Shown here: positions 1-64,000 of the stretch, one piece after another | Position numbering within the stretch: the stretch's first letter is position 1 | How the letters are laid out: each line of letters begins with the position of its first letter | Notes under the pieces: generated by a model | Told to the model about the DNA's origin: nothing | Database searches by the model: none | The model's input: the letters and a program-made list of their open reading frames with translations, nothing else | Program-made: the position numbers and the translations under genes | Assembly (NCBI GenBank): GCA_012797845.1 | Contig: JAAZOH010000025.1 | Span: 3,767 to 67,766 of the forward strand | Length of the DNA: 64,000 nt | Direction of reading: 5' to 3' | DNA from: Candidatus Beckwithbacteria bacterium | GTDB taxonomy: Bacteria; Patescibacteriota; Microgenomatia; UBA1400; UBA1449

Positions 1-671
1 TGCATTTCCATTTGTTCAAATTCCCTAGTCCTAAAAATAAATTGCCGAGCGGTAATTTCGTTTCGGAAAGCTTTTCCAATTTGAGCAATTCCAAACGGTA
101 TTTTTACTCTGGTTGAGTCCAGTACATTTTTATAGTTTAAGTAAATCCCCTGGCAAGTCTCACCTCGCAGATAGCTTGGTTCTTTTGTCCAATCGCCTGT
201 AAAATTACCTAGGTTTGATTGCACTAGTAAGTTAAATTTTTTAACTTGACTAAAGTCCTGAGCTTGGCAATTAGGACATTTGATTTGATTTTTATTGCTT
301 TCAAAAAGTTGATTAATCTCTTCAGCTGACATTTTTTCATCAGCCGCAACTCCAATTCCAGCCAACAAATGATCAGCTCGGGACCGAGCATGACAAGCTC
401 GACATTCAACTAAAGGGTCAGAAAAACCAGCCACATGCCCACTAGCTTCCCAGGTTTTAGGGTGCATAAAAATAGCCGAGTCTAAACCAACCACATCTTC
501 CCGCAGTTGCACCATATAGCGCCACCAGGCTGCTTTAATATTGTTTAAAAGCTCCGCTCCCACTGGACCATAATCATAAATAGCCGCAAAGCCTCCATAA
601 ATTTCAGATGATGGATAGACAAATCCCCGACGCTTAGCTACTGCTACAATGTCTTGCAAAGAAGTAGTCAT
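1..671 (-). CDS. glyQS: Glycyl-tRNA synthetase, alpha2 (dimeric) type, N-terminal ~223 aa; the gene continues beyond the left window edge
   Basis: Manual translation of the reverse strand from the ATG at 671-669 gives MTTSLQDIVAVAKRRGFVYPSSEIYGGFAAIYDYGPVGAELLNNIKAAWW...FRNEITARQFIFRTREFEQMEMQ. This carries the class II aaRS motifs typical of Thermus/Staphylococcus-type GlyRS. It is missing from the ORF track because it runs off the window edge. Confidence 0.85.
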   Translation of the reverse strand, partial: MTTSLQDIVAVAKRRGFVYPSSEIYGGFAAIYDYGPVGAELLNNIKAAWWRYMVQLREDVVGLDSAIFMHPKTWEASGHVAGFSDPLVECRACHARSRADHLLAGIGVAADEKMSAEEINQLFESNKNQIKCPNCQAQDFSQVKKFNLLVQSNLGNFTGDWTKEPSYLRGETCQGIYLNYKNVLDSTRVKIPFGIAQIGKAFRNEITARQFIFRTREFEQMEM

Positions 672-850
672 ATATCAAGAATAAAGAATTAAAAGTAAAG
701 AATCAAGCTCTTATATCTTAATTTTTCATCTTTAAAAATAGTTGAGCTATCCGCCTTCGTCCCTGAGGCTACACATAGACTTATTCAGTCTCGTTTGCCT
801 CAGGAGACTTCGGCGGATTATTGCATTTTATAACTTAATAAGTACGCAAT

Positions 851-901
851 AAAAAAACCGTCTCTACAAAGCTTTAATTTAATAAAACTTTATAGGGACG
901 G
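851..901 (-). terminator. Intrinsic terminator of the T-box leader: 14-bp stem (13 pairs, 1 mismatch) plus a U7 tract
   Basis: Minus strand CCGTCCCTATAAAG-loop-CTTTGTAGAGACGG followed by TTTTTTT. The 5' arm overlaps the 3' half of the antiterminator. Confidence 0.65.
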
Positions 902-1006
902 TTCTTAAAGAATCGCGGTTCCACCCTATTTGACGAAACATGTAATCCAATAATTTCGTCCGCTCTTGTTTTTATAGCTCCCGCTTGCCAAAGCGATCAT
1001 AGCTTA
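851..1006 (-). promoter_or_regulatory. T-box riboswitch leader, glycine-specific type, upstream of glyQS
   Basis: The minus strand carries the 14-nt T-box consensus AGGGTGGAACCGCG within AAATAGGGTGGAACCGCG (plus 914-931). The antiterminator bulge is UGGA, and its A would pair with discriminator U73 of tRNA-Gly. Stem III (GACGAAA..TTTCGTC, plus 932-960) precedes it, a candidate GGC specifier lies at plus 987-989, and a mutually exclusive terminator overlaps its 3' side. Confidence 0.75.
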
Positions 1007-1012
1007 GTTTTT

Positions 1013-1040
1013 ATAATAGCAAATTTTGTTAAAATTACAA
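1013..1040 (-). promoter_or_regulatory. Candidate sigma70-type promoter for the glyQS leader: -35 TTGTAA, 16-nt spacer, -10 TATTAT on the minus strand
   Basis: Hexamers read directly on the reverse strand (-35 = plus 1035-1040, -10 = plus 1013-1018). They place the transcription start just upstream of the T-box stem I region. Confidence 0.35.
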
Positions 1041-1041
1041 A

Positions 1042-1269
1042 CTATGTATGTTTGCAAACTTCTTCACCTAACTCTTTACTAAAGGAAATAAGTTGTTGAG
1101 TAGTAAATATGCTCCCACTAGCCAGCAAGCCGGCTAAAATTCCAGCAGCAATTTGAGTCTCATTACCACCTAACCAAAGACCATATGCCACACCTGATGA
1201 AACAGTACTAGTAGACGCCTCAAGCAAATCTCTTAAATTGGGATTTCGAAGCAACTGTTCTTTAATCAT
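1042..1269 (-). CDS. Small hypothetical protein (75 aa) with a glycine-zipper-like hydrophobic segment (GVAYGLWLGGNETQIAAGILAGLLASGS)
   Basis: ORF between recO and the glyQS leader with no recognisable family. Could be a small membrane protein. Confidence 0.35.
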   Translation of the reverse strand: MIKEQLLRNPNLRDLLEASTSTVSSGVAYGLWLGGNETQIAAGILAGLLASGSIFTTQQLISFSKELGEEVCKHT

Positions 1270-1284
1270 ATTTATTAAGATTAA

Positions 1285-1833
1285 TTATATATCATAACAA
1301 TCTGCGCTCATCAACTTTCTTTCTAAGACATTTTCAATAAAAGCCGTAGTCTCAGTTAAAGTTTTTATAGGAGGAGTTCCAAACCCTAAAAGTTCCAAGA
1401 GGCGCAAATTAAAACGTAATAAAACTGTATCGCACCGTTCTAAAGCTAATTCCCTACTTTGCAGATATTCAAAGGCTAGTTTCAGTAATTCATAGATTTC
1501 TTCATTGACTTCTTCTTCTGGGGCTAGTTTATTAATAAGTTCAATGAGCTGATAACCAAGTTTAGTTTTTTGATAGTCAGTGGCAAAATTTTGGTAATTT
1601 TGATCAAGAAAAACTTCAGTTACAATGTCACCAGCTCGACCCTTAGCTACCAAAATACTCACTTCATTAAATAGCTCCAACAAACCGCTACGACGGGATT
1701 GCAACTTGCGAATCCCTTTGGCTTTAAGAGTAATCTTACCTTTTTCCCTGGAAAAAAAAGTGATTAGCCGATCAGCTTCAGCAAAATTCCGACGCCTAAT
1801 CACAAAACCTTGAAGACGATATGTTCTACTCAT
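1285..1833 (-). CDS. recO: DNA repair protein RecO (short, 182 aa)
   Basis: N-terminal OB-fold region RLQGFVIRRRNFAEADRLITFFSREKGKITLKAKG is typical of RecO. The gene lies upstream of glyQS as in many bacteria. Confidence 0.7.
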   Translation of the reverse strand: MSRTYRLQGFVIRRRNFAEADRLITFFSREKGKITLKAKGIRKLQSRRSGLLELFNEVSILVAKGRAGDIVTEVFLDQNYQNFATDYQKTKLGYQLIELINKLAPEEEVNEEIYELLKLAFEYLQSRELALERCDTVLLRFNLRLLELLGFGTPPIKTLTETTAFIENVLERKLMSADCYDI

Positions 1834-1839
1834 GCTAGC

Positions 1840-4419
1840 TTAGATTTTCCAACTTTTAGTCGTATCTTTATCTAAAGTAAATTCTTCTTCTTGGCCTTTG
1901 ATGCGGACAATGTACTTACTATTTTTAGTACCAGGTTGTTTTTGAACTAGCATACTATAAGCATCACCAGCTTTTACTTTAAAAGGTAAAGTGTAAGTAA
2001 TAATAATCTTAGCTTTTTTCTCAGGATATAGTTCAAAAAAGCCTTCAAACACGGTTTTGTCCAAATCTTCACTTTGAGTAATTTTAGTTAAAGCTCCTCG
2101 CCCTTCCTCCAATTTTGAACCTTTTGGTACATAAATCCGGAAATAATCACGCCATTTTCCAGACAAACATAAGTCACCAGCTTCCAAATTACAATTATCC
2201 ATTGGTTCAGGATGGGTATAGGTAATTGTCAAAGTCTTGGTAACCGTACCATCATCGGCAATTTCGATATCCTGTTCAGCTTCCTGATCAATATAAAAAT
2301 TAGATTTAGCCCCACCAAGATTAGCGTCATTGATGTGCAAATAATCATTTTTAGCTTCATTGATTCTACCGGCAATATTGAAAGCTTCAGCAGCTTTTTG
2401 TAGCTTTTCATCTTTAAAATAAACCAGCAGATGTTTTTCTTCCATGAGTTGAAACATAAGCGGCACTAGTTTAGCTAGTTGTTCCTTACCACCACCCAAA
2501 GATTTTTTCATCAGAGCTTGCATCATTGGACCCAAAATAGAAGTTTTACGGTTAGTCACTACGGTAGCTAGTGGCTTATCAACAATGTGTTCCAGCTCGC
2601 AAACAATTTGAGCTAAATTACACCTAGGATCATTTTCAACTGTAAAGGTTCCATAATCATCAACTACCAAAGGACCAGTCACTTCAACCATGCGCCGTAA
2701 CACTTCTGTATCAATAGCAATAATGCCATCTACTTTATATTCATCTTTAAGTTCTGAATAGTATTTATCAAAAGTAGTCATAGATACATAATAATCAGGT
2801 GAGAAATTCATATTGCGCAAATACCAATAGTCTTCATTCATGTGAATTTTAAATGGTTCTGGAGCTTCAACTTTGTTGCCAAATTTCTTATCCAAACTAT
2901 AAATATCATCACTTTTCTCTGGGGTAGTTCGTCCTTTATCAATATTAATAACTGCAAAAGCACTCATAAAACCACCAGTTGGTCGCAGTTCACCATCATT
3001 TTGGAAAATAACTAAGTATTTCTTACTTGTCGGATACCCTAAAATTTGAGGTAAAACTTCAACTAACGGTCTGGCGTCAGTGACCGCTACCACAGCTTCA
3101 GCTACCAAGGCTTTACCTTGAATTAGGCGAGGTCTGATTGATTTGCCCTGAAGCTCTTCAGGATAGTCATTTGGGTCAATTTTATCTAGCTCATCTTCCA
3201 CAATCTGAAGTTTTTGCGAAACTTCTTCCAGTTTCGGAGTCACTTTGTCTAAAGTTTCAACTACTTTAACGATTCGGTCTTCAGCTGTTCCACCTTCAAA
3301 GCTACCTTGACCTTTTAAACCCAACACATCAGCATACGGCAAAACTGCATCAACTAAAATTTCTCCAGCTTCAATTCCAGCCACTCCAGCTTTAAGTCCA
3401 GCTTCAGCATCAGTAGCATAAGTTGATACAAACGGTATCGCTTTAAGCCATGAGAGCTTCTGATAGGCTTTTTGAGTAGCCAACAATGCTGTTTTAGTTT
3501 CACTTAACTTGGTTTTAGCTGGTTCTAAATCTTGGTTTTTGACTAAAGTATAAGCCTCTTGGGCTAAGGTCATAGTTTTCTGACCATTATCTAGAACCGG
3601 CTTTGCTAGTAAATAAGTGGTGGCCCCTAAGGCAATTACAAGCACCAAAACTACCCCCACTCCAATCCCAATCAGTTTTAAAGTTTTTTTACCCTTTTTC
3701 TGTTCTGCTTTTGGAGGTTGTTCTGTTTTTTTCTTACCAAACGGTAATTTAGCTTTAATTTTTGCCATAAGTGATAGTTTTTCTTCTTTTTCTACTTCCT
3801 GGTTTTGTTCAGGTTGAGATTCTACTTTTGGTTCTTGAGATTGAGCTTCATTTGGCTGATTTTCTTGAGGCTGCACTTGGGCTTCTACTGGTTTAGCAGC
3901 TTCACCTTGAGTCTGGTTTTCTTCAGGTTTAGTGGCTTCTGGTTGGGATTGTGCTTCTTGAGGCTTAGTTGTCGTCTCAGCTTGTGTTTGATTTTCTGCT
4001 GGAGCTGCCTCAGCCTGAACTTGGCTACTAGCATTGCCTGACTCCACTTTTCCTGGTTCGGTTTGTACTGGTTCAGTAGGAGCTGTCTCGGCTTTATTAG
4101 CTTCATTTTGAACTGGCTCTGGGGCATCTTTTTTGCCATCTTCAACTACCTGTGAATCTACTGGCTCGGTTTTTTTAGGGTCAGTATTTTGCTCAGCTGC
4201 AGCTTCTTGAGACTTTTCAGCTTCAACTGGCTTAGCGTCATTAGTCTCAGCTTTCTCTGGTTGAACTGAGGTTTCCGGCTCATTAAGTGCCTTAAGTTCG
4301 GTCGCTACTTCTTTAATCTCATTAACCAACTCTTGTGTTTCAGAGGAGATATCAGTTGTTTTATCATGAATGATTTGTTTTTTTGTTTTGGGCATAGGCA
4401 AGATGGCTCCGCTTACCAT
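1840..4419 (-). CDS. Membrane-anchored extracytoplasmic protein, DUF4012-like, with a ~230-aa disordered E/P/Q/T/A/K-rich cytoplasmic N-terminus
   Basis: Low-complexity N-terminus, then a single TM (LIGIGVGVVLVLVIALGATTYLL), then a large conserved C-terminal domain. This architecture resembles DUF4012 proteins found beside polysaccharide loci. Confidence 0.45.
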   Translation of the reverse strand: MVSGAILPMPKTKKQIIHDKTTDISSETQELVNEIKEVATELKALNEPETSVQPEKAETNDAKPVEAEKSQEAAAEQNTDPKKTEPVDSQVVEDGKKDAPEPVQNEANKAETAPTEPVQTEPGKVESGNASSQVQAEAAPAENQTQAETTTKPQEAQSQPEATKPEENQTQGEAAKPVEAQVQPQENQPNEAQSQEPKVESQPEQNQEVEKEEKLSLMAKIKAKLPFGKKKTEQPPKAEQKKGKKTLKLIGIGVGVVLVLVIALGATTYLLAKPVLDNGQKTMTLAQEAYTLVKNQDLEPAKTKLSETKTALLATQKAYQKLSWLKAIPFVSTYATDAEAGLKAGVAGIEAGEILVDAVLPYADVLGLKGQGSFEGGTAEDRIVKVVETLDKVTPKLEEVSQKLQIVEDELDKIDPNDYPEELQGKSIRPRLIQGKALVAEAVVAVTDARPLVEVLPQILGYPTSKKYLVIFQNDGELRPTGGFMSAFAVINIDKGRTTPEKSDDIYSLDKKFGNKVEAPEPFKIHMNEDYWYLRNMNFSPDYYVSMTTFDKYYSELKDEYKVDGIIAIDTEVLRRMVEVTGPLVVDDYGTFTVENDPRCNLAQIVCELEHIVDKPLATVVTNRKTSILGPMMQALMKKSLGGGKEQLAKLVPLMFQLMEEKHLLVYFKDEKLQKAAEAFNIAGRINEAKNDYLHINDANLGGAKSNFYIDQEAEQDIEIADDGTVTKTLTITYTHPEPMDNCNLEAGDLCLSGKWRDYFRIYVPKGSKLEEGRGALTKITQSEDLDKTVFEGFFELYPEKKAKIIITYTLPFKVKAGDAYSMLVQKQPGTKNSKYIVRIKGQEEEFTLDKDTTKSWKI

Positions 4420-5033
4420 TTAGTAATCATGGCTTGAGGAGTTTTTAACATAATAACTATATCATCTTTTAGACTATGATTGCGAGCATAATCACTATCC
4501 ATTTTAGCGCGTTTATCAAACGGGATTTCATTACGACCCGAAGTTTGCCAAGGACCAGTCATACCGGGCTTAACTTTGTAAATATTTTTAACCCATTTTC
4601 TAGTATGGGGATATTTTTTAGTCTGCTCATCTAATTCTTTTTTAAGATAGGCTCGGGGACCCACAATACTCATATCGCCTTTTAAAACGTTGTAAAGCTG
4701 GGGAAATTCATCCAATGTCAAATTGCGCATGATTTTACCCAATGGGGTAATCCGCGGATCATTAACTAGTTTCCAGTCACATTTTTTAAACTCTTCCAAT
4801 AGTTTTTTATCCTGCTTATGCAAAATATCGTCAGCATTAACTACCATAGACCTAAATTTATAAAACCAGAATTCTTTACCATTTTTACCCACTCGCCTAT
4901 GTTTGTAAAAAACTGGGCCTGGTGAATCGAGTTTAATGAGCAGCGGTAAAATAAGCCAGATCGGCAAAAATAAAACAAAAAGGATCAATGCCACTAAAAT
5001 ATCTATTGCTCGTTTGAGCGGTTCATAATCCAT
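4413..5033 (-). CDS. Initiating polyprenyl-phosphate sugar-1-phosphate transferase (small monotopic PGT, Bac_transf/PglC-WbaP C-domain type)
   Basis: Has an N-terminal re-entrant helix and the DEFPQLYNVLKGDMSIVGPRA motif characteristic of bacterial sugar transferases. Confidence 0.8.
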   Translation of the reverse strand: MDYEPLKRAIDILVALILFVLFLPIWLILPLLIKLDSPGPVFYKHRRVGKNGKEFWFYKFRSMVVNADDILHKQDKKLLEEFKKCDWKLVNDPRITPLGKIMRNLTLDEFPQLYNVLKGDMSIVGPRAYLKKELDEQTKKYPHTRKWVKNIYKVKPGMTGPWQTSGRNEIPFDKRAKMDSDYARNHSLKDDIVIMLKTPQAMITKW

Positions 5034-5042
5034 ATATTAATC

Positions 5043-6125
5043 TTAGTTTTGATACAAACTGTTGTAAAGCTCTTTTACCTTAGGAGCCTGAGCCATGGGG
5101 CAAACCAGTAAACCGGCATCACTATTGACCACAATCATATTAGATAAGCCGATTAAACCAACCGTTTTCCCTTGATGATTAATAATTAAAGAGTTACTCA
5201 CATCTAATAAATTTACCTTGCCAATAATCACATTACCATCATTATCTTTATCTAAACCATGATACAGCAGTTCCCAAGTTCCCACATCAATCCAACCCAT
5301 ATCAACTGGTAAATCCCACTGACTTTTAGGCGGCAACTTTTCAAAAATACCGTAATCGATCGATACTTTTTCCATCTGGGGATATTCTTCTTCCAGTACT
5401 GATTGATATTGTGGTGTATCAACAACCTTACTAATCTTCTCAAGCCGTGCATAAATTTGAGGCGCATATTTTTGATAGTAAGAGAGTAAAAGTGATGGCT
5501 TAGTAGCCATGTAGCCAACATGAATTAGATATTCATGTGATCTAAATAATTTTTGAGCAGTTTCTAAATCCGGTTTTTCTACCTGTTGTAAAAATTCATA
5601 AACATCATGTTTAGCTTCGGTTTTGACTTTCTGGCCAATTTTAATCCAACCGTTATGAACAGATGGATAAGTAGGAAAACAGTCTACGTGAACTATCCGA
5701 TCATGAGCAGCAGCCAAAGAAGCCGCCTCGCAAATTGCATCCAAAAAGACTTCATCATTTTGAATCACATGATCTGCTCCCCAAAGCATAATCATAACTG
5801 CCTTAGGGTGACGTTTAGCAATCACTGACGTAGCCAAACCAACAGCTCCAAGATTGTCCCGCATGGCTGGTTCTAAAATTAAGTTTTTATCAGGAATTTG
5901 TGGGGCTTGTTTTTTGAGCTGGTCTTTAAATTTCTCTGAAGTAGCAATATAGACATCTTCAGGCTTAAAACGCTTTAAAACTCTGGCTACAAACTCGGCA
6001 AATATTGACCGCTTGCCCAACAAACCCTCAAATTGTTTCGGATGGTCCATATTGCTAATCGGCCACATCCGAGTGCCTTTACCGCCACACATAATTAAGA
6101 CTTTGATTTCTGGTTTTGTCTCCAT
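5043..6125 (-). CDS. manC: Mannose-1-phosphate guanylyltransferase (GDP-mannose pyrophosphorylase)
   Basis: N-terminal nucleotidyltransferase signature LIMCGGKGTRMWPIS, and overall length and pattern like ManC/CpsB. Confidence 0.7.
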   Translation of the reverse strand: METKPEIKVLIMCGGKGTRMWPISNMDHPKQFEGLLGKRSIFAEFVARVLKRFKPEDVYIATSEKFKDQLKKQAPQIPDKNLILEPAMRDNLGAVGLATSVIAKRHPKAVMIMLWGADHVIQNDEVFLDAICEAASLAAAHDRIVHVDCFPTYPSVHNGWIKIGQKVKTEAKHDVYEFLQQVEKPDLETAQKLFRSHEYLIHVGYMATKPSLLLSYYQKYAPQIYARLEKISKVVDTPQYQSVLEEEYPQMEKVSIDYGIFEKLPPKSQWDLPVDMGWIDVGTWELLYHGLDKDNDGNVIIGKVNLLDVSNSLIINHQGKTVGLIGLSNMIVVNSDAGLLVCPMAQAPKVKELYNSLYQN

Positions 6126-7195
6126 AATTCCTCCACAATTTTTGCAAAATTGTTTTTAAAAATTGTTTTACTAAATTTTTGAGCTTGCGCTTTGCAAACT
6201 TGAGCTGAAAAGTCTTTCTTTTCAAATTCTAGCAAAGCTTTTTCTAAACTAGATACTGATTGTTTTTTAAAAAGTATTCCGGTTTTATTTGAAATAATTG
6301 TATCTAAAACGCCACCTTTAGCAAAAGCAATTACTGGTTTACCAAAGCTCATTGCTTCAACCGGCACAATTCCAAAATCCTCATAACCGGCAAACAAAAC
6401 TGCCTGACAGCGCTTATAGTACATAGCAAGTATGTCATCTGTCAAATTTCCCACAAAATAAATAGTTTTACCGACTAGCTTTCTAAGCCTTTTTTCCTGT
6501 TCACCACTACCTACTATTATTAAATTTCGTTGCAATTTATTACAAACTTTGATTGCCAAATCAACCCGTTTATAAGAAACCAAACGAGAAACCACTAGAT
6601 AAAACCGCTTTGGTGTTTTTATAGGCAATATTGTTTTTGGTTCAGATAGCTCAACTGGCGGAAATATAATGCGGCTATCTTGATGGTAGTATCGCTTAAT
6701 TCTTTGAGAAACAGCTGTGGAAATAGCAATAAAGTGATCAATGTTTTGGATCGCTTTAAAATCAGTTTGCCGCAAAAATGGACCCAACAATTTTAAAAAT
6801 AAGCCTTTAATACCTTCTCGTTCATAACTTTTGCGATGCGACCATAAATAGCGGGTTGGCGTCAGACAATAGCAAATGTGGAGTGTCTGAGAACCAGTTT
6901 TTATGTGTTTAGCTTCAGCTGAAGTCACTGAAATAACTATGTCAAATTCATCAAAATTAAACTTGGAAAAGGCTAAAGGCGTCAACCAAGCAAACCATTC
7001 ATGATGATCTTTTGCAAAAGGTATGTTTTGTAAAAATGAAGTTTTAACATTAAAAACTTTGGCCCAAGGAGCTTTAGTAGGGTTGTAGACTGTTGTATAA
7101 AGAGGAGCTTGAGGCCAAATTTCATGTAGGGCTAACAAAACCCGCTCAGCCCCACCAAACTTATTGACCCGATCATAGACTAAAGCAATTTTCAT
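6095..7195 (-). CDS. Glycosyltransferase family 4 (GT-B, retaining)
   Basis: C-terminal EX7E-type motif YEDFGIVPVEAMSFGKPVIA. Confidence 0.8.
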   Translation of the reverse strand: MKIALVYDRVNKFGGAERVLLALHEIWPQAPLYTTVYNPTKAPWAKVFNVKTSFLQNIPFAKDHHEWFAWLTPLAFSKFNFDEFDIVISVTSAEAKHIKTGSQTLHICYCLTPTRYLWSHRKSYEREGIKGLFLKLLGPFLRQTDFKAIQNIDHFIAISTAVSQRIKRYYHQDSRIIFPPVELSEPKTILPIKTPKRFYLVVSRLVSYKRVDLAIKVCNKLQRNLIIVGSGEQEKRLRKLVGKTIYFVGNLTDDILAMYYKRCQAVLFAGYEDFGIVPVEAMSFGKPVIAFAKGGVLDTIISNKTGILFKKQSVSSLEKALLEFEKKDFSAQVCKAQAQKFSKTIFKNNFAKIVEELWRQNQKSKS

Positions 7196-7619
7196 AAAAT
7201 TTTCTAAGGTGAATAATATCTTTTCTACTTATATGTGTAAAAATTAGTTTAGTTGCCAGATGTTGCCAATTTATAAATTCACTGACTTTATACATAGTCC
7301 AATTACAAAAACTTCTTGACTGATAGTTAGATGTTTTAAAATTCAAATATGTTGGTATAAATAAATTATAGCTATCTATTCCATTTCTTGTTATTTTGGC
7401 CTTTTTATTAAAAATATTTACAGTTTGGGGCTCAAAACATGATTGGCCATATTTTTTAAAAGCAATTCCTACAACATAATCAGGTTTATTTTGAATAATT
7501 AATTGCTTAAATGTTTCAATATCTTTTGTTAGTTTATAAAAATAGAAAATACTGGGAAAAATATCTTCTATTTCTTTTTTATAGGGAAAGGTTTTAAAGC
7601 TATAAACCAACAGATTCAT
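7173..7619 (-). CDS. Miniaturised pyroglutamyl-peptidase I (peptidase C15)-like protein, 148 aa
   Basis: Alignable by eye to Pcp. The N-terminus LLVYSFKTF matches VLLTGFDPF, NKPDYVVGIAFKKYGQSCFEPQTVN matches HQPDIIICVGQAGGRxxITPERVAIN (catalytic Glu), SFCNWTMY matches TFVCNHLFY (catalytic Cys), and FTHIS matches FIHIPY (His). The gene is AT-rich. Confidence 0.35.
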   Translation of the reverse strand: MNLLVYSFKTFPYKKEIEDIFPSIFYFYKLTKDIETFKQLIIQNKPDYVVGIAFKKYGQSCFEPQTVNIFNKKAKITRNGIDSYNLFIPTYLNFKTSNYQSRSFCNWTMYKVSEFINWQHLATKLIFTHISRKDIIHLRKFYENCFSL

Positions 7620-7626
7620 TTTATTT

Positions 7627-8769
7627 TTAAAAAACCTCTTGATAAACCTGCCAGGTTTGAGCAGCTGCTTTTTCCCATGTGTAAGTCTTACTATACTTCA
7701 TGCCTTTTTCAACAATCTTATTCCGCTGCTTATCACCAAGGTTCATAGCTTGCTGCATCAGCTCAAAGAGCTGCTGACTATTATGAGGATCAAAATACCA
7801 AGCATTAGAACCATAAATCTCTGGTAAGCTGCCGGTATTACTACTAATTACCGGGCAAGCACTGGCCATAGCTTCTAATCCTGGTAAACCAAAACCCTCC
7901 ATAAGCGATGGAAAAACATACGCCCTAGCTTGAGCATATAAAAATTTTAATTCTTCATCAGGCACATTGCCGGGCATAACTATATAATTTTCCAGTTTAT
8001 ATTTGGCAATCTGGTCTTTAAGTCTTTGCCAAAAAACGTTTCTGGCACAGGCAATCAAAAGCTGAACCTTGTTATTTTGAGCTTTAAACTGCTTTAAAGC
8101 TTCAAGTAAAACTTCTAAATTTTTACTAGGATAGGCTGAGCCTGTATAAACAAAGTAAGGAGCATTTAACTGATATTTCTTTTGGATTTTTTTTGAAGCC
8201 GCACTTTCCAATGTGAGGTTCAAATTATATGGCTCACTAACCCCCTCATAAACAACTCTAATTTTATCTTTAGCCAGTGGATAATGAACCGCCACCTGAT
8301 CTTTAGTAAACAGCGATGGTGTAATAATACATTCTGATCGTTTAATAGCTTGGCCAATCGTCAACCGGTAACCACCATATTTAAGCCAATAAACTAAACT
8401 GCTTCGGGTTGTTACTGGCTTGCCTTTAAAAAAATGTTTGATCAAATCATGAATAGTGACAATATATGGAGTTTTGGCTAAAACTGGCACATTAAAATGC
8501 ATAAAATGCATGAGGTCTAATTTTTCCTTATCAATTACGCCTCCAAACTGAAGTTGTTCTTTAAGAGAATAGTGAGGAATTTCGGTTTCAACCAGATGAC
8601 AGTTTTTAAGCAAAGCTTTGTCTTCCTGCCATTGGTGACGATTGATAAAGAGCGTAAAGTCGGCTTTATCCTGATATTTATTTAAAAGCGCTAAAACCAA
8701 CTCACGAGTATAGCGGCCCAAACCCGCATGAGTAATACCCCAAAACCGACAATCAAGCCCTATCTTCAT
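7627..8769 (-). CDS. Glycosyltransferase family 4
   Basis: Motif EGFGLPGLEAMASACPVISS, GT-B fold. Confidence 0.8.
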   Translation of the reverse strand: MKIGLDCRFWGITHAGLGRYTRELVLALLNKYQDKADFTLFINRHQWQEDKALLKNCHLVETEIPHYSLKEQLQFGGVIDKEKLDLMHFMHFNVPVLAKTPYIVTIHDLIKHFFKGKPVTTRSSLVYWLKYGGYRLTIGQAIKRSECIITPSLFTKDQVAVHYPLAKDKIRVVYEGVSEPYNLNLTLESAASKKIQKKYQLNAPYFVYTGSAYPSKNLEVLLEALKQFKAQNNKVQLLIACARNVFWQRLKDQIAKYKLENYIVMPGNVPDEELKFLYAQARAYVFPSLMEGFGLPGLEAMASACPVISSNTGSLPEIYGSNAWYFDPHNSQQLFELMQQAMNLGDKQRNKIVEKGMKYSKTYTWEKAAAQTWQVYQEVF

Positions 8770-9625
8770 ATTTGCCTTTCTGCCAATTGATTACTGCAAA
8801 AATCAGCCACATTAAGGGTTTGGGATATGTCTTAGCATAGTGTTTTTTATAAAAAAGCTGCATGGTCTCCCAAAAATAGTAATGGCTTTTACTTTGTTTG
8901 TCTTTTCTGCCTGACTCGCCTTTTAAATGCAAAGCCTGGGAAACAGGGTTAAAAGCAATATTGAATCCTTGTTTTTTAAGCCGTAAACATAAATCAATAT
9001 CCTCAGCATACATAAAATAGCCTTCATCAAATAGACCAACCTGATCTAAAACTTGTTTGCGAATTAGGAAAAAAGCTCCGGAAATTACATCCACTTGATG
9101 AGCTTTGGTCATATCTTTCCAACCCTGATGATAGCCGCCAAATAGTTTGGTTGTTGGAAATAGTTTTTCTAGTTTGGCAAAATAAGTTAGACTTGCCCAA
9201 GGTGTGGGAAAGCCGCGATGACAGGCCGGATCCAGTTTGCCGCTTTGTAAAATCAGCTTACAGGTAGCTGCAGCAAAATCCTGGTTTTTTTCTAAAAAGT
9301 TAAGCTGTTTTTTAATAGTGTCTTTTTCTAAAATTACGTCTGAATTAAGCAGAAGAATATATGTTCCCGAAGCTTTGCGGATACCTTTATTATTACCAGC
9401 CGCAAAACCAGTATTACGGGTATTTTCAATAATGGTCACTTTTATTTGCTTATGATCTTGCTTAAAAGTTTTAAAGGCTTTTGCAGAATCATCACTAGAA
9501 GCATTGTCCACTAAAACTATTTCCCAGCTATACGAGTCAAAGTCACTTTGACAAACCGACTCTAAGCATTTCAGCGTTATATCTTTGGTGTTGTAATTTA
9601 AAATGATAATAGAAATATCAATCAT
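8753..9625 (-). CDS. Glycosyltransferase family 2 (rhamnosyl/glycosyl transferase-like)
   Basis: IIILNYNTKD...VDNASSDDS...LNSDV...YAEDIDLCLR, the GT-A DXD pattern. Confidence 0.8.
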   Translation of the reverse strand: MIDISIIILNYNTKDITLKCLESVCQSDFDSYSWEIVLVDNASSDDSAKAFKTFKQDHKQIKVTIIENTRNTGFAAGNNKGIRKASGTYILLLNSDVILEKDTIKKQLNFLEKNQDFAAATCKLILQSGKLDPACHRGFPTPWASLTYFAKLEKLFPTTKLFGGYHQGWKDMTKAHQVDVISGAFFLIRKQVLDQVGLFDEGYFMYAEDIDLCLRLKKQGFNIAFNPVSQALHLKGESGRKDKQSKSHYYFWETMQLFYKKHYAKTYPKPLMWLIFAVINWQKGKYEDRA

Positions 9626-9626
9626 A

Positions 9627-10823
9627 TTATTTCTTTTTCCCTAATTCTTGATAAATCCGGTCTAGTTCTCTGGAAATCACTGTCCAATCGTAGCGAGACG
9701 AAACCAGGCGTTTACCATTTTGAGCTAGTTTATTTTGCAATTTTTTATCCTGTAAAATTTTGATAGTTTTAGTAGCTAAACCTTCAGCGGTTTCGGCTAC
9801 TAACGCATCTTGGCCTGGCCGGACATCTAAGCCTTCAACACTCAGTGAAGTTCCCACTACTGGCAAGCCCATAGCCATAGCTTCCAAAACTTTATAGCGG
9901 GTTCCTTTACCAGACCGCACTGGAGCTAGTAATACATGAGCCTGGCGATAGGCATCTCGAATATCTTCTATCCCTCCAGAAACAGTAATCGAATCTTGCT
10001 GCCCATAAGCTAGGATTTTTTTGCTCGGCGAAAAACCGACAATATGAAGTTTCGCACCTGGAATTTTAGCAATAATTTTAGGCCAAATTTGTTCCACTAA
10101 AAATTCGACTGCATCGGCATTAGGCAACCATTTAAACGTCCCGACAAATAACACCGTTGGTTGCTGGGGGTTTAATTTTTTGACACTATTAAAAAATTCC
10201 ATATCTACCCCATTGGCTACCACTGCAATATTGAGTTTTTTACCCACTTCTTTTTGAATAAAAACTTTATCATCAGCCGACATAGTCACTAATTTACTGG
10301 CCTGCTGCCAAAAATAGGTTTCCCAACGTTTAATCTTGGCAATATCAATTGAAAGCAGCGGCTTAATCGGCCAAAATTTCACATTGTGGGCATAGCTTTG
10401 ATAGCCCAAATATTCAATCGTTTGTTCTACTAGCAAAATCGGAGTTTTAGTTTTGGGGATATTAGGCATCATGTAAAAAGTCTCCGCATGAATCAGATCG
10501 TATTGATCATTTTTAAGCTCTTGCTCAATAATATGAGAAGCCCGAATCGGCATATTGCGAGTCACTAAAAAAGGGTAAGCCGTCAAACCGGCCAGTAAGA
10601 TATTGCGTGGCGACCAAGGATTTTTAGTCCGTTTCAGCAGCACCACTTTTTTACAAAATTTTTTCAGTTGCGGCAAATATTGACGTTCGCCGTCATCTTT
10701 TATCAGAGAAAAAAGAGTAATTTCGTGATGGTCTTTAAGGTTTTTAAGTAGATTGTAAGTGCGAATCTGTCCACCCGAAAGTAATGGGTAAGGCAGATAT
10801 GGAGTAAGCATCAATATCTTCAT
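9627..10823 (-). CDS. Glycosyltransferase family 4
   Basis: MKILMLTPYLPYP N-terminus and C-terminal GT-B domain with KVLEAMAMGLPVVGT. Confidence 0.75.
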   Translation of the reverse strand: MKILMLTPYLPYPLLSGGQIRTYNLLKNLKDHHEITLFSLIKDDGERQYLPQLKKFCKKVVLLKRTKNPWSPRNILLAGLTAYPFLVTRNMPIRASHIIEQELKNDQYDLIHAETFYMMPNIPKTKTPILLVEQTIEYLGYQSYAHNVKFWPIKPLLSIDIAKIKRWETYFWQQASKLVTMSADDKVFIQKEVGKKLNIAVVANGVDMEFFNSVKKLNPQQPTVLFVGTFKWLPNADAVEFLVEQIWPKIIAKIPGAKLHIVGFSPSKKILAYGQQDSITVSGGIEDIRDAYRQAHVLLAPVRSGKGTRYKVLEAMAMGLPVVGTSLSVEGLDVRPGQDALVAETAEGLATKTIKILQDKKLQNKLAQNGKRLVSSRYDWTVISRELDRIYQELGKKK

Positions 10824-10834
10824 AAAATCCCAAA

Positions 10835-12316
10835 CTACATGCTAATGACGTCTAGAGTCGAAGAATCATCAGGACTAGCTTGCTCTTCCTGACAGGTTTG
10901 GAGATCAATAATTACAAATTTTTCATTTCTAATCAAAGTCTGACACCGATCCAACCAGTAGTTAGTTTGATCATCATAATTGACTGAAACCAGATAATCT
11001 GCCCCATCTTGCTTGATCCACTGCCACATAGTTTCTACGACATCAAAATCAGTCCAACCATTGCGTTGTGTTTGATACAAAAAAGCCGGATCTTTTTGAT
11101 AAGGCGCAATCACCCGCGCATCTTTGGGAGTCAGCTGATCTACTGCTTGGCCTGCTTCAATAATTTCAGGATGATTAATATTAAAAAATCCTCTTGTTTC
11201 ATACCAACCAAAAGCTAGCATTAAAAGCACTAAAACTAAAGCTACAAACCAATTGATCATTTTCCCCATAAAACCGACACCATTTTTAAGTAAGAAATCT
11301 ACTCCCTTGGCCATTAAAACACAACCAACCGGCACTAATGGTAATTGGTAGTAATCGTGAGTTACATTTCCCCGGGCAAAATAGGTCATATAAATAATTA
11401 CTGCCAATAGCCAAAATTCAAAAAACCAACCTTCTTTTTTAATCCGATTACTAACCAAACCAAAGAAAAATAAGACAAAACCACCGGTTGCAAAAATTAG
11501 TCGGTTCATCCGCTCAAAAATCAGCCACCTGAAAAAAGCTCCAGTAAAACGGATATCACCTTGATTAATCAGCCAACCCGAACCAAACATGCCTTCGGGG
11601 TGTTGATTGATATGAAGACGCCATAAAGCCAATGGAATCAAACCTAAGGCTAAAATGATATACAGACCTGGCTTTTTAAAAGCTTTAAGCCGGAAAGCCC
11701 GGATAACCAAATAGCTGGCCGGCAAAAGCAGAACAATAGCATATGGTTTGGTTAGCATCGCCACTGCCCAAGCTAAACCAGTCAAAATAGCATAGCTGAT
11801 TTTTTGTTTATAAACCCACAAACTTAAAAAGTATAAGCTAGCAATAGAAAAACAGATATGCATAGGATCAGGCATCACGACCCGACCGTAATAAATATTG
11901 AAAGGCAAAATAGCAAACAAAACTGCTGCTAAAAATCCCACTCTGGCATTAATCAGTTTTTTGGTCAGAAGATATAAAAAGACAGTTGCTAAGCTAGCAA
12001 AAAAGACTGAAACTAGCCGAGCATAAATAGTATTAATTCCAAACATCTTGTAGAGAATAGCTACAATAGCGTTGTAAACCGGAAATTCATTTAAAAAGTA
12101 GCGCTCCGGATTGGGCAAGCCATTCATGGGTAGATAGTTATGCGCCTTAGGATAAAGTAAATTAATGCCATTTTGAGCCATATCCCGAGCTACTGCTGCC
12201 GTATCTGACTGACGCCAGGAATGCCAGTCAGCAATGGGATTATCGATTTTATAAAGCCGAGGTATAAACGCTAAAACAAAGAGAAATACCAGTACTAATA
12301 TTTGTGAAAGTTTCAT
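10835..12316 (-). CDS. Polytopic membrane protein, putative GT-C-type (ArnT/PMT-like) glycosyltransferase
   Basis: About 12 predicted TM helices. The first extracytoplasmic loop is DNPIADWHSWRQSDTAAVARDM, followed by a C-terminal soluble domain. Confidence 0.4.
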   Translation of the reverse strand: MKLSQILVLVFLFVLAFIPRLYKIDNPIADWHSWRQSDTAAVARDMAQNGINLLYPKAHNYLPMNGLPNPERYFLNEFPVYNAIVAILYKMFGINTIYARLVSVFFASLATVFLYLLTKKLINARVGFLAAVLFAILPFNIYYGRVVMPDPMHICFSIASLYFLSLWVYKQKISYAILTGLAWAVAMLTKPYAIVLLLPASYLVIRAFRLKAFKKPGLYIILALGLIPLALWRLHINQHPEGMFGSGWLINQGDIRFTGAFFRWLIFERMNRLIFATGGFVLFFFGLVSNRIKKEGWFFEFWLLAVIIYMTYFARGNVTHDYYQLPLVPVGCVLMAKGVDFLLKNGVGFMGKMINWFVALVLVLLMLAFGWYETRGFFNINHPEIIEAGQAVDQLTPKDARVIAPYQKDPAFLYQTQRNGWTDFDVVETMWQWIKQDGADYLVSVNYDDQTNYWLDRCQTLIRNEKFVIIDLQTCQEEQASPDDSSTLDVISM

Positions 12317-12318
12317 AA

Positions 12319-13932
12319 CTACTTTGTTTTTTTATGATTTTTTTTATCTTTAAGTGTCAGCAAAGCTAATGCCAAAAATAACCCCATAAAAGACCAATAA
12401 GAATACGCTACTTTAGAAGACTCAAACACATCAATATACATAGCATTGATAATAAGTCCGATACTAATACCAATACCGGCTGCAAAGAGTCCATAATAGA
12501 GTGGTTCGGAACTTTTTCTAAAAGCTTTGTAAAAAATGGCAATTGAAAGCCCAAAGATAGACATAAAAGTAATAAAGCCCAAAAGTCCTGTTTCACCCAA
12601 AAGTCGTAAATAGTCATTATCAGTTGATTCGGCTGGAGTTTGTTCCCAAACCACAGCTTTGACCAAGGTTGAATAACCAGTCCCTAAAAGCGGATTTGTC
12701 TTAAAAGCAGCAATAGCTCTGGGCCAAAGAGTATCTAATCTAATACCAGTTGATAGACCATACTTTAAGGCATTTTCTGAGTAATCTGCATGAACCACGG
12801 CTGAAGCAGTAGCTTCGGCTGAACTTGTCGCTTCTTGTACATAAGGGTCTTCATATACATCGTCTGGACGAGCTTTAACTTGAGCAGCAACTGGAGTAGG
12901 AGTTGGCTTAACTGGAGATGGTGGTACATCTGATTGAGAAGCTACCATGGCCAGTTGTTCTTCCAAGGGAATGTCATCTCGAAGCTCAATCGCATCTGGT
13001 GGAGGCGGCCTTAGGGCTTTATTAAAATCAGTTTTTAAATCTTGTAGTTTAATAACCTGAGCAAAACGCTCTGACATCGGCCCAATGGTTAGCATGATAG
13101 ACATTGAAACAAAAACAATAATAAATAAACGTTTACCAGCCCAAAACCAACCCTTTTTAAAAGCTAAGAATAGAAACAAAATAGATACCGAAGCCAAAAA
13201 AGCCATAAACGAAGTTCGCGAAGCTGTCAAATTAAGCAACCAATATTCACACAGAGCGATAAATAATAGAATAGCTGACAACCACCATTTTTTGATCGTA
13301 AAAGCTATACCAATAACAATAGTCAGCGTTAGCATAATATAAGCTGCTAGATCATAGTGACCACCAAAGGTTGATAAAACCCGGGCATGCTCAGAAAGAT
13401 ACAAAACGATTCCTTTGGAAAACTCCCGATTCATAGTTGAATACGCTGGCCAATAGAGGTATTTCTGGCCAAAACCATAGACAAACACCCCTACTACTGT
13501 GCCCACTAAAGCCGTCAGGTAGTATTTGATCTGTTCCTTAGTAGAGATAGCGCTATAGAAAATGAAAAACAGTGAAAAATACTCAATTCTTCTAAAGTAG
13601 TGTAGATACAGTTTGAGAATTTGGTAGGTTTCGGTGGTAACTGTCTGGGTAATAAAAATAGCTGACAGCGTTGATAAAAGTCCAACTACTAAATAAGCCA
13701 GGATTGGTTTAAATAGCGGAATTTCTTTCAGCTTTATCTTGCCTCGCAAAACATAAATTCCCCAAATTAAAAATGAGAACAAAACTAAAAAATCCTCAAG
13801 TCTAATCCGGACAATATATCCAGGCAAGACATCAAACATAGGCCATTTAGGATAGAGCGGAATAAATACAATCAGCATCAAACTGATAGCAAAGAGCAAA
13901 TTGTCATCAATTAATTTAAGGATTTTGTTCAT
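12319..13932 (-). CDS. O-antigen ligase/Wzy_C-family membrane protein with an inserted Pro-rich extracytoplasmic linker
   Basis: Multi-TM protein with a Wzy_C-like core (ASRTSFMAFLASVSI) and the C-terminal DNDYLRLLGETGLLGF motif typical of O-antigen ligase/polymerase proteins. Confidence 0.5.
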   Translation of the reverse strand: MNKILKLIDDNLLFAISLMLIVFIPLYPKWPMFDVLPGYIVRIRLEDFLVLFSFLIWGIYVLRGKIKLKEIPLFKPILAYLVVGLLSTLSAIFITQTVTTETYQILKLYLHYFRRIEYFSLFFIFYSAISTKEQIKYYLTALVGTVVGVFVYGFGQKYLYWPAYSTMNREFSKGIVLYLSEHARVLSTFGGHYDLAAYIMLTLTIVIGIAFTIKKWWLSAILLFIALCEYWLLNLTASRTSFMAFLASVSILFLFLAFKKGWFWAGKRLFIIVFVSMSIMLTIGPMSERFAQVIKLQDLKTDFNKALRPPPPDAIELRDDIPLEEQLAMVASQSDVPPSPVKPTPTPVAAQVKARPDDVYEDPYVQEATSSAEATASAVVHADYSENALKYGLSTGIRLDTLWPRAIAAFKTNPLLGTGYSTLVKAVVWEQTPAESTDNDYLRLLGETGLLGFITFMSIFGLSIAIFYKAFRKSSEPLYYGLFAAGIGISIGLIINAMYIDVFESSKVAYSYWSFMGLFLALALLTLKDKKNHKKTK

Positions 13933-14833
13933 AGTTTTTTGAATTTTCCAGCAAAGCCCTATACACCTTAGCTTTGTCTGGGCTTATGATAGCAAAAAGG
14001 ACGCTGCGCAACAACGCCCCCCACTGCAAAGCAGCTGCCAAACTATCTCGTTTTTTAGGAAAATGTTTTTGATAAAAGTGCCACAATCCCTGATATTCCC
14101 CTTGAATAGCTTTGGCAAAACCATCTTGCGAAGAACCACCTTTAGCATGAACTAGCTTTATATTAGGATCAAAAATAATATTGGTGTTTTGTTTTTTAGC
14201 CCGAAAACATAAGTCAACTTCTTCACCATACATAAAGATTGATTCATCAAAACCACCAATGTTATTAAACAATTCTTTCGGCATTAACATAAAGGCTCCA
14301 GTCACCCAATCAACACTACGTCTTTTTTTATAAAAACTGGCTCGACTTTCCTGATAAGATTTGAGTAGTGAATCAATAATTGGCAGGTCATCAACAAACA
14401 GCATCTGCAACCAAACTCGGATAAGTGTCGGAGCAAAACCAGCTGAAGCTTGAATGCTTTGATCGCTATTTAATAGTTGGGCGCCAATAATTGTATTGGT
14501 AAAATTTTCTTTTTTATCGCTTTGTTTTAATAAAAATGTTTGTAAAGAATTATCAATCAAATAGGCATCGGAGTTTAGCAACAAAATCAAATCACCACTG
14601 GCCTTAGCTACTCCCTGATTATTAGCAGCTCCAAATCCAACATTCTTTTTATTGGCTATGATTGTAACTTTAGGAAAATTCTTTTTGACATATGCTACCG
14701 AGTCATCACTTGAGGCATTATCAACCACAACAACTTCAAATTCAATCTTGGGCAAGTATGTGTAAAGAGAATTTAAACATGTATCCAAAAGCGCTTTGGT
14801 ATTGTAGCTGGTAATGATAATTGAAAGTTTCAT
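13916..14833 (-). CDS. Glycosyltransferase family 2
   Basis: MKLSIIITSYNTK...VVVDNASSDDS...LLNSDA...YGEEVDLCFR. Confidence 0.8.
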   Translation of the reverse strand: MKLSIIITSYNTKALLDTCLNSLYTYLPKIEFEVVVVDNASSDDSVAYVKKNFPKVTIIANKKNVGFGAANNQGVAKASGDLILLLNSDAYLIDNSLQTFLLKQSDKKENFTNTIIGAQLLNSDQSIQASAGFAPTLIRVWLQMLFVDDLPIIDSLLKSYQESRASFYKKRRSVDWVTGAFMLMPKELFNNIGGFDESIFMYGEEVDLCFRAKKQNTNIIFDPNIKLVHAKGGSSQDGFAKAIQGEYQGLWHFYQKHFPKKRDSLAAALQWGALLRSVLFAIISPDKAKVYRALLENSKNYEQNP

Positions 14834-15285
14834 GAAGACTTCGTTTTTACTACCCAGGTTCGGGCGACTAAATCTTGCAGGGCTCGGTTTTTGAAATCAA
14901 TTACCATAATCAAAATAAATAATCCGGTACACATAAGCGGAGCATACCAAGCATTACCGGTAAATTGCAATAAGGCGTAGAGTAATACTAAACTGGCAAT
15001 AGCATTGGTTAAAGACATAACAACAATCTGCGGCAGAATGAGTCTGCCATGAAGAGCCACAACTTTGATTTTAAATATTTTTTTACCTAAAGTTGCTCCA
15101 CTATTTAGGTAAGTTAACCCCGCATCATAGACTAAAAAAATTGACAAACCTAGCATTTGTTCAGCCATAGTATTTTTCACTGCAAAAAATAAAATAAAGG
15201 ACAGTAAAGCAATAATACAGCCATCAATTACATCAGCTAGAAAACGTTTATACACCGGGGCTTTGGACAGATTTTGTTTTTTCAT
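14830..15285 (-). CDS. RDD-family membrane protein
   Basis: RFLADVIDGCIIALLSF...GATLGKKIFKIKVV...ALQDLVARTWVVK pattern of PF06271. Confidence 0.55.
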   Translation of the reverse strand: MKKQNLSKAPVYKRFLADVIDGCIIALLSFILFFAVKNTMAEQMLGLSIFLVYDAGLTYLNSGATLGKKIFKIKVVALHGRLILPQIVVMSLTNAIASLVLLYALLQFTGNAWYAPLMCTGLFILIMVIDFKNRALQDLVARTWVVKTKSS

Positions 15286-15288
15286 ACG

Positions 15289-15885
15289 TTATTGAAAAAG
15301 CCTAGCTCTACCTAAAGTATATGCTAATTTTTGTTCTTTGCGCATCCGGATTTTTTTAGCTGGCACTCCTCCAACCACCGTCATTTCTGGTACGTCTTCG
15401 GCAACCACTGCTCCAGCCGCTACTATGGCTCCTTTACCAATCGTTACACCTGGTAAAATAATGGCTCTTGGCCCAATAAAAACATAATCATGAATAATAA
15501 CCGACTTTTCAATGGGCTTAAAATCAAAACTATCAATATCATGTTGACTGTTGTAAATCATCACCTCAGAAGCAATATCCACATGATTGCCAATTTGCAG
15601 CTTGTCCCGACCATCTAAAAAAGCCCGCATACCAATAATTGTGTCTTCGCCAATGGTGATATTGGCAGGTTTGAAAAAATTAGCCTTAATATGGATAACA
15701 GAGCCTTTGCCGATTTTGATTCCAGCTAGCACGTAGAAAAATTTGCGAAACCAAAACAAAGGCACGCAACTCACAAAACGAAGTATCATCAGCTCAAAAT
15801 CTAAAATCCAATTATAAAAACGGTTGATAATTTTGTGGCCAGCTTCTTGATTTGATAATGGTCGACCCATGCGATCTTTAAACAT
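15289..15885 (-). CDS. Hexapeptide-repeat (left-handed beta-helix) O-acetyltransferase, WcaF/WbbJ-like
   Basis: Repeated [LIV]G-x-x-x-x hexapeptides: IGEDTIIGMRAFLDG, IGNHVDIASEVMI, IGPRAIILPGVTIGKGAIVAAGAVV. Confidence 0.75.
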   Translation of the reverse strand: MFKDRMGRPLSNQEAGHKIINRFYNWILDFELMILRFVSCVPLFWFRKFFYVLAGIKIGKGSVIHIKANFFKPANITIGEDTIIGMRAFLDGRDKLQIGNHVDIASEVMIYNSQHDIDSFDFKPIEKSVIIHDYVFIGPRAIILPGVTIGKGAIVAAGAVVAEDVPEMTVVGGVPAKKIRMRKEQKLAYTLGRARLFQ

Positions 15886-15887
15886 AA

Positions 15888-17027
15888 TTATTTCCTAGCA
15901 AGATGCTCTAAAACTGTTAAGGTTTTTTGAGCGCAATCTTGCCAGGTAAATTTTAGAGCTTGAGCTCTACCTTTAGCCTGAATTTCTTTCAATCTATTCA
16001 CTGATAATTGTAACACGGACGAGGTAACTTGAGCGATATTTTGGGCGGATTTAGGATCGTCAATATAAAAAGCTGCCTCGCCTCCGACTTCTGGTAAACT
16101 GGAAACCCGGCTTACAATTACTGGTACATCTAAAGCCATAGCTTCTAAAACCGGCAAGCCAAAGCCTTCATACAGACTTGGCAAGATAAAAGCCTGAGCA
16201 TGCCGCAATAGCTCATATTTTTCAAAATTACTCACATAGCCAGTAAAAATAACTTCGCTGCGAAGTTTTAAATTTTTGACTTTAGTAAAAATCTCATCAT
16301 AAAGCCAACCTTTTTTTCCAACAATGACTAGCTTCAACTTAGGAAATTGTTTTTTTAAAATAGTAAAACTATCAAGCAAAGCACTTATATTTTTTCTTGG
16401 CTGTAGTGTGCCCACATAAATTAGATACGGCCTGGTAATTCCCAAGTAGGCCTGCAAGTTTTTAAAACTATTGTCTCCTGGTTTTTTAGAAACTTTTAAC
16501 GATAAACCCGGATAGGTAACCGTAATTTTTTCTGGATTAATTCGGTAATGTTTGACAATATCATCTTTAGTGCTTTGAGAAATGGCCAGAATATGACTGG
16601 CTTTTTTAACAGATCTCCTAGTCCATGCCTTAAGCTGCCTTAAATCACTCCCTCTAAAATCATCAGGAAACATAAGATAAGCCAAATCCATAATGGTCAC
16701 TACAGTCGGAACTGATGAAAACCGAGGGCTATAATGACCAGGCGAAAAATATATGTCAGGAGCTTTACCAGATAATTTTTCCAAGGTAAGTTCCAATGGT
16801 AAGCGCCACTGTGTCCAGGCTAAACTTGGCCCAAAGGTCTTATAATCCCAATTCGTCAATATGCCCGGTAATGTAGTTTGCCGGTCTTGCTTTAAATACA
16901 CTCGAACCTGTTTAGTTTTATCTACTCTAATCAGCTCATGCAAAGCCGACAATAATTCGTAAGCGTAGACATTGGAACCGACGCGGTTCTGGACATTGGC
17001 TTCATTGCCATCTATTCCTATGATCAT
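15888..17027 (-). CDS. Glycosyltransferase family 4
   Basis: YEGFGLPVLEAMALDVPVIVS motif. Confidence 0.8.
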   Translation of the reverse strand: MIIGIDGNEANVQNRVGSNVYAYELLSALHELIRVDKTKQVRVYLKQDRQTTLPGILTNWDYKTFGPSLAWTQWRLPLELTLEKLSGKAPDIYFSPGHYSPRFSSVPTVVTIMDLAYLMFPDDFRGSDLRQLKAWTRRSVKKASHILAISQSTKDDIVKHYRINPEKITVTYPGLSLKVSKKPGDNSFKNLQAYLGITRPYLIYVGTLQPRKNISALLDSFTILKKQFPKLKLVIVGKKGWLYDEIFTKVKNLKLRSEVIFTGYVSNFEKYELLRHAQAFILPSLYEGFGLPVLEAMALDVPVIVSRVSSLPEVGGEAAFYIDDPKSAQNIAQVTSSVLQLSVNRLKEIQAKGRAQALKFTWQDCAQKTLTVLEHLARK

Positions 17028-18367
17028 AGTTTTATGTTTAGTTTATCGTAAATATTGGCCAGAACCAACGGCAGGCTTAAAAAAACTATTGGCATATACA
17101 AAACTCCCCAAGCGTGATTCCAATGGCTGGTTCCGATTACTAGATAAGAAATTGGCAAAATAAAATATGGCAAAAACCAAGCACTATATTTTTGCAAAGA
17201 AAGTAATAGGCCAACAATAGCCACAAGATAAATTCCTAAAAAAATTCTAAAGGCATAAAGTAGATATTCCCAAGAACCAAAAGCAAACGTAGTCATAAAA
17301 AGCGCGGCGCCTTCACCATGAAAGCGAAGTTTAAATGTCGAAGCGTTTTTAGCTAGTGGCACTAGCTGAGCTATTTCAAAAGTATGAATGATAAGCATTC
17401 CTGAAAAAGCCAAAACCGGAATCATATAGGCAAAACGCTTAGGCCATTTTTTGACCAGAGCTATCAAAGCAATGAGACCAATCGGAATCAACAGTAATTC
17501 CCGACTACAAACAGCTAAACTGAGCAGCAAAACTGTTAGCCAAGTTTTTTGTTTTATAAAAGCCCAACTAGCCCAAAGCGTAAAGCTAATTGCCCACCAT
17601 TCGATTTGCAACATAGTCCAATCTCTAGCCGCAAAATGCAGATAAGGCAATAAAAGATAAGGAAAAACAATTGAGACAAACTGGAGCTTAGCCGGCAAAA
17701 GTTGTTTAGCAATTTCATAGATGGCTATTAAATTTAAACTAAACATGAGTAATAATTCAAAATGGATGGCCAGACCATTTTGAATAGGAATCAAACGCCA
17801 CAAATAAAAAACTGTTGGCAGACGCCATCCCCAAACATCGCGAGGCCCTTGTGTAGGCACACTGTGATATTTGAAAGCTTCCAGATGAGCTTGGTAATAA
17901 TTTTGTTTTTCCATGTTGTAATAGGTTTTTAAATACAAACCCATATCATGGGTATAGGTACCATTTTGAGGATTGGCACTAAGGTAAGTTCGCAGTTGAC
18001 TAGAATTTTGCCAGCTAGTTAATAGAAAAACTAACAAAAGTCCTGTCAATAAAATTTGAGGATATTTTTTAAGGTAAGCATAACTAATTGAAACCAAGCT
18101 AAGAACTAAACCAGCTATAAGCAAAATAGGAAGTGCTTTAATTTCAAGATTGGCAAATTGCTGGTCAGCCAAATACGCTAGTCCTACACCAATAAAATAA
18201 AACCATAGAGGTAGTTTTAGTTTTTTTAAAAAAAACAGTAAAAGTGTCAAAGAACCGGCTAACCCTAGATACATATCAAATTGGCCATTGGGATTAACTA
18301 ACCCTAAAAAAACTAGGGCTAAAAGAGCAAATTTTAAAATTATAGTTTTATATTTATTTTTACTCAT
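17024..18367 (-). CDS. Polytopic membrane protein of unknown function (AT-rich; candidate polymerase or GT-C-like protein)
   Basis: At least 10 hydrophobic helices and no soluble catalytic domain recognisable. Confidence 0.35.
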   Translation of the reverse strand: MSKNKYKTIILKFALLALVFLGLVNPNGQFDMYLGLAGSLTLLLFFLKKLKLPLWFYFIGVGLAYLADQQFANLEIKALPILLIAGLVLSLVSISYAYLKKYPQILLTGLLLVFLLTSWQNSSQLRTYLSANPQNGTYTHDMGLYLKTYYNMEKQNYYQAHLEAFKYHSVPTQGPRDVWGWRLPTVFYLWRLIPIQNGLAIHFELLLMFSLNLIAIYEIAKQLLPAKLQFVSIVFPYLLLPYLHFAARDWTMLQIEWWAISFTLWASWAFIKQKTWLTVLLLSLAVCSRELLLIPIGLIALIALVKKWPKRFAYMIPVLAFSGMLIIHTFEIAQLVPLAKNASTFKLRFHGEGAALFMTTFAFGSWEYLLYAFRIFLGIYLVAIVGLLLSLQKYSAWFLPYFILPISYLVIGTSHWNHAWGVLYMPIVFLSLPLVLANIYDKLNIKL

Positions 18368-19653
18368 TTTTTCGTTTCAATTAGTTTATACCCCAAATAT
18401 AAGACACTTGGATATATTTGCAAACTAAGCCTGTAAATTGAAGTAGAAATATTAGTTGCCTGATCTTCTGGAGTTAAATAATAAACTATTAAATATGAGA
18501 TTAGTTGTCCAAGTAGAATCAGAAAGCATAAACGATATTCTTTTGATGAAAGGATTTCTTTAAAACCTATAATAAAACCATATAATATTAACCACCAACC
18601 TAATCCCCATCGATAAAGCTGTCGCCATTCTTCACGAAAAGCGTGCAAGCTATATATAAGCGAATCTTTTAAATCTCGATTTAAAAGCTCTAAATGTAGT
18701 GCATTATTGATATAACGATTATCAAACTGATAGTAAGCTTTCCATGTAAAATTCCCAATTATAAAAAGAAGTAAGGCTAACCAAGCTGTAATTTTTTCTT
18801 GAAAAAAATCTTTTCTATAAACTAATGGGGTTAAGACTAAAAATAATAAACTTGCTGGCAACAAATCATTTTTACTAATTGTAGTAAAAAATAAAAACAA
18901 AACAGAGTGTAAAAAATTCTTTTTAATAATCTGGGAAATTGCTAAAAGGAGAAAAAAACTGGCTAACAAATCTGCATTGCCAACATATTCATTCCAAATT
19001 ACGTTGCCATACAAAAATGGTGTAGTTAATAAAATGCTAAACCAAAGTATTGAATGAATTTTTTTAAGTTTTATTTGCTGCAGAAATATTAAAATAATAG
19101 CTATCCATATACTTAAAACTAATACTTGACTATAGTATTCATTAGCTTTGCCTAGAAAAAAATATATCCAAGAAATGCTCAAAGGCCATAAAATAGGATG
19201 ATCAAAAGGCCAGAAAAAGTACAGATTAAATCTACTAACACTACCATCAAGCCAAAATGCTCGAGCTCGAGCTAACCAGATACTATAAGCATCATAACCC
19301 CAAACATTAGAAAGCAAACTAAGATAGCTAATAAACAAAATAAATACAGCTAATGATAAAATCGGAATTAGTTTTTTGGCATCTAGCTTTAATGTCAATT
19401 TAATCTTTTTTTGTTTTTTCTTGTATAGTAGTAAAACCCATAAAGTAGTAAGGATAAAAAATGTTAGAACTAAGCTTTGTTGTAATTTAATTTGAGCAAG
19501 ACCTAGTAAGATTTGCATTAAACCAACTATCCCAAGCCCCAAGCCAAAAAAACTTGAAAGGTTGATTTGTTTTTTATGTAAAAAATAAAAATTTGTTAAA
19601 TATCCAACTTCCCAAAAACTTATGATACTTAGTAAGGTTAAAATAAAATCCAT
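18364..19653 (-). CDS. Polytopic membrane protein, candidate Wzy-like repeat-unit polymerase
   Basis: Very AT-rich, about 11-12 TM helices, poorly conserved, and located beside Wzx and ligase-like genes. This is typical of wzy genes. Confidence 0.3.
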   Translation of the reverse strand: MDFILTLLSIISFWEVGYLTNFYFLHKKQINLSSFFGLGLGIVGLMQILLGLAQIKLQQSLVLTFFILTTLWVLLLYKKKQKKIKLTLKLDAKKLIPILSLAVFILFISYLSLLSNVWGYDAYSIWLARARAFWLDGSVSRFNLYFFWPFDHPILWPLSISWIYFFLGKANEYYSQVLVLSIWIAIILIFLQQIKLKKIHSILWFSILLTTPFLYGNVIWNEYVGNADLLASFFLLLAISQIIKKNFLHSVLFLFFTTISKNDLLPASLLFLVLTPLVYRKDFFQEKITAWLALLLFIIGNFTWKAYYQFDNRYINNALHLELLNRDLKDSLIYSLHAFREEWRQLYRWGLGWWLILYGFIIGFKEILSSKEYRLCFLILLGQLISYLIVYYLTPEDQATNISTSIYRLSLQIYPSVLYLGYKLIETKK

Positions 19654-19661
19654 ATTTTGAA

Positions 19662-20144
19662 TTACTTTTTAAGATAAACAAAGGTGTTATATCTGTTATA
19701 GATTAATTTGTACTTTAATAGGTTTCTTTTTTTAAATTGTGAAATTAAAATTTGGCATTGATTTACATTTGACTGATTACTCTCAGCTATCACTTTGACT
19801 TGTTGCGGATACAGTTGATATAAAAGATATTTTACTGGCAAATCCCAAGACCAAAAAATACATACTGAATCGCTTTTAGAAATTAAAGTTCCTATATCCT
19901 TAGCTACCAAGTTTTGAGCCATAGTGTCTCTTTCAATTATTTGATCAACCAATGTAGGTTTCATAAAACTTTTTGGCAAATATTGGATTAGAAAATAGAT
20001 ATTTATCCCTATGCCAGCAAGTAAAACTAAAGTAATAATCAAATTTTTTAATCTTGGCAAAATAAAAACACACAACAGGGAAGCAATTAAACTTAAATAA
20101 AAAAAGCCTAAAAAAGTAAAAATCTTTTGAAATAAATAAAACAT
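19662..20144 (-). CDS. Small hypothetical membrane protein (160 aa)
   Basis: ORF with 3 hydrophobic segments, AT-rich, no family recognised. Confidence 0.3.
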   Translation of the reverse strand: MFYLFQKIFTFLGFFYLSLIASLLCVFILPRLKNLIITLVLLAGIGINIYFLIQYLPKSFMKPTLVDQIIERDTMAQNLVAKDIGTLISKSDSVCIFWSWDLPVKYLLYQLYPQQVKVIAESNQSNVNQCQILISQFKKRNLLKYKLIYNRYNTFVYLKK

Positions 20145-20155
20145 GAATAATGTTA

Positions 20156-21286
20156 CTAATACAATAGCCCTTGGTAAACTTTAAGGGTTTTTTTAGCACA
20201 ATCTTCCCAAGTAAATCGTTTAGCTTGAGCAATGCCTAAGCTTTTCCACTTAGCTTGTTCCTCTGGATTGGTCATCAAATATTTCATGGCTTGATTAAGT
20301 TTAAGAGCGTCTTTAGATGGTACCATGATGGCTGCTTTTCCGGCAACTTCTGGCAAGCTGGAAACATTACTGCAAATTACCGGCACTCCAGCTGCCATAG
20401 CTTCTAAAACCGGTAAACCAAAACCTTCATACTCCGATAAGTAAATAAATCCAGCGGCTTGGCAGTAAAGAATTTTTAGTTCTAGCTCACTGACATAGCC
20501 TGTCTCAACCACATAACGCCTTTGATCCGAGCTCACAATTTTAACTTCTTTACTCCAACCGCTTTTACCAGTTATAACCAGTTGGGCTTTACTATATACC
20601 TCTGGCTTAGCATGAGCTTCTAAAATAGTTTTTAAATTCTTGCGCGGCTCTTTAGTCCCCACAGTTAAAAAATAAGGCTTGCGAATTTGATATTTTAAAA
20701 GAGTAGCCGCTACTTGTTGCTCATTAAAATCCTGATCAAAAAATTCTTCTGAAACTCCTTCATAAATGACAGCCACTTGTTCAGGCTTGATAAAAGCATA
20801 TTTGATAATGTCATTCCTAGTTGCCTGAGAAACGGCAATCACCCCATGACACTCTTTCTGTACCCAACCAAGGCGCCTGGCAAAATTCTCTCGTAAAACT
20901 GGATCATGATATTGTGGGTACAGCATCGGCGTCAGATCATGAATGGTAGTCACATTTTTGGCGGAAGTCGGTGGTTGTGTCCAATCCGAACTATGAAAAA
21001 CATCGCACCGGCCCATAAATTTTTCAATCGGCTTACTATGGTATTGATTCCAAACTACCTGGGCTAGTTTAGGGGGAAACAGTTTGTAATAAATTTTATA
21101 GTTGTGCCGATTTTGTGGCAGAGTTTTAGCAAAAGCTTCGATTTCTTTTTTTTGCCGAAACACCCCGGCAAACAGCTTATACTCGTTATTCCAATCAAGT
21201 AGTAATAAGTTTTTGACCAGTTCTCTGGTATACCGGGAAACGCCGGTGCCATAGGCAATTTGAGAAATATCAATACCAATAATCAT
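20156..21286 (-). CDS. Glycosyltransferase family 4
   Basis: YEGFGLPVLEAMAAGVPVICS motif. Confidence 0.8.
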   Translation of the reverse strand: MIIGIDISQIAYGTGVSRYTRELVKNLLLLDWNNEYKLFAGVFRQKKEIEAFAKTLPQNRHNYKIYYKLFPPKLAQVVWNQYHSKPIEKFMGRCDVFHSSDWTQPPTSAKNVTTIHDLTPMLYPQYHDPVLRENFARRLGWVQKECHGVIAVSQATRNDIIKYAFIKPEQVAVIYEGVSEEFFDQDFNEQQVAATLLKYQIRKPYFLTVGTKEPRKNLKTILEAHAKPEVYSKAQLVITGKSGWSKEVKIVSSDQRRYVVETGYVSELELKILYCQAAGFIYLSEYEGFGLPVLEAMAAGVPVICSNVSSLPEVAGKAAIMVPSKDALKLNQAMKYLMTNPEEQAKWKSLGIAQAKRFTWEDCAKKTLKVYQGLLY

Positions 21287-22722
21287 AAAGCTTGGGCATG
21301 AAGCCCTGATGGATTTACTAAATATTTTACAACCAAATCACCTCGGAATGTTTTACTAGAAATTTCCTCAAATCCATACTCCTGAGTCAAAGTAATTTCT
21401 GTTTTATTTTGTGAGTCAAAAATAGGTTGGGCATACGTAATCAGCCAAACACTGGGCAAGTATTTAATTTCATCAATGTTTTGATAATCAATGAGCGTAT
21501 GTTTGCCTTGGTCATAGTACGCAAAAGGGGCATCTACTGAGCTAATCATGACCACATACGAAGAAGCTTGTTTGCCATCAATAAAAGCTACCAATGATTT
21601 CCAGTCTTCACGATGCAAACTAGCATCAAATAGATAAAAGCTGCTACTCACAATATTGAGTAGCAGAAAAACACCAAAGGCAATTTTTTGTATATCTTTT
21701 TTAAAAAATTGCAAACTAAACACAAAAACTAGGTAAAAAGCCGGAAGGACAAAGAGATAACGGAAGTACGATAGTAAAGCAAGTTTAATTGATAAAACTA
21801 TACCTAAACTAATTGGACCGACTAGCCAAGCCAGCAAAAACAGCAGTTTTTTATCTTTGACTAACTTATTTTTTACTAAAGCCTGCATTATCACGATTAC
21901 ATACGCTATTAAAAATAGCGCCAAAATCAAGACAAAACTAAATGAAGTTTGCAAATCAATTCTCCCTAGTAAAAATTTAGCCGGAATTAAAAGCAGATTT
22001 TTAAATGATAAAGCTCCCAAGCTTTGCCAAACTGGCAAAGCAGTTGATACCTTTGCAGCTAGAATTACCTGAGTTTTCAAAAGTGGCAGCAAAGGAATAA
22101 TTGAAACCAATGGCAGTAAAGTAGCTAAGGTTCTTTTTTTATCTTTTGTTAAAACCCAAGTTAGAATAATCTGAATTGGCCACAGCAGCCAAGCCACATA
22201 ATGTGACCATAACAGTAAACTAGTAACGATAATATAGCGCCAAAGAGACTTTTTTTCTTGTATATATTGCCATAAACTTAGCATTGACCAGCTAGCTAAA
22301 AAAGTGGCCAGCATATATGCCCTTGCTTCCTGAGAGTAATAGATCAGTAGTGGACTAGTAGCTAGTAATAAACCCCCGGCAACTTGTAATTCGATTTTTT
22401 TAGGAAGCATTTGTTTAAGCAACGTAAGCCCAAACCAAACTACCCCAACTCCCAGCAAAACCGATGGTAACCGTAGGGCTATTTCGCTACTGCCAAACAT
22501 TCTCACCCACCCCCAGAGCAAAATATAGTGCAGTGGCGGATTAAAATCCCCAGGCATAAATGAGGTGAAAAGCTGAGGCAGAGAATTATCGCGGACCGCC
22601 AAAGCTTCAATCGCTTCATCCAACCAAAGCGATTGATTTATATAAGGCAATCGAAGCAGTAAAGCTACTAATAGCACTACATACATGCCATACGATTGCA
22701 AAAAGTGCTTCCATCCTTTCAT
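21283..22722 (-). CDS. Polytopic membrane protein, putative GT-C-type glycosyltransferase (ArnT/PMT_2-like)
   Basis: First extracytoplasmic loop NQSLWLDEAIEALAV carries the DE motif that follows TM1 in GT-C enzymes. About 12 TM helices. Confidence 0.45.
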   Translation of the reverse strand: MKGWKHFLQSYGMYVVLLVALLLRLPYINQSLWLDEAIEALAVRDNSLPQLFTSFMPGDFNPPLHYILLWGWVRMFGSSEIALRLPSVLLGVGVVWFGLTLLKQMLPKKIELQVAGGLLLATSPLLIYYSQEARAYMLATFLASWSMLSLWQYIQEKKSLWRYIIVTSLLLWSHYVAWLLWPIQIILTWVLTKDKKRTLATLLPLVSIIPLLPLLKTQVILAAKVSTALPVWQSLGALSFKNLLLIPAKFLLGRIDLQTSFSFVLILALFLIAYVIVIMQALVKNKLVKDKKLLFLLAWLVGPISLGIVLSIKLALLSYFRYLFVLPAFYLVFVFSLQFFKKDIQKIAFGVFLLLNIVSSSFYLFDASLHREDWKSLVAFIDGKQASSYVVMISSVDAPFAYYDQGKHTLIDYQNIDEIKYLPSVWLITYAQPIFDSQNKTEITLTQEYGFEEISSKTFRGDLVVKYLVNPSGLHAQAL

Positions 22723-23543
22723 ACTGCCTTTCTCGAAGCTCCGCTCATAATGCCACTTAAAATTCCTAAATCGTAGATAATTTTAAAGTTAAGCATTCCC
22801 ATTTCTTTGTATGTAATCGCCTTAACCAAACCTAAAAATATGGAAACTGGCATAGTAGCTCGCAAGCCAGCTACAATTTTACCAACAATGCCAAACTTGC
22901 GTTGTCGGCCCCCAATCCAAAGTGCCTGCCAAAAAACTTCCTGCATACTGGCCGGATTGTAGTGGTAATATTTGGCTTTAGTTTTGACTGGCTTATAGCC
23001 TAATTTTTCCGACAACGACCAGGTGTCGGTATAACCGGTATTACTAAAACCACCAACTCTATCGAATTCTGATTTTAAAATAGCTCTAAAATCCCGGAGC
23101 ATCATGTCTTTTTCATCAATCCGTTTGCGGGTTTTTAGACCTTGCTCAAAGTTCCAACACCGGGCCCAAACATTATTCCAATTAGCTACATACTCTTCTG
23201 TGGAAATCGTACCTTTTGCCAAACCTTGTTCAATTGGCTCAATTAACTGTTCTAAAAAGTCTGGTTCAAACTCCATATCACCATCCACAAAAACCAGAAT
23301 ATCGCCTTTAGCCTTTTTAGCCCCAAAATTCCTGGCTACTGCTGTCCCACTATGCTTTATTCTAAAAAATCTAAATGTGCCGTTTTTACTTTTTAGTTCT
23401 AAGTTTTTAGCTTTTTTGAAGCTGCCATCATCAACTACAATAATTTCAAATCTAGCCTTTTTTTGGCATGCTAAACTTTCTAAGCATTTTTTTAAATATT
23501 GGTCTTCGTTGTAGGTAGCAATGATAACTGAAACTAGTGTCAT
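22719..23543 (-). CDS. Glycosyltransferase family 2
   Basis: VSVIIATYNED...IIVVDDGS...VFVDGDMEF, GT-A fold. Confidence 0.75.
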   Translation of the reverse strand: MTLVSVIIATYNEDQYLKKCLESLACQKKARFEIIVVDDGSFKKAKNLELKSKNGTFRFFRIKHSGTAVARNFGAKKAKGDILVFVDGDMEFEPDFLEQLIEPIEQGLAKGTISTEEYVANWNNVWARCWNFEQGLKTRKRIDEKDMMLRDFRAILKSEFDRVGGFSNTGYTDTWSLSEKLGYKPVKTKAKYYHYNPASMQEVFWQALWIGGRQRKFGIVGKIVAGLRATMPVSIFLGLVKAITYKEMGMLNFKIIYDLGILSGIMSGASRKAV

Positions 23544-24796
23544 AAATCTTTATGTAGCCAAAAGTACGCTAAGTAATTGCCTATCATACCAAGACTATTC
23601 ATGGCTAGCAAACTGTAAGCTGGTCCAAACATACCATACTTTGGAATAAGAAGTAAATTTAATAGAACTAACCCTACTAGTTGTACTAAAGATATTCCAG
23701 TTACATATTTAGGTTTTTTGTAAAAATAAACCACCGCATTAGTAGCTGGAATTGATAGCAGCAAAGGAATGTTGGCCAGTACTAAAAAACGAAATACGGC
23801 AATAGCTGCCAAAAAATCTTCACCATAGGCAATGGAAATAATTGGATAAGCTAAAACTAGGAGTAGCATCATAATGGCACTAATCCCAAACCCGATGAGT
23901 AAAGATTTGCGAAAATAAGTGCCAGCTTGATCTTTGCTGGTAAAACTGGCAAAGCGGGGTGAAACCACAGATGATAGTGAGGAAACCACCAGTGGAAAAA
24001 TACTCATAAACCGAGCGGCGGCGGCATAGATGCCTGTAAAATATAATGTCGACAACCAAGGCAGCATCATTACATCTAGTCGTCCATATAAATTGGCAAA
24101 AAAGTTTTGCGCTGCTAACCACTTACTAAAACCTAATAATTTGGGTATGAGCTTGGTCTTAACCCTTCGAATTTGCAAATAATCACCAACCATGAGTTTT
24201 CCAACTACAAAAGCCACTAAATAAGCAATGACAATCGACCAGAGTGCCAGGGTGATATTTAGACGAGCATAGAGCAAGAAAAAAACACCAATTACCAATA
24301 GTCTTGCCACACTAAAAACATTGTCTAAAATTGACCGACTCCAAAAACGCTGTAGTGATTGCAATAGTGCTAATAAGAAAATATTAATAGTGATAATTAC
24401 AATTATCAAAAACACCAAGCCTGAAAAATCCTGATTATGCCCCCAAAGTTTAATGAGGAAAAAACGGTACAAGCAAGACATAACTAGAGCAATTATGATT
24501 GAGCTTGCAAATACACTAGTCAAACTGGTGCTGCTCCAGGTTTTTTTGCGCGTCCTGGTTTTAAACCCTGATATAAAAGCTACTAAACTTTGATTGATGC
24601 CCAAATCAGCCACAGCTGATAAAAAGGTCGTAAAACCAATAATAGTTGAAAAAATCCCAAACCGTTCTGGCCCTAAATTGCGGGCAATTAGAAAAACAAA
24701 AATAAATCCTAGCGCTGACGAAATCCCACTACCACCCAAAACAATGAGCGCATCCATGGCAGTCTTAGACTTGAGCAAAGAAAGGTATTGCTTCAT
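23540..24796 (-). CDS. wzx: Wzx-type oligosaccharide flippase (MOP superfamily polysaccharide biosynthesis protein)
   Basis: 418 aa with about 12 TM helices and the N-terminal pattern typical of PST-family flippases. It sits inside the GT cluster. Confidence 0.65.
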   Translation of the reverse strand: MKQYLSLLKSKTAMDALIVLGGSGISSALGFIFVFLIARNLGPERFGIFSTIIGFTTFLSAVADLGINQSLVAFISGFKTRTRKKTWSSTSLTSVFASSIIIALVMSCLYRFFLIKLWGHNQDFSGLVFLIIVIITINIFLLALLQSLQRFWSRSILDNVFSVARLLVIGVFFLLYARLNITLALWSIVIAYLVAFVVGKLMVGDYLQIRRVKTKLIPKLLGFSKWLAAQNFFANLYGRLDVMMLPWLSTLYFTGIYAAAARFMSIFPLVVSSLSSVVSPRFASFTSKDQAGTYFRKSLLIGFGISAIMMLLLVLAYPIISIAYGEDFLAAIAVFRFLVLANIPLLLSIPATNAVVYFYKKPKYVTGISLVQLVGLVLLNLLLIPKYGMFGPAYSLLAMNSLGMIGNYLAYFWLHKDL

Positions 24797-24814
24797 GGGT
24801 TTATTGTAACGAAA

Positions 24815-25924
24815 TTAGTGGAAAGATCCTAATTTAGACGATTTGGACACAAGGCTAATAAAGGCCTTTTCATACTCTCGGCTTACTTGATCCCAATTAA
24901 ATTTTTTAGCTTGCATTTGAGGTTTTTTACCCCAATTGCTATCTAAGGCTTGGCGGATTCTTTGGGCATAAGCAATGTGATCAGCTGGATCAGCTACGTA
25001 TAGTCCTGCTTTGCCGATAATTTCTTTTCGCAAACTGTCATCACGAGCTACCACTGGCACATTTGCAGCCATCGCTTCTAAATAAGCAATGCCAAAACCC
25101 TCCTGAGAGTCAGATACTAGCGTAAACACATCAGCAATTTGATAGACAGCCGGCATTTGCTCATGAGGAGTTTTTAATTGTACAAATTGATCACTAAGTA
25201 ATTTTTTGCCTAAATTTTTAGTTTTTTTACTGCCACCCAAAACTAGTAAGCTGACATTACCAAGCTTAGTAACAGCCTCAATCGTATCTTCAACCCGTTT
25301 ATAAGGTTCAGGGCCAGCTACACATAAACATATCGGTTTTTTAAGTTTTGCTATTTGCAACTGGATTTTCCCTGCTAGTGTTTGTTTCTGGAAAAATTTG
25401 GCAAAATCGACTCCATTGGGAATAGCTATGATTTGGTCACTATCTTTTAAACTCAATTGCTTTAATCTAGTTTGGGATTGGGTAATAAATAGGTCTGGTT
25501 TAAGGCTAAGAGCTAAACTCTCCTCCCGGCCTTTACCCACCTGAGCACTGATAACCAAGCGTGAGTGTTTATGAAGCCTAATATACAGTTTAGCTAAAAC
25601 TGCTTGCCAACCGTGATTACAAGCTACGATAATATCTGGCTGAAATGATTGTAGGGTTTTTAAGGCTTGAAAACTGAATTTGGCAATTACCCGGGATTTT
25701 TTATCCAGGAAAAAACGTTCCTTAAAATCCTGGCTCAGCTTTTGAGAATTATACGATTTACCTGGAATCACAATCTGCATGTACGGTTTTTGCTCTTTTT
25801 TAGTTCCAGCTTGAATTACCATTACTTCATGATTTTGGCCTAAACGGGAAGCGAGAGCATCGACAAAGGTTTCTACTCCCCGGTCAACCAAGCCACTGTA
25901 GTAGGATAAGAAGGCAATTTTCAT
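24815..25924 (-). CDS. Glycosyltransferase family 4
   Basis: EGFGIAYLEAMAANVPVVARD motif. Confidence 0.75.
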   Translation of the reverse strand: MKIAFLSYYSGLVDRGVETFVDALASRLGQNHEVMVIQAGTKKEQKPYMQIVIPGKSYNSQKLSQDFKERFFLDKKSRVIAKFSFQALKTLQSFQPDIIVACNHGWQAVLAKLYIRLHKHSRLVISAQVGKGREESLALSLKPDLFITQSQTRLKQLSLKDSDQIIAIPNGVDFAKFFQKQTLAGKIQLQIAKLKKPICLCVAGPEPYKRVEDTIEAVTKLGNVSLLVLGGSKKTKNLGKKLLSDQFVQLKTPHEQMPAVYQIADVFTLVSDSQEGFGIAYLEAMAANVPVVARDDSLRKEIIGKAGLYVADPADHIAYAQRIRQALDSNWGKKPQMQAKKFNWDQVSREYEKAFISLVSKSSKLGSFH

Positions 25925-26694
25925 AATTTACAAGCTATTACAAATAAATGTGGCCCCCATAATTTAAAAGGATATAGTTGTCTCATACCTAAAAAGCGAA
26001 AAGCTTTATTAACAAATTGTTCTTGCGGTTCAGCAATTTTCCAATTGGAAGAGTATTCTATTATTTTCATGTTTTGGGTTTTCAAAAAAGAAAGTAAGCT
26101 ACCTAAATAAGGTTCAACAGTAGTATCCCAATCAATCTGATAATGCTTAGTATCAGCCTTCATGCTTACTTTTTGCCAATCCAACTGACCTTTTGAACCA
26201 ATTAGATCTTTTATCAAACCATCAATCAGCTTGGCAATTCTATGGCCTTTAAAACAAGGTGAGCACCGCTGTGGCGCACCATAATTAGGAGCCAACAATA
26301 CCAGCAAGCCATCTTTTTCTAAAACTCTAATCATCTCTTTTATATTTTGGCTGGGATTTTGCAAATGTTCCAACACAAAAGCCGAATAGACTAAATCAAA
26401 ACTACCATCTTTACAGGGGATTTTTTTACCGTCATAAAAAACAAAATCATAAGCCGGATGACGCTCTTTAGCCATTGCAATGGCTGTGCGACTAATATCT
26501 ATTCCTGTTCCTTTGACTGTTTTGGGAACTATTTTGCTTAGTTTTGTCCCTTCACCGCAACCAAACTCCAAAACCCTATCAGCCTTTTGGGCTAATTCTT
26601 TTATTTTTTTAAGACCTGGATGGGCTAAATACTGACTGGATCTAGCAGCCACCTCATAGTATTTAGTGCTTTCCCAAATATGACTTTGTTTCAT
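25921..26694 (-). CDS. Class I SAM-dependent methyltransferase
   Basis: Motif I VLEFGCGEGTKL and motif II/III spacing of the Methyltransf_11/23 type. Confidence 0.7.
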   Translation of the reverse strand: MKQSHIWESTKYYEVAARSSQYLAHPGLKKIKELAQKADRVLEFGCGEGTKLSKIVPKTVKGTGIDISRTAIAMAKERHPAYDFVFYDGKKIPCKDGSFDLVYSAFVLEHLQNPSQNIKEMIRVLEKDGLLVLLAPNYGAPQRCSPCFKGHRIAKLIDGLIKDLIGSKGQLDWQKVSMKADTKHYQIDWDTTVEPYLGSLLSFLKTQNMKIIEYSSNWKIAEPQEQFVNKAFRFLGMRQLYPFKLWGPHLFVIACKL

Positions 26695-27482
26695 ATCTTT
26701 CTTAAGATATCAAAAAAATTTGCTTTAAGTTCAAACCAAATAGTTCTTTTTCCCAAAACCTGAGGTATTTGCTCTGGCATTTTTTCAAAAAACACTTCTG
26801 GTATATCTTTTTTTATAAACCTCTTACCCTTAGTTATAATTTCCTGCCTTCTGCCTAAATTACCATTACGCTTATTAGTTCTACACAAATGACTAGCATG
26901 CAAATACCAGGCTTTTGAAAAAACTAGTAATTCATCCTGACTAGCTATATTTTGGTTATTAATAAAATAACCTTCATTAGGATAGTCGCCTTGAAGCAGA
27001 TAGTCTTTGGTCCGCATTAGTCTAATATTGAAATGACCGGTTTTGCCCAGAAGCATATATTTACCAAAACTATCCGGCAAATAATGCCAGATATCTCCCA
27101 CACAATTTCTGGTCTGGTTAACTACAGCTAGTGTTTTTTGAGCCAATGTTTTGCTCAGTTTGAGTAGTTTTATCAGCTGTTTTTGCGGCCAAATCTCATC
27201 ACCATCAATTAATAAAAACCATGGTGTTTTTGTTTGAGCTAGCTGCAACTGTCGCAATTTAGTAATCTCTTTAGCTTTCAAAGCTTTTTTTTGAAAAAAA
27301 CTAATGTCAAGATCGTGATTTTTCTCAATAAACAATTTGATCAAAGGTATGGTGTGATCAGTGGAGCCAGTATCAAAAATGATGGTTTTTTCTAGATACG
27401 GAGCTGTACTGGCTAAACTATACCAAATAAACCGTTCTTCATTTTTGACAATCATGTGACCAGTCACCGGAAACTTTACCAT
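26691..27482 (-). CDS. GT2-like (GT-A fold) glycosyltransferase
   Basis: MIVKNEERFI...IIFDTGSTD...LLIDGDEIW matches nucleotide-sugar GT-A signatures. Confidence 0.45.
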   Translation of the reverse strand: MVKFPVTGHMIVKNEERFIWYSLASTAPYLEKTIIFDTGSTDHTIPLIKLFIEKNHDLDISFFQKKALKAKEITKLRQLQLAQTKTPWFLLIDGDEIWPQKQLIKLLKLSKTLAQKTLAVVNQTRNCVGDIWHYLPDSFGKYMLLGKTGHFNIRLMRTKDYLLQGDYPNEGYFINNQNIASQDELLVFSKAWYLHASHLCRTNKRNGNLGRRQEIITKGKRFIKKDIPEVFFEKMPEQIPQVLGKRTIWFELKANFFDILRKI

Positions 27483-27485
27483 AAA

Positions 27486-28163
27486 CTAATCCATCAAACG
27501 CAGTTTAATAAGCACCCAAAAAGCCGTCACTCCATCCCAAAAACCAATTTTTTTACCTTGAGTATAATCACGGCCCACATAAGAAATTGGCATTTCATAA
27601 ATATAGATATGTTTTTTTAAAATTCGAGCTGTAATTTCTGGCTCAAAATCAAAGCGGTTAGCTTTCCATCTGATACTCTTGATCACCTCACTTTTAAAAG
27701 CTTTATAGCAAGTTTCCAGATCAGAAAGCGTTGTATTATATAAAATATTGGCTAATAGATTTAATAAATGATTAGCTACAAAATTCCAAAACAAAAGGTT
27801 GCGATGTTCACCGGTAAAACGAGAACCGTATACCACTTCTGCTTTACCTTTGATAATAGGGTTTATTAAGCGTTCATACTCACTAGGGTCATATTCCAAA
27901 TCAGCATCTTGAATAATGACAATATCACCACTAACCTTAGCTAGAGCAGTTCGGATTGCTGCTCCCTTACCTTGATTTTTTTGGTGTAACAAAACTGTAA
28001 TTTGCTTACTCTTAATCTTTTTTAAAATTTTAGGTGTCTTATCACTGGAAGCATCATCCACCACGATAATTTCTAAATTTTTACGCGCTTTTAAAATGCG
28101 CTTAATAATCTCTTCGATAGTTTTTTCTTCGTTGTAAACTGGAACAATTACAGATAGCTTCAT
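27486..28163 (-). CDS. Polyprenyl-phosphate sugar synthase (DPM1/GtrB/ArnC-like GT2)
   Basis: LSVIVPVYNEE...IIVVDDASSDKT...IIQDADLEYDP...SDLETCYKAF is the classic dolichol-P/undecaprenyl-P glycosyltransferase pattern. Confidence 0.75.
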   Translation of the reverse strand: MKLSVIVPVYNEEKTIEEIIKRILKARKNLEIIVVDDASSDKTPKILKKIKSKQITVLLHQKNQGKGAAIRTALAKVSGDIVIIQDADLEYDPSEYERLINPIIKGKAEVVYGSRFTGEHRNLLFWNFVANHLLNLLANILYNTTLSDLETCYKAFKSEVIKSIRWKANRFDFEPEITARILKKHIYIYEMPISYVGRDYTQGKKIGFWDGVTAFWVLIKLRLMD

Positions 28164-28168
28164 AGGTT

Positions 28169-29782
28169 TTATTTTGTAAGTTTATATAGTTTAATATGAT
28201 TTTTCTGATTCTCATAGATGAACTTAACACGATTTTCATATTTTGAGTCAAGGTCTTGATATTGAACCAACACATAATCACAAACTTCATTTGTTTGATA
28301 TGATTCATGCACATAAGGAAAGTCAACGTAAAATAAGTTTTGGCCACCTTCAAAACAAACTAGGTCTGAATCTTTGATAGTTTTTGCCAAAAAATCATCA
28401 GTATCATAAAAAGCATTTGTTAAATCCAAATTCTCCAGTAAATATTGGTGACTGGTTTTTTGACCCAAAATAAGCGGCAAAGTTTTGGCATTAATATAAA
28501 CTCTTAGCAAGCCATTGAAACCAACTACTGCCAAAATTAAAGCTAAAATTAGGCTTTGCCAAGTTTTACTTAACTGTTTGGATACGGCAAATGGCAAGCT
28601 GGCCAGCAAAGCAAAGGCCGGTAAATAAGGCACCATAAACCGGCTACCTCCAGTTCTAGGAATTAGAAACCAGGCTGTATAAGCTAGCAAGCAGTACCAA
28701 GCTATGATTCGCCACTTTTTTTGAGCTCGCAAAACACATAAAGAAAAAGGCAGTAAGGCAATATACAGTGGCGAAATTGGGCTAATCCAATCAGTCGGCA
28801 AGTTGGACAGTTTAAAAAAATCAGTCAAATACTCCCATGGTCCATACAAGATAAAATCGTGCCAACTACTTAAAATCCCAGAAAATAAGGGATAAAACGG
28901 GTAACCAGTCAAAAGATACGCCCGTACAAACCAGATAGAGCTTATTAGTAGAGCTGGCCCAACTACCAGAAAAGTTTTAGCTACTCTTTTTTTGGTAGCG
29001 CTAATAAGAACTAAAAAGCCAATAATACCTAAAGAAACCAGACCGAAATATTTAGTCGCTACTCCTAAACCAATGAGTAGGCTCGATTTAAATAAATCAC
29101 TGTCTCGCCTCTCCTGATACCAATTGTAAAAATAAAAAAAGGCTAGAAATTCAAAAAAAGTTCTGGCTAAATCAATATAAGCCGTCGTAATCAGCCAAGC
29201 TACAGCCAAGTCAGAAATAAATAGCAAAGCTGCCACTAAACCAGCTCTTTTACTAAGGTGTTTAGAGCCAAAAATATAGATAGCTAAAGTAGTTAAAATC
29301 CCAAACAAAAAATGCCACAGCCTAGCTCCTAGCTGACCACCGATAACTAAACCAAGCGTATACAGCATTTCTCCCAGTTGGGGCATGGCACTGTAATAAT
29401 ACAAATCTCCGGGAATAAAACTAAAAGTGTGTTTAGCTAAATACAGCTTGGGCAGTGTCAGGTGATACCAAAGAGCATCAAAAAAGATTTCCGGAGCCAA
29501 AACTCCCATCAGATGAATTAAGGCAAAAACCAATAGCATTAACATCAAAAAGTAATCAAGAGTAGTTTCTGGTTTTAAGTCTAATATAAAAGTGCGCAGC
29601 TGTGACCAGTGTTTAACTGTATAAAAAATCACAAAGCCTAAGAAAGCTAAACCAAGCAAGCATAAAACCCATGGATATAAAATTCCCAATAAACCAGCCC
29701 CTAAAATTGCATAAGCCAAAATTCCGATAATAAGCGCTGCGATAAACATAGGTTTTATGCTCCAGTTTGTGCCCAAAAACAA
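28169..29782 (-). CDS. Polytopic membrane protein, putative GT-C-type glycosyltransferase
   Basis: At least 12 TM helices with first loop APEIFFDALWYHLTLPK and a C-terminal soluble domain. Confidence 0.4.
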   Translation of the reverse strand: MFLGTNWSIKPMFIAALIIGILAYAILGAGLLGILYPWVLCLLGLAFLGFVIFYTVKHWSQLRTFILDLKPETTLDYFLMLMLLVFALIHLMGVLAPEIFFDALWYHLTLPKLYLAKHTFSFIPGDLYYYSAMPQLGEMLYTLGLVIGGQLGARLWHFLFGILTTLAIYIFGSKHLSKRAGLVAALLFISDLAVAWLITTAYIDLARTFFEFLAFFYFYNWYQERRDSDLFKSSLLIGLGVATKYFGLVSLGIIGFLVLISATKKRVAKTFLVVGPALLISSIWFVRAYLLTGYPFYPLFSGILSSWHDFILYGPWEYLTDFFKLSNLPTDWISPISPLYIALLPFSLCVLRAQKKWRIIAWYCLLAYTAWFLIPRTGGSRFMVPYLPAFALLASLPFAVSKQLSKTWQSLILALILAVVGFNGLLRVYINAKTLPLILGQKTSHQYLLENLDLTNAFYDTDDFLAKTIKDSDLVCFEGGQNLFYVDFPYVHESYQTNEVCDYVLVQYQDLDSKYENRVKFIYENQKNHIKLYKLTK

Positions 29783-29918
29783 ATTGGATTTCCCTGGTTA
29801 AGAAATTTAGCACAAGCCACAACACTAAAATAGTGAGCCACTATTACAACAGCCAAAATAAAAAAAAGTAATAAGACTATTTGCTTTATTTGCATAATCA
29901 AATTAAGATGTATTATCG

Positions 29919-31064
29919 TTGCTTTTCCAAATTGTTTCAAATATGCCAAAACTTAAAATTCTTTTTATCGGACTTCTGATAGTATTCTTTTTGGTAAAAA
30001 TCTATCCTTTTAGACAAAAACTGTTCGGTACTTTTAATTATAAAGATTTAGAGAATAGCTACAACCATTCTCAATTTGCTCCCAATCCCAGTGATGCTGT
30101 TTCGGTCATTGACGATGATCAGCTTTATCAATATGCCGGCTATATTTATGTAACTCAGGGAGTAATTGATAGCGTTAATGTCGAACATCCTCCTTTAGTT
30201 AAATATCTTTATGGTTTAGGTCTTATTTTGTTTGGTAATGCTGTCCTTATTCAGCTTATTTTTGCTATTGGTTTTCTCATTGTGTCTTATTTACTGGCAG
30301 ATAAAATTTTAAAAAACACTTACTTAGCTTTGCTTATTCCTTTTTTCTTAATCAACGAATCACTCTTTATCAATCAAGCCACTACCACTCTTCTAGACTT
30401 ATTCCAAACCATGTGTGTTCTTTTATTTATGTTTGTTTATCTAATTAGTCCGGATAATAACCCTCGGCTCTATGTTTTACTAGGCATTATTTTAAGCTTA
30501 ATTGCCGCCAGTAAATTTCCAGCCCTAGCTGTGATTGTATTGCTAAGTTTATTTATCTTTGAATTAGCTTGGAAAAAATTTAATTTAAAAAATTTTGCGA
30601 TCTTAGCTGTAGTGGCCCTATTACTGTACCTAACTACTTACAGTCCCTTACTTATCACACAAGGCTTTTCTGGTTTCATAAGGGTTCAGCTTCAGGCTGC
30701 CCATATCCATGCCAGCCATGTCCCCAACTACCCTTTTCTCGCTCCAATTCGGGTCTTTTTTCTAAATCAGTGGCCAGTCTGGTTTGATAGCCAAAATCCA
30801 ATTCATCAAACTGCTTTCTGGAGTTTCCTCTGGCCTATTTTGGGATTAACTATTTTTGCTAGTCCAATGCTTTTTTTAACAAAAAAAATAGAACAGAGTT
30901 TTATCATTATTTTTACCTGGCTTTATTTTATTTTCATCAACTCCCGATTGTTTTTTCCTCACTACCTTTTGCCACTTTTACCAATTACTTATATTTTGTT
31001 TATCTTGGAAATCAGGAGTTTGATAAAGAAAATTAGTCCAAACCGGTTATTAAGTAAACTTTAA
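29919..31064 (+). CDS. Putative GT-C glycosyltransferase, PMT_2/GT39-like
   Basis: Loop-1 motif DSVNVEHPPLVKYLYGLG (the EHPPL pattern seen in PMT_2-type glycosyltransferases). Polytopic membrane protein. Confidence 0.45.
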   Translation: MLFQIVSNMPKLKILFIGLLIVFFLVKIYPFRQKLFGTFNYKDLENSYNHSQFAPNPSDAVSVIDDDQLYQYAGYIYVTQGVIDSVNVEHPPLVKYLYGLGLILFGNAVLIQLIFAIGFLIVSYLLADKILKNTYLALLIPFFLINESLFINQATTTLLDLFQTMCVLLFMFVYLISPDNNPRLYVLLGIILSLIAASKFPALAVIVLLSLFIFELAWKKFNLKNFAILAVVALLLYLTTYSPLLITQGFSGFIRVQLQAAHIHASHVPNYPFLAPIRVFFLNQWPVWFDSQNPIHQTAFWSFLWPILGLTIFASPMLFLTKKIEQSFIIIFTWLYFIFINSRLFFPHYLLPLLPITYILFILEIRSLIKKISPNRLLSKL

Positions 31065-32499
31065 AGACATTATTTCTGGAATCAACTGGAAAATGGTTGT
31101 AAATATCCGTATACAACCAAACTTGCTTGCTTGCATCCAGTTTTTGCCAAGTTTCCTTCATGGCCATATATGGCTCTTCACTCAGATTTGCCATGAGCTC
31201 AGTTTTTCGCTCGTCTGTAATAATGATGCCTCCCTTCAATGCTTCTGGTGATAGAAGCCGAATTGGTAAATCAAAATAAGTAGATAGTTTTTCCGGCTCG
31301 AATGAAGCATAAATCGGTAAATCATAAGCTTTTTTTAAAGTTAAAACATACTGCTTGGTCTCACGAATCGAAATGTGTTGTGTAGCCAACCATGCCTGGT
31401 AGGTCCATGGCAAGACAATAATCAAAGCTATATATATAGTTTTGCGGCTAAAAAGACTGGTTAAAAAATAACTACCAAGCAATCCTAAGGCTGGCACAAG
31501 CAACAATGCGTATCGAGGCGAAAAATTAAAAAGGTATAAAAAAATAAAAGCAGGAACAAAAAAAATTAAAATGTGAGACATATATTGATCTTGCCAACTG
31601 TTAGTGTTTTGTTTTTTAGCCAGTTTGATCACTAAAAATAGCAAGGTTAACATTCCTAGCAAACTCAAAAGCGCTAAAAATGGAGAAAACAAAAATGTGC
31701 TTTTTTGAATATAAATATATAAAGTAGCCAAATGAACTCGAAAATTAAACAGATTTAAAAAATGTTGTCCAGGATAGTTAAGAGCTTGAGCTACAAAATT
31801 ATTTTTAAAAATATACCAATAAGGAATCAGGATAAAGCCTACTACTATCCCTGCTCCAAGATAATAGTAAGCTAATTTTTTGATAATCTTTTTGCCATAT
31901 AAAATCCATATTACCAGTGGTGATAGCAAAAAAATACAAGTAGTAAATTTTATTAAAATAGCCAAAGCTAGTAAGATACCCGCCAGAAGCAAATGATGTG
32001 TTTTAGATTTTTGCAAATTTAAAATCAGTAGCGCTATAGATAAAGAAGCCAAACCTAAATAAAGCATATCCATTGTTCCAGTTTGGCTATAAAAAAAACT
32101 CAGAGGCATCAACCAAACTAAATAAGCAGCTACTAATCCAAAATCCTTGTGTTTATGTGCTAAACCAAAAATATACATCCCCAAACAAAGTAAATAAGTT
32201 CCGATAATAGCTAGTAACCGTTGAGCAACAAAAATTCCCCACACATGAGTTAGTTTATCCAGCCAGGCAGAAAGAAAAATAAATAATGGAAAAGTTTCTA
32301 AAAATAAATGGCCATCAAAAACAGGCCAATGTCCCATTTTAACTTGTTGAACAAAGCTATAAAATAAACCTTCATCAGGCTCTAAAACATGAAAATCAGT
32401 ATCTAAATATAGTAAGTGAGACAAAAAAAATAATAAGGAAAAGATAATAAACCCAGTATGTCGCTTCAAAAAGATCAAAATCTGCTTTTTCATATTCAC
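31033..32499 (-). CDS. Putative GT-C glycosyltransferase (ArnT/PMT-like)
   Basis: Loop-1 motif HVLEPDEGLFYSF after TM1, about 12 TM helices. Confidence 0.4.
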   Translation of the reverse strand: MNMKKQILIFLKRHTGFIIFSLLFFLSHLLYLDTDFHVLEPDEGLFYSFVQQVKMGHWPVFDGHLFLETFPLFIFLSAWLDKLTHVWGIFVAQRLLAIIGTYLLCLGMYIFGLAHKHKDFGLVAAYLVWLMPLSFFYSQTGTMDMLYLGLASLSIALLILNLQKSKTHHLLLAGILLALAILIKFTTCIFLLSPLVIWILYGKKIIKKLAYYYLGAGIVVGFILIPYWYIFKNNFVAQALNYPGQHFLNLFNFRVHLATLYIYIQKSTFLFSPFLALLSLLGMLTLLFLVIKLAKKQNTNSWQDQYMSHILIFFVPAFIFLYLFNFSPRYALLLVPALGLLGSYFLTSLFSRKTIYIALIIVLPWTYQAWLATQHISIRETKQYVLTLKKAYDLPIYASFEPEKLSTYFDLPIRLLSPEALKGGIIITDERKTELMANLSEEPYMAMKETWQKLDASKQVWLYTDIYNHFPVDSRNNVFKVYLITGLD

Positions 32500-32548
32500 C
32501 CGAACCTTATAGTAAGTTTATCCTACGCGCTTTTTTGCAAAATTGCAA

Positions 32549-34063
32549 TCAATCTTTTGGCTTTGAAATAAGTACGTTTAAGCTATGAATGTTGGTTACT
32601 AAATGCCAACTATCATATTTCTTCTGCCAATTTTGCCACTCTCTTTTAGCTTCTATCGAATCATCCAAACTATCATAGATAACTACATTGAAAATCGGTG
32701 TTTGTTTATCTGCTTGATCTACATAAAGCCAATCAAAATAAGCATCCATATAGCTACTAACTGGTCTCAGTTTCAGATATTCAGCCAAATACCGATAGCC
32801 TTCATATTTACTATCACTGCCCAAAACTTCCAAATGATAAGGTTGATTTTGGACAAAACTGCGAACCAATTCTAAAACTTTTTGTTTATCCGAAAACCCC
32901 AAATGATTAGTTAATGTCAGAGATTGAGTAATCCAAATTAGAATTAAAATTGTTATCAAGCCAAATACCCATTGAGCAACTTCCTTTTGACTAAGTAATA
33001 ATCCCCCTAAAGCAATCAGCATGGGCCAAATCGGTAAAAAATAGTAAGCACTGATCGGACCAGGATAAACCACAACCATGGCTAAAACGCTCACAAAAGC
33101 TAAAAATATGGCATAAAAAATTGTTTGTTTTCTATGAGTAAAAGCGATATACAAACTAGCAATTATTACAATCAGTCCTAATACTAATAGTAATATCGGG
33201 TAATCATTACTATGAAAAAGTGTGAACATATCGCTAAACCAACCCAGAAAACCCAACTGCCCAAAACTACCAAGCATCACTTTTAATTTTGCAAAAATAT
33301 CAAAGCTTAGCTGGTTTTGCCCGAAATGCAGTAAGGCTTTGCTTTGCAAAAAACCATGCCGCAATTCAAATAGCAGTAAAGGGCTTATAAATATTCCAAA
33401 AACTAAAACCGCTAAGGAGGCTGTTTTTGACCAAATTATTTTCTTTTGTGTTTTACCTAAAATTACCAAACTGGGAATTACTAAAATAAGGAGTGAGTAG
33501 TGAACATGCAGTGCTGCTCCTAAAACAGCACTTATTAAAATCCAGTAGCGTTTATCTTGTTTGACCTTACTAATAGTCAGTAACCATAGAATCGTTAATA
33601 GCATAACCAAGCTGGGATTCCAAAACTTCCGATCAAAACTAACCAATACCGGATTACTGGCATAAGCTAAGCCAACCACCAAAGCTGCTAGGGTATTTTT
33701 ACCAGTAGACCAAATTAGATAATACAGTAATCCTGCAGTTATAGTTCCAATAAAAGCTGCAACTAGTCCGGTAAAAAGCGGATTCAAATGGCCTACGTAA
33801 TAAATTAGAGCTGAAAACCAAGTAAAAAAAGGGCCCAAGTATAAACCAGTTCCAGCTACGTTAACGCCTATTAAGGGAACATGGCCAGTTTTAATAGTAT
33901 TGACTGCTAAAAAAGCCTGGTACTCCTCATCCATGGTAAACGGAAACAGTTGAACTAAATGATAATACCTCAAGCAAAAAGCACTTATTACCACAACTAA
34001 AAAATAAAAAGATGGAGAATTAAACCAAGTGGTTTTAACAATTAGTTTTGTGATTTTTTTCAT
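32549..34063 (-). CDS. Putative GT-C glycosyltransferase (ArnT/PMT-like)
   Basis: Loop-1 motif FPFTMDEEYQAFLAV after TM1, polytopic. Confidence 0.4.
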   Translation of the reverse strand: MKKITKLIVKTTWFNSPSFYFLVVVISAFCLRYYHLVQLFPFTMDEEYQAFLAVNTIKTGHVPLIGVNVAGTGLYLGPFFTWFSALIYYVGHLNPLFTGLVAAFIGTITAGLLYYLIWSTGKNTLAALVVGLAYASNPVLVSFDRKFWNPSLVMLLTILWLLTISKVKQDKRYWILISAVLGAALHVHYSLLILVIPSLVILGKTQKKIIWSKTASLAVLVFGIFISPLLLFELRHGFLQSKALLHFGQNQLSFDIFAKLKVMLGSFGQLGFLGWFSDMFTLFHSNDYPILLLVLGLIVIIASLYIAFTHRKQTIFYAIFLAFVSVLAMVVVYPGPISAYYFLPIWPMLIALGGLLLSQKEVAQWVFGLITILILIWITQSLTLTNHLGFSDKQKVLELVRSFVQNQPYHLEVLGSDSKYEGYRYLAEYLKLRPVSSYMDAYFDWLYVDQADKQTPIFNVVIYDSLDDSIEAKREWQNWQKKYDSWHLVTNIHSLNVLISKPKD

Positions 34064-35633
34064 ATCGCCATGTAATTATAAAATTACGCAAAAATAAAAC
34101 TAAAGCCAATATCGCTAAGCTAAACCAAAGATACCAGCTATATGATTTAAACAGCCAAGGTTTATATTGGCTAATTTGATTTAAAAAAATACTCCAAGAA
34201 GATACATCATAGTAAGAAACAATAATGGTACGCAATCCAATGATTTGCAAAATTAACCACCAAAACCCTAATATTACCAACACATAATTGGGACTATATT
34301 TTTTAAAAACTTGCTGCCATAAAAATCGCCAGGAAACTAAAATCAAGGCCATATGAGCTATGATAACTGGAAAATAATACCGGCCTTGTACGCCAAAAGA
34401 AAAATTATAAGCCCGCCGAAATTGCCAATCCCATAGCAATAAAGCCAAGTAGTAAGCTAAGGCTGAAAAAAGCAAAAATAAAATTTTTTGATCAAACAGA
34501 GATAGTTTTTTTGTTTTAAAAAAATTCGTTACTTTTTGGACCAAATACCATAGCAAGCCAAAACCAGTTATGCCCAAAATTCCCATTTGTACCCGATTGA
34601 CCCAACGAGGTAGCACTACCCCCAACCACTTAAAAACTCCCCAATACCAGGGCAAAACTTCGCGGTATGTGTGCAGCAAAGTAAATTTAATATGTTCAAA
34701 TAAACTAATTGCAAAGATTTGCTGGTTTTGATTTCTGCCTGATTGAATAAAGGTATAAATATATTCGGCTTTACCAAATATCATCGCTACTGCCAAAAAT
34801 CCGCTTAGTAGCAATATAAGGCCAATTGTACTAGCAGTTTTTTTACAAAAAAGTTGTTTAATAGGAGTGAAGCGAAATGGCAAAAGACAAAGAGCGATTA
34901 TCAAAGCTACAACCATTTGCTGCTTGGTTAACTGGCCCAAAATAATAATGACAAAAAGATACAGCCAGGCTTGAGCTTTGGGCTTTTCAATAATTTTAAG
35001 ACAGCAATAAACAAATAAAGTAAAGAAAAAATTAAACAATACATCACTAGTTACCCCTGCTCCTACAAACGAAAACATGGGCTGAAAAGCTACTAGAGTT
35101 GTCAAACCCAAGGCCCAAAATTTATTTTGGAAAAGCAGTTGTCCAATTTGCCAAACTACCCAAGTGGTAGCCATAAAAATTAGCAAAGAGAAAAATCTGA
35201 CACTATAAACTCTAGTAATTATGCTTGAGGAAGCAAATAGTTTGTAAAACAACATTGAACCTGAATAATACAAAAATGGGTAAGATGTAGCCTCTCTAAC
35301 CTTTAGGTTGGTGGTATAAGTTTTTGGTAAATCAGTAATAGTTTGTTCATGGACACCTGAGACAGAATTACTATAGGGAATAGTAAACCACGGCTGATGG
35401 GTAAATTTATTATTACCTTGTTGATCTCTTTTAGTACCAAGCAGGATCTCTGACATGGCAATTTCATCACTAGTATTTCCATGGCTCACAGCAAAAAAAG
35501 CCATATTTTGCACTTGAGAAAAATGAGCTTGTTCATCAGGAAAATGCCAGACCGGCACCAATCCCATCCATAAAATTTGTTTTAAAAAAACTAAGGCAAA
35601 AAAACTTACAAGCAACACTGACCAATTTTTCAT
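34035..35633 (-). CDS. Polytopic membrane protein with GT-C-like loop motif (DUF2142-like)
   Basis: VPVWHFPDEQAHFSQV immediately after TM1, about 14 hydrophobic helices. Confidence 0.4.
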   Translation of the reverse strand: MKNWSVLLVSFFALVFLKQILWMGLVPVWHFPDEQAHFSQVQNMAFFAVSHGNTSDEIAMSEILLGTKRDQQGNNKFTHQPWFTIPYSNSVSGVHEQTITDLPKTYTTNLKVREATSYPFLYYSGSMLFYKLFASSSIITRVYSVRFFSLLIFMATTWVVWQIGQLLFQNKFWALGLTTLVAFQPMFSFVGAGVTSDVLFNFFFTLFVYCCLKIIEKPKAQAWLYLFVIIILGQLTKQQMVVALIIALCLLPFRFTPIKQLFCKKTASTIGLILLLSGFLAVAMIFGKAEYIYTFIQSGRNQNQQIFAISLFEHIKFTLLHTYREVLPWYWGVFKWLGVVLPRWVNRVQMGILGITGFGLLWYLVQKVTNFFKTKKLSLFDQKILFLLFSALAYYLALLLWDWQFRRAYNFSFGVQGRYYFPVIIAHMALILVSWRFLWQQVFKKYSPNYVLVILGFWWLILQIIGLRTIIVSYYDVSSWSIFLNQISQYKPWLFKSYSWYLWFSLAILALVLFLRNFIITWRYEKNHKTNC

Positions 35634-35731
35634 AAATAGTGTTATCTAATATGCATTTGCGTATTTCATAATAAGTCTATTATACTTACAAACTAGATTG
35701 TCTGTGTAACTATTAATAATCTTAGATACAA

Positions 35732-35750
35732 TAGACTTATTGCAAAATAA
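35732..35750. repeat. Left arm of a perfect 19-bp inverted repeat (TAGACTTATTGCAAAATAA) in the divergent intergenic region
   Basis: Exact reverse complement of 35877-35895. The two arms flank a 126-bp segment containing a TTGACA hexamer. A partial third copy (AATAAGTCTATT) lies at 35670-35681. Confidence 0.9.
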
Positions 35751-35876
35751 AAAATGTTTGCAAAACGCAGAATTTTTGTCTTATTTTCAAGAAAGATAAT
35801 GCTGATAGCACTAAATGTGCTTGAGGTGTTACCTGACGCAGAAAATTGACAAAAAGACAAGTTGTGCTGCTTTTGC

Positions 35877-35895
35877 TTATTTTGCAATAAGTCTA
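35877..35895. repeat. Right arm of the 19-bp inverted repeat (TTATTTTGCAATAAGTCTA), ending immediately 5' of the UXS start codon
   Basis: Verified base by base against 35732-35750. Ends 1 nt before the ATG at 35896. Confidence 0.9.
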
Positions 35896-36867
35896 ATGAA
35901 TATGGACCAAAAATCAATTTTAATTACTGGCGGAGCTGGACTAATTGGTTCTCATCTTTGTGATTTATTGTTAAACCAAGGTCACCGAGTTACTTGTGTT
36001 GATAATTTTATTACCGGCCGAAAAGAAAATTTAGAAATAGCTTCAGCTTCACCCAATTTCAAATGTATTGAAGCTGATATCAGCAATCCAGCCGAAACCT
36101 ATTTGGATCCTAATTTTCACTTTGACTATATGTATCATCTAGCCTCACCCGCTTCACCAAAAGGGTATCACAACAACCCTATTGCCACATATAAAGCCAA
36201 TGCCTTTGGAACTCATTATCTTTTAGAATATGCCCGAAAGATTAATGCTCGTTTTCTTTACTCTTCAACTTCCGAAAGTTATGGTGACCCCTTAGAACAT
36301 CCCCAAAAAGAAAGCTATTGGGGCAATGTCAATCCGGTAGGAATCAGAGCTTGCTATGATGTTTCCAAACGTTTTGGAGAAATGGCTTGTATTACTGCTT
36401 TTCGCGAATTTGGCCAAGATGTTCGAATCGTCCGGATCTTCAATACTTTTGGTCCAAGAAATGACCCCAATGATGGCCGAGTTATCCCTACTTTTATTTT
36501 ACAAGCTTTGAAAAATGAACCGATAACTATTTTTGGTGATGGTTCCCATACCCGCAGTTATTGTTATGTAGCCGACCTGATTCGTGGTTTGGAAAGTTTT
36601 ATGACTAAACCCGATTTGGCTGGGGAAATCATTAACCTTGGCAACCCTAGAGAATTTACAGTTTTAGAAACAGCCCAAATTATAAAAAAACTGACTAAAT
36701 CCAGCTCAGAAATCAGTAACAAACCTTTAGAAGGAGTCCGCGAAGAAGATCCCAAAAAACGTCAGCCAGATATTACTAAAGCTAAAACATTGCTCAATTG
36801 GCAACCAGAAATCAGTTTTGAGCAAGGTCTGGAACCCACCATCGTTTATTATCAAAAAACTTTATGA
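35896..36867 (+). CDS. uxs: UDP-glucuronate decarboxylase (UDP-xylose synthase)
   Basis: Near-complete match to the UXS family: GGAGLIGSHL, YHLASPASP, ARFLYSSTSESYGDP, RIFNTFGPR, DGSHTRSYCYVADL. Start moved to the ATG at 35896 (MNMDQKS), because the upstream part of the track ORF 35815..36867 has no homology. Confidence 0.85.
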   Translation: MNMDQKSILITGGAGLIGSHLCDLLLNQGHRVTCVDNFITGRKENLEIASASPNFKCIEADISNPAETYLDPNFHFDYMYHLASPASPKGYHNNPIATYKANAFGTHYLLEYARKINARFLYSSTSESYGDPLEHPQKESYWGNVNPVGIRACYDVSKRFGEMACITAFREFGQDVRIVRIFNTFGPRNDPNDGRVIPTFILQALKNEPITIFGDGSHTRSYCYVADLIRGLESFMTKPDLAGEIINLGNPREFTVLETAQIIKKLTKSSSEISNKPLEGVREEDPKKRQPDITKAKTLLNWQPEISFEQGLEPTIVYYQKTL

Positions 36868-36873
36868 GCTACA

Positions 36874-37554
36874 ATGCCATACATTTATAAAGGCACTGAT
36901 CCTTTTTCTTCCCACAATAAAATCGCCAGATTAGTTGTTAATCACAAATCCCCTATCACCGATATTTTAGATGTTGGTTGCAACAAAGGTTTTATCGGCC
37001 AGGTTTTAAAAGAAAATGGTTGGCAAGGTCAAATTAGTGGCCTTGATAAAGATAAAACCTATAAAAAAGATGTCTTAAAATTAAAATACAAAAAATTTTA
37101 TGAAATTAATTTAGAAGACACTTTTAAACTTGAGGGCAAATTTGACGCTATTATTATTGGTGATGTTCTAGAACATTTAGTCAACCCAATACGCGCTTTA
37201 AAACAACTGAAAACTTACCTTAAACCAAAAGGCATTTTTATTATCTCTTTGCCAAATATTGCCAATTTCTATATTCGCCTTTCGTTACTTTTAGGTAAAT
37301 TTGATTATGCTGAAAAAGGGATTTTGGATATAGATCACAAATATTTTTATACTCAAAAAACAGCTTTAGCTATGCTTAAAAAATCAACTTTGAAAATTAA
37401 GAAGGTTAAACCCACCCCAATTCCCCTTCCTGCCGTACACCCACTTTTTCAAATCAAAAAACCCTTGTTTGTATTCCATGGTTTTTCAGATGTGATAACC
37501 AGATCATATCCGCGTTTTTTTGCTTACCAATTTATTTTTGTGTGCACAGTTTGA
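36874..37554 (+). CDS. Class I SAM-dependent methyltransferase
   Basis: ILDVGCNKGFIG (motif I) and IIIGDVLEHLVNP (motif II/post II). Confidence 0.6.
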   Translation: MPYIYKGTDPFSSHNKIARLVVNHKSPITDILDVGCNKGFIGQVLKENGWQGQISGLDKDKTYKKDVLKLKYKKFYEINLEDTFKLEGKFDAIIIGDVLEHLVNPIRALKQLKTYLKPKGIFIISLPNIANFYIRLSLLLGKFDYAEKGILDIDHKYFYTQKTALAMLKKSTLKIKKVKPTPIPLPAVHPLFQIKKPLFVFHGFSDVITRSYPRFFAYQFIFVCTV

Positions 37555-38799
37555 TTTTTCTGCTTCTAAAAAAACCGCTCCTATCAAAAACACCATAGTC
37601 AAATATCCAACATAATTGTCCATAAAAAACCTGGAAAACAGCCAAAAAACCGTCAGAAAAATACCATAAGCAAAAACCAGAGAACTGATGGTTAAACGCT
37701 TTTTAAACCAGATAAAAAGAAATATCAATAAAGGTAGGCCTACAATTAACTGCAAAACAAAAAAGGGGAAATAAGCTGTGTCACTAGCTATAAAACCTGT
37801 TTCTAATAAAAGTTCAGATATCCCAATACCAGTGATAAAATAGCTGGTTGCCAGTCCTCCACCTGGGAAAAGGTAAACATCTTCAACAAAACTCCGTCCA
37901 TCCCAAAGCAAAAAACTGCCAAAAAAAATTAAAGTTAAAACAAAAAAAGGCCAGGTTTTCAAAAAGATCGATTTTACTTTTTCTAAAATCTCCTGATTTT
38001 GATAAATTTGCCAAAGATAGAAAAAATAAAATGGCAAGAGCAACCAACTTGATTGTTTACTAGCAATTGCCAGTCCTAAAATAGCTGATGAAGCTAGTAT
38101 TTTGCGTTTATAAAGTAAATACAAGCTTAAAAAGACCCAAGCAAAAACAAAAATATCATTCCGACCTTCAATAAAAAAATGAATAAAAATAGGATTAAAA
38201 ATAAATAGAGTCAGATATAAAATTTTCTTATCAAGGTTTTTAAATAATTTCCAAATTAAATAGATTGGAATTAAAAAAATCAATCCATGAACCATCCGCT
38301 CATCAAAAAAACCAAAAATGGTTTCAGTTGGATAGGAAAGTATTAGTGAAAATAAGGGGTAAAAAGGTAAAGTAACAAAATGATATAAAGCTCGGTTTAA
38401 GCGCTCTTCCTGATACCAAGCTTCTTGAGCTGTCCCAAAGTAGTCTTGTGTGTAAGGGTTTTTGCCTTGCTTTAAATATTTGATCGCTTCTTCAAGTTGA
38501 ATAGGGTTATCATGAACCGGATAACTATTGCCTAGTTGGTGACGCAAATTAATAGCCGTATAAAAACTTTTACCAACTGTCAGAAGTACTAACAGGCTAA
38601 AAATAGCAATCTTGCCGTATGTATAAAGTTTGCGATTGAGTTGTTTTTTATTTAAATCTAGATATAAAAAAACGATAATTAAAACAAAATAAAGAGGAAA
38701 AAGTTTAATATTAAACGTACTGGCTTTAACCCAAACATTGCCTTGGGTAAAGAAAAAGCTCAAAATAAAAATCAGTAAAAAATCAAGCATAGTCCACAA
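37504..38799 (-). CDS. Polytopic membrane protein of unknown function (candidate GT-C/DUF2029-like)
   Basis: About 12 TM helices. Convergent with the methyltransferase, overlapping it by 51 bp. Confidence 0.3.
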   Translation of the reverse strand: MWTMLDFLLIFILSFFFTQGNVWVKASTFNIKLFPLYFVLIIVFLYLDLNKKQLNRKLYTYGKIAIFSLLVLLTVGKSFYTAINLRHQLGNSYPVHDNPIQLEEAIKYLKQGKNPYTQDYFGTAQEAWYQEERLNRALYHFVTLPFYPLFSLILSYPTETIFGFFDERMVHGLIFLIPIYLIWKLFKNLDKKILYLTLFIFNPIFIHFFIEGRNDIFVFAWVFLSLYLLYKRKILASSAILGLAIASKQSSWLLLPFYFFYLWQIYQNQEILEKVKSIFLKTWPFFVLTLIFFGSFLLWDGRSFVEDVYLFPGGGLATSYFITGIGISELLLETGFIASDTAYFPFFVLQLIVGLPLLIFLFIWFKKRLTISSLVFAYGIFLTVFWLFSRFFMDNYVGYLTMVFLIGAVFLEAEKSNCAHKNKLVSKKTRI

Positions 38800-38828
38800 T
38801 TTAAATCACAACTTTATCTTAACAAAAT

Positions 38829-39803
38829 ATGGTATTATCTCCAAAGATGGCAAGCAAAACTCTTTTAATCACTGGCGGGGCAGGCTTTATTGGATCTTCT
38901 CTTATTGCCAAAATTATAGATCAATATCAGATTGTTTGTGTTGACAATTTTAATTCATATTACAATCCCAGCTGGAAAGAAGACAATGTCAAACCTTTTT
39001 TAACTCATCCTAATTTTAGATTATACAAAAGCAATATCGTTAATTTAGAAGATTTACGCCAGATTTTTAAAAACCACCACTTTGATAAAATTGTTCATTT
39101 AGCAGCTCGAGCCGGCGTCAGGCCTTCTATTGCTCAACCACTACTCTATGAAAAAGTTAATGTTCAAGGTACGCTCAATCTTTTAGAACTGGCTAAAGAG
39201 TATAAAATTCCTCATTTTATTTTTGCTTCCAGTTCTTCGGTTTATGGGAATCAGAATAAAGTTCCATTTAGTGAAACTGATCCGGTCAATGAGCCAATTT
39301 CTCCTTATGCTGCTACCAAAAAAGCTGGAGAAATGTTGTGTTATACCTATGCCCATCTTTATAAAATCAAAACTACTTGCTTACGCTTTTTTACTGTTTA
39401 TGGGCCTAAAGGCCGGCCTGATATGGCTCCTTACCTTTTTACCAAAGCTATCTTATCTGGCGAACCGATTACCAAGTTTGGTGACGGCAAAAGCAAGCGG
39501 GATTATACCTATATTGATGATATTGTAGCTGGCGTTATCAAAACCATTGAGCAACAATTTGATTTTGAAATTTTTAATTTGGGCAATAATCAACCAGTTG
39601 AGCTCAATGAATTTATTAAAACGATTGAGGAAGTGACTGGTAAAATCTTAGAAACGGTTGATTTGCCAATGCAAGCTGGTGATGTTACTCAAACTTATGC
39701 CAACATCGAAAAGGCTAAAAAACTTCTTGCCTGGGAACCCAAAACTTCCCTAAAAGAAGGCTTAACTAAATTTGTTAACTGGTACCAACAGGCTAGAAAC
39801 TAA
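38829..39803 (+). CDS. UDP-glucuronate 4-epimerase (UDP-GlcA to UDP-GalA), SDR family
   Basis: GGAGFIGS, YAATK catalytic YxxxK, and the signature LRFFTVYGPKGRPDMA (family consensus LRFFTVYGPWGRPDMA). Confidence 0.7.
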   Translation: MVLSPKMASKTLLITGGAGFIGSSLIAKIIDQYQIVCVDNFNSYYNPSWKEDNVKPFLTHPNFRLYKSNIVNLEDLRQIFKNHHFDKIVHLAARAGVRPSIAQPLLYEKVNVQGTLNLLELAKEYKIPHFIFASSSSVYGNQNKVPFSETDPVNEPISPYAATKKAGEMLCYTYAHLYKIKTTCLRFFTVYGPKGRPDMAPYLFTKAILSGEPITKFGDGKSKRDYTYIDDIVAGVIKTIEQQFDFEIFNLGNNQPVELNEFIKTIEEVTGKILETVDLPMQAGDVTQTYANIEKAKKLLAWEPKTSLKEGLTKFVNWYQQARN

Positions 39804-39849
39804 TTTTTCTATTCCCCAATTCTAAACTCATCAAGTATAATGCAAGACA

Positions 39850-41196
39850 ATGGCTAAAGATGTAAACCATATTACTATTTTAGGTGGTGGTCCAGCCGGA
39901 CTGGCCATGGCTTTTTATGCCCATAAAACCAAGTTGCCACTCACTCTTTATGAAGCTCAAGCTCAAGTGGGAGGCACCTGTCAAACCTTTAAATTTGAAG
40001 GGTTTCGCTATGATAGTGGCGCTCACCGCTTTCATGATAAAAATCCTCGTATTACCAAAGAAGTAGTTAGTCTCATGGGCAAGGATCTTAAAAAGATTTA
40101 TGTCCCCACTCAAATTTACCAAAATGGCAAATTTATCGATTTTCCTTTAAGGCCTATTAATTTATTTAAACATTTAGGACCAATTACATTTATTAAAGCT
40201 GGATTTGAAGTAGTGTTTAACCAGCTTTTCTCCAGTAGGCAGAAGAGAAGTTTTGCTGATTTTGCCATTACCACCTATGGCCAAACTATTGCTAATTTAT
40301 TGCTACTTAAATATTCAGCCCGACTTTGGGGCCGACCTTGCCAGCAATTATCTTTAAGCATTGGCGGCAAACGTTTCAAGGGCCTCAACCTAAAGTCTTT
40401 TCTAACTGAAGCCTTGCTAGGCGAAAAAGCCCGCATTGAACATTTAGAAGGAGCTTCATTTTATTATCCTGATCTTGGCATTGGTATGATCATGGACCGG
40501 CTTATTCAAGATATTGATCAAAAAGATATTAAAACCAAATCTAAAATTACTAAAATTTTTCACAATGGCAAAAAAATTGAAGCAATAGAAATTAATGGCA
40601 AAACTAAAACACCTGTTGATCAGCTGGTTAGTTCTTTACCTATTTCTTATTTTTTACAAATCATGGATCCCAAACCACCAAAAGCAATTTTAGAACTAGC
40701 TCAGGACTTACAATTCAGAGATATGATTTTAGTAGCCGTTTTTATTAATAAAGCAAGCATTACCAAATCAGCCACGGTTTATTTTCATGATAAAGACTAT
40801 TTATTTACCCGTATTTACGAGCCCAGAAACCGCTCAGGCTTTATGTCGCCTAAAGGAAAAACTTCTTTAGTTGCCGAAATCCCCTGCCAAAAAGGGGATA
40901 GCTACTGGCAAACTGATGACCAAGAATTAGTTGATCAAGTTGTCAAAAAATTGATTAAAGCTGGCTGGCTTAAAAAAGAAAATATTATCGCCACTCAAGT
41001 CAAACGAATGGAAGCTACCTACCCAATTCTTGAGCTTGGTTATGAGCAGAAAGTTGCTCAGGTTAATGAGTACCTGAAACGCTTTCCTAATTTATATTTA
41101 ACTGGTCGCAATGGTAAATTTGTTTATTCCTGGATTCATAATATGATGGAATATGCCCAGGAAATTATTGCTCAAATTAAACCTCAAGCAAAATGA
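39850..41196 (+). CDS. FAD-dependent UDP-galactopyranose mutase-like enzyme (Glf family)
   Basis: ILGGGPAGLAMAF Rossmann motif, GAHRFH (Glf GAHIFH), LWGRPCQQLS (Glf QWGRSAKELP), and a C-terminal LTGRNGKFVY (Glf FGGRLAEYKY). Confidence 0.5.
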   Translation: MAKDVNHITILGGGPAGLAMAFYAHKTKLPLTLYEAQAQVGGTCQTFKFEGFRYDSGAHRFHDKNPRITKEVVSLMGKDLKKIYVPTQIYQNGKFIDFPLRPINLFKHLGPITFIKAGFEVVFNQLFSSRQKRSFADFAITTYGQTIANLLLLKYSARLWGRPCQQLSLSIGGKRFKGLNLKSFLTEALLGEKARIEHLEGASFYYPDLGIGMIMDRLIQDIDQKDIKTKSKITKIFHNGKKIEAIEINGKTKTPVDQLVSSLPISYFLQIMDPKPPKAILELAQDLQFRDMILVAVFINKASITKSATVYFHDKDYLFTRIYEPRNRSGFMSPKGKTSLVAEIPCQKGDSYWQTDDQELVDQVVKKLIKAGWLKKENIIATQVKRMEATYPILELGYEQKVAQVNEYLKRFPNLYLTGRNGKFVYSWIHNMMEYAQEIIAQIKPQAK

Positions 41197-42797
41197 ATTT
41201 CTTCCAAACTAATTCAGCTAAACAAAGAGCAATTTTAATTTTAAGTTTTATTGTTCTTTTTCTTATTGCATGTCTTTTTGTCCTATCTTTATTTAGATAT
41301 TTTAATCACGATGGCTTTGAGCATATCCATACCACCTGGTATCTAACGCAAGGGAAAGTTCCATACAAAGATTTTTACCAGCATCACAATCCTCTGTTTT
41401 GGTATCTTTTATATCCGATTGTATTTTTATTACAAAATAATAGTTTTATTTTGATATCTGCAAGAGTTTTAATGTGGTTACTAGCTGTTGGCATCGGTAT
41501 TACAACTTACTTTCTTTGTTTTAAGGTAAGTAGGCAAAAAATTCTCAGTCTTTTTTCAGTTCTACTTTTACTGGCTTGCCCATTTTTTCTAGGTTCAGCT
41601 ATAGAAATCCGCCCCGATGTACCTCAAGTTCTTTTTGGCTTAACTTCCATCTATTTTTTATTGGATTTTTTTGACAAAAATTCAAAAAAAAGCTTAACCA
41701 TTTCGTCTTTTTTTGTTTCGTTTTCTTTTCTTTTCTTGCAAAAAACTATTTTTTTACTTACAGCCTATGCTTTCCTTTTTATGTATGAATTTCTTAGAAA
41801 AAAAATAGCTATCAAACAAATTGTGTTTTTTGTTTTAGTTTTTTTAATTCCACAGTTTATTTTTATTCTATGGCTGTACATTAATAACGCTTTGCCTGAT
41901 TATATTCTAACTAGCTGGCAAATGAACGTAGCTCGCAAAGATTCAGTTTCTCCTTTTTGGATTGTAAAAAGTATTTATGGTTTAGCGTTTTTTGGTAGCT
42001 GCATTATTTCTAGTCTAGGGATACTGAGTATCAAAATATTTACTCAAACTCAAAAAAAACTTGCCTTTTTAAGTTTAACCTTATTGGCTTCAGTTTTTAT
42101 TGTTCCATATGCTTATTTGCAATATTTTTTATTTAGCATTCCGCTGCTTATTATCAATTTAGCATTATTTAGTGCTTACTTTTTAAAAAAAATACAGAAT
42201 ATTTTTAATATACATATTGTTTTCATTTTGATCTTGGGTTCTATTGTCCTCTTTTTCATACATCCTTATTTACAGGAAACTAAATTATTTGCCCTAGTTT
42301 TTTTTATTTTTGCTTGTATAGCCATGTACCTTATTAAACCTAAGGCTATGTATACATATGCAGCTTTATCTATATGTCTAACCCTGTATTTTTGCCCTAC
42401 ATATCTTCATTATTCCCATCTTTGGAAGCAAAATAAAACTAATATTAAACAGCGTAAGATCATTGATTTAGTTGTTAAAAACACCAAACCAGAAGATATG
42501 GTTTATGACGGCAATATCAACTATAATTTATTCCGTCCTGATCTACATTATTTTTGGTATTCAATTAAAGAAAATAGAGGCCTAGGAACATACAATCGGC
42601 TAACTAATAATAAATATGGAAATTTTAATCTTTGCAGCTTGATTGAAAATCAAAAACCAGCAGTAATTTCAGGCTTTGGTTACAACATTGATCAATGTGG
42701 TTTGAAAAAATACTATCAAAAAATTATAACTAAGAAAGATTATGTAGTTGCTATTTATGTAAGAAAAGATTTAAATATTTCACCTACTGAACTTTAA
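41193..42797 (+). CDS. Polytopic membrane protein, paralog A of a tandem pair; GT-C-like N-terminal loop motif (HDGFEHIHTTWY)
   Basis: Shares a conserved N-terminal loop (PYKDFYQHHNPLFWY) and C-terminal soluble domain (VYDGNINYNLFRPDLHYFWYSI...TYNRLTNNKYG) with the next ORF. Confidence 0.4.
   Translation: MNFFQTNSAKQRAILILSFIVLFLIACLFVLSLFRYFNHDGFEHIHTTWYLTQGKVPYKDFYQHHNPLFWYLLYPIVFLLQNNSFILISARVLMWLLAVGIGITTYFLCFKVSRQKILSLFSVLLLLACPFFLGSAIEIRPDVPQVLFGLTSIYFLLDFFDKNSKKSLTISSFFVSFSFLFLQKTIFLLTAYAFLFMYEFLRKKIAIKQIVFFVLVFLIPQFIFILWLYINNALPDYILTSWQMNVARKDSVSPFWIVKSIYGLAFFGSCIISSLGILSIKIFTQTQKKLAFLSLTLLASVFIVPYAYLQYFLFSIPLLIINLALFSAYFLKKIQNIFNIHIVFILILGSIVLFFIHPYLQETKLFALVFFIFACIAMYLIKPKAMYTYAALSICLTLYFCPTYLHYSHLWKQNKTNIKQRKIIDLVVKNTKPEDMVYDGNINYNLFRPDLHYFWYSIKENRGLGTYNRLTNNKYGNFNLCSLIENQKPAVISGFGYNIDQCGLKKYYQKIITKKDYVVAIYVRKDLNISPTEL
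42501..42562. repeat. 62-nt stretch identical to 44103-44164 (within the tandem paralogs)
   Basis: Exact identity checked base by base. Flanking paralog sequence is only about 60-70% identical. Confidence 0.9.
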
Positions 42798-42800
42798 ACC

Positions 42801-44375
42801 ATGCAAAAAATAAATAAAACCATAGCCCACTATTTCACTTACTTGCTTTTAGCAATCTTATTTATTCTAAGTATTAATCTGTCTTACAATGCTATTTTTA
42901 GACATTTTGACCATGATGAATATGAACACATTCATACTACCTGGTACCTTACTCAAAGCCAACTCCCATACAAAGATTTTTACCAACACCACAATCCTCT
43001 GTTTTGGTACGCCTTAGCACCAATAGTTGCTATTTTTAATAGTAGCTCTTCGGTTTTGATAGCTGGGCGAATTTTCATGCTTTTACAAGTCTTAGCTATG
43101 GGTTTTTTAGTTTTTAAAATCACTAAGCTTATTACTAAAAATATTCAAACTTCACTACTAGCTCCTATTTTTTTATTTTCAACTCCATTTTTCATTGAAA
43201 AAAGTTATGAGATCCGTCCCGATGTGCCACAGGTCCTTTTTGGACTAGCTTCTATCTACTTTCTCTTTCATTTTCTGGAAACTAAAAGAGTGAAATCTTG
43301 GATCTTATCAGCCGTACTTGCCACTTTTTCTTTTCTTTTTTTACAAAAAACTATTTTTTTACTGATAGCCTATGTTCCGGTTTTTTTATATTTACTAGTT
43401 ACTAAAAAAATAGCTATTAAACACATTTTGTTTTACGGCTTGGCATTTTTAGCTCCTCTTTTACTTTTTGCTATTTATTTATATGGTAATCAGATATTTC
43501 CTGATTATATTCTAACTAACTGGCTAATGAACAATAGTCGCACTGATTCTTTCTCGCCCACTTGGATTATAAAGACTAATTATGGAGCCTTTTTCTTTAG
43601 TATAACTATAATTAGCTCAATTGTTCTTTTACTTTTCAAAAAGTTTTCGCTTTCTACAAAAATCGTTGCTTTTTTGGCTCTTGCCTTACTAGCATCTATA
43701 TTAATGGTAAACTATCCCTATCTTCAGTATTTTTTATTTCCATTACCATTACTTAGTGTTTGTTTGGCGATTTTTATCAGCAAAATTCATTTAAAATTTA
43801 ATCCTAAATCAAAGCTTATATTCACTATTTTAGGATCAATTGGTATTTTAGCCTTATCTTTTTTTTATGGGAAATGGCAAATTACATTGCCTGTTTTTAT
43901 AGTTTTAATTATTTTGTCTGCAATATATTTGGGTTTGCATTATAAAAAGTTGGTTTATGGGCAAATTCCCCAACTTTGTTTGATTATTTTATTGATTTTA
44001 CCTGCTTATTATTTTTCTTATGAAACTGCTACTCAAAAAAGCAACAGCTTAGATCGAAAAGTGATTGATTTGGTTCTTACCAATTCAAGACCAACTGATA
44101 AAGTTTATGACGGCAATATCAACTATAATTTATTCCGTCCTGATCTACATTATTTTTGGTATTCGATTGGCAAAGACAGGGGACTGGATACGTATAATCG
44201 TTTGACCAATAATAAGTATGGTGACTTTAATACCTGCAATTTAGTTATAACGTATAAACCTAAATTTATCTCTGACTATGGTTTAGATATAAAAACTTGC
44301 GGCCTGGAAGGAACATATATGGAAGTAATTAATCGAGGCCAGTATTTAGATGCGATTTATATCCGTAAAAACTAA
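42801..44375 (+). CDS. Polytopic membrane protein, paralog B of the tandem pair (DHDEYEHIHTTWY loop motif)
   Basis: Same architecture and motifs as 41193..42797. Confidence 0.4.
   Translation: MQKINKTIAHYFTYLLLAILFILSINLSYNAIFRHFDHDEYEHIHTTWYLTQSQLPYKDFYQHHNPLFWYALAPIVAIFNSSSSVLIAGRIFMLLQVLAMGFLVFKITKLITKNIQTSLLAPIFLFSTPFFIEKSYEIRPDVPQVLFGLASIYFLFHFLETKRVKSWILSAVLATFSFLFLQKTIFLLIAYVPVFLYLLVTKKIAIKHILFYGLAFLAPLLLFAIYLYGNQIFPDYILTNWLMNNSRTDSFSPTWIIKTNYGAFFFSITIISSIVLLLFKKFSLSTKIVAFLALALLASILMVNYPYLQYFLFPLPLLSVCLAIFISKIHLKFNPKSKLIFTILGSIGILALSFFYGKWQITLPVFIVLIILSAIYLGLHYKKLVYGQIPQLCLIILLILPAYYFSYETATQKSNSLDRKVIDLVLTNSRPTDKVYDGNINYNLFRPDLHYFWYSIGKDRGLDTYNRLTNNKYGDFNTCNLVITYKPKFISDYGLDIKTCGLEGTYMEVINRGQYLDAIYIRKN
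44103..44164. repeat. 62-nt stretch identical to 42501-42562
   Basis: See the paired repeat. Confidence 0.9.
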
Positions 44376-44419
44376 GACTCTATTCATCTCTCAATATCCT
44401 CGCGTATAATACTTTTACT

Positions 44420-45409
44420 ATGTTTGGCAAAAAACTTTCCCCAAAACTATTACTTTTTCTTCCAATTGCTACTTATCTAGTTTCTTACATTTACTTGGCT
44501 TTTTATCATCATAAATTTTGGCTTTGGAATGTAGTAGTTCATGAAGGCGGGGAATATACCCTACTACAAACCACTTTATATGCTTCACATTTTTTAGGCC
44601 ATATTCCTGTTCACACCCTTTTGGCCTTTTTGCTCCTTGGTTTGTATTTAATTCTTACCAAGCCTAAAACTATTAGCTCAAACCATATTTCCAGCTTTAT
44701 ATTAATAGTTTTACTCTTAGCTTTTCTCGCTACCTCAGTACTTATCAGCAACAATCTGTTTGGCTGGCACGACACTTGGCTTTATATCGCACAAGGCAAG
44801 CAAAGCCTAGCAACATACGGGGAAGGTGGTTCCTGGAATTTGCATATCCCTAGCACCATGTTACTTTTTTTCTTACTCCCGATGTATGTTTTGCTTATAA
44901 AATATTTGTTTTCGAGAAAGATCGAATTTTCTAAACAAGGCTTGAGTTTAATTGCTATTGCCTTTGGTCTTTTTGTAGCTATGACTTTACTGGTTAATAC
45001 CAATCCTATTAGTGCTATTATTTCAATTTGGCAAACCCCTCGCTACCTAGCTCACAGCATCCGGGAACTGGCCACTTTCCCTCTCACCTATTTTCCAATT
45101 CCTTTGTATTTTTATATAAGAAATGAAGCTAAAGCTAAAAATCAAGTCAAATTAAACAAAGTAACTCTAATTATCATCTTACTTTTTTTCATTGGGTTTT
45201 TAGGGATTTTGTATCAAGCTGTAATCTCTTTACATAGCGATGTTGGTTCTATTGCCCAAAAGCCTGATTTTGCTAAAAATGGCGAACTTTCTATTATCTA
45301 TTTACTCGCCTCACATTATTTTGAACATTTTCTCGATACTATTTATTTCACCTTGTTAAGCCTGTTGCTTTATATTCAGGCAATTAAACTTTTTCATTAT
45401 GAAAAATAA
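44420..45409 (+). CDS. Polytopic membrane protein of unknown function
   Basis: 329 aa with about 9 hydrophobic helices and no recognisable catalytic motif. Confidence 0.35.
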   Translation: MFGKKLSPKLLLFLPIATYLVSYIYLAFYHHKFWLWNVVVHEGGEYTLLQTTLYASHFLGHIPVHTLLAFLLLGLYLILTKPKTISSNHISSFILIVLLLAFLATSVLISNNLFGWHDTWLYIAQGKQSLATYGEGGSWNLHIPSTMLLFFLLPMYVLLIKYLFSRKIEFSKQGLSLIAIAFGLFVAMTLLVNTNPISAIISIWQTPRYLAHSIRELATFPLTYFPIPLYFYIRNEAKAKNQVKLNKVTLIIILLFFIGFLGILYQAVISLHSDVGSIAQKPDFAKNGELSIIYLLASHYFEHFLDTIYFTLLSLLLYIQAIKLFHYEK

Positions 45410-46370
45410 ATCTTGGCTCATTCATTTTTTTTCTCTTGGTCTTGGGTTTTTCCTGCTTTTTTTGTTAATTAAAAAAATTGGCACTAATGATTTTTGGCAA
45501 ATCTTAAAACATACTTCCTTGCTTTGGCTGTTAATTGCTATTGCTACATATTGTTCGTCTTGGTTTTTTCGAACTTTACGTTTACAAAAATTTACGACTT
45601 TCAACCAGGGGCAAATTTCCTTTTTTAATCTTTTTAAACTACGGATTTCTGGCTTTGCCCTCAATTCATTGTTACCGGGAAAACTAGGTGATGCGGCCAC
45701 TATTGGCTATCTTAAACTTCATGGTCTTAAAATCGGTCCTAGTGCTGCCATTGTGTTCCAAGTTAGAGTTTTAGATTTATTGTCTTTTATTTTACTGTCC
45801 CTACCGGCTTTACTTCTTTTTAAAGATAAAAGCAATCAGCCACTCAACCAGCTTTTACTTGTCAGTGCTATTGTTATTTTAATAATTTTTGCAATTACAC
45901 TAACCGATAAACACACCGGTTTTGGGCGGTGGTTTCGGCTTTTTGGCAAAAGATTTTCCAATTTAAAACTGCAAAAAGTTTTTGATAAATTAGCTGATTT
46001 ATATGAAAGCTATACCGCCATGGTTGCTCACAAACGTTTTCTGATAATCTCAATTTTGTTATCACTACTTATTTGGTTTATTGAGGGTCTAACGGCTTTT
46101 GTAGTTGCCAAAGCCATTGGTAGCACTATAAGCTTGCCGCTACTTATTGTTGCTTTGTCACTGGCTAATATTAGTAAAATTTTTCCTATTACTCCGGGTG
46201 GCATTGGTATTTATGAAACCGTTTTTGCTAGTAGTTTAAGTTTTTTTGGGATTCCTTTTGATCAAGCCTTAATGGTGGGAATTTTTGATCATAATTTGAA
46301 AAAATTATTTAATATTGTCATCGGCATTCCTTTTACTAGCACTACCAGTAAGAAATTTTTAAAACTATGA
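45399..46370 (+). CDS. Flippase-like membrane protein (LPG_synthase_TM / UPF0104-type)
   Basis: About 8 TM helices and an N-terminal pattern like the lysyl-PG-synthase TM/flippase-like domain. Such proteins commonly accompany DPM1/GtrB-like GT2 genes. Confidence 0.4.
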   Translation: MKNKSWLIHFFSLGLGFFLLFLLIKKIGTNDFWQILKHTSLLWLLIAIATYCSSWFFRTLRLQKFTTFNQGQISFFNLFKLRISGFALNSLLPGKLGDAATIGYLKLHGLKIGPSAAIVFQVRVLDLLSFILLSLPALLLFKDKSNQPLNQLLLVSAIVILIIFAITLTDKHTGFGRWFRLFGKRFSNLKLQKVFDKLADLYESYTAMVAHKRFLIISILLSLLIWFIEGLTAFVVAKAIGSTISLPLLIVALSLANISKIFPITPGGIGIYETVFASSLSFFGIPFDQALMVGIFDHNLKKLFNIVIGIPFTSTTSKKFLKL

Positions 46371-47380
46371 AACAAATAGCTAAACACAGTAAAAGCGAAG
46401 CCATTAACATCCTGACAAGTCTATTGATTTTTTGTGTTTTATTTCTTCATCGCGGTTTTTACACCATGAAATTTATTAGTGTTTCAAATTTTGGTTTTAA
46501 TGCTCTGGCTTACTTTGCAGTAGGTGGTTTTATTTTTCTTTCCGGCTATAAGCTCACTAAATCAAAGCTGCAGAACTCTTTTACTGCCTTTTGGAAAAAC
46601 CGCTTTACCAGAATTTATCCTTTATATCTTTTAGCTATTATTAGTTATGTTTTAATCATTTATTCAACAGCTTCATGGCAAGAAATAGTCAAACACTTGC
46701 TGCTAATTCAAATTTTTATTCCTCATCTTCTGGGTCAAAATTTTCTGACACTCTATTTTGTGGGTCTTATTTTTGCTTATTATTTGTTTTTTAGCCTGAC
46801 CAAATCGTTGCTTAAAAAACCACTGTTGTTTTTACTGGCCTATGGAATTGCTATGACAAGCATTGTGGGCGCAGCTTTTCTGACCCGTAATTCTTGGCAG
46901 CTTATTGAACCACGCCTTATCTTATATTTGACCATGTTTGCTGGCAGTATGCTTTTTGCTTATTATGAGGAATTTTTACCAAAAGCTAAACCGTTTATTA
47001 TCGCTCTTAGCTTTATAATTCCCATACTGTGTTTGCTTTTACTCAAACACCATAGCTTACTGGAACCAGCTCATTTTTTTGCCAAACCTGGGTTTATTAC
47101 TCTTATAATTGCTCCAATTTTTATAAGTTTTTATTATGGTTTTATCAATTTACCTTTCAAAAAAAATAGGCTAACTCAAGCAGCGGCTTACATTTCTCAA
47201 GCTTCATTTGCTATGTTTTTGTTTCACCGCCCTATTTGGGAACTCATGAAAAAAATCTACCCAACTTACTGTTTTACCCAATGGCTCTTTATTCTTGGCT
47301 TGGGAATCCCGCTTATCATCATAGTTTCGGCTCAAATCCAAAATAGTTACACCAAACTTCTTGGTAAATTGCAACAATAG
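46367..47380 (+). CDS. Membrane acyltransferase family 3 (O-acetyltransferase, OatA/WecH-like)
   Basis: 10-TM protein with the N-terminal pattern FYTMKFISVSNFGFNALAYFAVGGFIFLSGY typical of Acyl_transf_3. Confidence 0.55.
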   Translation: MKQIAKHSKSEAINILTSLLIFCVLFLHRGFYTMKFISVSNFGFNALAYFAVGGFIFLSGYKLTKSKLQNSFTAFWKNRFTRIYPLYLLAIISYVLIIYSTASWQEIVKHLLLIQIFIPHLLGQNFLTLYFVGLIFAYYLFFSLTKSLLKKPLLFLLAYGIAMTSIVGAAFLTRNSWQLIEPRLILYLTMFAGSMLFAYYEEFLPKAKPFIIALSFIIPILCLLLLKHHSLLEPAHFFAKPGFITLIIAPIFISFYYGFINLPFKKNRLTQAAAYISQASFAMFLFHRPIWELMKKIYPTYCFTQWLFILGLGIPLIIIVSAQIQNSYTKLLGKLQQ

Positions 47381-47444
47381 CATTGCGATTTTGTAAAATA
47401 ATAAGTTGATTAATTAGACTAGCTACGCTAGTATGTAAGCCTGT

Positions 47445-48383
47445 ATGAAAGATAATTTTTGGCAAAATAAAAGAGTTTTAATTACCGGTGCTCACGGCTT
47501 TTTAGGTAGCCACTTAGTAAGGCAGCTGAAAAAACTAAAACCTAGGCAGTTGCGAATTCCTACTTCTAAAGAACTGGATCTGACTCAAAATCAAAATTGT
47601 ATCAAGGCCGTTGAAAACATTGATCTAGTCATTCATTTAGCAGCCAAGGTTGGCGGCATTGGTTTTAACCAACAATATCCTGGAACTTTGTTTTATGACA
47701 ATTTGGTGATGGGTGCTCATTTGATGGAAGCAGCCCGAAAAGCTGGGGTCAAAAAATTTGTGGCCCTTGGTACCATTTGCGCGTATCCAAAATTTACACC
47801 AATTCCTTTTAAAGAGGAAAATTTGTGGAATGGCTATCCTGAAGAAACCAATGCTCCCTATGGTTTGGCTAAAAAAATGCTGTTAGTTCAAGCTCAGGCC
47901 TATCGTCAACAATACAGCTTTAATGCTATTTTCTTATTACCCGTTAATTTGTATGGCCCTGGTGATAATTTTGATCCCAAATCTTCCCATGTCATTCCAG
48001 CTCTTATAAAAAAATTTATTGATGCTAAAGAAAGTGGCAAAAAAACTGTGACTATTTGGGGAACTGGTAACCCTACTCGGGAATTTTTGTATGTTGAAGA
48101 CGCTGCTAAAGGGATTATTTTGGCCAGTGAAAAATACAACAAAGCTGATCCGGTCAATCTAGGAAGCAGTAATGAGATTTCTATCAGAGCGTTGGTTGAA
48201 CTCATTCAGGAACTAACAGAGTTTAAAGGCCAAATTATTTGGGATAAGACAAAGCCAGACGGTCAGCCTAGACGTAAACTGGATATTTCAAAAGCCAAAA
48301 CTGAGTTTGGCTTTGAGGCTTCTACTGATTTTAAAAAGGGACTTAAAAAAACTATTGAATGGTATCAAAAATATGGTAGATAA
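47445..48383 (+). CDS. fcl: GDP-L-fucose synthase (GDP-4-keto-6-deoxy-D-mannose 3,5-epimerase/4-reductase)
   Basis: [63 protein letters not shown]. Matches E. coli Fcl closely over its length. Confidence 0.8.
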
Positions 48384-49191
48384 AATTACAATAATTAAAC
48401 CTCAACAAGGTTTTATTTCTATAAATTTCAAAGAGCTTTGGAGATATCGGGAACTACTATTAGCCCTAATGATAAGAGACATTAAGGTGCGATATAAACA
48501 AACATACTTAGGGATAGCTTGGGCCATCATGCAACCATTTACTCAGATGGTTGTGTTTAGCTTCTTTTTTGGTAAACTGGCAAAAATTCCTTCGGATGGA
48601 GTTCCTTATCCCATCTTCTCGTATTCTGGATTAATCCTTTGGACTTTTTTTAGCAATAGCATTAGTGCAGTTAGCAATAGCATGATAAACAGCTCTACTA
48701 TTATTAAAAAAGTATATTTTCCTAGGCTTATTTCTCCCATAGCTAGTTCTTTGGTTTATATAGTTGACTATATTATTGCTTTTACTATTTTGATCGGTTT
48801 AATATTTTTTTATAATTTCCCTTTACGCTTAGAATTTTTATTAATTCCCATGGTAGTATTTGGTACTTGGTTACTAAGCATTGGTGTTGGTTGTTTTCTA
48901 GCATCAATAAACATTCGTTATAGAGATGTTCGTTATGCTTTGCCGTTTTTTATTCAACTTCTTTTATACATTACGCCTGTCATTTACCCTGCATCAGTAG
49001 CTGGGCAATTTGAATGGATCGTCAATATAAATCCAATGACTGGATTTATGGAGCTTCATCGTTCTCTAATTTTGGGATTACCCATTAAAATCAATCAAAT
49101 TATAATTTCACTTATAATTACAATAGTCTTTTTAGTAATTGGATTACTGACATTCAAAAAAATGGAAAAAAACATTGTTGATATTGTTTAA
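48373..49191 (+). CDS. wzm: ABC-2 type polysaccharide export permease (Wzm/TagG/KpsM-like)
   Basis: 6-TM ABC-2 permease pattern ([26 protein letters not shown]). Start moved to the ATG at 48373 (MVDKIT), which overlaps the fcl stop. Confidence 0.7.
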
Positions 49192-49193
49192 TT

Positions 49194-50435
49194 ATGAAGA
49201 AGGATTTAGCAATTCAAGTTAGCCAATTAAGCAAAAAGTATTTAATTGATACTTTTCATCATTCGCCTCCTGTTCCCCAAAATACATTATCTATTTTAAA
49301 AACCAATCTTTTTAATAAAAACAAAACTGAGATTTTTTGGGCTTTAAAAAATATTAATTTTAAGATTAAAAAAGGTGAAATTGTTGGTATTGTGGGTGCT
49401 AATGGAGCTGGAAAATCTACGCTTTTAAAGATTTTATCCCAAATAGTGGAGCCTACTTCAGGTGAAGTGAAACTTAGAGGTAAAATTTCTTCCTTGTTAG
49501 AGGTTGGCACTGGATTTAACCCTGAATTAACCGGAAGAGAAAACATATATCTAAATGGTGCCATTTTAGGCATGAGCCGCAAAGAAATTGAGAGAAAGTT
49601 CGATAACATAATTGACTTTAGTGGTGTAAAAAAATTTTTAGATGTGCCGATCAAAAGATATTCATCTGGAATGCAAGTAAGATTAGCTTTTTCTGTAGCA
49701 GCCCACCTTGATTCAGATATTTTACTTATTGATGAAGTGCTTGCAGTCGGAGATGTGGAATTTCAAAAAAAATGTTTAGGAAAAATTGATGATATTTCTA
49801 AAAACGAAAGTCGAACAGTTTTGTTTGTTAGTCACAATATTGGCATAGTTAAAAGATTATGCAATCGAATCATCTTACTAGAAAATGGAAAAGTAAAACT
49901 TGATGGCTCAAGCGACGACGCTATTGAGGAGTATTTCAAAGTAGATCATACTCCCACTGAAGGCAAGATTAATTTAAGTAGCGTTCCTAGAAGAGACAAT
50001 CTGGTAAAAGCTATTACTTCATGTTGGTTTCAGTCTCTTGAAGGGAAAAGTAAAACTGTTTTTGCCATGGGTAAGCCAATGCAGATTTGCTATCATTTCA
50101 AATTAAATAAATCATATCCTGATCTTAATTTTACCTGTATGATTTTTAATATATACGGGGATAGAGTAACTACTTTATCAACCTTTCTTAATCAAAATAA
50201 GGTTTACAACAATATTAAAGAAGGAACAGTAATATTTAACGTCCCTTGTTTGCGATTAACTCCTGGTGCTTACAAAATAAGTTTATACCTTTTAGACAAA
50301 ATTGGTAACTCTATAGATCGTACAGAAATGGCAGCAGAATTTAAAGTGATGCCAAACAATATCTTTTCATCTATATATACGTTTTCATCTGGTCATGGTT
50401 TTCTTTACTTAGATGCTACAATCGATGTGGTATGA
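49194..50435 (+). CDS. wzt: ABC transporter ATP-binding protein Wzt with a C-terminal carbohydrate-binding extension
   Basis: Walker A GANGAGKST, signature SSGMQVRLAF, Walker B ILLIDE. About 170 extra C-terminal residues are predicted beta-rich, as in Wzt proteins that recognise a terminal glycan cap. Confidence 0.75.
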   Translation: MKKDLAIQVSQLSKKYLIDTFHHSPPVPQNTLSILKTNLFNKNKTEIFWALKNINFKIKKGEIVGIVGANGAGKSTLLKILSQIVEPTSGEVKLRGKISSLLEVGTGFNPELTGRENIYLNGAILGMSRKEIERKFDNIIDFSGVKKFLDVPIKRYSSGMQVRLAFSVAAHLDSDILLIDEVLAVGDVEFQKKCLGKIDDISKNESRTVLFVSHNIGIVKRLCNRIILLENGKVKLDGSSDDAIEEYFKVDHTPTEGKINLSSVPRRDNLVKAITSCWFQSLEGKSKTVFAMGKPMQICYHFKLNKSYPDLNFTCMIFNIYGDRVTTLSTFLNQNKVYNNIKEGTVIFNVPCLRLTPGAYKISLYLLDKIGNSIDRTEMAAEFKVMPNNIFSSIYTFSSGHGFLYLDATIDVV

Positions 50436-51529
50436 ATGATACTCATTTAAAATCAATTTTAATCACTGGTGGTACCGGCACCTTTGGCAGATCTTTTGCT
50501 AAAACTGTTTTAGAAAACTATCCCCATATAGAGAAAGTGGTTATCTTTTCCAGAGATGAGTTTAAACAGTTTGAAATGTCAAATCTAGACTGGTGCCAAA
50601 AACATCAAAAACGCTTACGTTTCTTTGTCGGCGACGTTCGTGATAAAGACAGGCTTTTGCGAGCTTTTTCTGGAATTGATGTGGTGGTTCATGCCGCTGC
50701 TCTAAAACAAATCCCTAGCTGTGAATATAATCCATTTGAAGCCATTAAAACTAATGTTTGGGGAGCGCAAAATGTTATCGAAGCCGCATTGGATTGCAAA
50801 GTCAAAAGAGTGGTTGCTCTTAGTACAGATAAAGCCTGTTCACCTATCAACCTTTATGGTGCCACCAAACTATGTAGCGATAAGCTCTTTATTTCAGCTA
50901 ATTCTTATGCAGGTTTACAAGACACAAGATTTGCTGTGGTTCGCTATGGCAATGTAACTGGTAGCCGTGGCTCTCTAATTCCCTTTTTCCAAAAACTTGT
51001 TGAAGCTAAAGCTGACTCTATGCCTATTACCGATGAGCGGATGACCCGTTTTTGGCTCAATATCCATGAAGCGGTAGATTTGGTCTTACTGGCACTAAAC
51101 AATACCTTAGGTGGTGAAATTTTTGTACCTAAAATTCCTTCAGTAAAGATTACTGACATTGCCAAAGCCATTGCTCCTCATATACCCATAAAAATAATTG
51201 GCATTAGACCTGGCGAGAAAATCCATGAAAAGATGATTAGTATTGATGATGCCCGCAATACCATCGAGTTTGACAACTATTTTGTGATTCAACCTGATTT
51301 AAATTTATCTTGGGCTAAAAGAACTAAAGCTGGGCTAAAAGGAACAAAAGTATCACCCGATTTTGAATACCATAGTGGTAATAATACCGACTGGCTAAAT
51401 GTAGATCAAGTCAGAAAATTGATAAAAAAACTAAACCCCGAAAACGCTAATTCTAACAGAAATTTAAACGATAAAGTTACAATGAATAATCCCCAAAACG
51501 TAACTATCAATATTTACGAGTCAAAATAA
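50432..51529 (+). CDS. pseB: UDP-N-acetylglucosamine 4,6-dehydratase (inverting), PseB/FlaA1-like
   Basis: Strong similarity to Cj1293/HP0840 over its length: ILITGGTGTFG, FFVGDVRDKDRL, HAAALKQIP, NPFEAIKTNVWGAQNV, LSTDKACSPINLYGATKL, RYGNVTGSRGSLIPFF, PITDERMTRFW. Confidence 0.85.
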   Translation: MNDTHLKSILITGGTGTFGRSFAKTVLENYPHIEKVVIFSRDEFKQFEMSNLDWCQKHQKRLRFFVGDVRDKDRLLRAFSGIDVVVHAAALKQIPSCEYNPFEAIKTNVWGAQNVIEAALDCKVKRVVALSTDKACSPINLYGATKLCSDKLFISANSYAGLQDTRFAVVRYGNVTGSRGSLIPFFQKLVEAKADSMPITDERMTRFWLNIHEAVDLVLLALNNTLGGEIFVPKIPSVKITDIAKAIAPHIPIKIIGIRPGEKIHEKMISIDDARNTIEFDNYFVIQPDLNLSWAKRTKAGLKGTKVSPDFEYHSGNNTDWLNVDQVRKLIKKLNPENANSNRNLNDKVTMNNPQNVTINIYESK

Positions 51530-51554
51530 AAAATAAAAAATGAAAAGTTGAAGT

Positions 51555-52412
51555 TTAAGCTAACTCTTCTAAAGCTTTGTTAATTATAATAGAATGTGTT
51601 TCCGCTCCAGATAAAATCTCTCCTTTGTCATTGAAACACAATTGCTTAGCTACTTCATATTGTTTACGAGCTTCTTCAGCATTTCCTTGAGCTCCCGCAA
51701 TTCTACCAAGAGATATGTGAGCATTTCGTTGATTATGAACATCTCCAATTTTTTCAAATCCTCCCAGTGCCTTCACTTGATATCCAGTAGCCTGATCATA
51801 ACCTTCAAGTTTTTCATAAGCTACTCCAAGTAGCTGTAGCGTCCTGTTATAGATTGCTTTATTTACCTCATTATCTGGATCTTGCTCAAGGACTGTCTGT
51901 CCATTTTCTAAACCTTTTTTATAGTACTTAATAGCATCTTCAATTCCTACGTCCTCTTGAACCCAAAGGCCAATCTCATTAAAGGCTTTGCTTATTTCGA
52001 TACAGGGTTCAGGAGAAGTAGCTAAAATTTTTTCTATTTCATCAGCCATCCTACGAGATCCAACTATATCTTTGCTAAAGGGATGTGATTTTTGAGGTCT
52101 ATCGCCAGTTCTAAAGAGGTAAAGTAGCCCAGCTTTAGCATTTAATAAAGCTGGAATATTACCTGTTTTTGCAGCATTGTATTCTGCAGCTGCTAGTACC
52201 ATTTCTGCTTCCGCATAATTGGCTTGCATGGTTAGAGCCAATCCTCGTTCTAACATAGGGTAAGGATTACCTACTGAATCATGGGAATAGCATGGAGGAG
52301 TAGAGCTCAAAACTTCTTCATACGCCCCGACTCGATTTAAGCCTGCAAGCTCTGCAATATAGTGGTCTAAAGTAAAGTTTTCTGGAGTAGAAAAAAGTTC
52401 CTTTTTTCCCAT
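51555..52412 (-). CDS. Hypothetical soluble protein (285 aa, helical/TPR-like by composition)
   Basis: The only minus-strand gene in the plus block. Inserted between pseB and pseC, it ends convergently 25 bp from pseB. No family recognised. Confidence 0.35.
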   Translation of the reverse strand: MGKKELFSTPENFTLDHYIAELAGLNRVGAYEEVLSSTPPCYSHDSVGNPYPMLERGLALTMQANYAEAEMVLAAAEYNAAKTGNIPALLNAKAGLLYLFRTGDRPQKSHPFSKDIVGSRRMADEIEKILATSPEPCIEISKAFNEIGLWVQEDVGIEDAIKYYKKGLENGQTVLEQDPDNEVNKAIYNRTLQLLGVAYEKLEGYDQATGYQVKALGGFEKIGDVHNQRNAHISLGRIAGAQGNAEEARKQYEVAKQLCFNDKGEILSGAETHSIIINKALEELA

Positions 52413-52453
52413 ATTACTCTGAATTATAAAATAATTTACAAGAAAAGCAATTT

Positions 52454-53632
52454 TTGAAATATGATATGATCTACCTTGATCATATGAGCCAAAATAAATT
52501 TTCTTACGGTCGACAATCTATTTCCCAGAAAGACATAACTGCAGTTACCAAAGTTTTACAATCAAACTTTCTTACTCAGGGCCCAAGCATTAAAGAGTTT
52601 GAAGAAAAATTTGCCAGTTATTGTGAGACCAGATATGCAGTAGCAGTCTGCAATGGCACTGCTGCTCTTCACCTTGCAGTACTAGCCCTTGAGCTTGATT
52701 CCAGCTCAGAAGCTATCACTTCCCCCATGTCCTTTGCTGCTTCAGCTAATTGCGTTTTGTATGCAAGAGCCAAAATTAACTTTGCTGATATCGATCCATA
52801 CACTGGACTTATAGACCCAGCTGAATTAGCTAAAAAAGTAACCCCCAAAACTAAACTGTTGATTCCGGTCCACTATGCTGGCCAAGCTTGCAATATGGCT
52901 GCAATTGCCAAGCTAGCTAAAAAATACAAGCTCTACATTATTGAAGATGCAGCCCATGCTATTGGCAGCTCATACAAAAATAGGAAGATCGGCTCTTGCC
53001 AGTACAGTGACATGACTACCTTTTCTTTCCATCCCGTTAAAACTATTACTTCAGGTGAGGGCGGCATGATCACCACCAATAATAAAAAACTTTATGAAAA
53101 ACTGCTGATGCTCCGTACTCATGGCATTACCAAGCAAAATTTTGTCAGCAAACCAGATGGGAATTGGTACTACGAAATGCAAGCTTTGGGCTACAATTAC
53201 CGGCTAACCGATATTCAGGCTACTCTCGGACTTTCACAGCTGAGCCAAATCGAGAAGTTTAAAAAAAAGAGGTCAAAATTGGTAAACTTTTACGATAAAG
53301 CCTTTGCAAACGATCCCTGCTTTAAGGTTCTGGGCAAAGCTGCTAATTCTGATACTTGCTATCATCTTTACCCACTACTATTTCAATTTGATAAACTAAA
53401 AATTACAAAGCAACAGCTCTTTAAAGCTTTGCAAAAGAAGGGCTTATTTCTCCAGGTTCACTACATTCCCATCCATCTCCAACCCTACTACCAAAACTTA
53501 GGCTTTAAAAAAGGTGATTTCCCCAATGCTGAGCAATTTTATCAGCAAGAGTTGTCATTACCTCTATATGTTGACCTGACTATTCCTCAAGCCAAACAAG
53601 TTGTCAAAATTATTAAAGAACTAGCTCAATAA
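52454..53632 (+). CDS. pseC: PLP-dependent DegT/DnrJ/EryC1-family sugar aminotransferase, PseC-like
   Basis: About 390 aa with VCNGTAALHLAVLAL and the active-site lysine region FSFHPVKTITSGEGGMI. Position is directly after pseB. Confidence 0.7.
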   Translation: MKYDMIYLDHMSQNKFSYGRQSISQKDITAVTKVLQSNFLTQGPSIKEFEEKFASYCETRYAVAVCNGTAALHLAVLALELDSSSEAITSPMSFAASANCVLYARAKINFADIDPYTGLIDPAELAKKVTPKTKLLIPVHYAGQACNMAAIAKLAKKYKLYIIEDAAHAIGSSYKNRKIGSCQYSDMTTFSFHPVKTITSGEGGMITTNNKKLYEKLLMLRTHGITKQNFVSKPDGNWYYEMQALGYNYRLTDIQATLGLSQLSQIEKFKKKRSKLVNFYDKAFANDPCFKVLGKAANSDTCYHLYPLLFQFDKLKITKQQLFKALQKKGLFLQVHYIPIHLQPYYQNLGFKKGDFPNAEQFYQQELSLPLYVDLTIPQAKQVVKIIKELAQ

Positions 53633-53634
53633 CC

Positions 53635-54408
53635 ATGCACCAGATTGGCTTAAAACTTTGGTCAACCAATGACTTTTATGTAGAGGAGGCACAAAAACTT
53701 TTTAGCAAAAAAGTTTATAACTATATTGAGCTCTATACAGTCCCCGACTCATACGCCAAATTTTATCGAATCTGGCGAAACTTAAATATTCCCTATATCA
53801 TTCATGCTCCTCATTTTACCCATGGAGTTAATTTGGCCTCGAAGATAAACTTTAAAAAAAATATTGAGCTAATAGAAGAGGCTCAGCGTTTTGCCGATAC
53901 CCTAAAGGCAAAATATATCATTGTGCATCCGGGATGTAATGGCGATATCAAAGAAACTGCAAGGCAGCTAGGACAAATTGATGATTCAAGAATTCTAGTA
54001 GAAAATATGCCCTATTTAGGAATCGAAGACGGTATTATCTGTAACGGAAGTACCTATAATGAACTACAGTATGTTCTAAGTCATACTAACAAAGGCTTTT
54101 GTCTGGATATTCATCATGCCTTTAGTTCATCAGCCTATCATAAAATTGATCCCATTTCTTTTGTAAAAAAGTTATTAACGTTAAGACCAAGCATGTTTCA
54201 TTTGGCTGATAGCAAAACGACATATGTTAGAGATAAACATTTAAATATTGGCAAGGGCAATTTGCCAATTAAAGATATAATTAAACTAATACCAAACAAT
54301 AGCTTTATAAGCTTAGAAACAAAAAAGCAAACCATACAAAATCTTAATGTTTTTATTGAAGATGTTTCAATCATCAAAGAACTAGAAAATTATGATCAAA
54401 ATAAATAA
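53635..54408 (+). CDS. Sugar-phosphate isomerase/epimerase-like TIM-barrel protein (xylose isomerase-like fold)
   Basis: HAPHF...IIVHPG...CLDIHHAF...HLAD pattern of AP-endonuclease-2/xylose-isomerase-like TIM barrels. The assignment is weaker than for neighbouring genes. Confidence 0.4.
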   Translation: MHQIGLKLWSTNDFYVEEAQKLFSKKVYNYIELYTVPDSYAKFYRIWRNLNIPYIIHAPHFTHGVNLASKINFKKNIELIEEAQRFADTLKAKYIIVHPGCNGDIKETARQLGQIDDSRILVENMPYLGIEDGIICNGSTYNELQYVLSHTNKGFCLDIHHAFSSSAYHKIDPISFVKKLLTLRPSMFHLADSKTTYVRDKHLNIGKGNLPIKDIIKLIPNNSFISLETKKQTIQNLNVFIEDVSIIKELENYDQNK

Positions 54409-55438
54409 TCGCAAAATTGGAACTGACTACCCTCCTTATATCATCGCCGACCTTTCTGCAAACCATAATCAATCTTTAGATCGGGCATTAGAGATTGTGG
54501 AAAAAAGTCACGAAGCTGGTATTGATGCTTTAAAACTTCAAACATACACTGCCAGTTGTATGACACTAAATGTCAAAAAACCAAATTTTAAAATTTCAAA
54601 CAAAACCAAATTATGGAAAGGTGAATACCTCTACTCCTTATATAAAAAAGCTCCTATTCCATGGGAGTGGCATAAACCAATTATGCAAAAATGTAAAAAA
54701 TTAGGCCTTACTTGCTTTAGTACTCCGTTCAGTGAAAAAGGAGTAGATTTTTTAGAAAACTTGGATGTTCCATGTTATAAGGTTGCGTCTTTTGAAAATA
54801 TCCATATACCTCTACTGAAGAAAATTGCTAAAACAAAAAAGCCAGTTATTATATCTACAGGCATGGCTAATGTAACTGAACTGGGCGAAGCTATACAAAC
54901 GCTTAGGGAAAACGGATGCAGAGATGTAATACTTTTAAAATGTACAAGCACTTACCCTGCTGATGAAAGCGAATCAAACCTTAGAACTATTCCTCATATG
55001 AAAGACTTATTTAGCTGTGAGGTAGGGCTTTCAGATCACACCTTAGGTATTGGCGTTCCTTTGGCTAGTGTGGCTCTAGGTGCAACTGTAATTGAAAAGC
55101 ATATTACCTTGAGAAGAAAGGATGGTGGTTTCGACTCTACTTTTTCCCTAGAGCCAAAAGAAATGAAAAGCTTAGTCATTGAAAGTAGACGGGCTTGGAA
55201 AGCTTTGGGAAAAATCAGCTATGAATCGACAAAAAAAGAACAAGCTAGTTTACAATTCAAAAGATCAATTTATATAGCAAAAGATATGAGAAAAGGTGAA
55301 CAATTTACAAAGAAAAGTCTAAAAGTAATTCGTCCAGGATTTGGTCTAGCACCAAAATATTATGAACATGTTCTAGGTAAAAAAATTTCAAGAAATGTAT
55401 CAAAGGGGACACCTTTAAAATGGGAATATGTAAATTGA
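54392..55438 (+). CDS. pseI: Nonulosonic acid synthase (NeuB family; pseudaminic acid synthase PseI-like) with a C-terminal SAF domain
   Basis: YIIADLSANHNQSL (family IAEIGxNHNG), LKLQTY, and the C-terminal SAF segment KGEQFTKKSLKVIRPGFGL. Confidence 0.75.
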   Translation: MIKINNRKIGTDYPPYIIADLSANHNQSLDRALEIVEKSHEAGIDALKLQTYTASCMTLNVKKPNFKISNKTKLWKGEYLYSLYKKAPIPWEWHKPIMQKCKKLGLTCFSTPFSEKGVDFLENLDVPCYKVASFENIHIPLLKKIAKTKKPVIISTGMANVTELGEAIQTLRENGCRDVILLKCTSTYPADESESNLRTIPHMKDLFSCEVGLSDHTLGIGVPLASVALGATVIEKHITLRRKDGGFDSTFSLEPKEMKSLVIESRRAWKALGKISYESTKKEQASLQFKRSIYIAKDMRKGEQFTKKSLKVIRPGFGLAPKYYEHVLGKKISRNVSKGTPLKWEYVN

Positions 55439-55447
55439 TTAAAATTT

Positions 55448-56356
55448 ATGAATAAACAGAACTTAAACCAAATCAAGAAAATTTACGATCAAGGAGGTAA
55501 TATTATACAGTTTCTAAAAAAAGGAAATTCTTCTCAAGCTAATTCAGATGAAATGGTTTTAATTAGCTATGACTTTCAAAGTGGTTCTTACATAAAATAT
55601 GTACAAAGTAATCCAAAAGAGAAAGACCTCTATACAAAATCAATCGCAGCTGTAATTAACAATCTAAATGTAAAGTACGATTCAATTCTTGAAGCAGGAG
55701 TTGGTGAAGCAACTACTTTAGCAAGTCTTCTGCCTAAATTGAAAGCTAAACCCAAAGACACATATGGCTTTGATATTTCATGGTCAAGAATTAAATATGG
55801 TCAAGAGTATTTGAAAAAGAAAAGATTGTCGAAAGTGTTTTTGTTTGTAGGAGATCTATTCAATATACCAATTGCAGATAATGCAATAGATATTGTCTAT
55901 ACATCTCATTCTATCGAGCCTAATGGAGGCAAGGAAAAAGAAGCCTTAAAAGAACTGTATCGCATTACCAATAAATACCTAATTCTTTTAGAACCTGCCT
56001 ATGAACTTGCAGATAAAAAAGCTAGAGAAAGAATGGAACACCATGGTTATATTAAAAATCTATATTCAACTGCTAAATCCTTGAAATATAATGTTTTAGA
56101 CTACAAGCTATTTGATTACTATATAAACCCTCTTAATCCAACTGGTTTAATGATTATTAAAAAATCTCTACAAAATAAATTAACTAATAGTAAACCATTG
56201 CTCTGTCCTATAAGCAAAACTCCTCTGAGTTTTATAAGAGGTTCTTATTTTTCTAAAAAAGGTCTACTTGCTTACCCTATAATCGATAAGGTTCCTTGTT
56301 TGCTAAACGAAAACGCTGTTATAGCTACTCATTACCTGGACAGATTTACAAAGTAA
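55448..56356 (+). CDS. Probable SAM-dependent methyltransferase
   Basis: ILEAGVGEATTL glycine-rich motif I-like segment, and acidic motif II VFLFVGDLFNIP. Confidence 0.4.
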   Translation: MNKQNLNQIKKIYDQGGNIIQFLKKGNSSQANSDEMVLISYDFQSGSYIKYVQSNPKEKDLYTKSIAAVINNLNVKYDSILEAGVGEATTLASLLPKLKAKPKDTYGFDISWSRIKYGQEYLKKKRLSKVFLFVGDLFNIPIADNAIDIVYTSHSIEPNGGKEKEALKELYRITNKYLILLEPAYELADKKARERMEHHGYIKNLYSTAKSLKYNVLDYKLFDYYINPLNPTGLMIIKKSLQNKLTNSKPLLCPISKTPLSFIRGSYFSKKGLLAYPIIDKVPCLLNENAVIATHYLDRFTK

Positions 56357-56374
56357 TTAGAAAATTTATATTGC

Positions 56375-56902
56375 ATGAAAAAAGTAATTTTTTATGAACA
56401 ATTAGAGTTAAAAAGCTTTGTTGTTTTGACTAAAAATGAAAAACAATTAGTCTATCAATGGAGAAATAACCAAAAAATAAGTAAGTGGATGATTAATCAA
56501 AATAAATTTTCCTATACAGAACATCTTCGATTTATAAAAAAATTAGCAAAGGATAATAATAATTTTCACTGGCTTGTCCAAAACAAAATAGATAAAGAAT
56601 ATCTTGGAGTATGCAATTTAGTTAATATAGATAAAAAACATAAACATTGTTACTTGGGAATATACGTAAATCCTAGTTTGCAAAATAAAGGATATGGAAC
56701 TGACATTCTAAAAGTCTTAAAGCACATTGCTTACAATCTACTTAACATACATACCATAAAATTAGAAGTTTTTGAGCACAATAGCAGAGCCATTAATTTT
56801 TATAAAAAAAATGGTTTCAAAAAAGAAGGTTTACTTAAAGATTACATTTTGATAAACAATAAGTGGCACAACCTTCTTCTCATGGGCCATTTCCCCAAAT
56901 AG
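56375..56902 (+). CDS. pseH: GNAT N-acetyltransferase PseH-like (UDP-4-amino-4,6-dideoxy-AltNAc N-acetyltransferase)
   Basis: Aligns by eye to C. jejuni PseH: QWRNNQKISKWM...EHLRFIKKL versus KWRNHPDINQFM...EHLRFLKKL, and a GNAT core. Confidence 0.7.
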   Translation: MKKVIFYEQLELKSFVVLTKNEKQLVYQWRNNQKISKWMINQNKFSYTEHLRFIKKLAKDNNNFHWLVQNKIDKEYLGVCNLVNIDKKHKHCYLGIYVNPSLQNKGYGTDILKVLKHIAYNLLNIHTIKLEVFEHNSRAINFYKKNGFKKEGLLKDYILINNKWHNLLLMGHFPK

Positions 56903-56904
56903 TT

Positions 56905-57780
56905 ATGAAAGGTGTTCAAAAATTAGCAATTGGTACTGCCAATTTTGGCTTGGACTATGGCATTAACAATGCTAACGGAAAACTTTCCTATATCCAAGTA
57001 GCTCAAATTTTAGATTTAGCTACTAAGTTAAAAATAAATTTTTTGGATACAGCCAGTGCCTATGGAAATAGTGAGCAAGTTTTAGGAAAATACCTCAGTA
57101 AAGCTAAAGCTAAAGATATACGTCTTATTTCAAAAGTCATTGTTGGGAGCCAAATAGATTTGGCTCAAGAATTAAAAAAATCATTGCAAAACTTGCATAA
57201 AAAGAAACTCTTTGGATATTTAATCCATAATTTTCAGGAGTTTAAGAAACATCCTGATATTTTCCAAGAGTTTCTTAGGCTAAAACAGCAAGGATTTGCA
57301 GAAAAAGTTGGCTTTTCTCTGTATTTCCCACAAGATCTTGAATTTTTGATCAAGCATAAAATCCAGTTTGATATTGTTCAGGTTCCGTATAATATTTTCG
57401 ATCAGCGCTTTGAACCATATTTTAAAAAACTAAAAGAAAATAAAGTTGAGATTCACTGCCGTTCCGTATTCCTTCAAGGCCTATTTTTTAAATCTACCAA
57501 AGAACTTAAGCCGCCATTAAATAAAGCTGCAACTAAACTTGAGTTTCTACAAAAAATTACAATACAACAGAAGATACCTCTTCAGACGCTTTGTTTGCAA
57601 TTTGTTGCTCTCAACCCTTTTATTGATAAAATAGTTATTGGTATTGATAGTATCAAGCAATTGCAGGAAAACGCAGATACTTTTATCCAACAAAAAAATG
57701 TGAAATATATATATAAAGAGTTGAAAAAGTTGAAAGTGGAAGATGAGAATATCATTTTGCCCTTCAATTGGAAAAAGTGA
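56905..57780 (+). CDS. Aldo/keto reductase family oxidoreductase
   Basis: LAIGTANFG...LDTASAYGNSEQVLGK is the AKR N-terminal signature. Start set at the ATG 3 nt after the pseH stop. Confidence 0.6.
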   Translation: MKGVQKLAIGTANFGLDYGINNANGKLSYIQVAQILDLATKLKINFLDTASAYGNSEQVLGKYLSKAKAKDIRLISKVIVGSQIDLAQELKKSLQNLHKKKLFGYLIHNFQEFKKHPDIFQEFLRLKQQGFAEKVGFSLYFPQDLEFLIKHKIQFDIVQVPYNIFDQRFEPYFKKLKENKVEIHCRSVFLQGLFFKSTKELKPPLNKAATKLEFLQKITIQQKIPLQTLCLQFVALNPFIDKIVIGIDSIKQLQENADTFIQQKNVKYIYKELKKLKVEDENIILPFNWKK

Positions 57781-58670
57781 AGCAATTAAAATTAGGAATC
57801 ATTGGTCTTAGCGAAGGGAATGGCCACCCTTACTCCTGGTCAGCAATTTTTAATGGCTTTAATAAAGCTGTTATGAAAACTTGTCCTTTTCCGGTTATTT
57901 ACGAATATTTGAGTAAGCAACGTTTTCCTAAAGATGCAATTGCTGGTGCCAAGGTAACCCATATTTGGACCCAAGACCTAAGCATTTCCCGACACATTGC
58001 CAAAGCCTCAAATATTGTAAATATTGTTACTGATTACCAAGATATGATTGGCCAAGTTGACGCTATCTTATTAGCTAGAGACGACTCGCAAAACCATTTG
58101 AAGATGAGCCGCCCTTTCTTGCAAGCCGGCTTACCCATTTACATTGATAAACCTCTGGCCACAACCATTGCTGAGGCTAAAAAAATGTACTCTTTAGAAC
58201 AGTATGCTGGCCAGATATTTACCTGTTCAGCTCTTGCCTATGCCAAAGAACTTACGCTAAGCCCAAAAAAATTGGATAGCTTTGGTCCAATACATTTTGT
58301 CAATGCTATCACTCCTAAGTACTGGGAAACCTACGCTGTTCATATTATTGAGCCAACTCTTAATCTTTTTAAAACTAAGACTAAACATATAAAATCAGCT
58401 TCAACCCATAAGTCAAAACAAATCACTACCACAAGCATTATTTGGGATTCTGGCTTAATAACCAACTTCAGTGCATTGGGTCAAAGTGCTACTCCAATCA
58501 AAATTGAGATCTATGGACAAAATAAATCTGAGGTGTTAGTCTTTAAAGATACTTTTTTTGCTTTTAAAAAAGCTTTGGAAGAATTTATTGCTATTATTAC
58601 TAAAAAAAAGAAACCTCAAAAAAAAGAAGACGTTTTGCATTTAATTTCAATAATTGAACAAGGGCTTTAA
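57768..58670 (+). CDS. Gfo/Idh/MocA-family NAD(P)-dependent oxidoreductase (PtmF-like position)
   Basis: LKLGIIGLSEGNGHPYSW is the Rossmann N-terminus typical of Gfo/Idh/MocA enzymes. Confidence 0.6.
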   Translation: MEKVKQLKLGIIGLSEGNGHPYSWSAIFNGFNKAVMKTCPFPVIYEYLSKQRFPKDAIAGAKVTHIWTQDLSISRHIAKASNIVNIVTDYQDMIGQVDAILLARDDSQNHLKMSRPFLQAGLPIYIDKPLATTIAEAKKMYSLEQYAGQIFTCSALAYAKELTLSPKKLDSFGPIHFVNAITPKYWETYAVHIIEPTLNLFKTKTKHIKSASTHKSKQITTTSIIWDSGLITNFSALGQSATPIKIEIYGQNKSEVLVFKDTFFAFKKALEEFIAIITKKKKPQKKEDVLHLISIIEQGL

Positions 58671-58671
58671 C

Positions 58672-59427
58672 ATGAAAAAAACTATTTTAATCACTGGTGG
58701 TACAGGCAAAATTGGCCAGGTCTTAACAAAGCATTTTTTAAAAAAGGACTACAAGGTAATCATTACTAGTAGAAATGAACAGCAGGCCTTAAAGCTTTTT
58801 GCTAACAGTAAAAATATACCAAATCTCAGCGTTATCGAGATTGACTTAAGAGCAGATAAAGCTATCAACCATGTGATCAGCTCTCTCGAAAAACTAAATG
58901 CAAAACCTTATGCTCTTATTCACTGTGCCCGAAATTTAGAAAGCCTCAAGTACTCACCGGACTTAGAAACTAGGATCAAAAATTGGCAAGCTGAGTATTT
59001 ACTGGATGTAGTTATACCCTATGAACTTTCACTGGCAGTTGCCAAAATGAAGGAATCGAAATTAACAAATGTGGTTACCATCTCTTCAATGTATGGTGTG
59101 GTTGCGGCCAATCCTCATCTTTATACTAATCCACAAATTCAGTCTCCTGTGCAATATAGTGTAGCCAAGGCTGCTCTTATCCATGCCACCAAAGAAATGG
59201 CCATAAGATTAAGTCCACAGAAAATAAAGGTTAACTGCATATCTTATGGAGGTATTGAGGGAAGGGCTGATGAGGATTTTAAAAAGAGATATGGAAAACT
59301 TTGCCCTATTGGTAGAATGCTTACTGAAGAGGAAATTATTAAGCCAGTTGAATTTCTGATTTCTAATAGCTCCACTGCTATGCAAGGCCATAATTTGATT
59401 GTAGATGGGGGCTGGTCTATATGGTAA
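58672..59427 (+). CDS. Short-chain dehydrogenase/reductase (SDR), PtmA-like
   Basis: TILITGGTGKIGQ glycine motif, and YSVAKAAL catalytic YxxxK. Confidence 0.7.
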   Translation: MKKTILITGGTGKIGQVLTKHFLKKDYKVIITSRNEQQALKLFANSKNIPNLSVIEIDLRADKAINHVISSLEKLNAKPYALIHCARNLESLKYSPDLETRIKNWQAEYLLDVVIPYELSLAVAKMKESKLTNVVTISSMYGVVAANPHLYTNPQIQSPVQYSVAKAALIHATKEMAIRLSPQKIKVNCISYGGIEGRADEDFKKRYGKLCPIGRMLTEEEIIKPVEFLISNSSTAMQGHNLIVDGGWSIW

Positions 59428-60107
59428 GCAAAGTAGCTATTATCCCTGCCAGAAAAGGCTCGAAACGAATTCCTCTAAAAAACATAGTCAACTTTCATGG
59501 TAAGCCTCTCATAGCCTGGACCATAGGAGCAGCATTAAAATCAAAAGTGTTTGATGCTGTTTATGTTAGTACTGATAGTCAGAAAATCGCTAACATAAGC
59601 GAAAAATATGGAGCTAAGGTCCCTTTCCTACGTACAAAATATACAGATGATAACTCTTCGGTAAGCAGTGTGATTATTGACTTTTTGGAAAATTTAAAAA
59701 AGAAAAAAAGCAAGGAATTTGATGTAGTTTTTTCCCTAATGCCCAATTGCCCGCTTAGAACTGGCCAAGATATCATACGAGCCGATAAAAATTGTACTGC
59801 CAAAAAGGCTAGTTTTCAACTCAGCTGTTTTGAATTTGGATTTATGAATCCATGGTGGGCATTTACTCTAGATAAAAACTGCAGACCAGAGTATATTCAT
59901 AAAAGCGCTCTTAAAAAACGATCTCAGGATTTATCTAAATTATTTTGTCCCAGCGGTGCTATTTGGATTGCAAATATTAAAGCTTTGCAAAAAAGCAAAA
60001 CCTTCTATGGCCCCAATCATATTTTTTATAAATTGGGTTGGAAGAATGCAATTGATATCGATAGTAAAGAGGATTTAGAACTAGCTAAAAGCTTCTCAAA
60101 AAATTAA
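59421..60107 (+). CDS. pseF: CMP-nonulosonic acid synthetase (acylneuraminate cytidylyltransferase family; PseF/NeuA-like)
   Basis: VAIIPARKGSKRIPLKN N-terminal signature of CMP-sugar cytidylyltransferases. Confidence 0.7.
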   Translation: MVSKVAIIPARKGSKRIPLKNIVNFHGKPLIAWTIGAALKSKVFDAVYVSTDSQKIANISEKYGAKVPFLRTKYTDDNSSVSSVIIDFLENLKKKKSKEFDVVFSLMPNCPLRTGQDIIRADKNCTAKKASFQLSCFEFGFMNPWWAFTLDKNCRPEYIHKSALKKRSQDLSKLFCPSGAIWIANIKALQKSKTFYGPNHIFYKLGWKNAIDIDSKEDLELAKSFSKN

Positions 60108-60108
60108 T

Positions 60109-60984
60109 ATGTTTTCTTTTAATAGTAAGTATCTCTCAAAACAATCAGCTAATATTTTATTTCTTTATTTAAAAAGTTTTTTAAATAAAGAATATACTTT
60201 TTCGAGCGAGGACCTTTTTACTCAACTACACCAACTATATTGGCAAACACCTAAAGTGGAAGTTATTAAAAAAGATAAAAATCTTCAACTACTAAAGGTT
60301 AAAAAACTGAAATTCTACTGGCCAACAAATATTCCCTTACAAGGCCTGGAATGGATTTATAATGAAGTATTTTATCCATATAAAAAAAATCCTGCTTCTT
60401 ACGATCACCCCTTATTTGATTTTAAAAAAGTAAACTGGGTCATAGATGCTGGTGCAAGTGAGGGTTTTTATACAAATTTTGCCTTTAAAAACAAAGCTAA
60501 AAAAGTAATAGCTATTGAACCCCTTTTAATTTTAAAAGAAAGCTTGCAACAGACTTTTAAAAAGGAGGTAAAAAAAAGACAGCTCGAAATTATTTCTAAA
60601 AGCTTGGGAAGAAAAAAAGGAAAGGCATATTTGAAATTTGAAAATAATTGTCTATATAACTCGAGTGTCGATGATAAAAAAGATAAAAATTATCAGAAAA
60701 CAAAAATTACTACTATTGATTCAGTTGTAAAAACAAATAAATTAAAGGGTAAGGGGATTATAAAAATGGATATAGAAGGTGGGGAAATAGATGCCCTAAA
60801 AGGTGCAGTCGATTGTTTACAGAGGAATAAACCTAAATTAGCTATAGCTGTATATCATAATCAACAAAACTACCACAAGTGCAAGGAAGTGATTTTCAAG
60901 GCTAACCGCAACTATCGGATTGAAGCTAGAGGAATGTATTGCTGGAAAACTCCGCCTAGACCTTTTATGTTATTTGCCTATTAA
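60109..60984 (+). CDS. FkbM-family methyltransferase
   Basis: VIDAGASEGFYT...IKMDIEGGEIDALKGA, the FkbM/Methyltransf_21 signature. Confidence 0.65.
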   Translation: MFSFNSKYLSKQSANILFLYLKSFLNKEYTFSSEDLFTQLHQLYWQTPKVEVIKKDKNLQLLKVKKLKFYWPTNIPLQGLEWIYNEVFYPYKKNPASYDHPLFDFKKVNWVIDAGASEGFYTNFAFKNKAKKVIAIEPLLILKESLQQTFKKEVKKRQLEIISKSLGRKKGKAYLKFENNCLYNSSVDDKKDKNYQKTKITTIDSVVKTNKLKGKGIIKMDIEGGEIDALKGAVDCLQRNKPKLAIAVYHNQQNYHKCKEVIFKANRNYRIEARGMYCWKTPPRPFMLFAY

Positions 60985-60993
60985 AATAAAAAT

Positions 60994-62613
60994 ATGCCTA
61001 TCAACAAATTTTCTCATATTTTTACTGATTTTAGTAAAAACCGGCAAAAAAATAATGCATTACTACCTTTAATAAAGGATGCAAATACAAAATATTTAAA
61101 AAATAAAAATGGTTTAAAAATACTTTTTGGTCCAAGCTTTCCTTTTGGTGAAAATTTTATATATCATGATTTACTCCTTGCTTTACTACTACACTCTCAG
61201 GGTTGCGAAATTTATTATGCTGGGGGAATTATCAATAATATCTCCCCTTCTATCTATTTAGGCGGCCAATGGTCATCAGGAAATAAGAAGACTGACTTTA
61301 AAAAAATTAAATATGGAGAATTAAAAGCTTTAAACGATTTCAAGAAACTGGGAAAGACTTATGACATGAAAAAGTACCTAAGTAAAACTGAGATAAATAA
61401 GTTAAAAGTGAATTTAGCAAAAATAAAATTTGAAGATTTGCTCAAATACAAGTTTGAAAACATAGACCTGGGGCATGATGCTATGAATAAAGTTAGAAAT
61501 CATCATCTTGTTAGTAGCATAGATCTAGTAAAAAATAAAAGGAACTTGGTTAGAGAGGCTCTTTTGAATTGCAATATGTATGAAATCTTCTTTAGAAAAA
61601 TAATTGAAGAATTAAAACCTGATAGGATTATTTCTCACGATTCCTTTTATTACCCCTGGTCAGTCCTTAGAAAAATTGCCGATTTGAAGAATATTAATTA
61701 TTACAATTATTATTTTGGTTTTAAAAAGGATGAATATATCTATGCAAACAATAAACCAGCAATGTCATTAAATACAACACCTATGTGGAAAAAAGTTAAG
61801 TCTGTACCTCTTCAAGAAAGTCAGATTAAAAAAATTGACAAAACACTTAAAAAAAGAATAAATGGCGATGTAGGCCGCTTAGGTCTTGTCAGATATTCCA
61901 ACAGTAAAGAGGTGGAAAAAATTATTAAATTTGCAAAACAAAAACCTACAGCGGTTCTATATGGCAACGTATGCTGGGATTTAAATGCACTTGACAAAGA
62001 ACTCTTTTTTAAGTCAATTAAAGAAGGTTATTTTAAAACTATTGAATATTTTCTTCAACATAAAAACTATCAACTAATCATTAAGTCTCATCCAGCAGAA
62101 GAGCATCCAAAGATCCCCATTACTGTCGAAAGCTTGGAAAGCATGATAAAAAAGAAGTATGGTTTGTTGCCAAAAAACATTATCTTGCTTCCCCCAAAAA
62201 CAGCAATAACTGCTTATGACCTATTTCCTATTACTAATGTAAGCGTAGTCTGGACAAGTACCGCAGGCATAGAAAGCGTAATTTATAATACCCCAACTAT
62301 TACTATAGCTAATACCCATTTTCGCAATAAGAATTTTACCTTAGATCCAGCTTCTCAAAAAGAATATTATTCCATTTTAGAAAAAGTGTTAATAAAAAAA
62401 ATGCATTTAGCTAAAAAAACGAAATATTTAGCATATAAATATTTTTACTATTATTTAAATTGCTTTAGCTATAACTATGGTATTCCAACGCAAAACTGGA
62501 CAGAAGCATTAAGCGAGGATCATAAAAATAAAGTCAATCACTTTTTTGAAAATAAGCGGCTAAAATATATAGTTGGCACTATTGTAAATGGTAAAAAAAT
62601 CGAATTAGTATAA
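60994..62613 (+). CDS. Putative KpsS/KpsC (Capsule_synth)-like GT-B protein, candidate ulosonic/nonulosonic acid transferase
   Basis: C-terminal LIIKSHPAEEHP...VVWTSTAGIESVIYNTPTITIA resembles the conserved HP motif and GT-B C-lobe of Capsule_synth family proteins. Confidence 0.3.
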   Translation: MPINKFSHIFTDFSKNRQKNNALLPLIKDANTKYLKNKNGLKILFGPSFPFGENFIYHDLLLALLLHSQGCEIYYAGGIINNISPSIYLGGQWSSGNKKTDFKKIKYGELKALNDFKKLGKTYDMKKYLSKTEINKLKVNLAKIKFEDLLKYKFENIDLGHDAMNKVRNHHLVSSIDLVKNKRNLVREALLNCNMYEIFFRKIIEELKPDRIISHDSFYYPWSVLRKIADLKNINYYNYYFGFKKDEYIYANNKPAMSLNTTPMWKKVKSVPLQESQIKKIDKTLKKRINGDVGRLGLVRYSNSKEVEKIIKFAKQKPTAVLYGNVCWDLNALDKELFFKSIKEGYFKTIEYFLQHKNYQLIIKSHPAEEHPKIPITVESLESMIKKKYGLLPKNIILLPPKTAITAYDLFPITNVSVVWTSTAGIESVIYNTPTITIANTHFRNKNFTLDPASQKEYYSILEKVLIKKMHLAKKTKYLAYKYFYYYLNCFSYNYGIPTQNWTEALSEDHKNKVNHFFENKRLKYIVGTIVNGKKIELV

Positions 62614-62616
62614 ATT

Positions 62617-63840
62617 ATGACTAAAGTACTATTTATAGCACCAATTCTAACTTTTCCTTATGCTGGAGGCCCTGAAATGAGTGCTCACAACGCCATCAAG
62701 GCTTTAAATAAAATTTCTGAATTGCATATTATAACAACTATGCCATTAGCTAAAATGGGTGGCAATCAAGCCTTCCAATATTATGGAAAAATATCTAAGC
62801 AATTAGATTTCACTCCAATAGCTCAGGAACAAAATTTTTTAGAAAATTATTTTATAAAAAAAATTCGAAAATATTTTTTTACGAAGGGGAAAAAAAATGA
62901 GGCAGATGATGTCAGATATATTATTAAATATTATGATCAAAATAACATCGACATTATTTGGTCCGATAGACATGAATTTTCTTACAATCTAATTTTTGAA
63001 ATAAAAAAACTAAGACCAAATATCAAAATAGTTTGCGATACAGCTGCAGTCCATTCACAATTTATTCTAAGAGAAATTCCTTTTCAAAAAGACAAGTCAA
63101 AAATTAAAAAAATAAAAAAATCTGGTAAAGAATACGAAAATTATGAGAAAAAATTGGTTAATATTGCTGATGTAACTACAGCAGTTTCAGAAATTGATGC
63201 ATCTATTTTTAAATCTTGGACAAAGCATAAAGAAAGAATATTTGTTTTCCCCAATGTGGTTGATTTAGAAAATTATAAAAAAATAAAAACATCTAACACT
63301 ATAAAAACTCCATCTCTTTTAATAGCTGGAACATTTTATGAACAAAGTCCAATGGAACATGGCACTAGATGGTTCCTAAATAATGTTTTGCCAAAAGTTA
63401 GAAAAGAGTTCCCGGAAATCTTTGTTTATATTATTGGCAAGGGTTCAGACTGGATTCTTCGAGATATTGCCGATCCAAAAATAATTATTACTGGCAAGGT
63501 AGATTCAGTTTCGCCATATTTACATAACACTAGTATTGGTTTGGTCCCTCTTCATTTTGAATCAGGAACAAGATTTAAAATCTTAGAATATGGGACAGCT
63601 TCATTACCCACAGTTTCTACAAGCCTGGGAGCAGAAGGGCTAAATCTTGGAAAAAATGTTAGCATTCTCATAGAAGATAATCCGATAAAATTTGCTCAAG
63701 TAATTATCAATCTTCTAAAAAATAAAGCCTTGCGTATTAAAATGGGAAAGAATCTTTATAAGGTTGTCAAAAAAAATTACTCTATCGATAGTCTCGCTAG
63801 TAGTGGTAGTAAAATAATTAAATATTTAATGAGTCAATAG
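62617..63840 (+). CDS. GT-B glycosyltransferase (GT4/GT1-like)
   Basis: C-terminal HFESGTRFKILEYGTASLPTVST (EX7E-like). Confidence 0.55.
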   Translation: MTKVLFIAPILTFPYAGGPEMSAHNAIKALNKISELHIITTMPLAKMGGNQAFQYYGKISKQLDFTPIAQEQNFLENYFIKKIRKYFFTKGKKNEADDVRYIIKYYDQNNIDIIWSDRHEFSYNLIFEIKKLRPNIKIVCDTAAVHSQFILREIPFQKDKSKIKKIKKSGKEYENYEKKLVNIADVTTAVSEIDASIFKSWTKHKERIFVFPNVVDLENYKKIKTSNTIKTPSLLIAGTFYEQSPMEHGTRWFLNNVLPKVRKEFPEIFVYIIGKGSDWILRDIADPKIIITGKVDSVSPYLHNTSIGLVPLHFESGTRFKILEYGTASLPTVSTSLGAEGLNLGKNVSILIEDNPIKFAQVIINLLKNKALRIKMGKNLYKVVKKNYSIDSLASSGSKIIKYLMSQ

Positions 63841-63841
63841 T

Positions 63842-64000
63842 ATGAAAATTAGCATCATCGGTCTTGGTTATGTTGGCTGTGTCAATCTAGCGTGTCTAGC
63901 TCAAAATGGACACATGATCTGGGGTGTCGATATTTCTAAAGATAAGGTGGATAAAATAAATAAAGGGGAACCAACCGTTATCGAAAAGGATTTGAAAAAA
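63842..64000 (+). CDS. ugd: Nucleotide-sugar 6-dehydrogenase (UDP-glucose/GDP-mannose dehydrogenase family), N-terminal 53 aa; continues beyond the window
   Basis: MKISIIGLGYVGCVNLACLAQNGHMIWGVDISKDKVDKINKG is the canonical NAD-binding N-terminus of this family. UDP-glucose specificity is inferred from the co-occurring UXS and UDP-GlcA epimerase. Confidence 0.6.
   Translation, partial: MKISIIGLGYVGCVNLACLAQNGHMIWGVDISKDKVDKINKGEPTVIEKDLKK

Follow-up and report, generated by a model that had tools for sequence, protein, structure and literature searches.

The DNA upstream of the glycine--tRNA ligase (GlyRS) gene of Candidatus Beckwithbacteria raises the question of whether it encodes a glycine T-box leader and, if it does, how much of the canonical tRNA-sensing architecture that leader retains. 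Throughout, the window denotes the whole stretch of DNA that was analysed, at its full length of 64 kb; its contig belongs to metagenome ERZ928041. The gene codes for a GlyRS of the alpha2 type, a single chain of 455 aa carrying Pfam domains PF00587 and PF03129, which NCBI assigned to Candidatus Beckwithbacteria. An earlier reading made from the sequence alone (hereafter the sequence-only reading) had placed a glycine T-box before an alpha2-type GlyRS in a low-GC genome, and the domain content of the protein, together with a host GC content of 30-38%, bears this out. Here, the sequence supports assigning the leader to the glycine-specific terminator-type (class I) T-boxes ahead of an alpha2-type GlyRS gene. 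We further consider it likely that the leader acts as a transcription attenuator for the GlyRS gene, with its Stem I cut to its base, and that it would respond to tRNA-Gly(GCC) through the anticodon and the 3' end only. The features on which this reading draws are the following:

1-671, minus strand: glycine--tRNA ligase gene, alpha2 type, 455 aa, start codon ATG at 671-669; the gene extends beyond the window
851-1040, minus strand: candidate glycine T-box leader upstream of the GlyRS gene
1035-1040, minus strand: -35-like hexamer TTGTAA (promoter scan)
1013-1021, minus strand: extended -10 element TGCTATTAT (promoter scan; alignment with the related leader L082, described below)
976-1004, minus strand: putative truncated Stem I, AGC-UAU-GA-UCGCU-UU-GGC-A-AGCGG-GA-GCU, 29 nt (sequence reading and fold)
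985-992, minus strand: putative specifier loop UUUGGCAA, GGC codon at 989-987 and then the purine A986
966-975, minus strand: single-stranded linker AUAAAAACAA, 10 nt (sequence reading; not conserved in relatives)
961-965, minus strand: 5' purine string GAGCG (RRRxG), flanking Stem III
932-960, minus strand: Stem III, 7 bp, GACGAAA (960-954)/UUUCGUC (938-932), 15-nt loop, -9.2 kcal/mol, z = -2.4
914-927, minus strand: T-box sequence AGGGUGGAACCGCG, an exact 14-mer, with the bulge UGGAACC at 923-917
892-929, minus strand: predicted antiterminator, helix A1 AUAGGG (929-924)/CCCUAU (897-892), 7-nt bulge, helix A2 GCG..CGU with a G.U pair beside the bulge
851-902, minus strand: predicted intrinsic terminator, hairpin 857-902 with 14 pairs and one C.A mismatch, U7 tract at 851-857

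Family membership was examined with a whole-window Rfam scan, in which the T-box family RF00230 matched the leader with 45.7 bits (E = 7.5e-7) and was the sole family with E <= 0.1 across the 64 kb. The sequence-only reading had proposed a match to RF00230 above threshold as its check. Taken literally, that check failed, as the scan of the whole window at the gathering threshold returned no matches and 45.7 bits lies below the gathering score of the Rfam copy used (93 bits); the E value nonetheless speaks for the family. The empty gathering scan does not refute a T-box, because five of seven bona fide Firmicutes GlyRS T-box leaders (60.7-109.6 bits with RF00230) also score below 93 bits, which makes this threshold a poor criterion. 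The CPR (Candidate Phyla Radiation) GlyRS T-box leaders score 38-46 bits. With at most one mismatch allowed, the T-box motif GGTGGNACCRCG occurs once in the 64 kb against 0.12 occurrences expected, and the match at 851-1040 is beyond chance; the 201-nt leader folds with z = -4.05. As read from the sequence, discriminator domain, specifier and switch logic place the leader in the T-box family; on the Stem I platform and on the curated Rfam score it fails.

The discriminator domain accounts for much of this assignment. The T-box stretch described in the sequence-only reading, AAAUAGGGUGGAACCGCG, is present on the minus strand, and its 14-mer agrees with the published 14-nt T-box consensus AGGGUGGNACCGCG (PMC11297988). 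Stem III lies immediately 5' of the T-box, as that reading had stated, between GAGCG (965-961) on its 5' side and AA (931-930) on its 3' side, in keeping with the signature 5'-RRRxG-Stem III-AA-3' described for discriminator domains (PMC11404447). The bulge UGGAACC, likewise recognised earlier by its UGGA, is found in all glycyl T-boxes with A as its fourth base (PMC11404447). UGGA could pair with a tRNA 3' end of sequence UCCA, in which case its A would face U73, as the sequence-only reading proposed. Bacterial tRNA-Gly carries the anticodon GCC and U73; neither the window nor 25 CPR loci yielded a tRNA gene. The Rfam structural alignment pairs aGGG with CCCu (A1) and GCG with CGU (A2) around UGGAACC. 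The predicted discriminator half (Stem III, purines, antiterminator and UGGA bulge) is thus fully canonical.

The two alternative structures of the leader can be read directly. The terminator is formed by the arms ACCGUCCCUAUAAAG (902-888) and CUUUGUAGAGACGGU (871-857), followed by the U7 tract (857-851); the sequence-only reading placed it correctly just 3' of the T-box and left its one internal C.A mismatch unmentioned. As was also noted there, the 5' arm of the terminator is the strand that closes the antiterminator. Antiterminator and terminator share CCGUCCCUAU and are mutually exclusive: folded separately, the antiterminator gives -7.6 kcal/mol (constrained fold) and the terminator -23.7 kcal/mol. 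An antiterminator so much weaker than the terminator needs stabilisation from outside, which is the classical arrangement. In the window, the GC-rich terminator hairpin with its U tract precedes the ATG by 180 nt, and there is no ribosome-binding-site sequestrator. Further downstream, at 750-817, there is a GA-rich hairpin that occurs as a single copy in the window, has no Rfam match and was seen in no other locus.

Three further CPR GlyRS leaders (L082, L088 and L093) share this architecture, and the GlyRS proteins of the four loci are 72-76% identical to one another. They came from homologue contig look-ups, where T-box leaders were found for three GlyRS queries (P0002, P0015 and P0025) but for none of the five other GlyRS and two RecO queries. 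L082, with L083, represents a second Beckwithbacteria MAG (GCA_012798485.1), also found in metagenome ERZ928041, with the gene order DUF4012-RecO-leader-GlyRS-x-MraZ. L088 and L093 are Logan contigs. L082 and L093 are complete upstream; L088 ends just 5' of Stem III. The conservation across these genomes is plain. The T-box 14-mer is identical in all four leaders, the RRRxG string has equivalents in AGAAG (L082), AAGUG (L088) and GAGAG (L093), the AA flank is common to all, and Stem III is in each case a hairpin at the same position with an unrelated sequence. Antiterminators fold with -7.8 to -9.5 kcal/mol; the terminators, each with a U5-U7 tract behind it, reach -21 to -24 kcal/mol. When the four leaders are aligned, 98% of terminator cells are paired, compared with 34-57% in slid registers, and the changes comprise one G-C/A-U exchange and three wobble changes. 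Covariation in three to four leaders, a number too small for this purpose, does not exceed shuffle controls for either the terminator or the specifier stem.

The distribution of the element among relatives is patchy. The genome-collection scan, queried with the GlyRS N-terminus, reached CPR lineages that are at nearest 56-77% identical, and the nearest CPR GlyRS loci (L001-L007, L015, L023 and L027) showed no T-box by motif search or Rfam at E <= 0.01; therefore, no covariation could be obtained from them. The T-box is absent in 13 sampled CPR GlyRS loci (L001-L007, L084, L089-L092 and L094), the syntenic loci L084 and L091 among them. In the search for relatives based on RecO, contigs stop before the leader or have no GlyRS downstream, and a pattern scan of the viral collection gave no matches. 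Most sampled CPR GlyRS loci thus lack a T-box, and this patchy presence means that the element is dispensable, or has been repeatedly lost or gained.

Upstream of the discriminator domain, little room is left for a long Stem I. A sigma-70-like promoter was identified by scanning at 1040-1013, TTGTAA-16-TATTAT plus an upstream TG (9/12 matches), whose extended -10 block aligns with its counterpart in L082, where a 10/12 promoter with TG occupies the same place. Transcription probably starts at ~1005-1007, given the usual spacing of ~7 nt after the -10 element, and only ~30 nt separate promoter and linker in the window. Promoters adjoin the 5' hairpin in both leaders. In L082 the promoter directly follows the RecO stop codon and ends 8 nt before the hairpin, all three falling within ~25 nt; no space remains for a long Stem I. 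The promoter of L093 was ambiguous.

What occupies this space in the window is a hairpin at 1004-976: a helix of 3 bp is followed by a bulge of 3 nt and by tandem G.A/A.G pairs, and above these a helix of 5 bp (U.G, C-G, G-C, C-G and U-A) carries a terminal loop with GGC-A. The sequence-only reading had seen a GGC triplet in a short Stem I region and took it for the compact glyQS-type T-box. The triplet is indeed present (989-987); the type is not the compact glyQS one, as the codon is found in a terminal loop, on a hairpin of 16-29 nt. In the RF00230 alignment of the window, 87 Stem I model positions are deleted and 14 nt stand in their place, and in L093, 64 Stem I positions are reduced to 6 nt. 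The window has no S-turn, AG bulge or distal loop and lacks the AGUA side of the specifier loop; neither it nor L082 nor L093 shows the long Stem I that bears an elbow platform and encloses the specifier loop internally. The leader had been called a complete glycine T-box, which does not hold, as its upper Stem I is absent.

Comparison with canonical Firmicutes leaders indicates which part of Stem I remains. The order GGC-A, 5 nt, GA and closing helix is identical in the window and in L014 (CGGC-GAU-GA-UGGGA...GGC-A-CCCCU-GA-GCUG), L029 (GUUGC-ACU-GA-AGGAA...GGC-A-UUCUG-GA-GCAAC) and L031 (GCAAC-GAU-GA-AAGAU...GGC-A-GUCUG-GA-GUUGC), and this identical register of codon, purine, 5 nt, GA and helix therefore marks the window hairpin as a T-box Stem I base. 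By this alignment, the ~65 nt between the 5' strand of the helix and the codon, which comprise the AGUA side, upper helix, AG bulge, distal loop and S-turn, are replaced by UU. The K-turn-like base AGC-UAU-GA...GA-GCU in canonical register is found in the window only and is absent from L082 and L093. Linker lengths are 10 nt in the window, ~23 nt in L082 and ~40 nt in L093, with unalignable sequences; longer linkers without a K-turn would fit a greater need for slack when the kink is missing. The 10-nt linker of the window holds no Stem II, S-turn or Stem IIA/B pseudoknot, and the RF00230 model aligns no credible Stem II or F-box. The Rfam model itself builds Stem I from the upstream ORF (window) or from the -10 region (L093); this placement was rejected, since it lacks conservation, has triplets other than glycine codons where the codon should stand and passes over the homologous hairpin.

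The specifier GGC-A (989-986) matches the glycine of the regulated gene, with a purine next, and is invariant in all three full-length CPR leaders. In these three (the window, L082 and L093) the loop always reads YUUGGCAA and is always closed by C-G, and the stem below differs (UCGC/GCGG in the window, UCG(U)C/GCGA in L082 and AUCUAC/GUAGAU in L093). Across these stems, two pairs are compensated on both sides, in the passage from CGC/GCG to UAC/GUA, and one further change is single-sided; RNAalifold independently recovers the hairpin. Given a background of 1.6e-4 per nt for TTGGCAA in all sequence fetched, we estimate the probability that two further leaders carry it close to their 5' ends by chance to be of the order of 1e-5. 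The specifier hairpins are weak (-4 to -7.7 kcal/mol; z from -0.5 to -1.0, non-significant), and the isolated 5' segment of L093 favours another fold. A GCCAAG near Stem III was considered as an intramolecular partner of the UUGGCAA loop and rejected, being present in only two of the four leaders and at differing positions.

Putting these parts together, we infer tRNA binding and switching as follows. The first ~30 nt of the transcript would fold into the K-turn-like base and 5-bp helix, the terminal loop presenting GGC and the purine. The anticodon of uncharged tRNA-Gly(GCC) would pair with GGC in this loop of the 5' hairpin and stack on the conserved A, and its 3'-UCCA end would pair with the UGGA bulge, buttressed by Stem III and the purines. 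Uncharged tRNA-Gly would thereby stabilise the weak antiterminator (~-8 kcal/mol) against the terminator (~-24 kcal/mol) and allow read-through into GlyRS, and glycyl-tRNA, which could not stabilise the antiterminator, would leave transcription to end at U7 (851-857). Recognition would thus use two tRNA contacts instead of three, having neither an elbow platform nor a compensating Stem II/pseudoknot. Tentatively, and stopping just short of an even bet, we propose that the ~113 nt that run from the 5' hairpin through the antiterminator constitute a natural minimal antitermination switch, specific for tRNA-Gly and sensitive to aminoacylation, that works with these two contacts only and against the platform rule.

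Published work weighs on this proposal. Transcriptional T-boxes 'generally require' the elbow platform, and T-boxes with a truncated Stem I show barely any tRNA binding without Stem II (PMC7583486); the elbow contact speeds the first binding step, and its disruption lowers the tRNA affinity of glyQS ~40-50 fold (PMC6197855). With platform and Stem II both absent, this body of work predicts poor tRNA binding (PMC6197855, PMC7583486). An anticodon-loop-like presentation of GGC, with the loop read as YU-UGGC-AA, may be the working mode. GGC:GCC is the strongest codon-anticodon pair and the accepted reason that glycine T-boxes omit Stem II (PMC7583486); we speculate that so strong a duplex may also make the platform expendable, to which slow transcription in these organisms perhaps contributes.

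The alternative that survives best is that the leader is a decaying or simplified relic, working as a constitutive or discriminator-only attenuator, with the 5' hairpin serving another role such as stabilising the 5' end of the mRNA; in the discriminator-only version, any uncharged tRNA with U73 would be sensed through UGGA alone. The absence of the two contacts to the tRNA body whose importance is established, elbow platform and Stem II (PMC7583486, PMC6197855), would be expected of such a leader, as would the weakness of the specifier hairpin and the dispensability implied by patchy presence among closely related CPR GlyRS loci. A stability hairpin, however, would keep its pairing rather than its loop, and here YUUGGCAA is invariant while stem and flanks diverge. 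Moreover, the window codon stands in exact canonical register relative to the K-turn-like base, and promoter, purine strings, antiterminator and terminator are intact in four lineages. A relic or discriminator-only attenuator is therefore disfavoured by the invariant codon-bearing loop above a covarying stem, and we regard it as unlikely.

Less probable still is a functional tRNA-Gly sensor that needs a helper in place of the Stem I platform, for which the candidates would be a protein that binds the K-turn or other RNA, an RNA polymerase that pauses or moves very slowly, or extra downstream hairpins. The expected affinity loss of ~40-50 fold without the elbow contact (PMC6197855) would give such a helper a purpose, and the window offers both a K-turn-like motif (976-1004) and the further GA-rich hairpin downstream (750-817). 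Against this, neither the K-turn nor the downstream hairpin is conserved in L082 or L093, no candidate protein was found, and GGC:GCC is the strongest codon-anticodon duplex, already accepted as the reason for the loss of Stem II (PMC7583486). Finally, a complete canonical glyQS-type T-box with long Stem I, K-turn, internal specifier loop and elbow platform, lacking Stem II only, is refuted by the anatomy and very improbable, for although discriminator, UGGA bulge, GGC-A specifier and terminator are all canonical, only ~30 nt lie between promoter and linker, the AGUA side, AG bulge, distal loop and S-turn are missing, 87 Stem I positions are deleted (45.7 bits compared with 61-110 bits in Firmicutes GlyRS leaders), and the RecO stop, promoter and hairpin of L082 fall within ~25 nt. 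We thus retain as the likely reading a glycine T-box attenuator whose Stem I is reduced to its base.

If this reading is true, a conserved terminator-type glycine T-box with neither platform nor Stem II would be the smallest natural tRNA-sensing switch, a direct test of how much contact with the tRNA body co-transcriptional sensing needs, and a compact scaffold for engineering. Current understanding holds that terminating T-boxes generally need a long, platform-bearing Stem I and that the truncated variants are translational, with Stem II essential (PMC7583486, PMC11297988). Our full-text literature search, whose incomplete coverage leaves room for an earlier description, found no paper tying T-boxes to the Candidate Phyla Radiation or Patescibacteria, nor, within the same coverage, a transcriptional T-box described as lacking both platform and Stem II. 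The locus would extend T-box regulation to the Candidate Phyla Radiation and would be a rare case of RNA-based control native to organisms in which gene regulation has hardly been studied, and it shows that Rfam scans at curated thresholds miss such CPR leaders. Its interest for specialists in RNA regulation hinges on proof of tRNA dependence.

Among known systems, the actinobacterial ileS T-boxes of M. tuberculosis and N. farcinica, with their ultrashort Stem I (Sherwood et al. 2015, as cited in PMC7583486 and PMC11297988), come closest in the shape of Stem I. As far as these citing papers describe them, they resemble the window in a naturally truncated Stem I that lacks the interdigitated T-loop elbow motif and carries its specifier near the top of a short hairpin. 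By the same descriptions, they act translationally through a ribosome-binding-site sequestrator and sense tRNA-Ile, whereas the window has an intrinsic terminator with a U-tract, a glycine specifier and no Stem II/pseudoknot. Stem II is essential in these translational T-boxes with truncated Stem I (PMC7583486, PMC11297988). Of the class II features, the window thus shows the truncated Stem I, and neither Stem II with pseudoknot nor the sequestrator. Streptococcal glyQS T-boxes have no recognisable K-turn and tolerate variable linkers, as in L082 and L093, and unlike the CPR leaders they retain a full-length Stem I with AG bulge and apical loop (PMC11404447).

Canonical glycine T-boxes also have no Stem II but possess a Stem I of ~85-100 nt with internal specifier loop, AG bulge and distal loop. 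Unlike the Firmicutes glyQS/glyS leaders of RF00230, of which the B. subtilis glyQS and G. kaustophilus glyQ structures 6POM and 6PMO (as cited in PMC7583486) are examples, the window is without the ~65-nt upper Stem I, including the S-turn GAA, hinge, AG bulge and distal loop; its specifier loop is terminal where theirs is internal, and the leaders of CPR/Patescibacteria, to which the host belongs, score 38-46 bits compared with 61-110 bits for Firmicutes GlyRS leaders. Both have the terminator switch, GGC followed by A, no Stem II/pseudoknot, a linker of ~10 nt and the RRRxG-Stem III-AA pattern; the K-turn-like base and helix of the window stand below the codon in the register of the Firmicutes leaders, and the two share an identical T-box 14-mer, the UGGAACC bulge and the G.U pair atop the bulge.

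Downstream of the T-box terminator and ahead of the GlyRS start codon, the leader carries a GC-rich imperfect hairpin of 68 nt with a GA-rich symmetric internal loop, and the fold of this region yielded z = -6.9. We found no Rfam match for this element, no second copy of it in the 64-kb window, and no occurrence in the homologous leaders of L082, the second Beckwithbacteria MAG, and L093, a Logan contig. A smaller AU-rich hairpin, directly 3' of the terminator U-tract, was likewise not kept in the relatives' leaders. In the GlyRS leader of another Logan contig, L088, a structured insert also separates the T-box terminator from the ATG; the sequence of this insert is unrelated to that of the window's insert. 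These structures are as follows.

750-817, minus strand: GC-rich imperfect hairpin, 68 nt, UCCGCC-GAAG-UCUCCUGAGGC...GCCUCAGGGA-CGAA-GGCGGA
820-850, minus strand: small AU-rich hairpin, AUUGCGUACUUAUUAAGUUAUAAAAUGCAAU
L088:120-238: structured insert in the terminator-to-ATG interval, including GAUAGAAUCU...AGAUUCUAUC

In the L093 leader, the specifier hairpin is joined to Stem III by a linker of 40 nt (L093:243-282) that can fold into an additional hairpin. This hairpin was seen neither in the window nor in L082, and it may be either an insertion specific to that lineage or a rudimentary Stem II.

Upstream, the order DUF4012-RecO-GlyRS is kept in L082 as well as in L084 and L091, two syntenic CPR GlyRS loci that have no T-box. 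Two of the window's ORFs in this neighborhood are listed below.

1042-1269, minus strand: 75-aa ORF between RecO and the T-box promoter, with no Pfam match
1840-4419, minus strand: DUF4012 protein, 859 aa

The DUF4012 protein begins with a long stretch of low complexity (~230 aa) that has a high content of E, Q, P, A and K. The stop codon of the 75-aa ORF lies 2 nt from the -35 hexamer, and this ORF has no counterpart in L082. At L085, a locus retrieved in the RecO-based search for relatives, a partial ORF follows RecO in the same position. More broadly, the ORFs at 1285-35633 are nearly all on the minus strand, tightly packed or overlapping.

The metagenome assembly from which the window's contig derives (ENA ERZ928041) contains L083 and L081, which represent distinct Beckwithbacteria-like genomes whose GlyRS proteins share 74% identity. 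The truncated T-box is present in each of these two co-occurring genomes.

Across window positions 1-64000, no tRNA or tmRNA gene was detected, and no Rfam family reached its gathering score. For the T-box family (RF00230), this score is 93 bits in the Rfam copy used. Of the seven Firmicutes GlyRS leaders scored as controls, all of them clearly genuine T-boxes, five (L008, L014, L019, L031 and L040) obtained 60.7-92.5 bits, such that the curated threshold would miss them; there is a systematic under-calling of glycine T-boxes that lack Stem II.

Follow-up and report, generated by a model that had tools for sequence, protein, structure and literature searches.

The window, a 64,000-nt stretch of DNA from Candidatus Beckwithbacteria (Microgenomates, CPR/Patescibacteria), is filled almost completely by a tightly packed surface-glycan locus of about 57 genes and at least 62 kb, in which a minus-strand and a plus-strand block diverge from a 262-bp intergenic region (35634-35895, read from the sequence). 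We assigned families with Pfam and NCBIfam profile searches scored against the model cut-offs. Coding density is 98.5% over 4413-64000, and 24 of the 50 same-strand junctions overlap (11 as exact ATGA), with gaps of at most 20 nt at a further 22. The original prediction had read such packing as coupled polycistrons, and the tight gene coupling stood up, but when 28000-40000 was scanned for promoters and terminators, sites were no more numerous than in shuffled sequence and gave no operon boundaries; its best promoter-like site (TACACA-18-TATAAT, minus strand, 35708-35679, in the divergent intergenic region) is a consensus match only. Whereas the locus had been expected to span 4413 to 64000, its left edge is a DUF4012 gene that begins at position 1840 and overlaps the next gene by 7 nt, and on the right the contig of the source metagenome-assembled genome (ENA k127_428933, 70,369 bp; three proteins, with locus tags GYA49_03395 to GYA49_03595, carry the NCBI name Candidatus Beckwithbacteria bacterium) still encodes, before it ends, a UDP-glucose dehydrogenase, then a methyltransferase and an ORF of 148 aa. 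As anticipated, base composition varies (GC 0.283 to 0.397 in 2-kb windows) and no mobile-element genes are apparent, with no transposase or integrase family matched in the window.

The minus block (minus strand throughout, except where stated) ends with the DUF4012 membrane protein (1840-4419; PF13196, 88.1 bits), which has a long low-complexity N-terminus and is a candidate auxiliary envelope or chain-length protein; DUF4012 is enriched in CPR bacteria and present in a Bifidobacterium EPS locus (PMC6744442). Beside it are a small initiating phosphoglycosyltransferase (PGT) of the WbaP C-terminal type (4413-5033; Bac_transf, 207.8 bits; TIGR03025, 254.8 bits, under the 295 cut-off) and ManC, a mannose-1-phosphate guanylyltransferase without a PMI domain (5043-6125; NTP_transferase and ManC beta-helix; TIGR01479, 213 bits, GMP part only), which is predicted to supply GDP-Man. 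At least six GT4 glycosyltransferases had been claimed, and we found six: 6095-7195 (Glycos_transf_1, 106 bits), 7627-8769 (Glycos_transf_1, 113 bits), 9627-10823 (Glyco_trans_1_4, 93.9 bits), 15888-17027 (Glycos_transf_1, 119.8 bits), 20156-21286 (Glycos_transf_1, 92.5 bits), and 24815-25924 (Glycos_transf_1, 84.9 bits). Glycos_transf_2 matches mark five GT2 enzymes, one above the claim, at 8753-9625 (98.5 bits; 54% identity to the related locus L086), 13916-14833 (84.5 bits), 22719-23543 (101.9 bits), 26691-27482 (divergent and weak, 28.1 bits; 46% identity to L088), and 27486-28163 (129.9 bits).

The predicted PGT, flippase, Wzy-like protein, and modifying enzymes of this block likewise matched their families. 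The Wzx-type flippase (23540-24796; Polysacc_synt, 85.6 bits; Polysacc_synt_3, 54.1 bits) is accompanied by a WcaF-like hexapeptide O-acetyltransferase (15289-15885; Hexapep, 59.3 bits; PRK10502, 98.6 bits), a SAM methyltransferase (25921-26694; Methyltransf_11, 71.2 bits), and a polytopic Wzy_C-family protein with a Pro-rich external loop (12319-13932; 62% identity to L086). The Wzy_C match is partial, covering residues 394-457 at just over the cut-off (36.3 versus 31.7 bits), and allows three roles that it cannot tell apart: polymerase, ligase, or O-oligosaccharyltransferase. The core between the methyltransferase gene (25921) and the GT2 gene at 8753, both included, is collinear with L086 at 32-70% identity, the GT4 at 9627 being its best-conserved gene (70%). 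An RDD-family small membrane protein (14830-15285; RDD, 41.9 bits) and a polytopic protein with an estimated 7 or so transmembrane segments and no family match (17024-18367) are absent from L086, while a 160-aa membrane protein (19662-20144) is kept beside the 18364-19653 gene (32% identity, same position in L086). A 148-aa ORF of 24% GC (7173-7619) has no family match and is uncertain as a gene.

The locus encodes at least ten GT-C-type membrane glycosyltransferases, with an eleventh likely. Seven exceed the Pfam cut-offs for PMT_2, PMT, or DUF2142. Five of these lie in the minus block, for which a GT-C-like run had been predicted: 10835-12316 (PMT_2, 72.4 bits; 58% identity to L086), 28169-29782 (PMT/PMT_2; PMT, 42.4 bits; 45% identity to L089 and 37% to L002), 31033-32499 (PMT_2, 31.9 bits), 32549-34063 (PMT_2, 33 bits), and 34035-35633 (DUF2142, 50.1 bits; PMT_2, 39.7 bits), the first gene of the block, at the divergent junction, whose product has more than 286 homologues, named Beckwithbacteria, Microgenomates, or Patescibacteria. 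The other two are plus-strand tandem paralogues (phmmer, 2e-145) at 41193-42797 (GC 29%; PMT_2, 32.7 bits) and 42801-44375 (PMT_2, 47.9 bits). The gene at 21283-22722 (minus) was called by the mannosyltransferase MT1671 model (NF052499, E 5e-16; PMT_2, 21.8 bits, under the 26.1 cut-off; 43% identity to L086), those at 29919 and 37504 by their homologues, and that at 18364-19653 (minus; GC 28%) by fold. This last product is a probable GT-C whose family is rare, with 9 homologues detected; its AF2 model has a pLDDT of 81 and a pTM of 0.87, and its top seven Foldseek PDB matches are all GT-C proteins (AftA, ALG9, ALG12, ALG3, OST), with E-values of only 0.14-1.2.

Both homologue-based calls lie on the "wrong" strand of their block and hold their places in L089. 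The minus block had been described as entirely of one orientation, and the plus-strand gene at 29919-31064 (GT-C-like; PMT, E 0.052) contradicts this; because L089 has a 37.5% identical homologue in the same place and the same inverted orientation, and L002 carries a PMT_2 gene at the equivalent position, we regard it as real. The MptA/B-type gene on the minus strand of the plus block (37504-38799) had no direct Pfam match; its homologues in L088 and L089 (48-52% identity) carry PF26314 (MptA_B_family), and L089 keeps its position and inversion.

Two further components could serve these enzymes. The GT2 at 27486-28163 is of the polyprenyl-phosphate-sugar synthase type, with a catalytic domain only (PDB matches DPMS 5mlz, 2.4e-19, and ArnC, 4e-19; AglJ, 139 bits, and dolichyl-P-hexose transferase, 84 bits, both under the model cut-offs), and an MprF-type flippase-like membrane protein (45399-46370, plus; LPG_synthase_TM, 159.4 bits; TIGR00374, 115.5 versus 43.2 bits) is a candidate polyprenyl-P-sugar flippase. 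Together, donor synthase, flippase-like protein, and at least ten GT-C enzymes bear the signature of extracytoplasmic decoration and coupling.

The plus block (plus strand, except where stated) opens with a UDP-glucuronate decarboxylase (UDP-xylose synthase, UXS; 35896-36867; human UXS1, E 1.7e-101) and a SAM methyltransferase (36874-37554; Methyltransf_23, 54.4 bits). An SDR epimerase (38829-39803) matched PDB 5u4q (3e-84), the Bacillus cereus UDP-GlcA 4-epimerase 6zla (1.5e-54), and MoeE5 (1.7e-44), and is probably a UDP-glucuronate 4-epimerase that yields UDP-GalA. UXS and the epimerase are predicted to receive UDP-GlcA from a UDP-glucose 6-dehydrogenase (434 aa) whose frame starts at 63842 and is still open at 64000, the window end; the full gene is L082 11226-12530 (UDPG_MGDP_dh_N, 181.9 bits). 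A GDP-L-fucose synthase family epimerase/reductase (Fcl-like; 47445-48383; E. coli Fcl 1bsv, 3.9e-59; NF047922, 302.8 bits, under the 500 cut-off) is 72-73% identical to its counterparts in L002 and L088. The earlier hint at fucose is incomplete: the window holds no GDP-mannose dehydratase, which leaves the Fcl-like enzyme there without that partner. Next come the ABC-2 permease Wzm (48307-49191; ABC2_membrane, 60.9 bits; true start likely 48373, giving 272 aa, per the gene call in L001) and the Wzt ATPase (49194-50435; ABC_tran, 87.7 bits), which has a C-terminal carbohydrate-binding domain (Wzt_C, 51 versus 30.4 bits).

Segment 39850-47380 is accessory, being absent from L002, L088, and L089. 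It opens with an FAD enzyme (39850-41196; PRK07208 models, 280 bits, under cut-off) whose resemblance to UDP-galactopyranose mutase is weak (3ute, 3e-11), which leaves the earlier hint at Galf incomplete too. Along with the tandem GT-C pair and the flippase-like protein, it carries a polytopic membrane protein of about 7 transmembrane segments and no family match (44420-45409) and a membrane O-acyltransferase (46367-47380; Acyl_transf_3, 74.7 bits).

A nonulosonic acid pathway had been predicted downstream, and family matches identify its product as pseudaminic acid: PseB, an inverting UDP-GlcNAc 4,6-dehydratase (50432-51529; TIGR03589, 500.6 versus 407.75 bits), the aminotransferase PseC (52454-53632; TIGR03588, 506.4 versus 423.5), the synthase PseI (54392-55438; TIGR03586, 495 versus 340.25), and the N-acetyltransferase PseH (56375-56902; TIGR03585, 140.1 versus 93.1) all pass the NCBI cut-offs. 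PseI is a NeuB-family synthase, but the NeuB model itself scored 309.8 on it, under the 399.65 cut-off. The PseF-like nonulosonic acid cytidylyltransferase (59421-60107; TIGR03584, 185.9 bits) falls just under its 205.7 cut-off. Profile searches found no PseG in the window; a xylose-isomerase-like TIM-barrel protein (53635-54408; AP_endonuc_2, 59.8 bits) occupies the PseG/PseH slot of canonical clusters. Interspersed are a TPR protein on the opposite strand (51555-52412, minus; TPR_12, 36.3 bits), a SAM methyltransferase (55448-56356; Methyltransf_25, 36 bits), an aldo/keto reductase (56863-57780; Aldo_ket_red, 110.6 bits), whose domain also forms the C-terminal half of EpaA (PMC12053666), a Gfo/Idh/MocA oxidoreductase (57768-58670; 44 bits), and an SDR oxidoreductase with a PtmA- or EpaB-like domain (58654-59427; adh_short_C2, 95.9 bits; PRK09186, 153.6 bits, and PtmA, 111.7 bits, both under cut-off).

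An FkbM-family methyltransferase (60109-60984; Methyltransf_21, 54.8 bits) precedes a rare GT-B protein (60994-62613) with 14 homologues among 5.8 billion sequences, among which D329, H366-P367, and E427 are invariant. Its AF2 model (pLDDT 85) found KpsC and WbbB as best-TM Foldseek matches, at TM-scores of only 0.3-0.5. The sequence link to KpsC is marginal (profile versus 6mgd, E 0.011, with the catalytic Asp, HP motif, and Glu aligned; Pfam Capsule_synth, E 0.011, 15.7 bits, under the 20 cut-off). Fold and motifs make it a candidate for a retaining transferase of nonulosonic (pseudaminic) acid, akin to KpsC, WbbB, and KpsS1. In related loci the FkbM gene is always directly upstream of the homologue, and in L083/L084 and L085 the pair again neighbours Wzt(Wzt_C) and genes for making a nonulosonic acid, there of the legionaminic type, in contrast to the pseudaminic one here. 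The GT4 gene that follows (62617-63840; Glyco_trans_1_4, 69.8 bits; 47% identity to L083) has a homologue in the same place in L083/L084.

The divergent junction, with the DUF2142/GT-C run on one side and UXS, epimerase, Fcl-like enzyme, Wzm, and Wzt(Wzt_C) on the other, is present in three other Patescibacteria contigs (L002; L089; and L086 plus L088, the continuous 40-kb JGI contig Ga0171657_1000056) at identities of 30 to 73%. Since the two blocks stand back to back at the same DUF2142-UXS junction in these relatives, they are not separate islands. Separate islands of unrelated function would have refuted the original prediction, as would missing profile support for Wzx, Wzm/Wzt, or the glycosyltransferases; all of these assignments were supported. 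The comparison with relatives that it proposed shows a core that the lineage conserves, to which two accessory modules are added, 39850-47380 and the pseudaminic acid module. In a named Beckwithbacteria genome (L090), the DUF2142-SDR junction and the Wzx/GT-C/GT4 core are retained but no ABC transporter shows within 10 kb, so the ABC route is there either dispensable or encoded elsewhere, and the case that both routes must be coupled is weaker.

We propose that this locus is the principal one for assembling cell-envelope glycopolymers in this Candidatus Beckwithbacteria bacterium. Family matches confirmed the predicted flippase and ABC-exporter routes side by side. The original suggestion was that they may make a pair of different polymers, or a single polymer alongside glycosylated proteins; sequence alone cannot choose between one product and two. 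The locus also carries the decoration and coupling signature of donor synthase, flippase-like protein, and at least ten GT-C enzymes, and in the best-studied loci that pair an ABC exporter with Wzx, those for Gram-positive rhamnose cell-wall polysaccharide (Rha-CWPS), both routes lead to a single composite polymer of the wall (PMC9574508). Counted against the proposed explanation are the lack in the window of a LytR-CpsA-Psr ligase, a WecA/TagO-type initiator, and a chain-length regulator, and that of a large polymerising multi-domain glycosyltransferase, such as L089 encodes. On balance, we lean modestly toward converging pathways as the best model.

Under converging pathways, the cytoplasmic donors would be GDP-Man from ManC, UDP-GlcA from the dehydrogenase just past the window end, UDP-Xyl and probably UDP-GalA derived from it by UXS and the 4-epimerase, a GDP-6-deoxyhexose from the Fcl-like enzyme, and CMP-pseudaminic acid from PseB, C, H, I, and the PseF-like enzyme, possibly epimerised or methylated further. 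In the Wzx route, the small PGT would prime undecaprenyl phosphate, our presumed lipid carrier, on which the GT4 and GT2 enzymes, O-acetyltransferase, and methyltransferase would assemble an oligosaccharide for Wzx to flip and the Wzy_C-family protein to polymerise or transfer outside. In the ABC route, a second chain would be finished in the cytoplasm and exported through Wzm/Wzt, whose carbohydrate-binding domain implies recognition of a non-reducing-end cap; we infer this cap to be pseudaminic acid, perhaps methylated, added by the KpsC/WbbB-like protein together with the adjacent FkbM methyltransferase. The polyprenyl-phosphate-sugar synthase and flippase-like protein would provide lipid-linked monosaccharides outside, where at least ten mutually divergent GT-C enzymes may use them for side-chain sugars, chain coupling, or both. 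Which glycan takes which route is likewise presumed, as is convergence on a single product, whose acceptor could be a wall polymer, a lipid, or a protein.

The component machinery is of known kinds, but the locus is of unusual size, stays joined in related genomes, and carries a rare candidate enzyme for pseudaminic acid attachment. Wzt carbohydrate-binding modules read chain-end modifications (PMC9445017), and streptococcal rgp loci contain DUF2142 proteins (PMC9746298). A further precedent for the model is the Gram-positive Rha-CWPS, which combines an ABC-exported backbone, Wzx-flipped side chains, and GT-C coupling (PMC9574508).

The glycan locus extends further to the left than the original prediction, which placed its edge at 4413. 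A DUF4012 gene on the minus strand (1840-4419) overlaps the gene for the initiating PGT by 7 nt, so it forms part of the minus block. Its product begins with approximately 230 residues of low-complexity sequence rich in Pro, Glu, Gln, Ala, and Thr, followed by a single membrane helix, and DUF4012 is reported to be enriched in CPR bacteria and shared with Gram-positives (PMC6744442). Only 6 nt from this gene, and co-oriented with the glycan block, lies a housekeeping flank (1-1833) made up of a 75-aa membrane ORF (1042-1269), RecO (1285-1833), and, on the minus strand, a glycyl-tRNA synthetase fragment, recognized by eye, that is cut by the window start. On the other side, the contig continues past the window end with genes for a UDP-glucose 6-dehydrogenase, a methyltransferase, and a 148-aa ORF before it stops. 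The window thus truncates the locus, and the contig probably does so too. The same DNA is present as approximately 3753-67752 of ENA contig k127_428933 (70,369 bp, run ERR1876141). Under locus tags that include GYA49_03395 and GYA49_03595, NCBI records three of the window proteins, called hypothetical or DUF2142, for Candidatus Beckwithbacteria bacterium, which belongs to the Microgenomates group of the candidate phyla radiation (CPR/Patescibacteria).

We found that 58 ORFs of at least 100 aa tile the window nearly gap-free, with a coding density of 98.5% across 4413-64000. The tight, overlapping junctions noticed earlier are a general feature of the locus, as genes overlap at 24 of the 50 same-strand junctions (11 of them exact ATGA) and are separated by 20 nt or less at another 22. 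From RecO to the window end there are 57 genes, and family searches recovered no housekeeping gene among them; all encode glycan enzymes, transporters, or membrane proteins (four of unknown family), apart from an orphan ORF of 148 aa and the gene for a TPR protein. Among the genes with a family assignment from 1840 onward, only that of the TPR protein falls outside glycan biosynthesis and membrane transport. The orphan ORF (7173-7619, minus strand, GC 24%) had no family match and overlaps the upstream GT4 gene by 23 nt; it may be an orphan gene or no gene at all. No class was obtained for the membrane ORFs 17024-18367, 19662-20144, and 44420-45409. Family searches of the window ORFs matched no transposase or integrase, as expected from the reported absence of mobile-element genes, and tRNA and Rfam scans of the window returned nothing. 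GC content varies from 0.24 to 0.40 per gene. A scan of 28000-40000 found 32 promoter-like sites where 41.4 were expected and 8 terminator-like sites where 9.5 were expected; operon boundaries cannot be drawn from it.

Family searches of the window ORFs upheld every gene class that had been named from sequence; the finding holds and was described well. The minus block contains a small WbaP-type PGT, ManC, Wzx, a Wzy_C-family protein, a WcaF-like acetyltransferase, a methyltransferase, and a run of PMT_2/DUF2142 GT-C proteins, and in place of the at least six GT4 and four GT2 glycosyltransferases claimed for it, we counted six and five, respectively. The plus block contains UXS, an epimerase, an Fcl-family enzyme, Wzm, Wzt with a Wzt_C domain, and a nonulosonic acid pathway. 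The plus block, described as nearly all one orientation, contains two minus-strand genes; the minus block had been stated to be entirely of one orientation, but 29919-31064 lies on the plus strand.

The strongest new evidence is the conservation of the locus in relatives. A 157-kb JGI contig (Ga0171657_1000056) could be compared over a continuous 40 kb. To one side of the divergent junction, it encodes UXS (61% identical), the epimerase (65%), the Fcl-like enzyme (72%), Wzm (61%), and Wzt with Wzt_C (50%). To the other side, in window order, are homologues of the ORFs starting at 34035, 32549, and 31033, GT2 genes and a methyltransferase, a GT4, Wzx, a GT2, and the homologue of 21283; these are followed by a GT4, the homologues of 19662 and 18364, another GT4, an acetyltransferase, and a GT2, and the series ends with the Wzy_C protein (62%), a PMT_2 protein (58%), a GT4 (70%), and a GT2 (54%). 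Core order is thus kept over approximately 40 kb in a relative whose proteins are 32-72% identical to those of the window. Two other Patescibacteria contigs (L089, 114 kb, and L002, 309 kb) have the same junction, with protein identity across the three contigs ranging from 30 to 73%, and both opposite-strand genes (29919-31064 and 37504-38799) stay in place in L089. The original prediction would have been refuted had the two blocks proved to be separate islands in relatives, and the shared divergent junction shows that they are not.

Conservation is not uniform across the locus. A named Beckwithbacteria genome (L090) keeps the DUF2142/SDR junction and the Wzx/GT-C/GT4 core and has no ABC transporter within 10 kb, so the ABC part is not universal. 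Two accessory segments with lower GC in parts are absent at that place in L002, the JGI contig, and L089: 39850-47380, which encodes a UGM-like enzyme, two GT-C proteins, a membrane protein, a flippase-like protein, and an acyltransferase, and 50432-63840, which is the pse module. On the JGI contig, the closest syntenic relative, a PhdYeFM/ParE toxin-antitoxin pair and a Fic-domain gene are inserted in the conserved core (L086 7868-8373 and 16967-17596), and the window has neither there. When we searched genome contigs with UXS, the best matches were 48-57% identical and came from many phyla, with the syntenic contigs L002, L009, L007, L006, and L012 among them.

The initiator and the flippase of a Wzx/Wzy route are both present. 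The initiating PGT (4413-5033) scored 207.8 bits against Bac_transf (cut-off 27), and Wzx (23540-24796) scored 85.6 bits against Polysacc_synt (cut-off 28.2), with no NCBIfam name. The ORF at 12319-13932 scored 36.3 bits against Wzy_C (cut-off 31.7) through a match that spans only the last part of the domain. The Wzy_C family also holds ligases and O-oligosaccharyltransferases, and Wzy is usually the most variable gene of O-antigen loci. Between the window and the JGI contig we observed the reverse, with 62% identity for the Wzy_C protein and 34% for Wzx, which hints, at the level of sequence, at a ligase or oligosaccharyltransferase role for 12319-13932. In a Patescibacteria-like contig (L009), a homologue of this protein (E 1e-94) lies inside a 1247-aa ORF adjoining UXS (10942-14685, minus strand), which suggests that it is fused there to a further domain. 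No Wzz/PCP chain-length regulator or co-polymerase was matched among the window ORFs; by its position only, the DUF4012 protein is a candidate for the chain-length regulator.

The ABC route consists of a permease (ABC2_membrane, 60.9 bits) and an ATPase (ABC_tran, 87.7 bits), for which the best NCBIfam names were galactan and teichoic acid exporters, below their cut-offs. The Wzt protein carries a C-terminal carbohydrate-binding domain at residues 274-391 (Wzt_C, 51 bits; cut-off 30.4). Family searches of the window found no WecA/TagO-type initiator and no processive polymerizing glycosyltransferase, and in L089 a GT2-GT2-GT4 fusion of more than 1048 aa comes after the transporter. The SDR genes of the window are UXS (E 1.7e-101 to human UXS1), an epimerase closest to UDP-GlcA 4-epimerases, the Fcl-like gene, and PseB. 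Earlier hints of Fuc and Galf were borne out in part: the Fcl-family enzyme is present and no GDP-mannose dehydratase was found in the window, while the FAD enzyme of the 39850-47380 segment resembles UDP-galactopyranose mutase weakly (3e-11).

The GT-C enzymes are numerous and divergent. Seven ORFs passed Pfam cut-offs for PMT_2, PMT, or DUF2142. Another, 21283-22722, fell under the Pfam cut-off and matched the model for the mycobacterial mannosyltransferase MT1671 (5e-16), and homologues of 29919-31064 and 37504-38799 carry PMT_2 or MptA_B_family domains. The protein encoded at 18364-19653 belongs to a family of nine members; its model (pLDDT 81, pTM 0.87) had AftA as its top fold match, and its seven best PDB matches were all GT-C enzymes, with weak E-values. 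We put the number of GT-C genes in the window at 10, and probably 11. A recent expansion of one gene family does not account for them, given that an all-against-all phmmer comparison linked only the ORFs starting at 41193 and 42801 (2e-145) and, weakly, those starting at 31033 and 10835. The former two (41193-44375) are adjacent, recent tandem duplicates whose GC (29-30%) is lower than that of any other large gene, and they lie inside the 7.5-kb segment missing from the syntenic relatives.

Candidate parts of a donor system for these enzymes are also encoded. The GT2 at 27486-28163 was most similar to the dolichol/undecaprenol-phosphate sugar synthases DPMS (2.4e-19), ArnC, and AglJ and to PpgS, below every equivalog cut-off and without a membrane domain, and 45399-46370 encodes a TIGR00374 flippase-like domain protein (115.5 bits; cut-off 43.2). 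A GtrA-type flippase was not found in the window. Judged by sequence similarity, the donor-synthase-like GT2, the flippase-like protein, and the GT-C enzymes are predicted parts of an extracytoplasmic glycosylation system.

By its gene content, the nonulosonic acid pathway of the window is assigned to pseudaminic acid. Four NCBIfam equivalogs were matched above their cut-offs, namely PseB (500.6 bits; cut-off 407.75), PseC (506.4; 423.5), PseH (140.1; 93.1), and PseI (495; 340.25), and a PseF-like cytidylyltransferase fell just under its own (TIGR03584, 185.9; 205.7). Neuraminic and legionaminic acids were rejected, as the PseI model outscored the NeuB model by 495 to 310 bits, the latter below cut-off, and the LegB and LegC models were far below PseB and PseC. 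The set resembles that of the Campylobacter jejuni/Helicobacter pylori pathway (PseB, C, H, G, I, and F), with the differences that PseG is missing and additional genes are interleaved. No window ORF matched a Pfam family expected of PseG, and the ORFs scanned with NCBIfam gave no match to PseG; PseG may be encoded elsewhere in the genome or may have been replaced. The interleaved genes encode a TIM-barrel protein, two methyltransferases, an aldo/keto reductase, a Gfo/Idh/MocA oxidoreductase, an SDR, and a TPR protein on the opposite strand. The TIM-barrel protein (53635-54408), which is xylose isomerase-like and lies between PseC and PseI, might stand in for the UDP-sugar hydrolase without being its orthologue, or might be a modifier unrelated to that step. 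For the TPR-repeat protein (51555-52412, minus strand), whose gene separates PseB from PseC, a part in sugar synthesis is not obvious, and the homologous pse/leg modules of two other contigs, L083 and L085, are without it.

A row of genes at 56863-60107 encodes the aldo/keto reductase, the Gfo/Idh/MocA oxidoreductase, the SDR, and the cytidylyltransferase. In Acinetobacter prophages, 8-epi-pseudaminic acid is made by EpaA (CTP_transf_3 and Aldo_ket_red) and EpaB (an SDR, adh_short_C2) (PMC12053666), and the window has the same domain set, although the EpaA domains that are fused in Acinetobacter are separate genes here. Given the missing PseG, the interleaved genes, and these separate EpaA domains, the end product may be a modified pseudaminic acid.

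Neither Pfam nor NCBIfam gave a family for the ORF at 60994-62613, and a search of 5.8 billion sequences yielded just 14 homologues. The AF2 model of its 539-aa product (pLDDT 85, pTM 0.83) has a GT-B fold, and the solved structures superposing best on it are the retaining beta-Kdo transferases KpsC (8fux/6mgb; Foldseek E 8e-8 to 1e-6, TMt 0.48-0.51) and WbbB (TMq 0.37). Residues D329, H366-P367, and E427 are invariant in the 14 homologues, D329 lying 37 residues before H366-P367, and in the alignment from a family-profile search (E 0.011) their counterparts in KpsC 6mgd are the QVESD, HP, and GFE segments. The Asp of KpsC is presumably catalytic, and structure entries for a D160 mutant were among the Foldseek matches. 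Against Capsule_synth, the protein scored 15.7 bits, under the cut-off of 20 (E 0.011), and a single-sequence search of the PDB gave no match.

Since the lowest Foldseek E-value was to a UDP-GlcNAc 2-epimerase, we also considered that this protein might be the missing UDP-sugar hydrolase. This is less likely, as TM-scores were 0.25 to epimerases and 0.3-0.5 to KpsC/WbbB, the conserved motifs align with KpsC, and a homologue co-occurs with an Epimerase_2 gene in L085. KpsS1 (GT118) is a pseudaminyltransferase, and the clan of ulosonic-acid transferases thus includes one acting with Pse (PMC12887879). Among the retaining ulosonic-acid transferases, GT99 (WbbB), GT107 (KpsC/KpsS), GT118 (KpsS1), and GT140 (KrkA), the 60994-62613 protein resembles KpsC and WbbB in its GT-B fold and KpsC in its Asp, His-Pro, and Glu motifs; it differs in having an extra N-terminal region of approximately 200 residues and in scoring below family thresholds. 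Encoded beside a CMP-nonulosonic acid pathway, it is a candidate nonulosonic-acid (pseudaminyl) transferase.

Its neighborhood is shared by three further contigs. In L083/L084 (near-identical loci from two JGI samples) and in L085, the homologue directly follows an FkbM methyltransferase gene and lies beside Wzt with Wzt_C and a nonulosonic acid pathway, as the window ORF follows the FkbM gene at 60109-60984. The conserved pair, in which the GT-B protein is approximately 540 aa, lies within 60109-63840 of the window, 9129-12889 of L083, and 8987-11632 of L085; a homologous GT4 (47% identical) and fragments of a UDP-glucose dehydrogenase gene come next in L083/L084, but not in L085. The pathway in these three contigs is of the legionaminic type, with a PglD-like acetyltransferase, a CBS-nucleotidyltransferase, and Epimerase_2, and the pair is kept even so. 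We regard the GT-B protein and the FkbM methyltransferase as candidate cap enzymes. By analogy with WbdD and WbbB, the GT-B protein could possibly act as a chain terminator, its product being recognized by the carbohydrate-binding domain of Wzt. Our fuller proposal is tentative, and we hold it to be possible rather than probable: 60994-62613 would found a new and very rare family of nonulosonic-acid transferases in the KpsC/WbbB/KpsS1 structural clan and, together with FkbM, would cap the ABC-exported glycan with a (methylated) pseudaminic or legionaminic acid that Wzt reads as the export signal. If true, a "terminate, then export" checkpoint, known until now chiefly from the O antigens of Gram-negatives, would also apply to CPR bacteria, where there is no outer membrane, and nonulosonic acids would be added to its signals.

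By analogy with Rha-CWPS loci, the locus most likely works as a set of converging pathways. A cytoplasmic donor supply would feed a PGT/Wzx/Wzy_C route and a cap-dependent Wzm/Wzt route, and GT-C enzymes, fed by polyprenyl-phosphate sugars, would extensively decorate or couple the chains outside. The closest characterized design, found in lactococci, streptococci, and enterococci, joins an ABC-exported backbone to Wzx-flipped side chains by means of GT-C enzymes (PMC9574508). Alternatively, the blocks may make two independent polymers, a minus-block Wzx/Wzy heteropolysaccharide and a plus-block ABC-exported polymer possibly containing pseudaminic acid, which share only nucleotide-sugar pools and of which one or both are decorated by GT-C enzymes. 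The original interpretation is partly supported, in that both export machineries are present; we keep two unlinked polymers as a rival only, and consider it rather unlikely. Each route does have its own core parts, the Wzx/GT-C core occurs in L090 with no ABC transporter close by, the pse module and Wzm/Wzt travel as a unit of their own in L083 and L085, where the context is unrelated, and GC dips mark the modules. However, adjacency at a single divergent junction has been kept in three other contigs at protein identities of only 30-73%, the window has a single initiating transferase for the two routes, and a single composite polymer is the product of the closest characterized loci that combine these parts (PMC9574508).

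The locus could also serve mainly to glycosylate proteins, with the Wzy_C protein as a PglL/TfpO-like O-oligosaccharyltransferase, PMT-like GT-C enzymes O-glycosylating secreted proteins such as type IV pilins or S-layer proteins, and Pse placed on protein. O-oligosaccharyltransferases are found in the Wzy_C family and protein O-mannosyltransferases in the PMT family, and the position of the Wzy_C protein among the most conserved core genes (62% versus 34% for Wzx) suits a generalist transferase over a repeat-unit-specific polymerase. Type IV pili are also enriched in CPR bacteria (PMC6744442), and pseudaminic acid typically occurs on flagellins and pilins. Yet family searches found no pilin, S-layer, or Maf-type transferase gene in the window, a Wzm/Wzt pair that carries a carbohydrate-binding domain serves to export polymers, 10 or more divergent GT-C enzymes exceed the needs of any known protein O-glycosylation system, and some of them resemble enzymes for lipoglycans and arabinans (MptA/B, MT1671, and AftA); we judge this role improbable. 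We think it most improbable of all that there is no functional unit here and that unrelated sugar islands merely sit side by side in a gene-dense, co-directional CPR genome. The variable composition (GC 0.24-0.40 per gene), the lack of the accessory segments 39850-47380 and 50432-63840 in the closest syntenic contigs, and the toxin-antitoxin and Fic insertions in relatives would fit such a patchwork. They are set against 57 genes from RecO to the window end without any housekeeping gene, a core order that one relative, at 32-72% protein identity, keeps for approximately 40 kb, and a supply that matches its consumers, as the dehydrogenase, UXS, and epimerase make up a pathway and the putative donor synthase lies beside GT-C genes.

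CPR/Patescibacteria are ultra-small and mostly uncultured and appear to live attached to other cells, and to our knowledge almost nothing is known of their surface chemistry. Given that gene order is kept across relatives with 30-70% identical proteins, we argue that the product of the locus is central to the envelope and probably also to host contact or phage recognition. CPR genomes are typically about 1 Mb, and if that of this Beckwithbacteria is similar, the locus takes up several percent of it. For glycobiology, it offers as gene targets at least 10 divergent GT-C enzymes, a pse pathway without PseG, and a candidate new nonulosonic-acid transferase. Gram-negative bacteria may also not be alone in having a cap-dependent checkpoint for ABC export.

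In mycobacteria and corynebacteria, divergent GT-C enzymes (Emb, Aft, and MptA/B) act outside the membrane on polyprenyl-P-sugar donors. The window matches to this arabinogalactan/lipoarabinomannan machinery, namely to AftA (18364-19653), MptA_B_family (homologues of 37504-38799), and MT1671 (21283-22722), are all weak; DprE1/E2, the UbiA-type phosphoribosyltransferase, and galactan genes were not found, and the phylum and cell plan differ. Maf-type flagellin glycosylation was rejected because no Maf or flagellar genes are present. We likewise rejected an LPS O antigen, since CPR bacteria appear to be without an outer membrane, LPS, or a Gram-negative envelope (PMC6744442), and the window has neither lipid A nor Kdo genes.

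For termination, the comparison is with the ABC-transporter-dependent O antigens of Escherichia coli O9a (WbdD) and Raoultella/Klebsiella O12 (WbbB, with a beta-Kdo cap). In these systems, the chain ends in a methyl/phosphate group or a Kdo residue, which Wzt reads (PMC3482155, PMC9445017, and PMC11231755). The window shares with these systems Wzm and a Wzt with Wzt_C, and its methyltransferases and KpsC/WbbB-like GT-B protein are in the same block as the transporter. In contrast to them, its candidate cap sugar is a nonulosonic acid rather than Kdo, and its candidate transferase is stand-alone and of marginal sequence similarity.

The Rha-CWPS loci (Lactococcus lactis cwps, Streptococcus rgp/gac, and Enterococcus faecalis epa) come closest to the locus as a whole. 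These Gram-positive loci use a Wzm/Wzt-type exporter for a cytoplasmic backbone and Wzx for lipid-linked side-chain units, and GT-C enzymes attach or polymerize outside, in three- or four-component glycosylation with a polyprenyl-P-sugar synthase (PMC9574508); some rgp loci also hold DUF2142 polytopic proteins and a UGM gene (PMC9746298). The window shares the combination of ABC exporter, Wzx, and GT-C enzymes, and has a candidate donor synthase. It differs in its initiator, a small WbaP-type PGT instead of TagO/WecA, and its ORFs include no RmlA-D equivalog (rmlABCD), no recognizable rhamnosyltransferases (RgpA/B/F), and no LytR_cpsA_psr match for an LCP ligase. It is also two to three times larger, has at least 10 GT-C genes instead of one to three, adds a pseudaminic acid module, has no GtrA-type flippase, and belongs to a CPR host. 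Because rhamnose genes, an LCP ligase, and a TagO-type initiator are missing from the window, the comparison concerns how the locus works and not membership: the likeness is functional, and we do not claim homology of the whole locus. The individual machineries and their combination are already known from Gram-positive wall polysaccharide loci, and what sets this locus apart is its size, its conservation in CPR relatives, its number of GT-C enzymes, and its rare candidate pseudaminyltransferase.

Follow-up and report, generated by a model that had tools for sequence, protein, structure and literature searches.

The window analysed here is a 64,000-nucleotide stretch of a contig from a CPR bacterium, Candidatus Beckwithbacteria. 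Positions 48373-63840 form an ABC-transporter-dependent surface-glycan locus (Table 1). The + strand genes are closely packed, with intergenic spacing of -77 to +64 nt and one exception, a 924-nt gap containing an opposite-strand TPR gene. Only two cytoplasmic glycosyltransferase (GT) genes are visible in this array, the locus holds several methyltransferases, and no initiating transferase (phosphoglycosyltransferase) was found in it. All the features named in an earlier note on this DNA are present where it placed them. The ATG that it gave as the start of Wzm lies in an ORF of 48307-49191, which opens with a TTG at 48307. A separate, complete Wzx/Wzy-type cluster is found on the minus strand of the window (Bac_transf, 4413-5033; Wzy_C, 12319-13932; Wzx, 23540-24796), and a GDP-mannose-dehydratase-like gene is located at 38829-39803.

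Table 1. Genes and domains of the surface-glycan locus. Positions are window coordinates, except in the last row, which refers to L001, the window locus in the comparison across genomes.
Feature	Position	Strand	Evidence
329-aa protein, first gene of packed array	44420..45409	+	No Pfam/NCBIfam match; 11-nt overlap with next gene
LPG_synthase_TM-family membrane protein	45399..46370	+	PF03706, 159 bits
Acyl_transf_3 membrane acyltransferase, probable glycan O-acetylase	46367..47380	+	PF01757, 74.7 bits
GDP-L-fucose-synthase-like epimerase/reductase, immediately 5' of wzm	47445..48383	+	PF01370, 196 bits; NCBIfam GDPFucSynFcl, 303 bits, below equivalog cut-off of 500
Wzm, ABC-2 permease	48373..49191	+	PF01061 (ABC2_membrane), 60.9 bits; Galactan_ABC_perm, 73 bits
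Wzt ATPase with C-terminal carbohydrate-binding domain (CBD)	49194..50435	+	ABC_tran and Wzt_C; 413 aa
Wzt_C beta-sandwich domain, residues ~259-413	49968..50435	+	PF14524, 51 bits; all-beta AF2 model
PseB, UDP-GlcNAc 4,6-dehydratase (inverting)	50432..51529	+	TIGR03589, 500.6 bits (cut-off 407.75)
TPR protein breaking up array	51555..52412	-	TPR_12, 36.3 bits
PseC aminotransferase	52454..53632	+	TIGR03588, 506 bits (cut-off 423.5)
Xylose-isomerase-like TIM-barrel protein, at expected PseG place	53635..54408	+	PF01261, 59.8 bits
PseI, pseudaminic acid synthase	54392..55438	+	TIGR03586, 495 bits (cut-off 340)
Class I SAM methyltransferase, may modify nonulosonate	55448..56356	+	Methyltransf_25/11
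PseH N-acetyltransferase	56375..56902	+	TIGR03585, 140 bits (cut-off 93.1)
Three oxidoreductases: aldo-keto reductase, Gfo/Idh/MocA, PtmA-like SDR	56863..59427	+	Profile matches
CMP-nonulosonate synthetase, PseF-like	59421..60107	+	CTP_transf_3, 90 bits; TIGR03584, 185.9 bits, slightly below cut-off of 205.7
FkbM-family SAM methyltransferase	60109..60984	+	PF05050, 54.8 bits; TIGR01444, 71 bits
539-aa GT-B enzyme, predicted CMP-nonulosonate transferase	60994..62613	+	Family, fold, motifs
GT4 glycosyltransferase, conserved partner 3' of GT	62617..63840	+	Glyco_trans_1_4, 69.8 bits
Nucleotide-sugar dehydrogenase just past window end, after GT4	L001:12849-14153		TIGR03026, 398 bits

PseB, PseC, PseI and PseH all scored above their NCBIfam cut-offs. 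Together with the PseF-like cytidylyltransferase, they confirm the CMP-nonulosonate synthesis proposed earlier, which is of the pseudaminic-acid type. The window yielded no PseG-type gene. The three oxidoreductases probably modify or epimerise the nonulosonate. In two other loci (L027 and L029), these genes keep the same order and again precede that for the cytidylyltransferase, and in L027 an orthologue of the class I methyltransferase (245 bits) comes after a NeuB-like gene. The pathway is the only CMP-sugar pathway near the 539-aa GT.

The host presumably lacks an outer membrane, so the glycan would be wall-, lipid- or protein-linked and not an LPS O-antigen. The O-antigen framing of the earlier note has to be changed since the host is a CPR bacterium.

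The Wzm/Wzt transporter

Wzt was described earlier as having about 170 residues beyond the ATPase domain, and ~165 were found. ABC_tran covers residues 51-182, and Wzt_C (cut-off 30.4 bits) covers residues 274-391. With phmmer, residues 35-366 matched the full-length Aquifex aeolicus Wzt (8dku/7k2t) with an E-value of 3.5e-70. The AF2 model has an overall pLDDT of 81, and its C-terminal domain is modelled with a pLDDT of ~90. Foldseek likewise ranked the full-length Wzt of A. aeolicus highest, at 34% identity over ~404 aligned columns (E 4e-36). The profile, the all-beta model and these matches bear out the suggestion that the extension is a carbohydrate-binding beta-sandwich. By itself, the Wzt_C domain gave no significant PDB sequence match, including to any solved CBD, and no homologues by word-index search.

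Wzt proteins with a CBD export only capped chains (PMC9445017, PMC11231755), and all known methyl caps are recognised by CBDs (PMC9445017). ABC systems with methyl or methylphosphate caps (E. coli O8/O9a with WbdD; A. aeolicus with a 3-O-methyl-Man/Rha cap) resemble the window in having a CBD on Wzt and in encoding a SAM methyltransferase with the terminator function, and the A. aeolicus Wzt is the closest solved structure to the window protein. The methyltransferase of the window is FkbM-type, an assignment that both profiles sustain, and is tied to a glycosyltransferase, whereas the WbdD type is tied to a kinase/coiled-coil protein.

The 539-aa GT-B enzyme

Taken alone, the 539-aa protein had no Pfam or NCBIfam match at the default threshold, and its Capsule_synth score was 15.7 bits (E 0.011), below the cut-off of 20. 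Its family is large and carries no annotation (at E<=1e-30, 2181 clusters from bacteria and at least one archaeon), and 12 of 14 family members matched Capsule_synth. The AF2 model (pLDDT 85) has a GT-B fold. Its best TM-scores were with KpsC (8fux, 6mgb, 6mgc, 6mgd) and WbbB (8csb, 5fa1), at TMt 0.44-0.54 (0.40-0.47 across the two WbbB structures), compared to ~0.33 for 2-epimerases. The tentative earlier call of a Capsule_synth-like GT-B protein is therefore upheld by family, fold and motifs despite the sub-threshold score.

The family profile matched KpsC 6mgd, aligning 'GNVxWD' with 'GQVESD' and 'KSHPAE' with 'KPHPD'. With hhalign, E. coli KpsS matched the family with a probability of 73% (E 3e-5), and probabilities to KpsC/KpsS were 47-73% over ~100-115 columns. 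In the C-terminal CMP-binding region, 'YRxKGFT' aligned with 'YDIKGLT', while both 'IKHHPMD' and 'VKVHPD' were counterparts of 'IKSHPAEE'. The invariant residues are W328-D329, H366-P367, G425 and E427, with D329 and H366-P367 unchanged across 14 family sequences. The Asp of the KpsC QxxxD motif is the covalent nucleophile (PMC10148158). D329 lies in the same register and is the candidate nucleophile, with N in place of the Q in this family. The protein is thus a GT-B enzyme and a distant member of the KpsC/KpsS/WbbB superfamily. The relationship was seen by profile and hhalign for KpsC/KpsS and in the fold for WbbB, which gave no sequence-level match.

The enzyme shares a GT-B fold, CMP-binding region and nucleophile-Asp register with KpsC/KpsS (GT107, Pfam Capsule_synth), but is ~540 aa long with a different N-terminal half. 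Unlike group 2 capsule loci, the window locus has no Kdo genes or KpsMT/KpsED export machinery. The predicted donor is a CMP-nonulosonate. A precedent, likened here by its description, is KpsS1 of Acinetobacter baumannii (GT118), which is described as a KpsS-like retaining Pse5Ac7Ac transferase using CMP-pseudaminic acid (Walklett et al. 2024, cited in PMC12887879). KpsS1 is reportedly 30% identical to E. coli KpsS, from which the 539-aa family is much farther, and it acts on a Wzx/Wzy capsule repeat unit; no FkbM partner is reported for it (PMC12887879).

WbbB, the GT99 N-terminal beta-Kdo transferase of Klebsiella pneumoniae O12 and Raoultella terrigena, is likewise a GT-B enzyme that uses a CMP-ulosonic acid and carries both the HP and the Asp nucleophile motifs. 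It is also encoded with Wzm/Wzt, and in that system the CBD reads the terminal residue. The window locus differs in having a pseudaminic-type sugar pathway in place of Kdo, a CPR host presumably without LPS and an obligate FkbM partner for the GT, and the GT/FkbM module is also found with Wzx flippases.

The GT/FkbM module across genomes

Neighbourhoods were counted over 29 loci holding the 539-aa GT family, from many phyla. FkbM adjoins or is fused to the GT in 25/29, nonulosonate genes (NeuB or cytidylyltransferase) occur with it in 24/29, and a GT4 follows within 3 kb in 19/29. The linkage of these four components across phyla is established. FkbM-GT fusions occur in several phyla, which ties the methyl group to the product or acceptor of that GT. 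The fusion proteins seen were TPR-GT-FkbM, TPR-GT-FkbM-GT4 and GT-TPR-GT2-GT2-GT4; in L024, one polypeptide of 1334 aa (P0144) combines GT, FkbM and GT4. GT-TPR-GT2-GT2-GT4 has the terminator-polymerase layout (GT-spacer-GT2-GT2-GT4) of the Kdo-capping WbbB (PMC11231755). The spacer is a coiled coil in WbbB and TPR in the family fusions, and the window protein has neither; no long coiled-coil ruler was seen, only a 35-residue N-terminal helix. The window TPR protein does not resemble the TPR domains that other loci carry as fusions to KpsS-like proteins.

All Wzt proteins near the GT/FkbM module carry a CBD (8/8, the window's included). No similarity was detected between the window CBD and those of the other seven. 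Contiguous Wzm-Wzt(CBD)-FkbM-GT-GT4 runs occur in L018 (Chromatiaceae) and L019 (Anaerolineae), and L002 has the run Wzt-FkbM-GT. In at least four loci, a Wzx-type flippase accompanies the module: L005/6, L008 and L015 have it immediately upstream, and L007 has it close by. L008, which holds the closest GT homologue (49% identity), is thus among the Wzx-flanked loci. In such loci, the module cannot be a chain-length terminator. The module is transporter-agnostic.

Interpretation of the locus

Most likely, the GT/FkbM pair attaches a sialic-acid-like sugar to a glycan and methylates the glycan end. This very widespread pair is a promising candidate for a new class of tag by which a glycan is marked as finished and ready for export. 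The best single model for the window, to which we give a probability of about 0.4, is a (methyl-)nonulosonate cap. PseB/C/H/I, the three oxidoreductases, the class I methyltransferase and the PseF-like synthetase would make a CMP-activated pseudaminic-acid derivative. The 539-aa GT-B enzyme would add it, at the cytoplasmic face, to the non-reducing end of a lipid-linked glycan, probably to a (uronic-acid) residue set by the neighbouring GT4. FkbM, the obligate partner of the GT, would then O-methylate the new terminus. Growth would stop because the methylated nonulosonate offers the polymerising enzymes no free hydroxyl, and the Wzt beta-sandwich would recognise the methylated end and license export via Wzm/Wzt. 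The donor sugar, the FkbM substrate, the terminal position of the sugar and the CBD ligand are inferred in this cap model. In Tannerella forsythia, Tanf_01245/TFUB4_00887 add terminal Pse/Leg to a ManNAcA residue, and in strain UB4 a methyltransferase gene is flanked by the Leg genes on one side and the transferase gene on the other; these transferases, however, are 442-445 aa TagB-like proteins of another family, in a general protein O-glycosylation system (PMC5420450).

The earlier note's reading, a nonulosonate cap recognised by the Wzt CBD, is partly supported. The linkage counts, the CBDs, the L018/L019 runs and the WbbB-like fusions favour it, and cap reading itself would be the inferred step. 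Counted against it are the Wzx-linked modules, the unrelated CBDs, the nearest CBD relatives (taken up below) in loci where no nonulosonate genes are in view, the missing ruler and initiating transferase, the Q-to-N change, and the uncertainty of the exact sugar given the extra oxidoreductases and the PseG gene not found. In addition, Wzt and the GT are separated by 10.5 kb and an opposite-strand gene, and the separate Wzx/Wzy cluster could be the sugar's real consumer.

An unlikely alternative is a repeating acidic heteropolymer, in which the KpsS-like GT and the GT4 alternate as a two-enzyme polymerase to make [nonulosonate-uronic acid]n and the FkbM methyl on the last residue is the terminator read by the CBD. 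This would agree with the two visible cytoplasmic GT genes, the GT-GT4-dehydrogenase block kept in L001, L002 and L008, and P0144, which resembles a bifunctional polymerase plus terminator. A precedent is also offered by the GlcA-Pse K-antigens in Sinorhizobium. The chain would be comparable to the polylegionaminic O-chain of Legionella pneumophila Sg1, a legionaminic-acid homopolymer exported via Wzm/Wzt (PMC3766260), and the CBD reading of all known methyl caps also fits. However, FkbM remains tied to the GT in the Wzx loci, where a terminator is not needed, and the ABC-type loci L002 and L004 have several additional GTs, so the GT/GT4 pair need not polymerise.

It is similarly improbable that the CBD reads an O-methyl group on the last residue of a neutral 6-deoxyhexose/hexose chain, the arrangement of E. 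coli O8 and A. aeolicus, with the nonulosonate sitting internally, in a side branch or as an adaptor and uninvolved in licensing export. In A. aeolicus, 3-O-methyl-mannose is bound by the CBD (PMC9445017), and the several methyltransferases, the GDP-fucose-synthase-like gene upstream of wzm and the GDP-mannose-dehydratase-like gene are consistent with such a chain. The five nearest relatives of the window CBD lie in loci without nonulosonate genes in view, which is weak evidence because these contigs span only 5-18 kb; methyltransferases directly adjoin Wzt in 2/5 (P0017 and P0018), with a sulfotransferase also in P0018. The fusion of FkbM to a nonulosonate-type GT in several phyla and the CBD on every module-linked Wzt argue against this reading.

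We doubt more strongly that the genes are merely co-located, with Wzm/Wzt exporting an unrelated polymer while the nonulosonate/FkbM/GT module decorates another product, such as the minus-strand Wzx/Wzy repeat unit or a glycan on pilin or on an S-layer protein. The full Wzx/Wzy-type cluster in the window, the Wzx beside the closest GT homologue and the opposite-strand gene splitting the wzt and GT units point that way, and the TPR fusions, like the TPR+GT41 neighbour found in L024, are reminiscent of FlmG, a protein-directed enzyme (PMC7591256). In contrast, the contiguous transporter-module runs recur in unrelated phyla (L018, L019, with Wzt-FkbM-GT in L002), and wzt overlaps pseB by 4 nt in the window.

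Finally, a role as reducing-end primer, in which the enzyme would equip a lipid acceptor with a nonulosonate linker and the polymer would then grow from it, is very improbable: KpsS/KpsC of the same superfamily do build a beta-Kdo linker on phosphatidylglycerol (PMC12887879), the N-terminal helix could bind the membrane and the array has no initiating phosphoglycosyltransferase, but the locus has a CBD-bearing Wzm/Wzt and not KpsMT, ties to Wzx loci and FkbM are unexpected for a primer, and the WbbB-like fusion layout suggests action at the non-reducing end.

Gene array and sugar pathway

The plus-strand genes at 44420-63840 form an array in which neighbors are spaced -77 to +64 nt apart (overlaps or gaps). 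Its sole interruption is a 924-nt gap containing an opposite-strand TPR gene. Genes were assigned with Pfam and NCBIfam and are listed in the table. Past the end of the window, the array goes on with a nucleotide-sugar dehydrogenase, a methyltransferase, and a WbuC-like cupin. A promoter and terminator scan of 44000-53000 returned fewer sites than shuffled sequences did and was uninformative on transcription units.

The earlier note had proposed that this array makes a CMP-activated nonulosonate, a sialic-acid-like sugar, and encodes an FkbM methyltransferase. Genes for both were identified. PseB, PseC, PseH, and PseI scored above their NCBIfam equivalog cut-offs, the PseF-like cytidylyltransferase scored slightly below its own, and the FkbM protein exceeded the thresholds of both Methyltransf_21 and TIGR01444. 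The nonulosonate of the window is therefore predicted to be of the pseudaminic type. No PseG was detected within the 64-kb window with Pfam and NCBIfam. An AP_endonuc_2 gene lies between pseC and pseI, a likely place for pseG, and has no homolog in the other loci examined. Since PseG is absent and three additional oxidoreductases are present, the final sugar is probably a pseudaminic acid derivative, and the extra aldo-keto reductase, Gfo, SDR, and methyltransferase genes within the pathway suggest a modified sugar. The order of four genes (aldo-keto reductase, Gfo/Idh/MocA, SDR, and cytidylyltransferase) is kept across the window, a Proteobacteria MAG, and a TM6 genome, which suggests a defined nonulosonate-modification module.

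Features of the window and of fetched loci carrying homologs of the 539-aa protein (L numbers); positions are in the window unless a locus is named
Feature	Position	Strand	Match
Unknown protein, 329 aa	44420-45409	+	
LPG_synthase_TM membrane protein	45399-46370	+	Pfam/NCBIfam
Acyl_transf_3	46367-47380	+	Pfam/NCBIfam
GDP-fucose-synthase-like epimerase	47445-48383	+	Pfam/NCBIfam
Wzm	48373-49191	+	ABC2_membrane 60.9 bits
Wzt	49194-50435	+	ABC_tran 87.7 bits; Wzt_C 51 bits
PseB	50432-51529	+	500 bits, above equivalog cut-off
TPR protein, 285 aa	51555-52412	-	
PseC	52454-53632	+	506 bits, above equivalog cut-off
Xylose-isomerase-like TIM barrel (AP_endonuc_2)	53635-54408	+	Pfam/NCBIfam
PseI	54392-55438	+	495 bits, above equivalog cut-off
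Class I methyltransferase	55448-56356	+	Pfam/NCBIfam
PseH	56375-56902	+	140 bits, above equivalog cut-off
Aldo-keto reductase	56863-57780	+	Pfam/NCBIfam
Gfo/Idh/MocA oxidoreductase	57768-58670	+	Pfam/NCBIfam
PtmA-like SDR	58654-59427	+	Pfam/NCBIfam
PseF-like cytidylyltransferase	59421-60107	+	186 bits (cut-off 205.7)
FkbM methyltransferase, 291 aa	60109-60984	+	Methyltransf_21 54.8 bits (cut-off 22.7); TIGR01444 71.1 bits (cut-off 37.7)
539-aa protein	60994-62613	+	no library match
GT4	62617-63840	+	Pfam/NCBIfam
Four-gene block	56863-60107; L027 2963-6208; L029 6513-9769		
Wzx/Wzy-type cluster	1840-29782	-	
DUF4012 protein, 859 aa	1840-4419	-	
Bac_transf initiating transferase	4413-5033	-	
Wzy_C ligase/polymerase-like protein	12319-13932	-	
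Wzx	23540-24796	-	
Three consecutive ORFs (447, 429, 160 aa)	17024-20144	-	no Pfam match
Lowest G+C of the window, 0.283	18001-20000		
PMT_2-type paralogs	10835-12316, 21283-22722, 28169-29782, 31033-32499, 32549-34063, 34035-35633, 41193-42797, 42801-44375		
Segments compared	L005 7497-15283; L008 1144-9317		
Cupin/DegT/methyltransferase trio	L004 14610-16957; L005 14097-16420; L008 8131-9317 (part); L014 13200-15724; L024 11610-13890; L029 15042-17408; L001 (contig of the window) 14172-15509 (part)		
TPR+GT41 and giant genes	L024 17291-19147; L021 3-2807 and 14485-21234		

A family distantly related to KpsC and KpsS

The 539-aa protein is named 'hypothetical protein GYA49_03595 [Candidatus Beckwithbacteria bacterium]' by NCBI. 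It had tentatively been called a Capsule_synth-like GT-B protein. Its AF2 model has a GT-B fold (pLDDT 85, pTM 0.83). KpsC and WbbB chains were among the top Foldseek matches, with the best target-normalized TM-scores at 0.44-0.54 (WbbB chains 0.40-0.47), compared to ~0.33 for UDP-GlcNAc 2-epimerases. No WbbB chain was found in sequence or profile searches of the PDB, and the likeness to GT99 is structural only. A word-indexed search returned 14 relatives, five of them with precomputed Capsule_synth matches. When the relatives were scanned one by one, 12 of the 14 matched PF05159 at E<=1 (best E 3.3e-10). The 539-aa protein itself scored 15.7 bits (E 0.011), below the gathering cut-off of 20, while fused relatives scored 21-34 bits. 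This pattern of a low score with stronger relatives suggests a distant superfamily relative and not a member of Capsule_synth/GT107.

In KpsC, an invariant QxxxD supplies the Asp that acts as covalent nucleophile in double displacement, and an HP motif follows ~35 residues later (PMC10148158). The family profile matched Thermosulfurimonas KpsC (6mgd) at E 0.011, aligning 'GNVxWDLxAL' with KpsC 'GQVESDAS' and 'IIKSHPAEE' with KpsC 'VYKPHPD'. In this alignment, N325-V-C-W-D329 stands opposite GQVESD, with the Q of QxxxD replaced by N. D329 and H366-P367, 37 residues apart, are invariant among 14 family sequences, and H366-P367 aligned to the KpsC/KpsS HP motif. Hhalign was run against E. coli KpsC and KpsS, using genuine proteins of a plasmid-borne kps cluster. 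It gave a probability of 47% (E 2e-4) for KpsC and 73% (E 3e-5) for KpsS, and both alignments span the HP to 'YRxKGFT' region; the one to KpsC ends short of the QxxxD region. Sequence and model together thus place the protein as a remote member of the superfamily of retaining ulosonic-acid transferases, outside GT107 and GT99. The GT-B fold, the HP motif, and the family's Capsule_synth matches bear out the tentative assignment.

A. baumannii KpsS1 (GT118) is a KpsS-type pseudaminyltransferase that acts in a Wzx/Wzy capsule and is reported to be ~30% identical to E. coli KpsS (PMC12887879). The family described here is much farther from E. coli KpsS than that. GT107 systems use CMP-beta-Kdo and are encoded with kdsB/kpsF and KpsMT-KpsED, whereas the window has a Pse-type pathway; no Kdo genes or KpsMT/KpsED were detected in it with Pfam and NCBIfam, with a genuine kps cluster (L036) for comparison. 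Two points led to the rejection of a Kdo transferase: no Kdo pathway is present, and the linkage of the gene to NeuB and cytidylyltransferase genes is consistent. A Maf-type or TagB-type nonulosonate transferase was also rejected, since no such domain is present and the T. forsythia enzymes belong to a different family.

When 1.84 billion representatives were searched exhaustively with the family profile, 8980 proteins matched at E<=1e-3 and 2181 at E<=1e-30. A one-genome-per-species scan, run with 10 sequences, gave 22 loci at ~27-33% identity. Among the taxa were Thermodesulfobacteriota, Nitrospiraceae, Hydrogenedentota, Anaerolineae, Chromatiaceae, Vibrio hepatarius, Geobacter, Cyanobacteriota, Cloacimonas, TM6, Lachnospiraceae, Bdellovibrionota, and the archaeon Methanospirillum lacunae. 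No Pfam or NCBIfam model exists for the family, and members are named 'hypothetical protein' wherever source names exist (NCBI, JGI, RefSeq). This includes the RefSeq label of a Legionella adelaidensis homolog that adjoins an acylneuraminate cytidylyltransferase.

Gene neighborhoods and fusions

The ORFs of 29 non-redundant loci were searched with the window's own proteins. FkbM was directly adjacent or fused to the predicted glycosyltransferase (hereafter GT) in 25 of the 29 (three fused), a NeuB-type synthase or cytidylyltransferase was in view in 24, and a GT4 lay within 3 kb in 19. Loci lacking one of these partners were mostly cut by contig ends. The nonulosonate pathway varies by locus: it is pseudaminic-like in the window and L027 and legionaminic-like in L002, L004, and L005, where a PglD-type acetyltransferase and a PtmE-like NTP-transferase are encoded.

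Pfam scans of long family members revealed the fusion layouts GT-FkbM, TPR-GT-FkbM, TPR-GT-FkbM-GT4 (1334 aa), TPR-GT-FkbM-radical SAM-GT2 (1583 aa), GT-GT2, and GT(87-530)-TPR-GT2-GT2-GT4 (1908 aa). These Rosetta-stone fusions show the GT, FkbM, and GT4 to be predicted partners on the same glycan. The 1908-aa layout is that of WbbB, in which an N-terminal Kdo transferase terminates the chain built by C-terminal polymerizing GTs (PMC11231755).

Several further features of these loci were observed. A trio of genes recurs 3' of the GT/GT4 and encodes a WbuC-like cupin of ~140 aa, a DegT-type aminotransferase, and a class I methyltransferase of ~255 aa. This hints that the same glycan contains a conserved amino-deoxy sugar. 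In the cultured archaeon M. lacunae Ki8-1 (L014, chromosome 1473849-1495354), the KpsS-like gene is followed by GT4, cupin, and DegT genes, with no FkbM or NeuB detected within 10 kb of it. Deltaproteobacterial and Geobacter loci with a fused TPR-GT-FkbM also encode a TPR+GT41 protein laid out like FlmG, as well as giant TPR/GT2/methyltransferase proteins, the longest of 2249 aa. In these lineages, the module (FkbM and GT, with or without GT4) may act on a protein-linked glycan. TPR domains are N-terminally fused to KpsS-like proteins in other phyla, and the TPR protein of the window sits mid-array. A link between the two was dropped since they share no sequence similarity.

Export and possible chain termination

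The earlier note expected a carbohydrate-binding-type beta-sandwich in the extension of Wzt, and the results agree. Wzt matched full-length Aquifex aeolicus Wzt by phmmer (E 3.5e-70, residues 35-366) and scored well above the PF14524 (Wzt_C) cut-off of 30.4 bits over residues 274-391. In an AF2 model made from 40 homologs (mean pLDDT 81), residues ~259-413 are all-beta (pLDDT ~90), with a final strand at 409-412. Foldseek ranked full-length A. aeolicus WzmWzt chains (8dku/7k2t) first (E 4e-36, ~404 columns, 34% identity). Wzt and Wzm are thus predicted to form an O-polysaccharide-type ABC exporter with a Wzt_C beta-sandwich (jelly-roll) domain, here called the CBD.

Wzt is encoded near the GT in seven loci in addition to the window, and an HMM built on the C-terminal part of the Wzt alignment called a CBD in 8/8. 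L018 and L019 read Wzm-Wzt(CBD)-FkbM-GT-GT4 with no intervening gene, and L002 reads Wzt-FkbM-GT-GT4. Characterized caps are methyl, methylphosphate, beta-Kdo (GT99), and alpha-Kdo (GT137), and a CBD in every ABC-type module locus fits a capped system (PMC9445017, PMC11231755). A Wzx-type flippase is directly upstream of FkbM-GT in L005/L006 and in L008, which holds the closest homolog of the 539-aa GT (49% identity). One is also directly upstream of the GT in L015 and nearby in L007. The module is therefore not confined to a single route of export, and in Wzx loci it cannot act as a terminator that sets chain length; this too counts against a dedicated cap. Between L005 and L008, Wzx is 86% identical, FkbM 71%, cupin 89%, and methyltransferase 91%, compared to only 30% for the KpsS-like proteins; the next GT is replaced. 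This difference looks like a serotype-like cassette swap centered on the GT, which suggests a variable terminal linkage specified by that enzyme.

On the most economical reading of the neighborhoods, the fusions, and the points against a dedicated cap, the GT/FkbM pair would be a general 'terminal methyl-nonulosonate' module, generic because it would work in Wzx loci as well. In ABC-type loci, any extension-blocking residue would act as the terminator. Nonulosonates are normally terminal residues. For this reason, and because methylation would use up one of the few hydroxyls still free, the residue is taken to be terminal. That the pair is such a module, terminating chains in ABC-type loci, we regard as tentative, a little short of an even chance. 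The full reading has a probability of about one in three. In it, the 539-aa GT founds a new, widespread family of CMP-pseudaminic/legionaminic-acid transferases (thousands of 50%-identity clusters, in bacteria and at least one archaeon) obligately paired with FkbM (often fused). The pair would make an O-methyl-nonulosonate terminus, a third chemical class of cap after methyl/methylphosphate and Kdo, read by the Wzt CBD in ABC loci, here in a CPR bacterium presumably without an outer membrane.

By phmmer, the CBD of the window resembles none of the other seven module-linked CBDs (E>10), which was counted against a dedicated cap. On its own, it had no homologs in the word-indexed protein search and only chance-level matches to PDB sequences. 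Since no solved chain is matched significantly, a ligand cannot be inferred from solved CBDs. Its best matches were the homologous proteins P0015 (66 bits), P0017 (64), P0025 (60), P0018 (52), P0026 (46), and P0052 (43). The loci of five were looked up, leaving out P0015, whose contig is too short. No nonulosonate genes were in view at these five Wzt loci; their contigs are only 5-18 kb, so this argues weakly against a nonulosonate ligand. Methyltransferases directly adjoin Wzt in two of the five, with a sulfotransferase too in one of these.

A repeating nonulosonate-uronic acid polymer, ended by methylation, has a precedent in the Wzm/Wzt-exported polylegionaminic O-chain of L. pneumophila Sg1 (PMC3766260). 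We consider this reading unlikely. We give the same odds to a methyl cap carried by a neutral sugar, in a glycan that holds the nonulosonate at another place. In known cap-dependent exporters, the terminator is within a protein carrying a coiled-coil molecular ruler (PMC11231755). None was found here: the GT model has only a 35-residue N-terminal helix and none was identified in FkbM. This was also counted against a dedicated cap. Homologs of the GT carry TPR domains where known terminators have the coiled coil. Another point counted against a dedicated cap is the complete, separate Wzx/Wzy-type cluster on the minus strand. It also holds five GT4 and five GT2 genes, and the nonulosonate could be used there instead. 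Co-location without coupling would accommodate that cluster; we find this reading doubtful, more so than either polymer or methyl cap. A reducing-end primer, to which the likeness to KpsS would point, is very improbable for a GT so regularly beside FkbM.

A limited literature search turned up no Wzt CBD that reads a nonulosonate cap. The cap-and-export logic and the enzyme superfamily are already known; what is new is the uncharacterized GT family, its obligate FkbM partner, and the CPR setting. To our knowledge, transferases of pseudaminic and legionaminic acids are poorly known, and the recently defined ulosonic-acid families GT99, GT107, GT118, GT137, and GT140 each stem from one pathogen system. 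An unnamed family of this size, linked to nonulosonate genes and FkbM in many phyla, is therefore a specific and testable candidate for a major transferase that has been missing. In ABC-dependent glycan assembly, its product may serve as a chain-end 'ready for export' signal of a new kind, and the locus gives rare access to the surface chemistry of CPR cells. Vibrio hepatarius E3R11, which has the module beside a Wzx, and M. lacunae Ki8-1, which has the GT and GT4, are cultured carriers of related loci, which makes the question experimentally approachable.

Two other observations concern the rest of the window. Three consecutive minus-strand ORFs without a Pfam match coincide with its lowest G+C. 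Eight paralogs of PMT_2-type GT-C membrane glycosyltransferases are present in the 64 kb, a striking density for a small CPR genome that implies extensive extracytoplasmic glycosylation.
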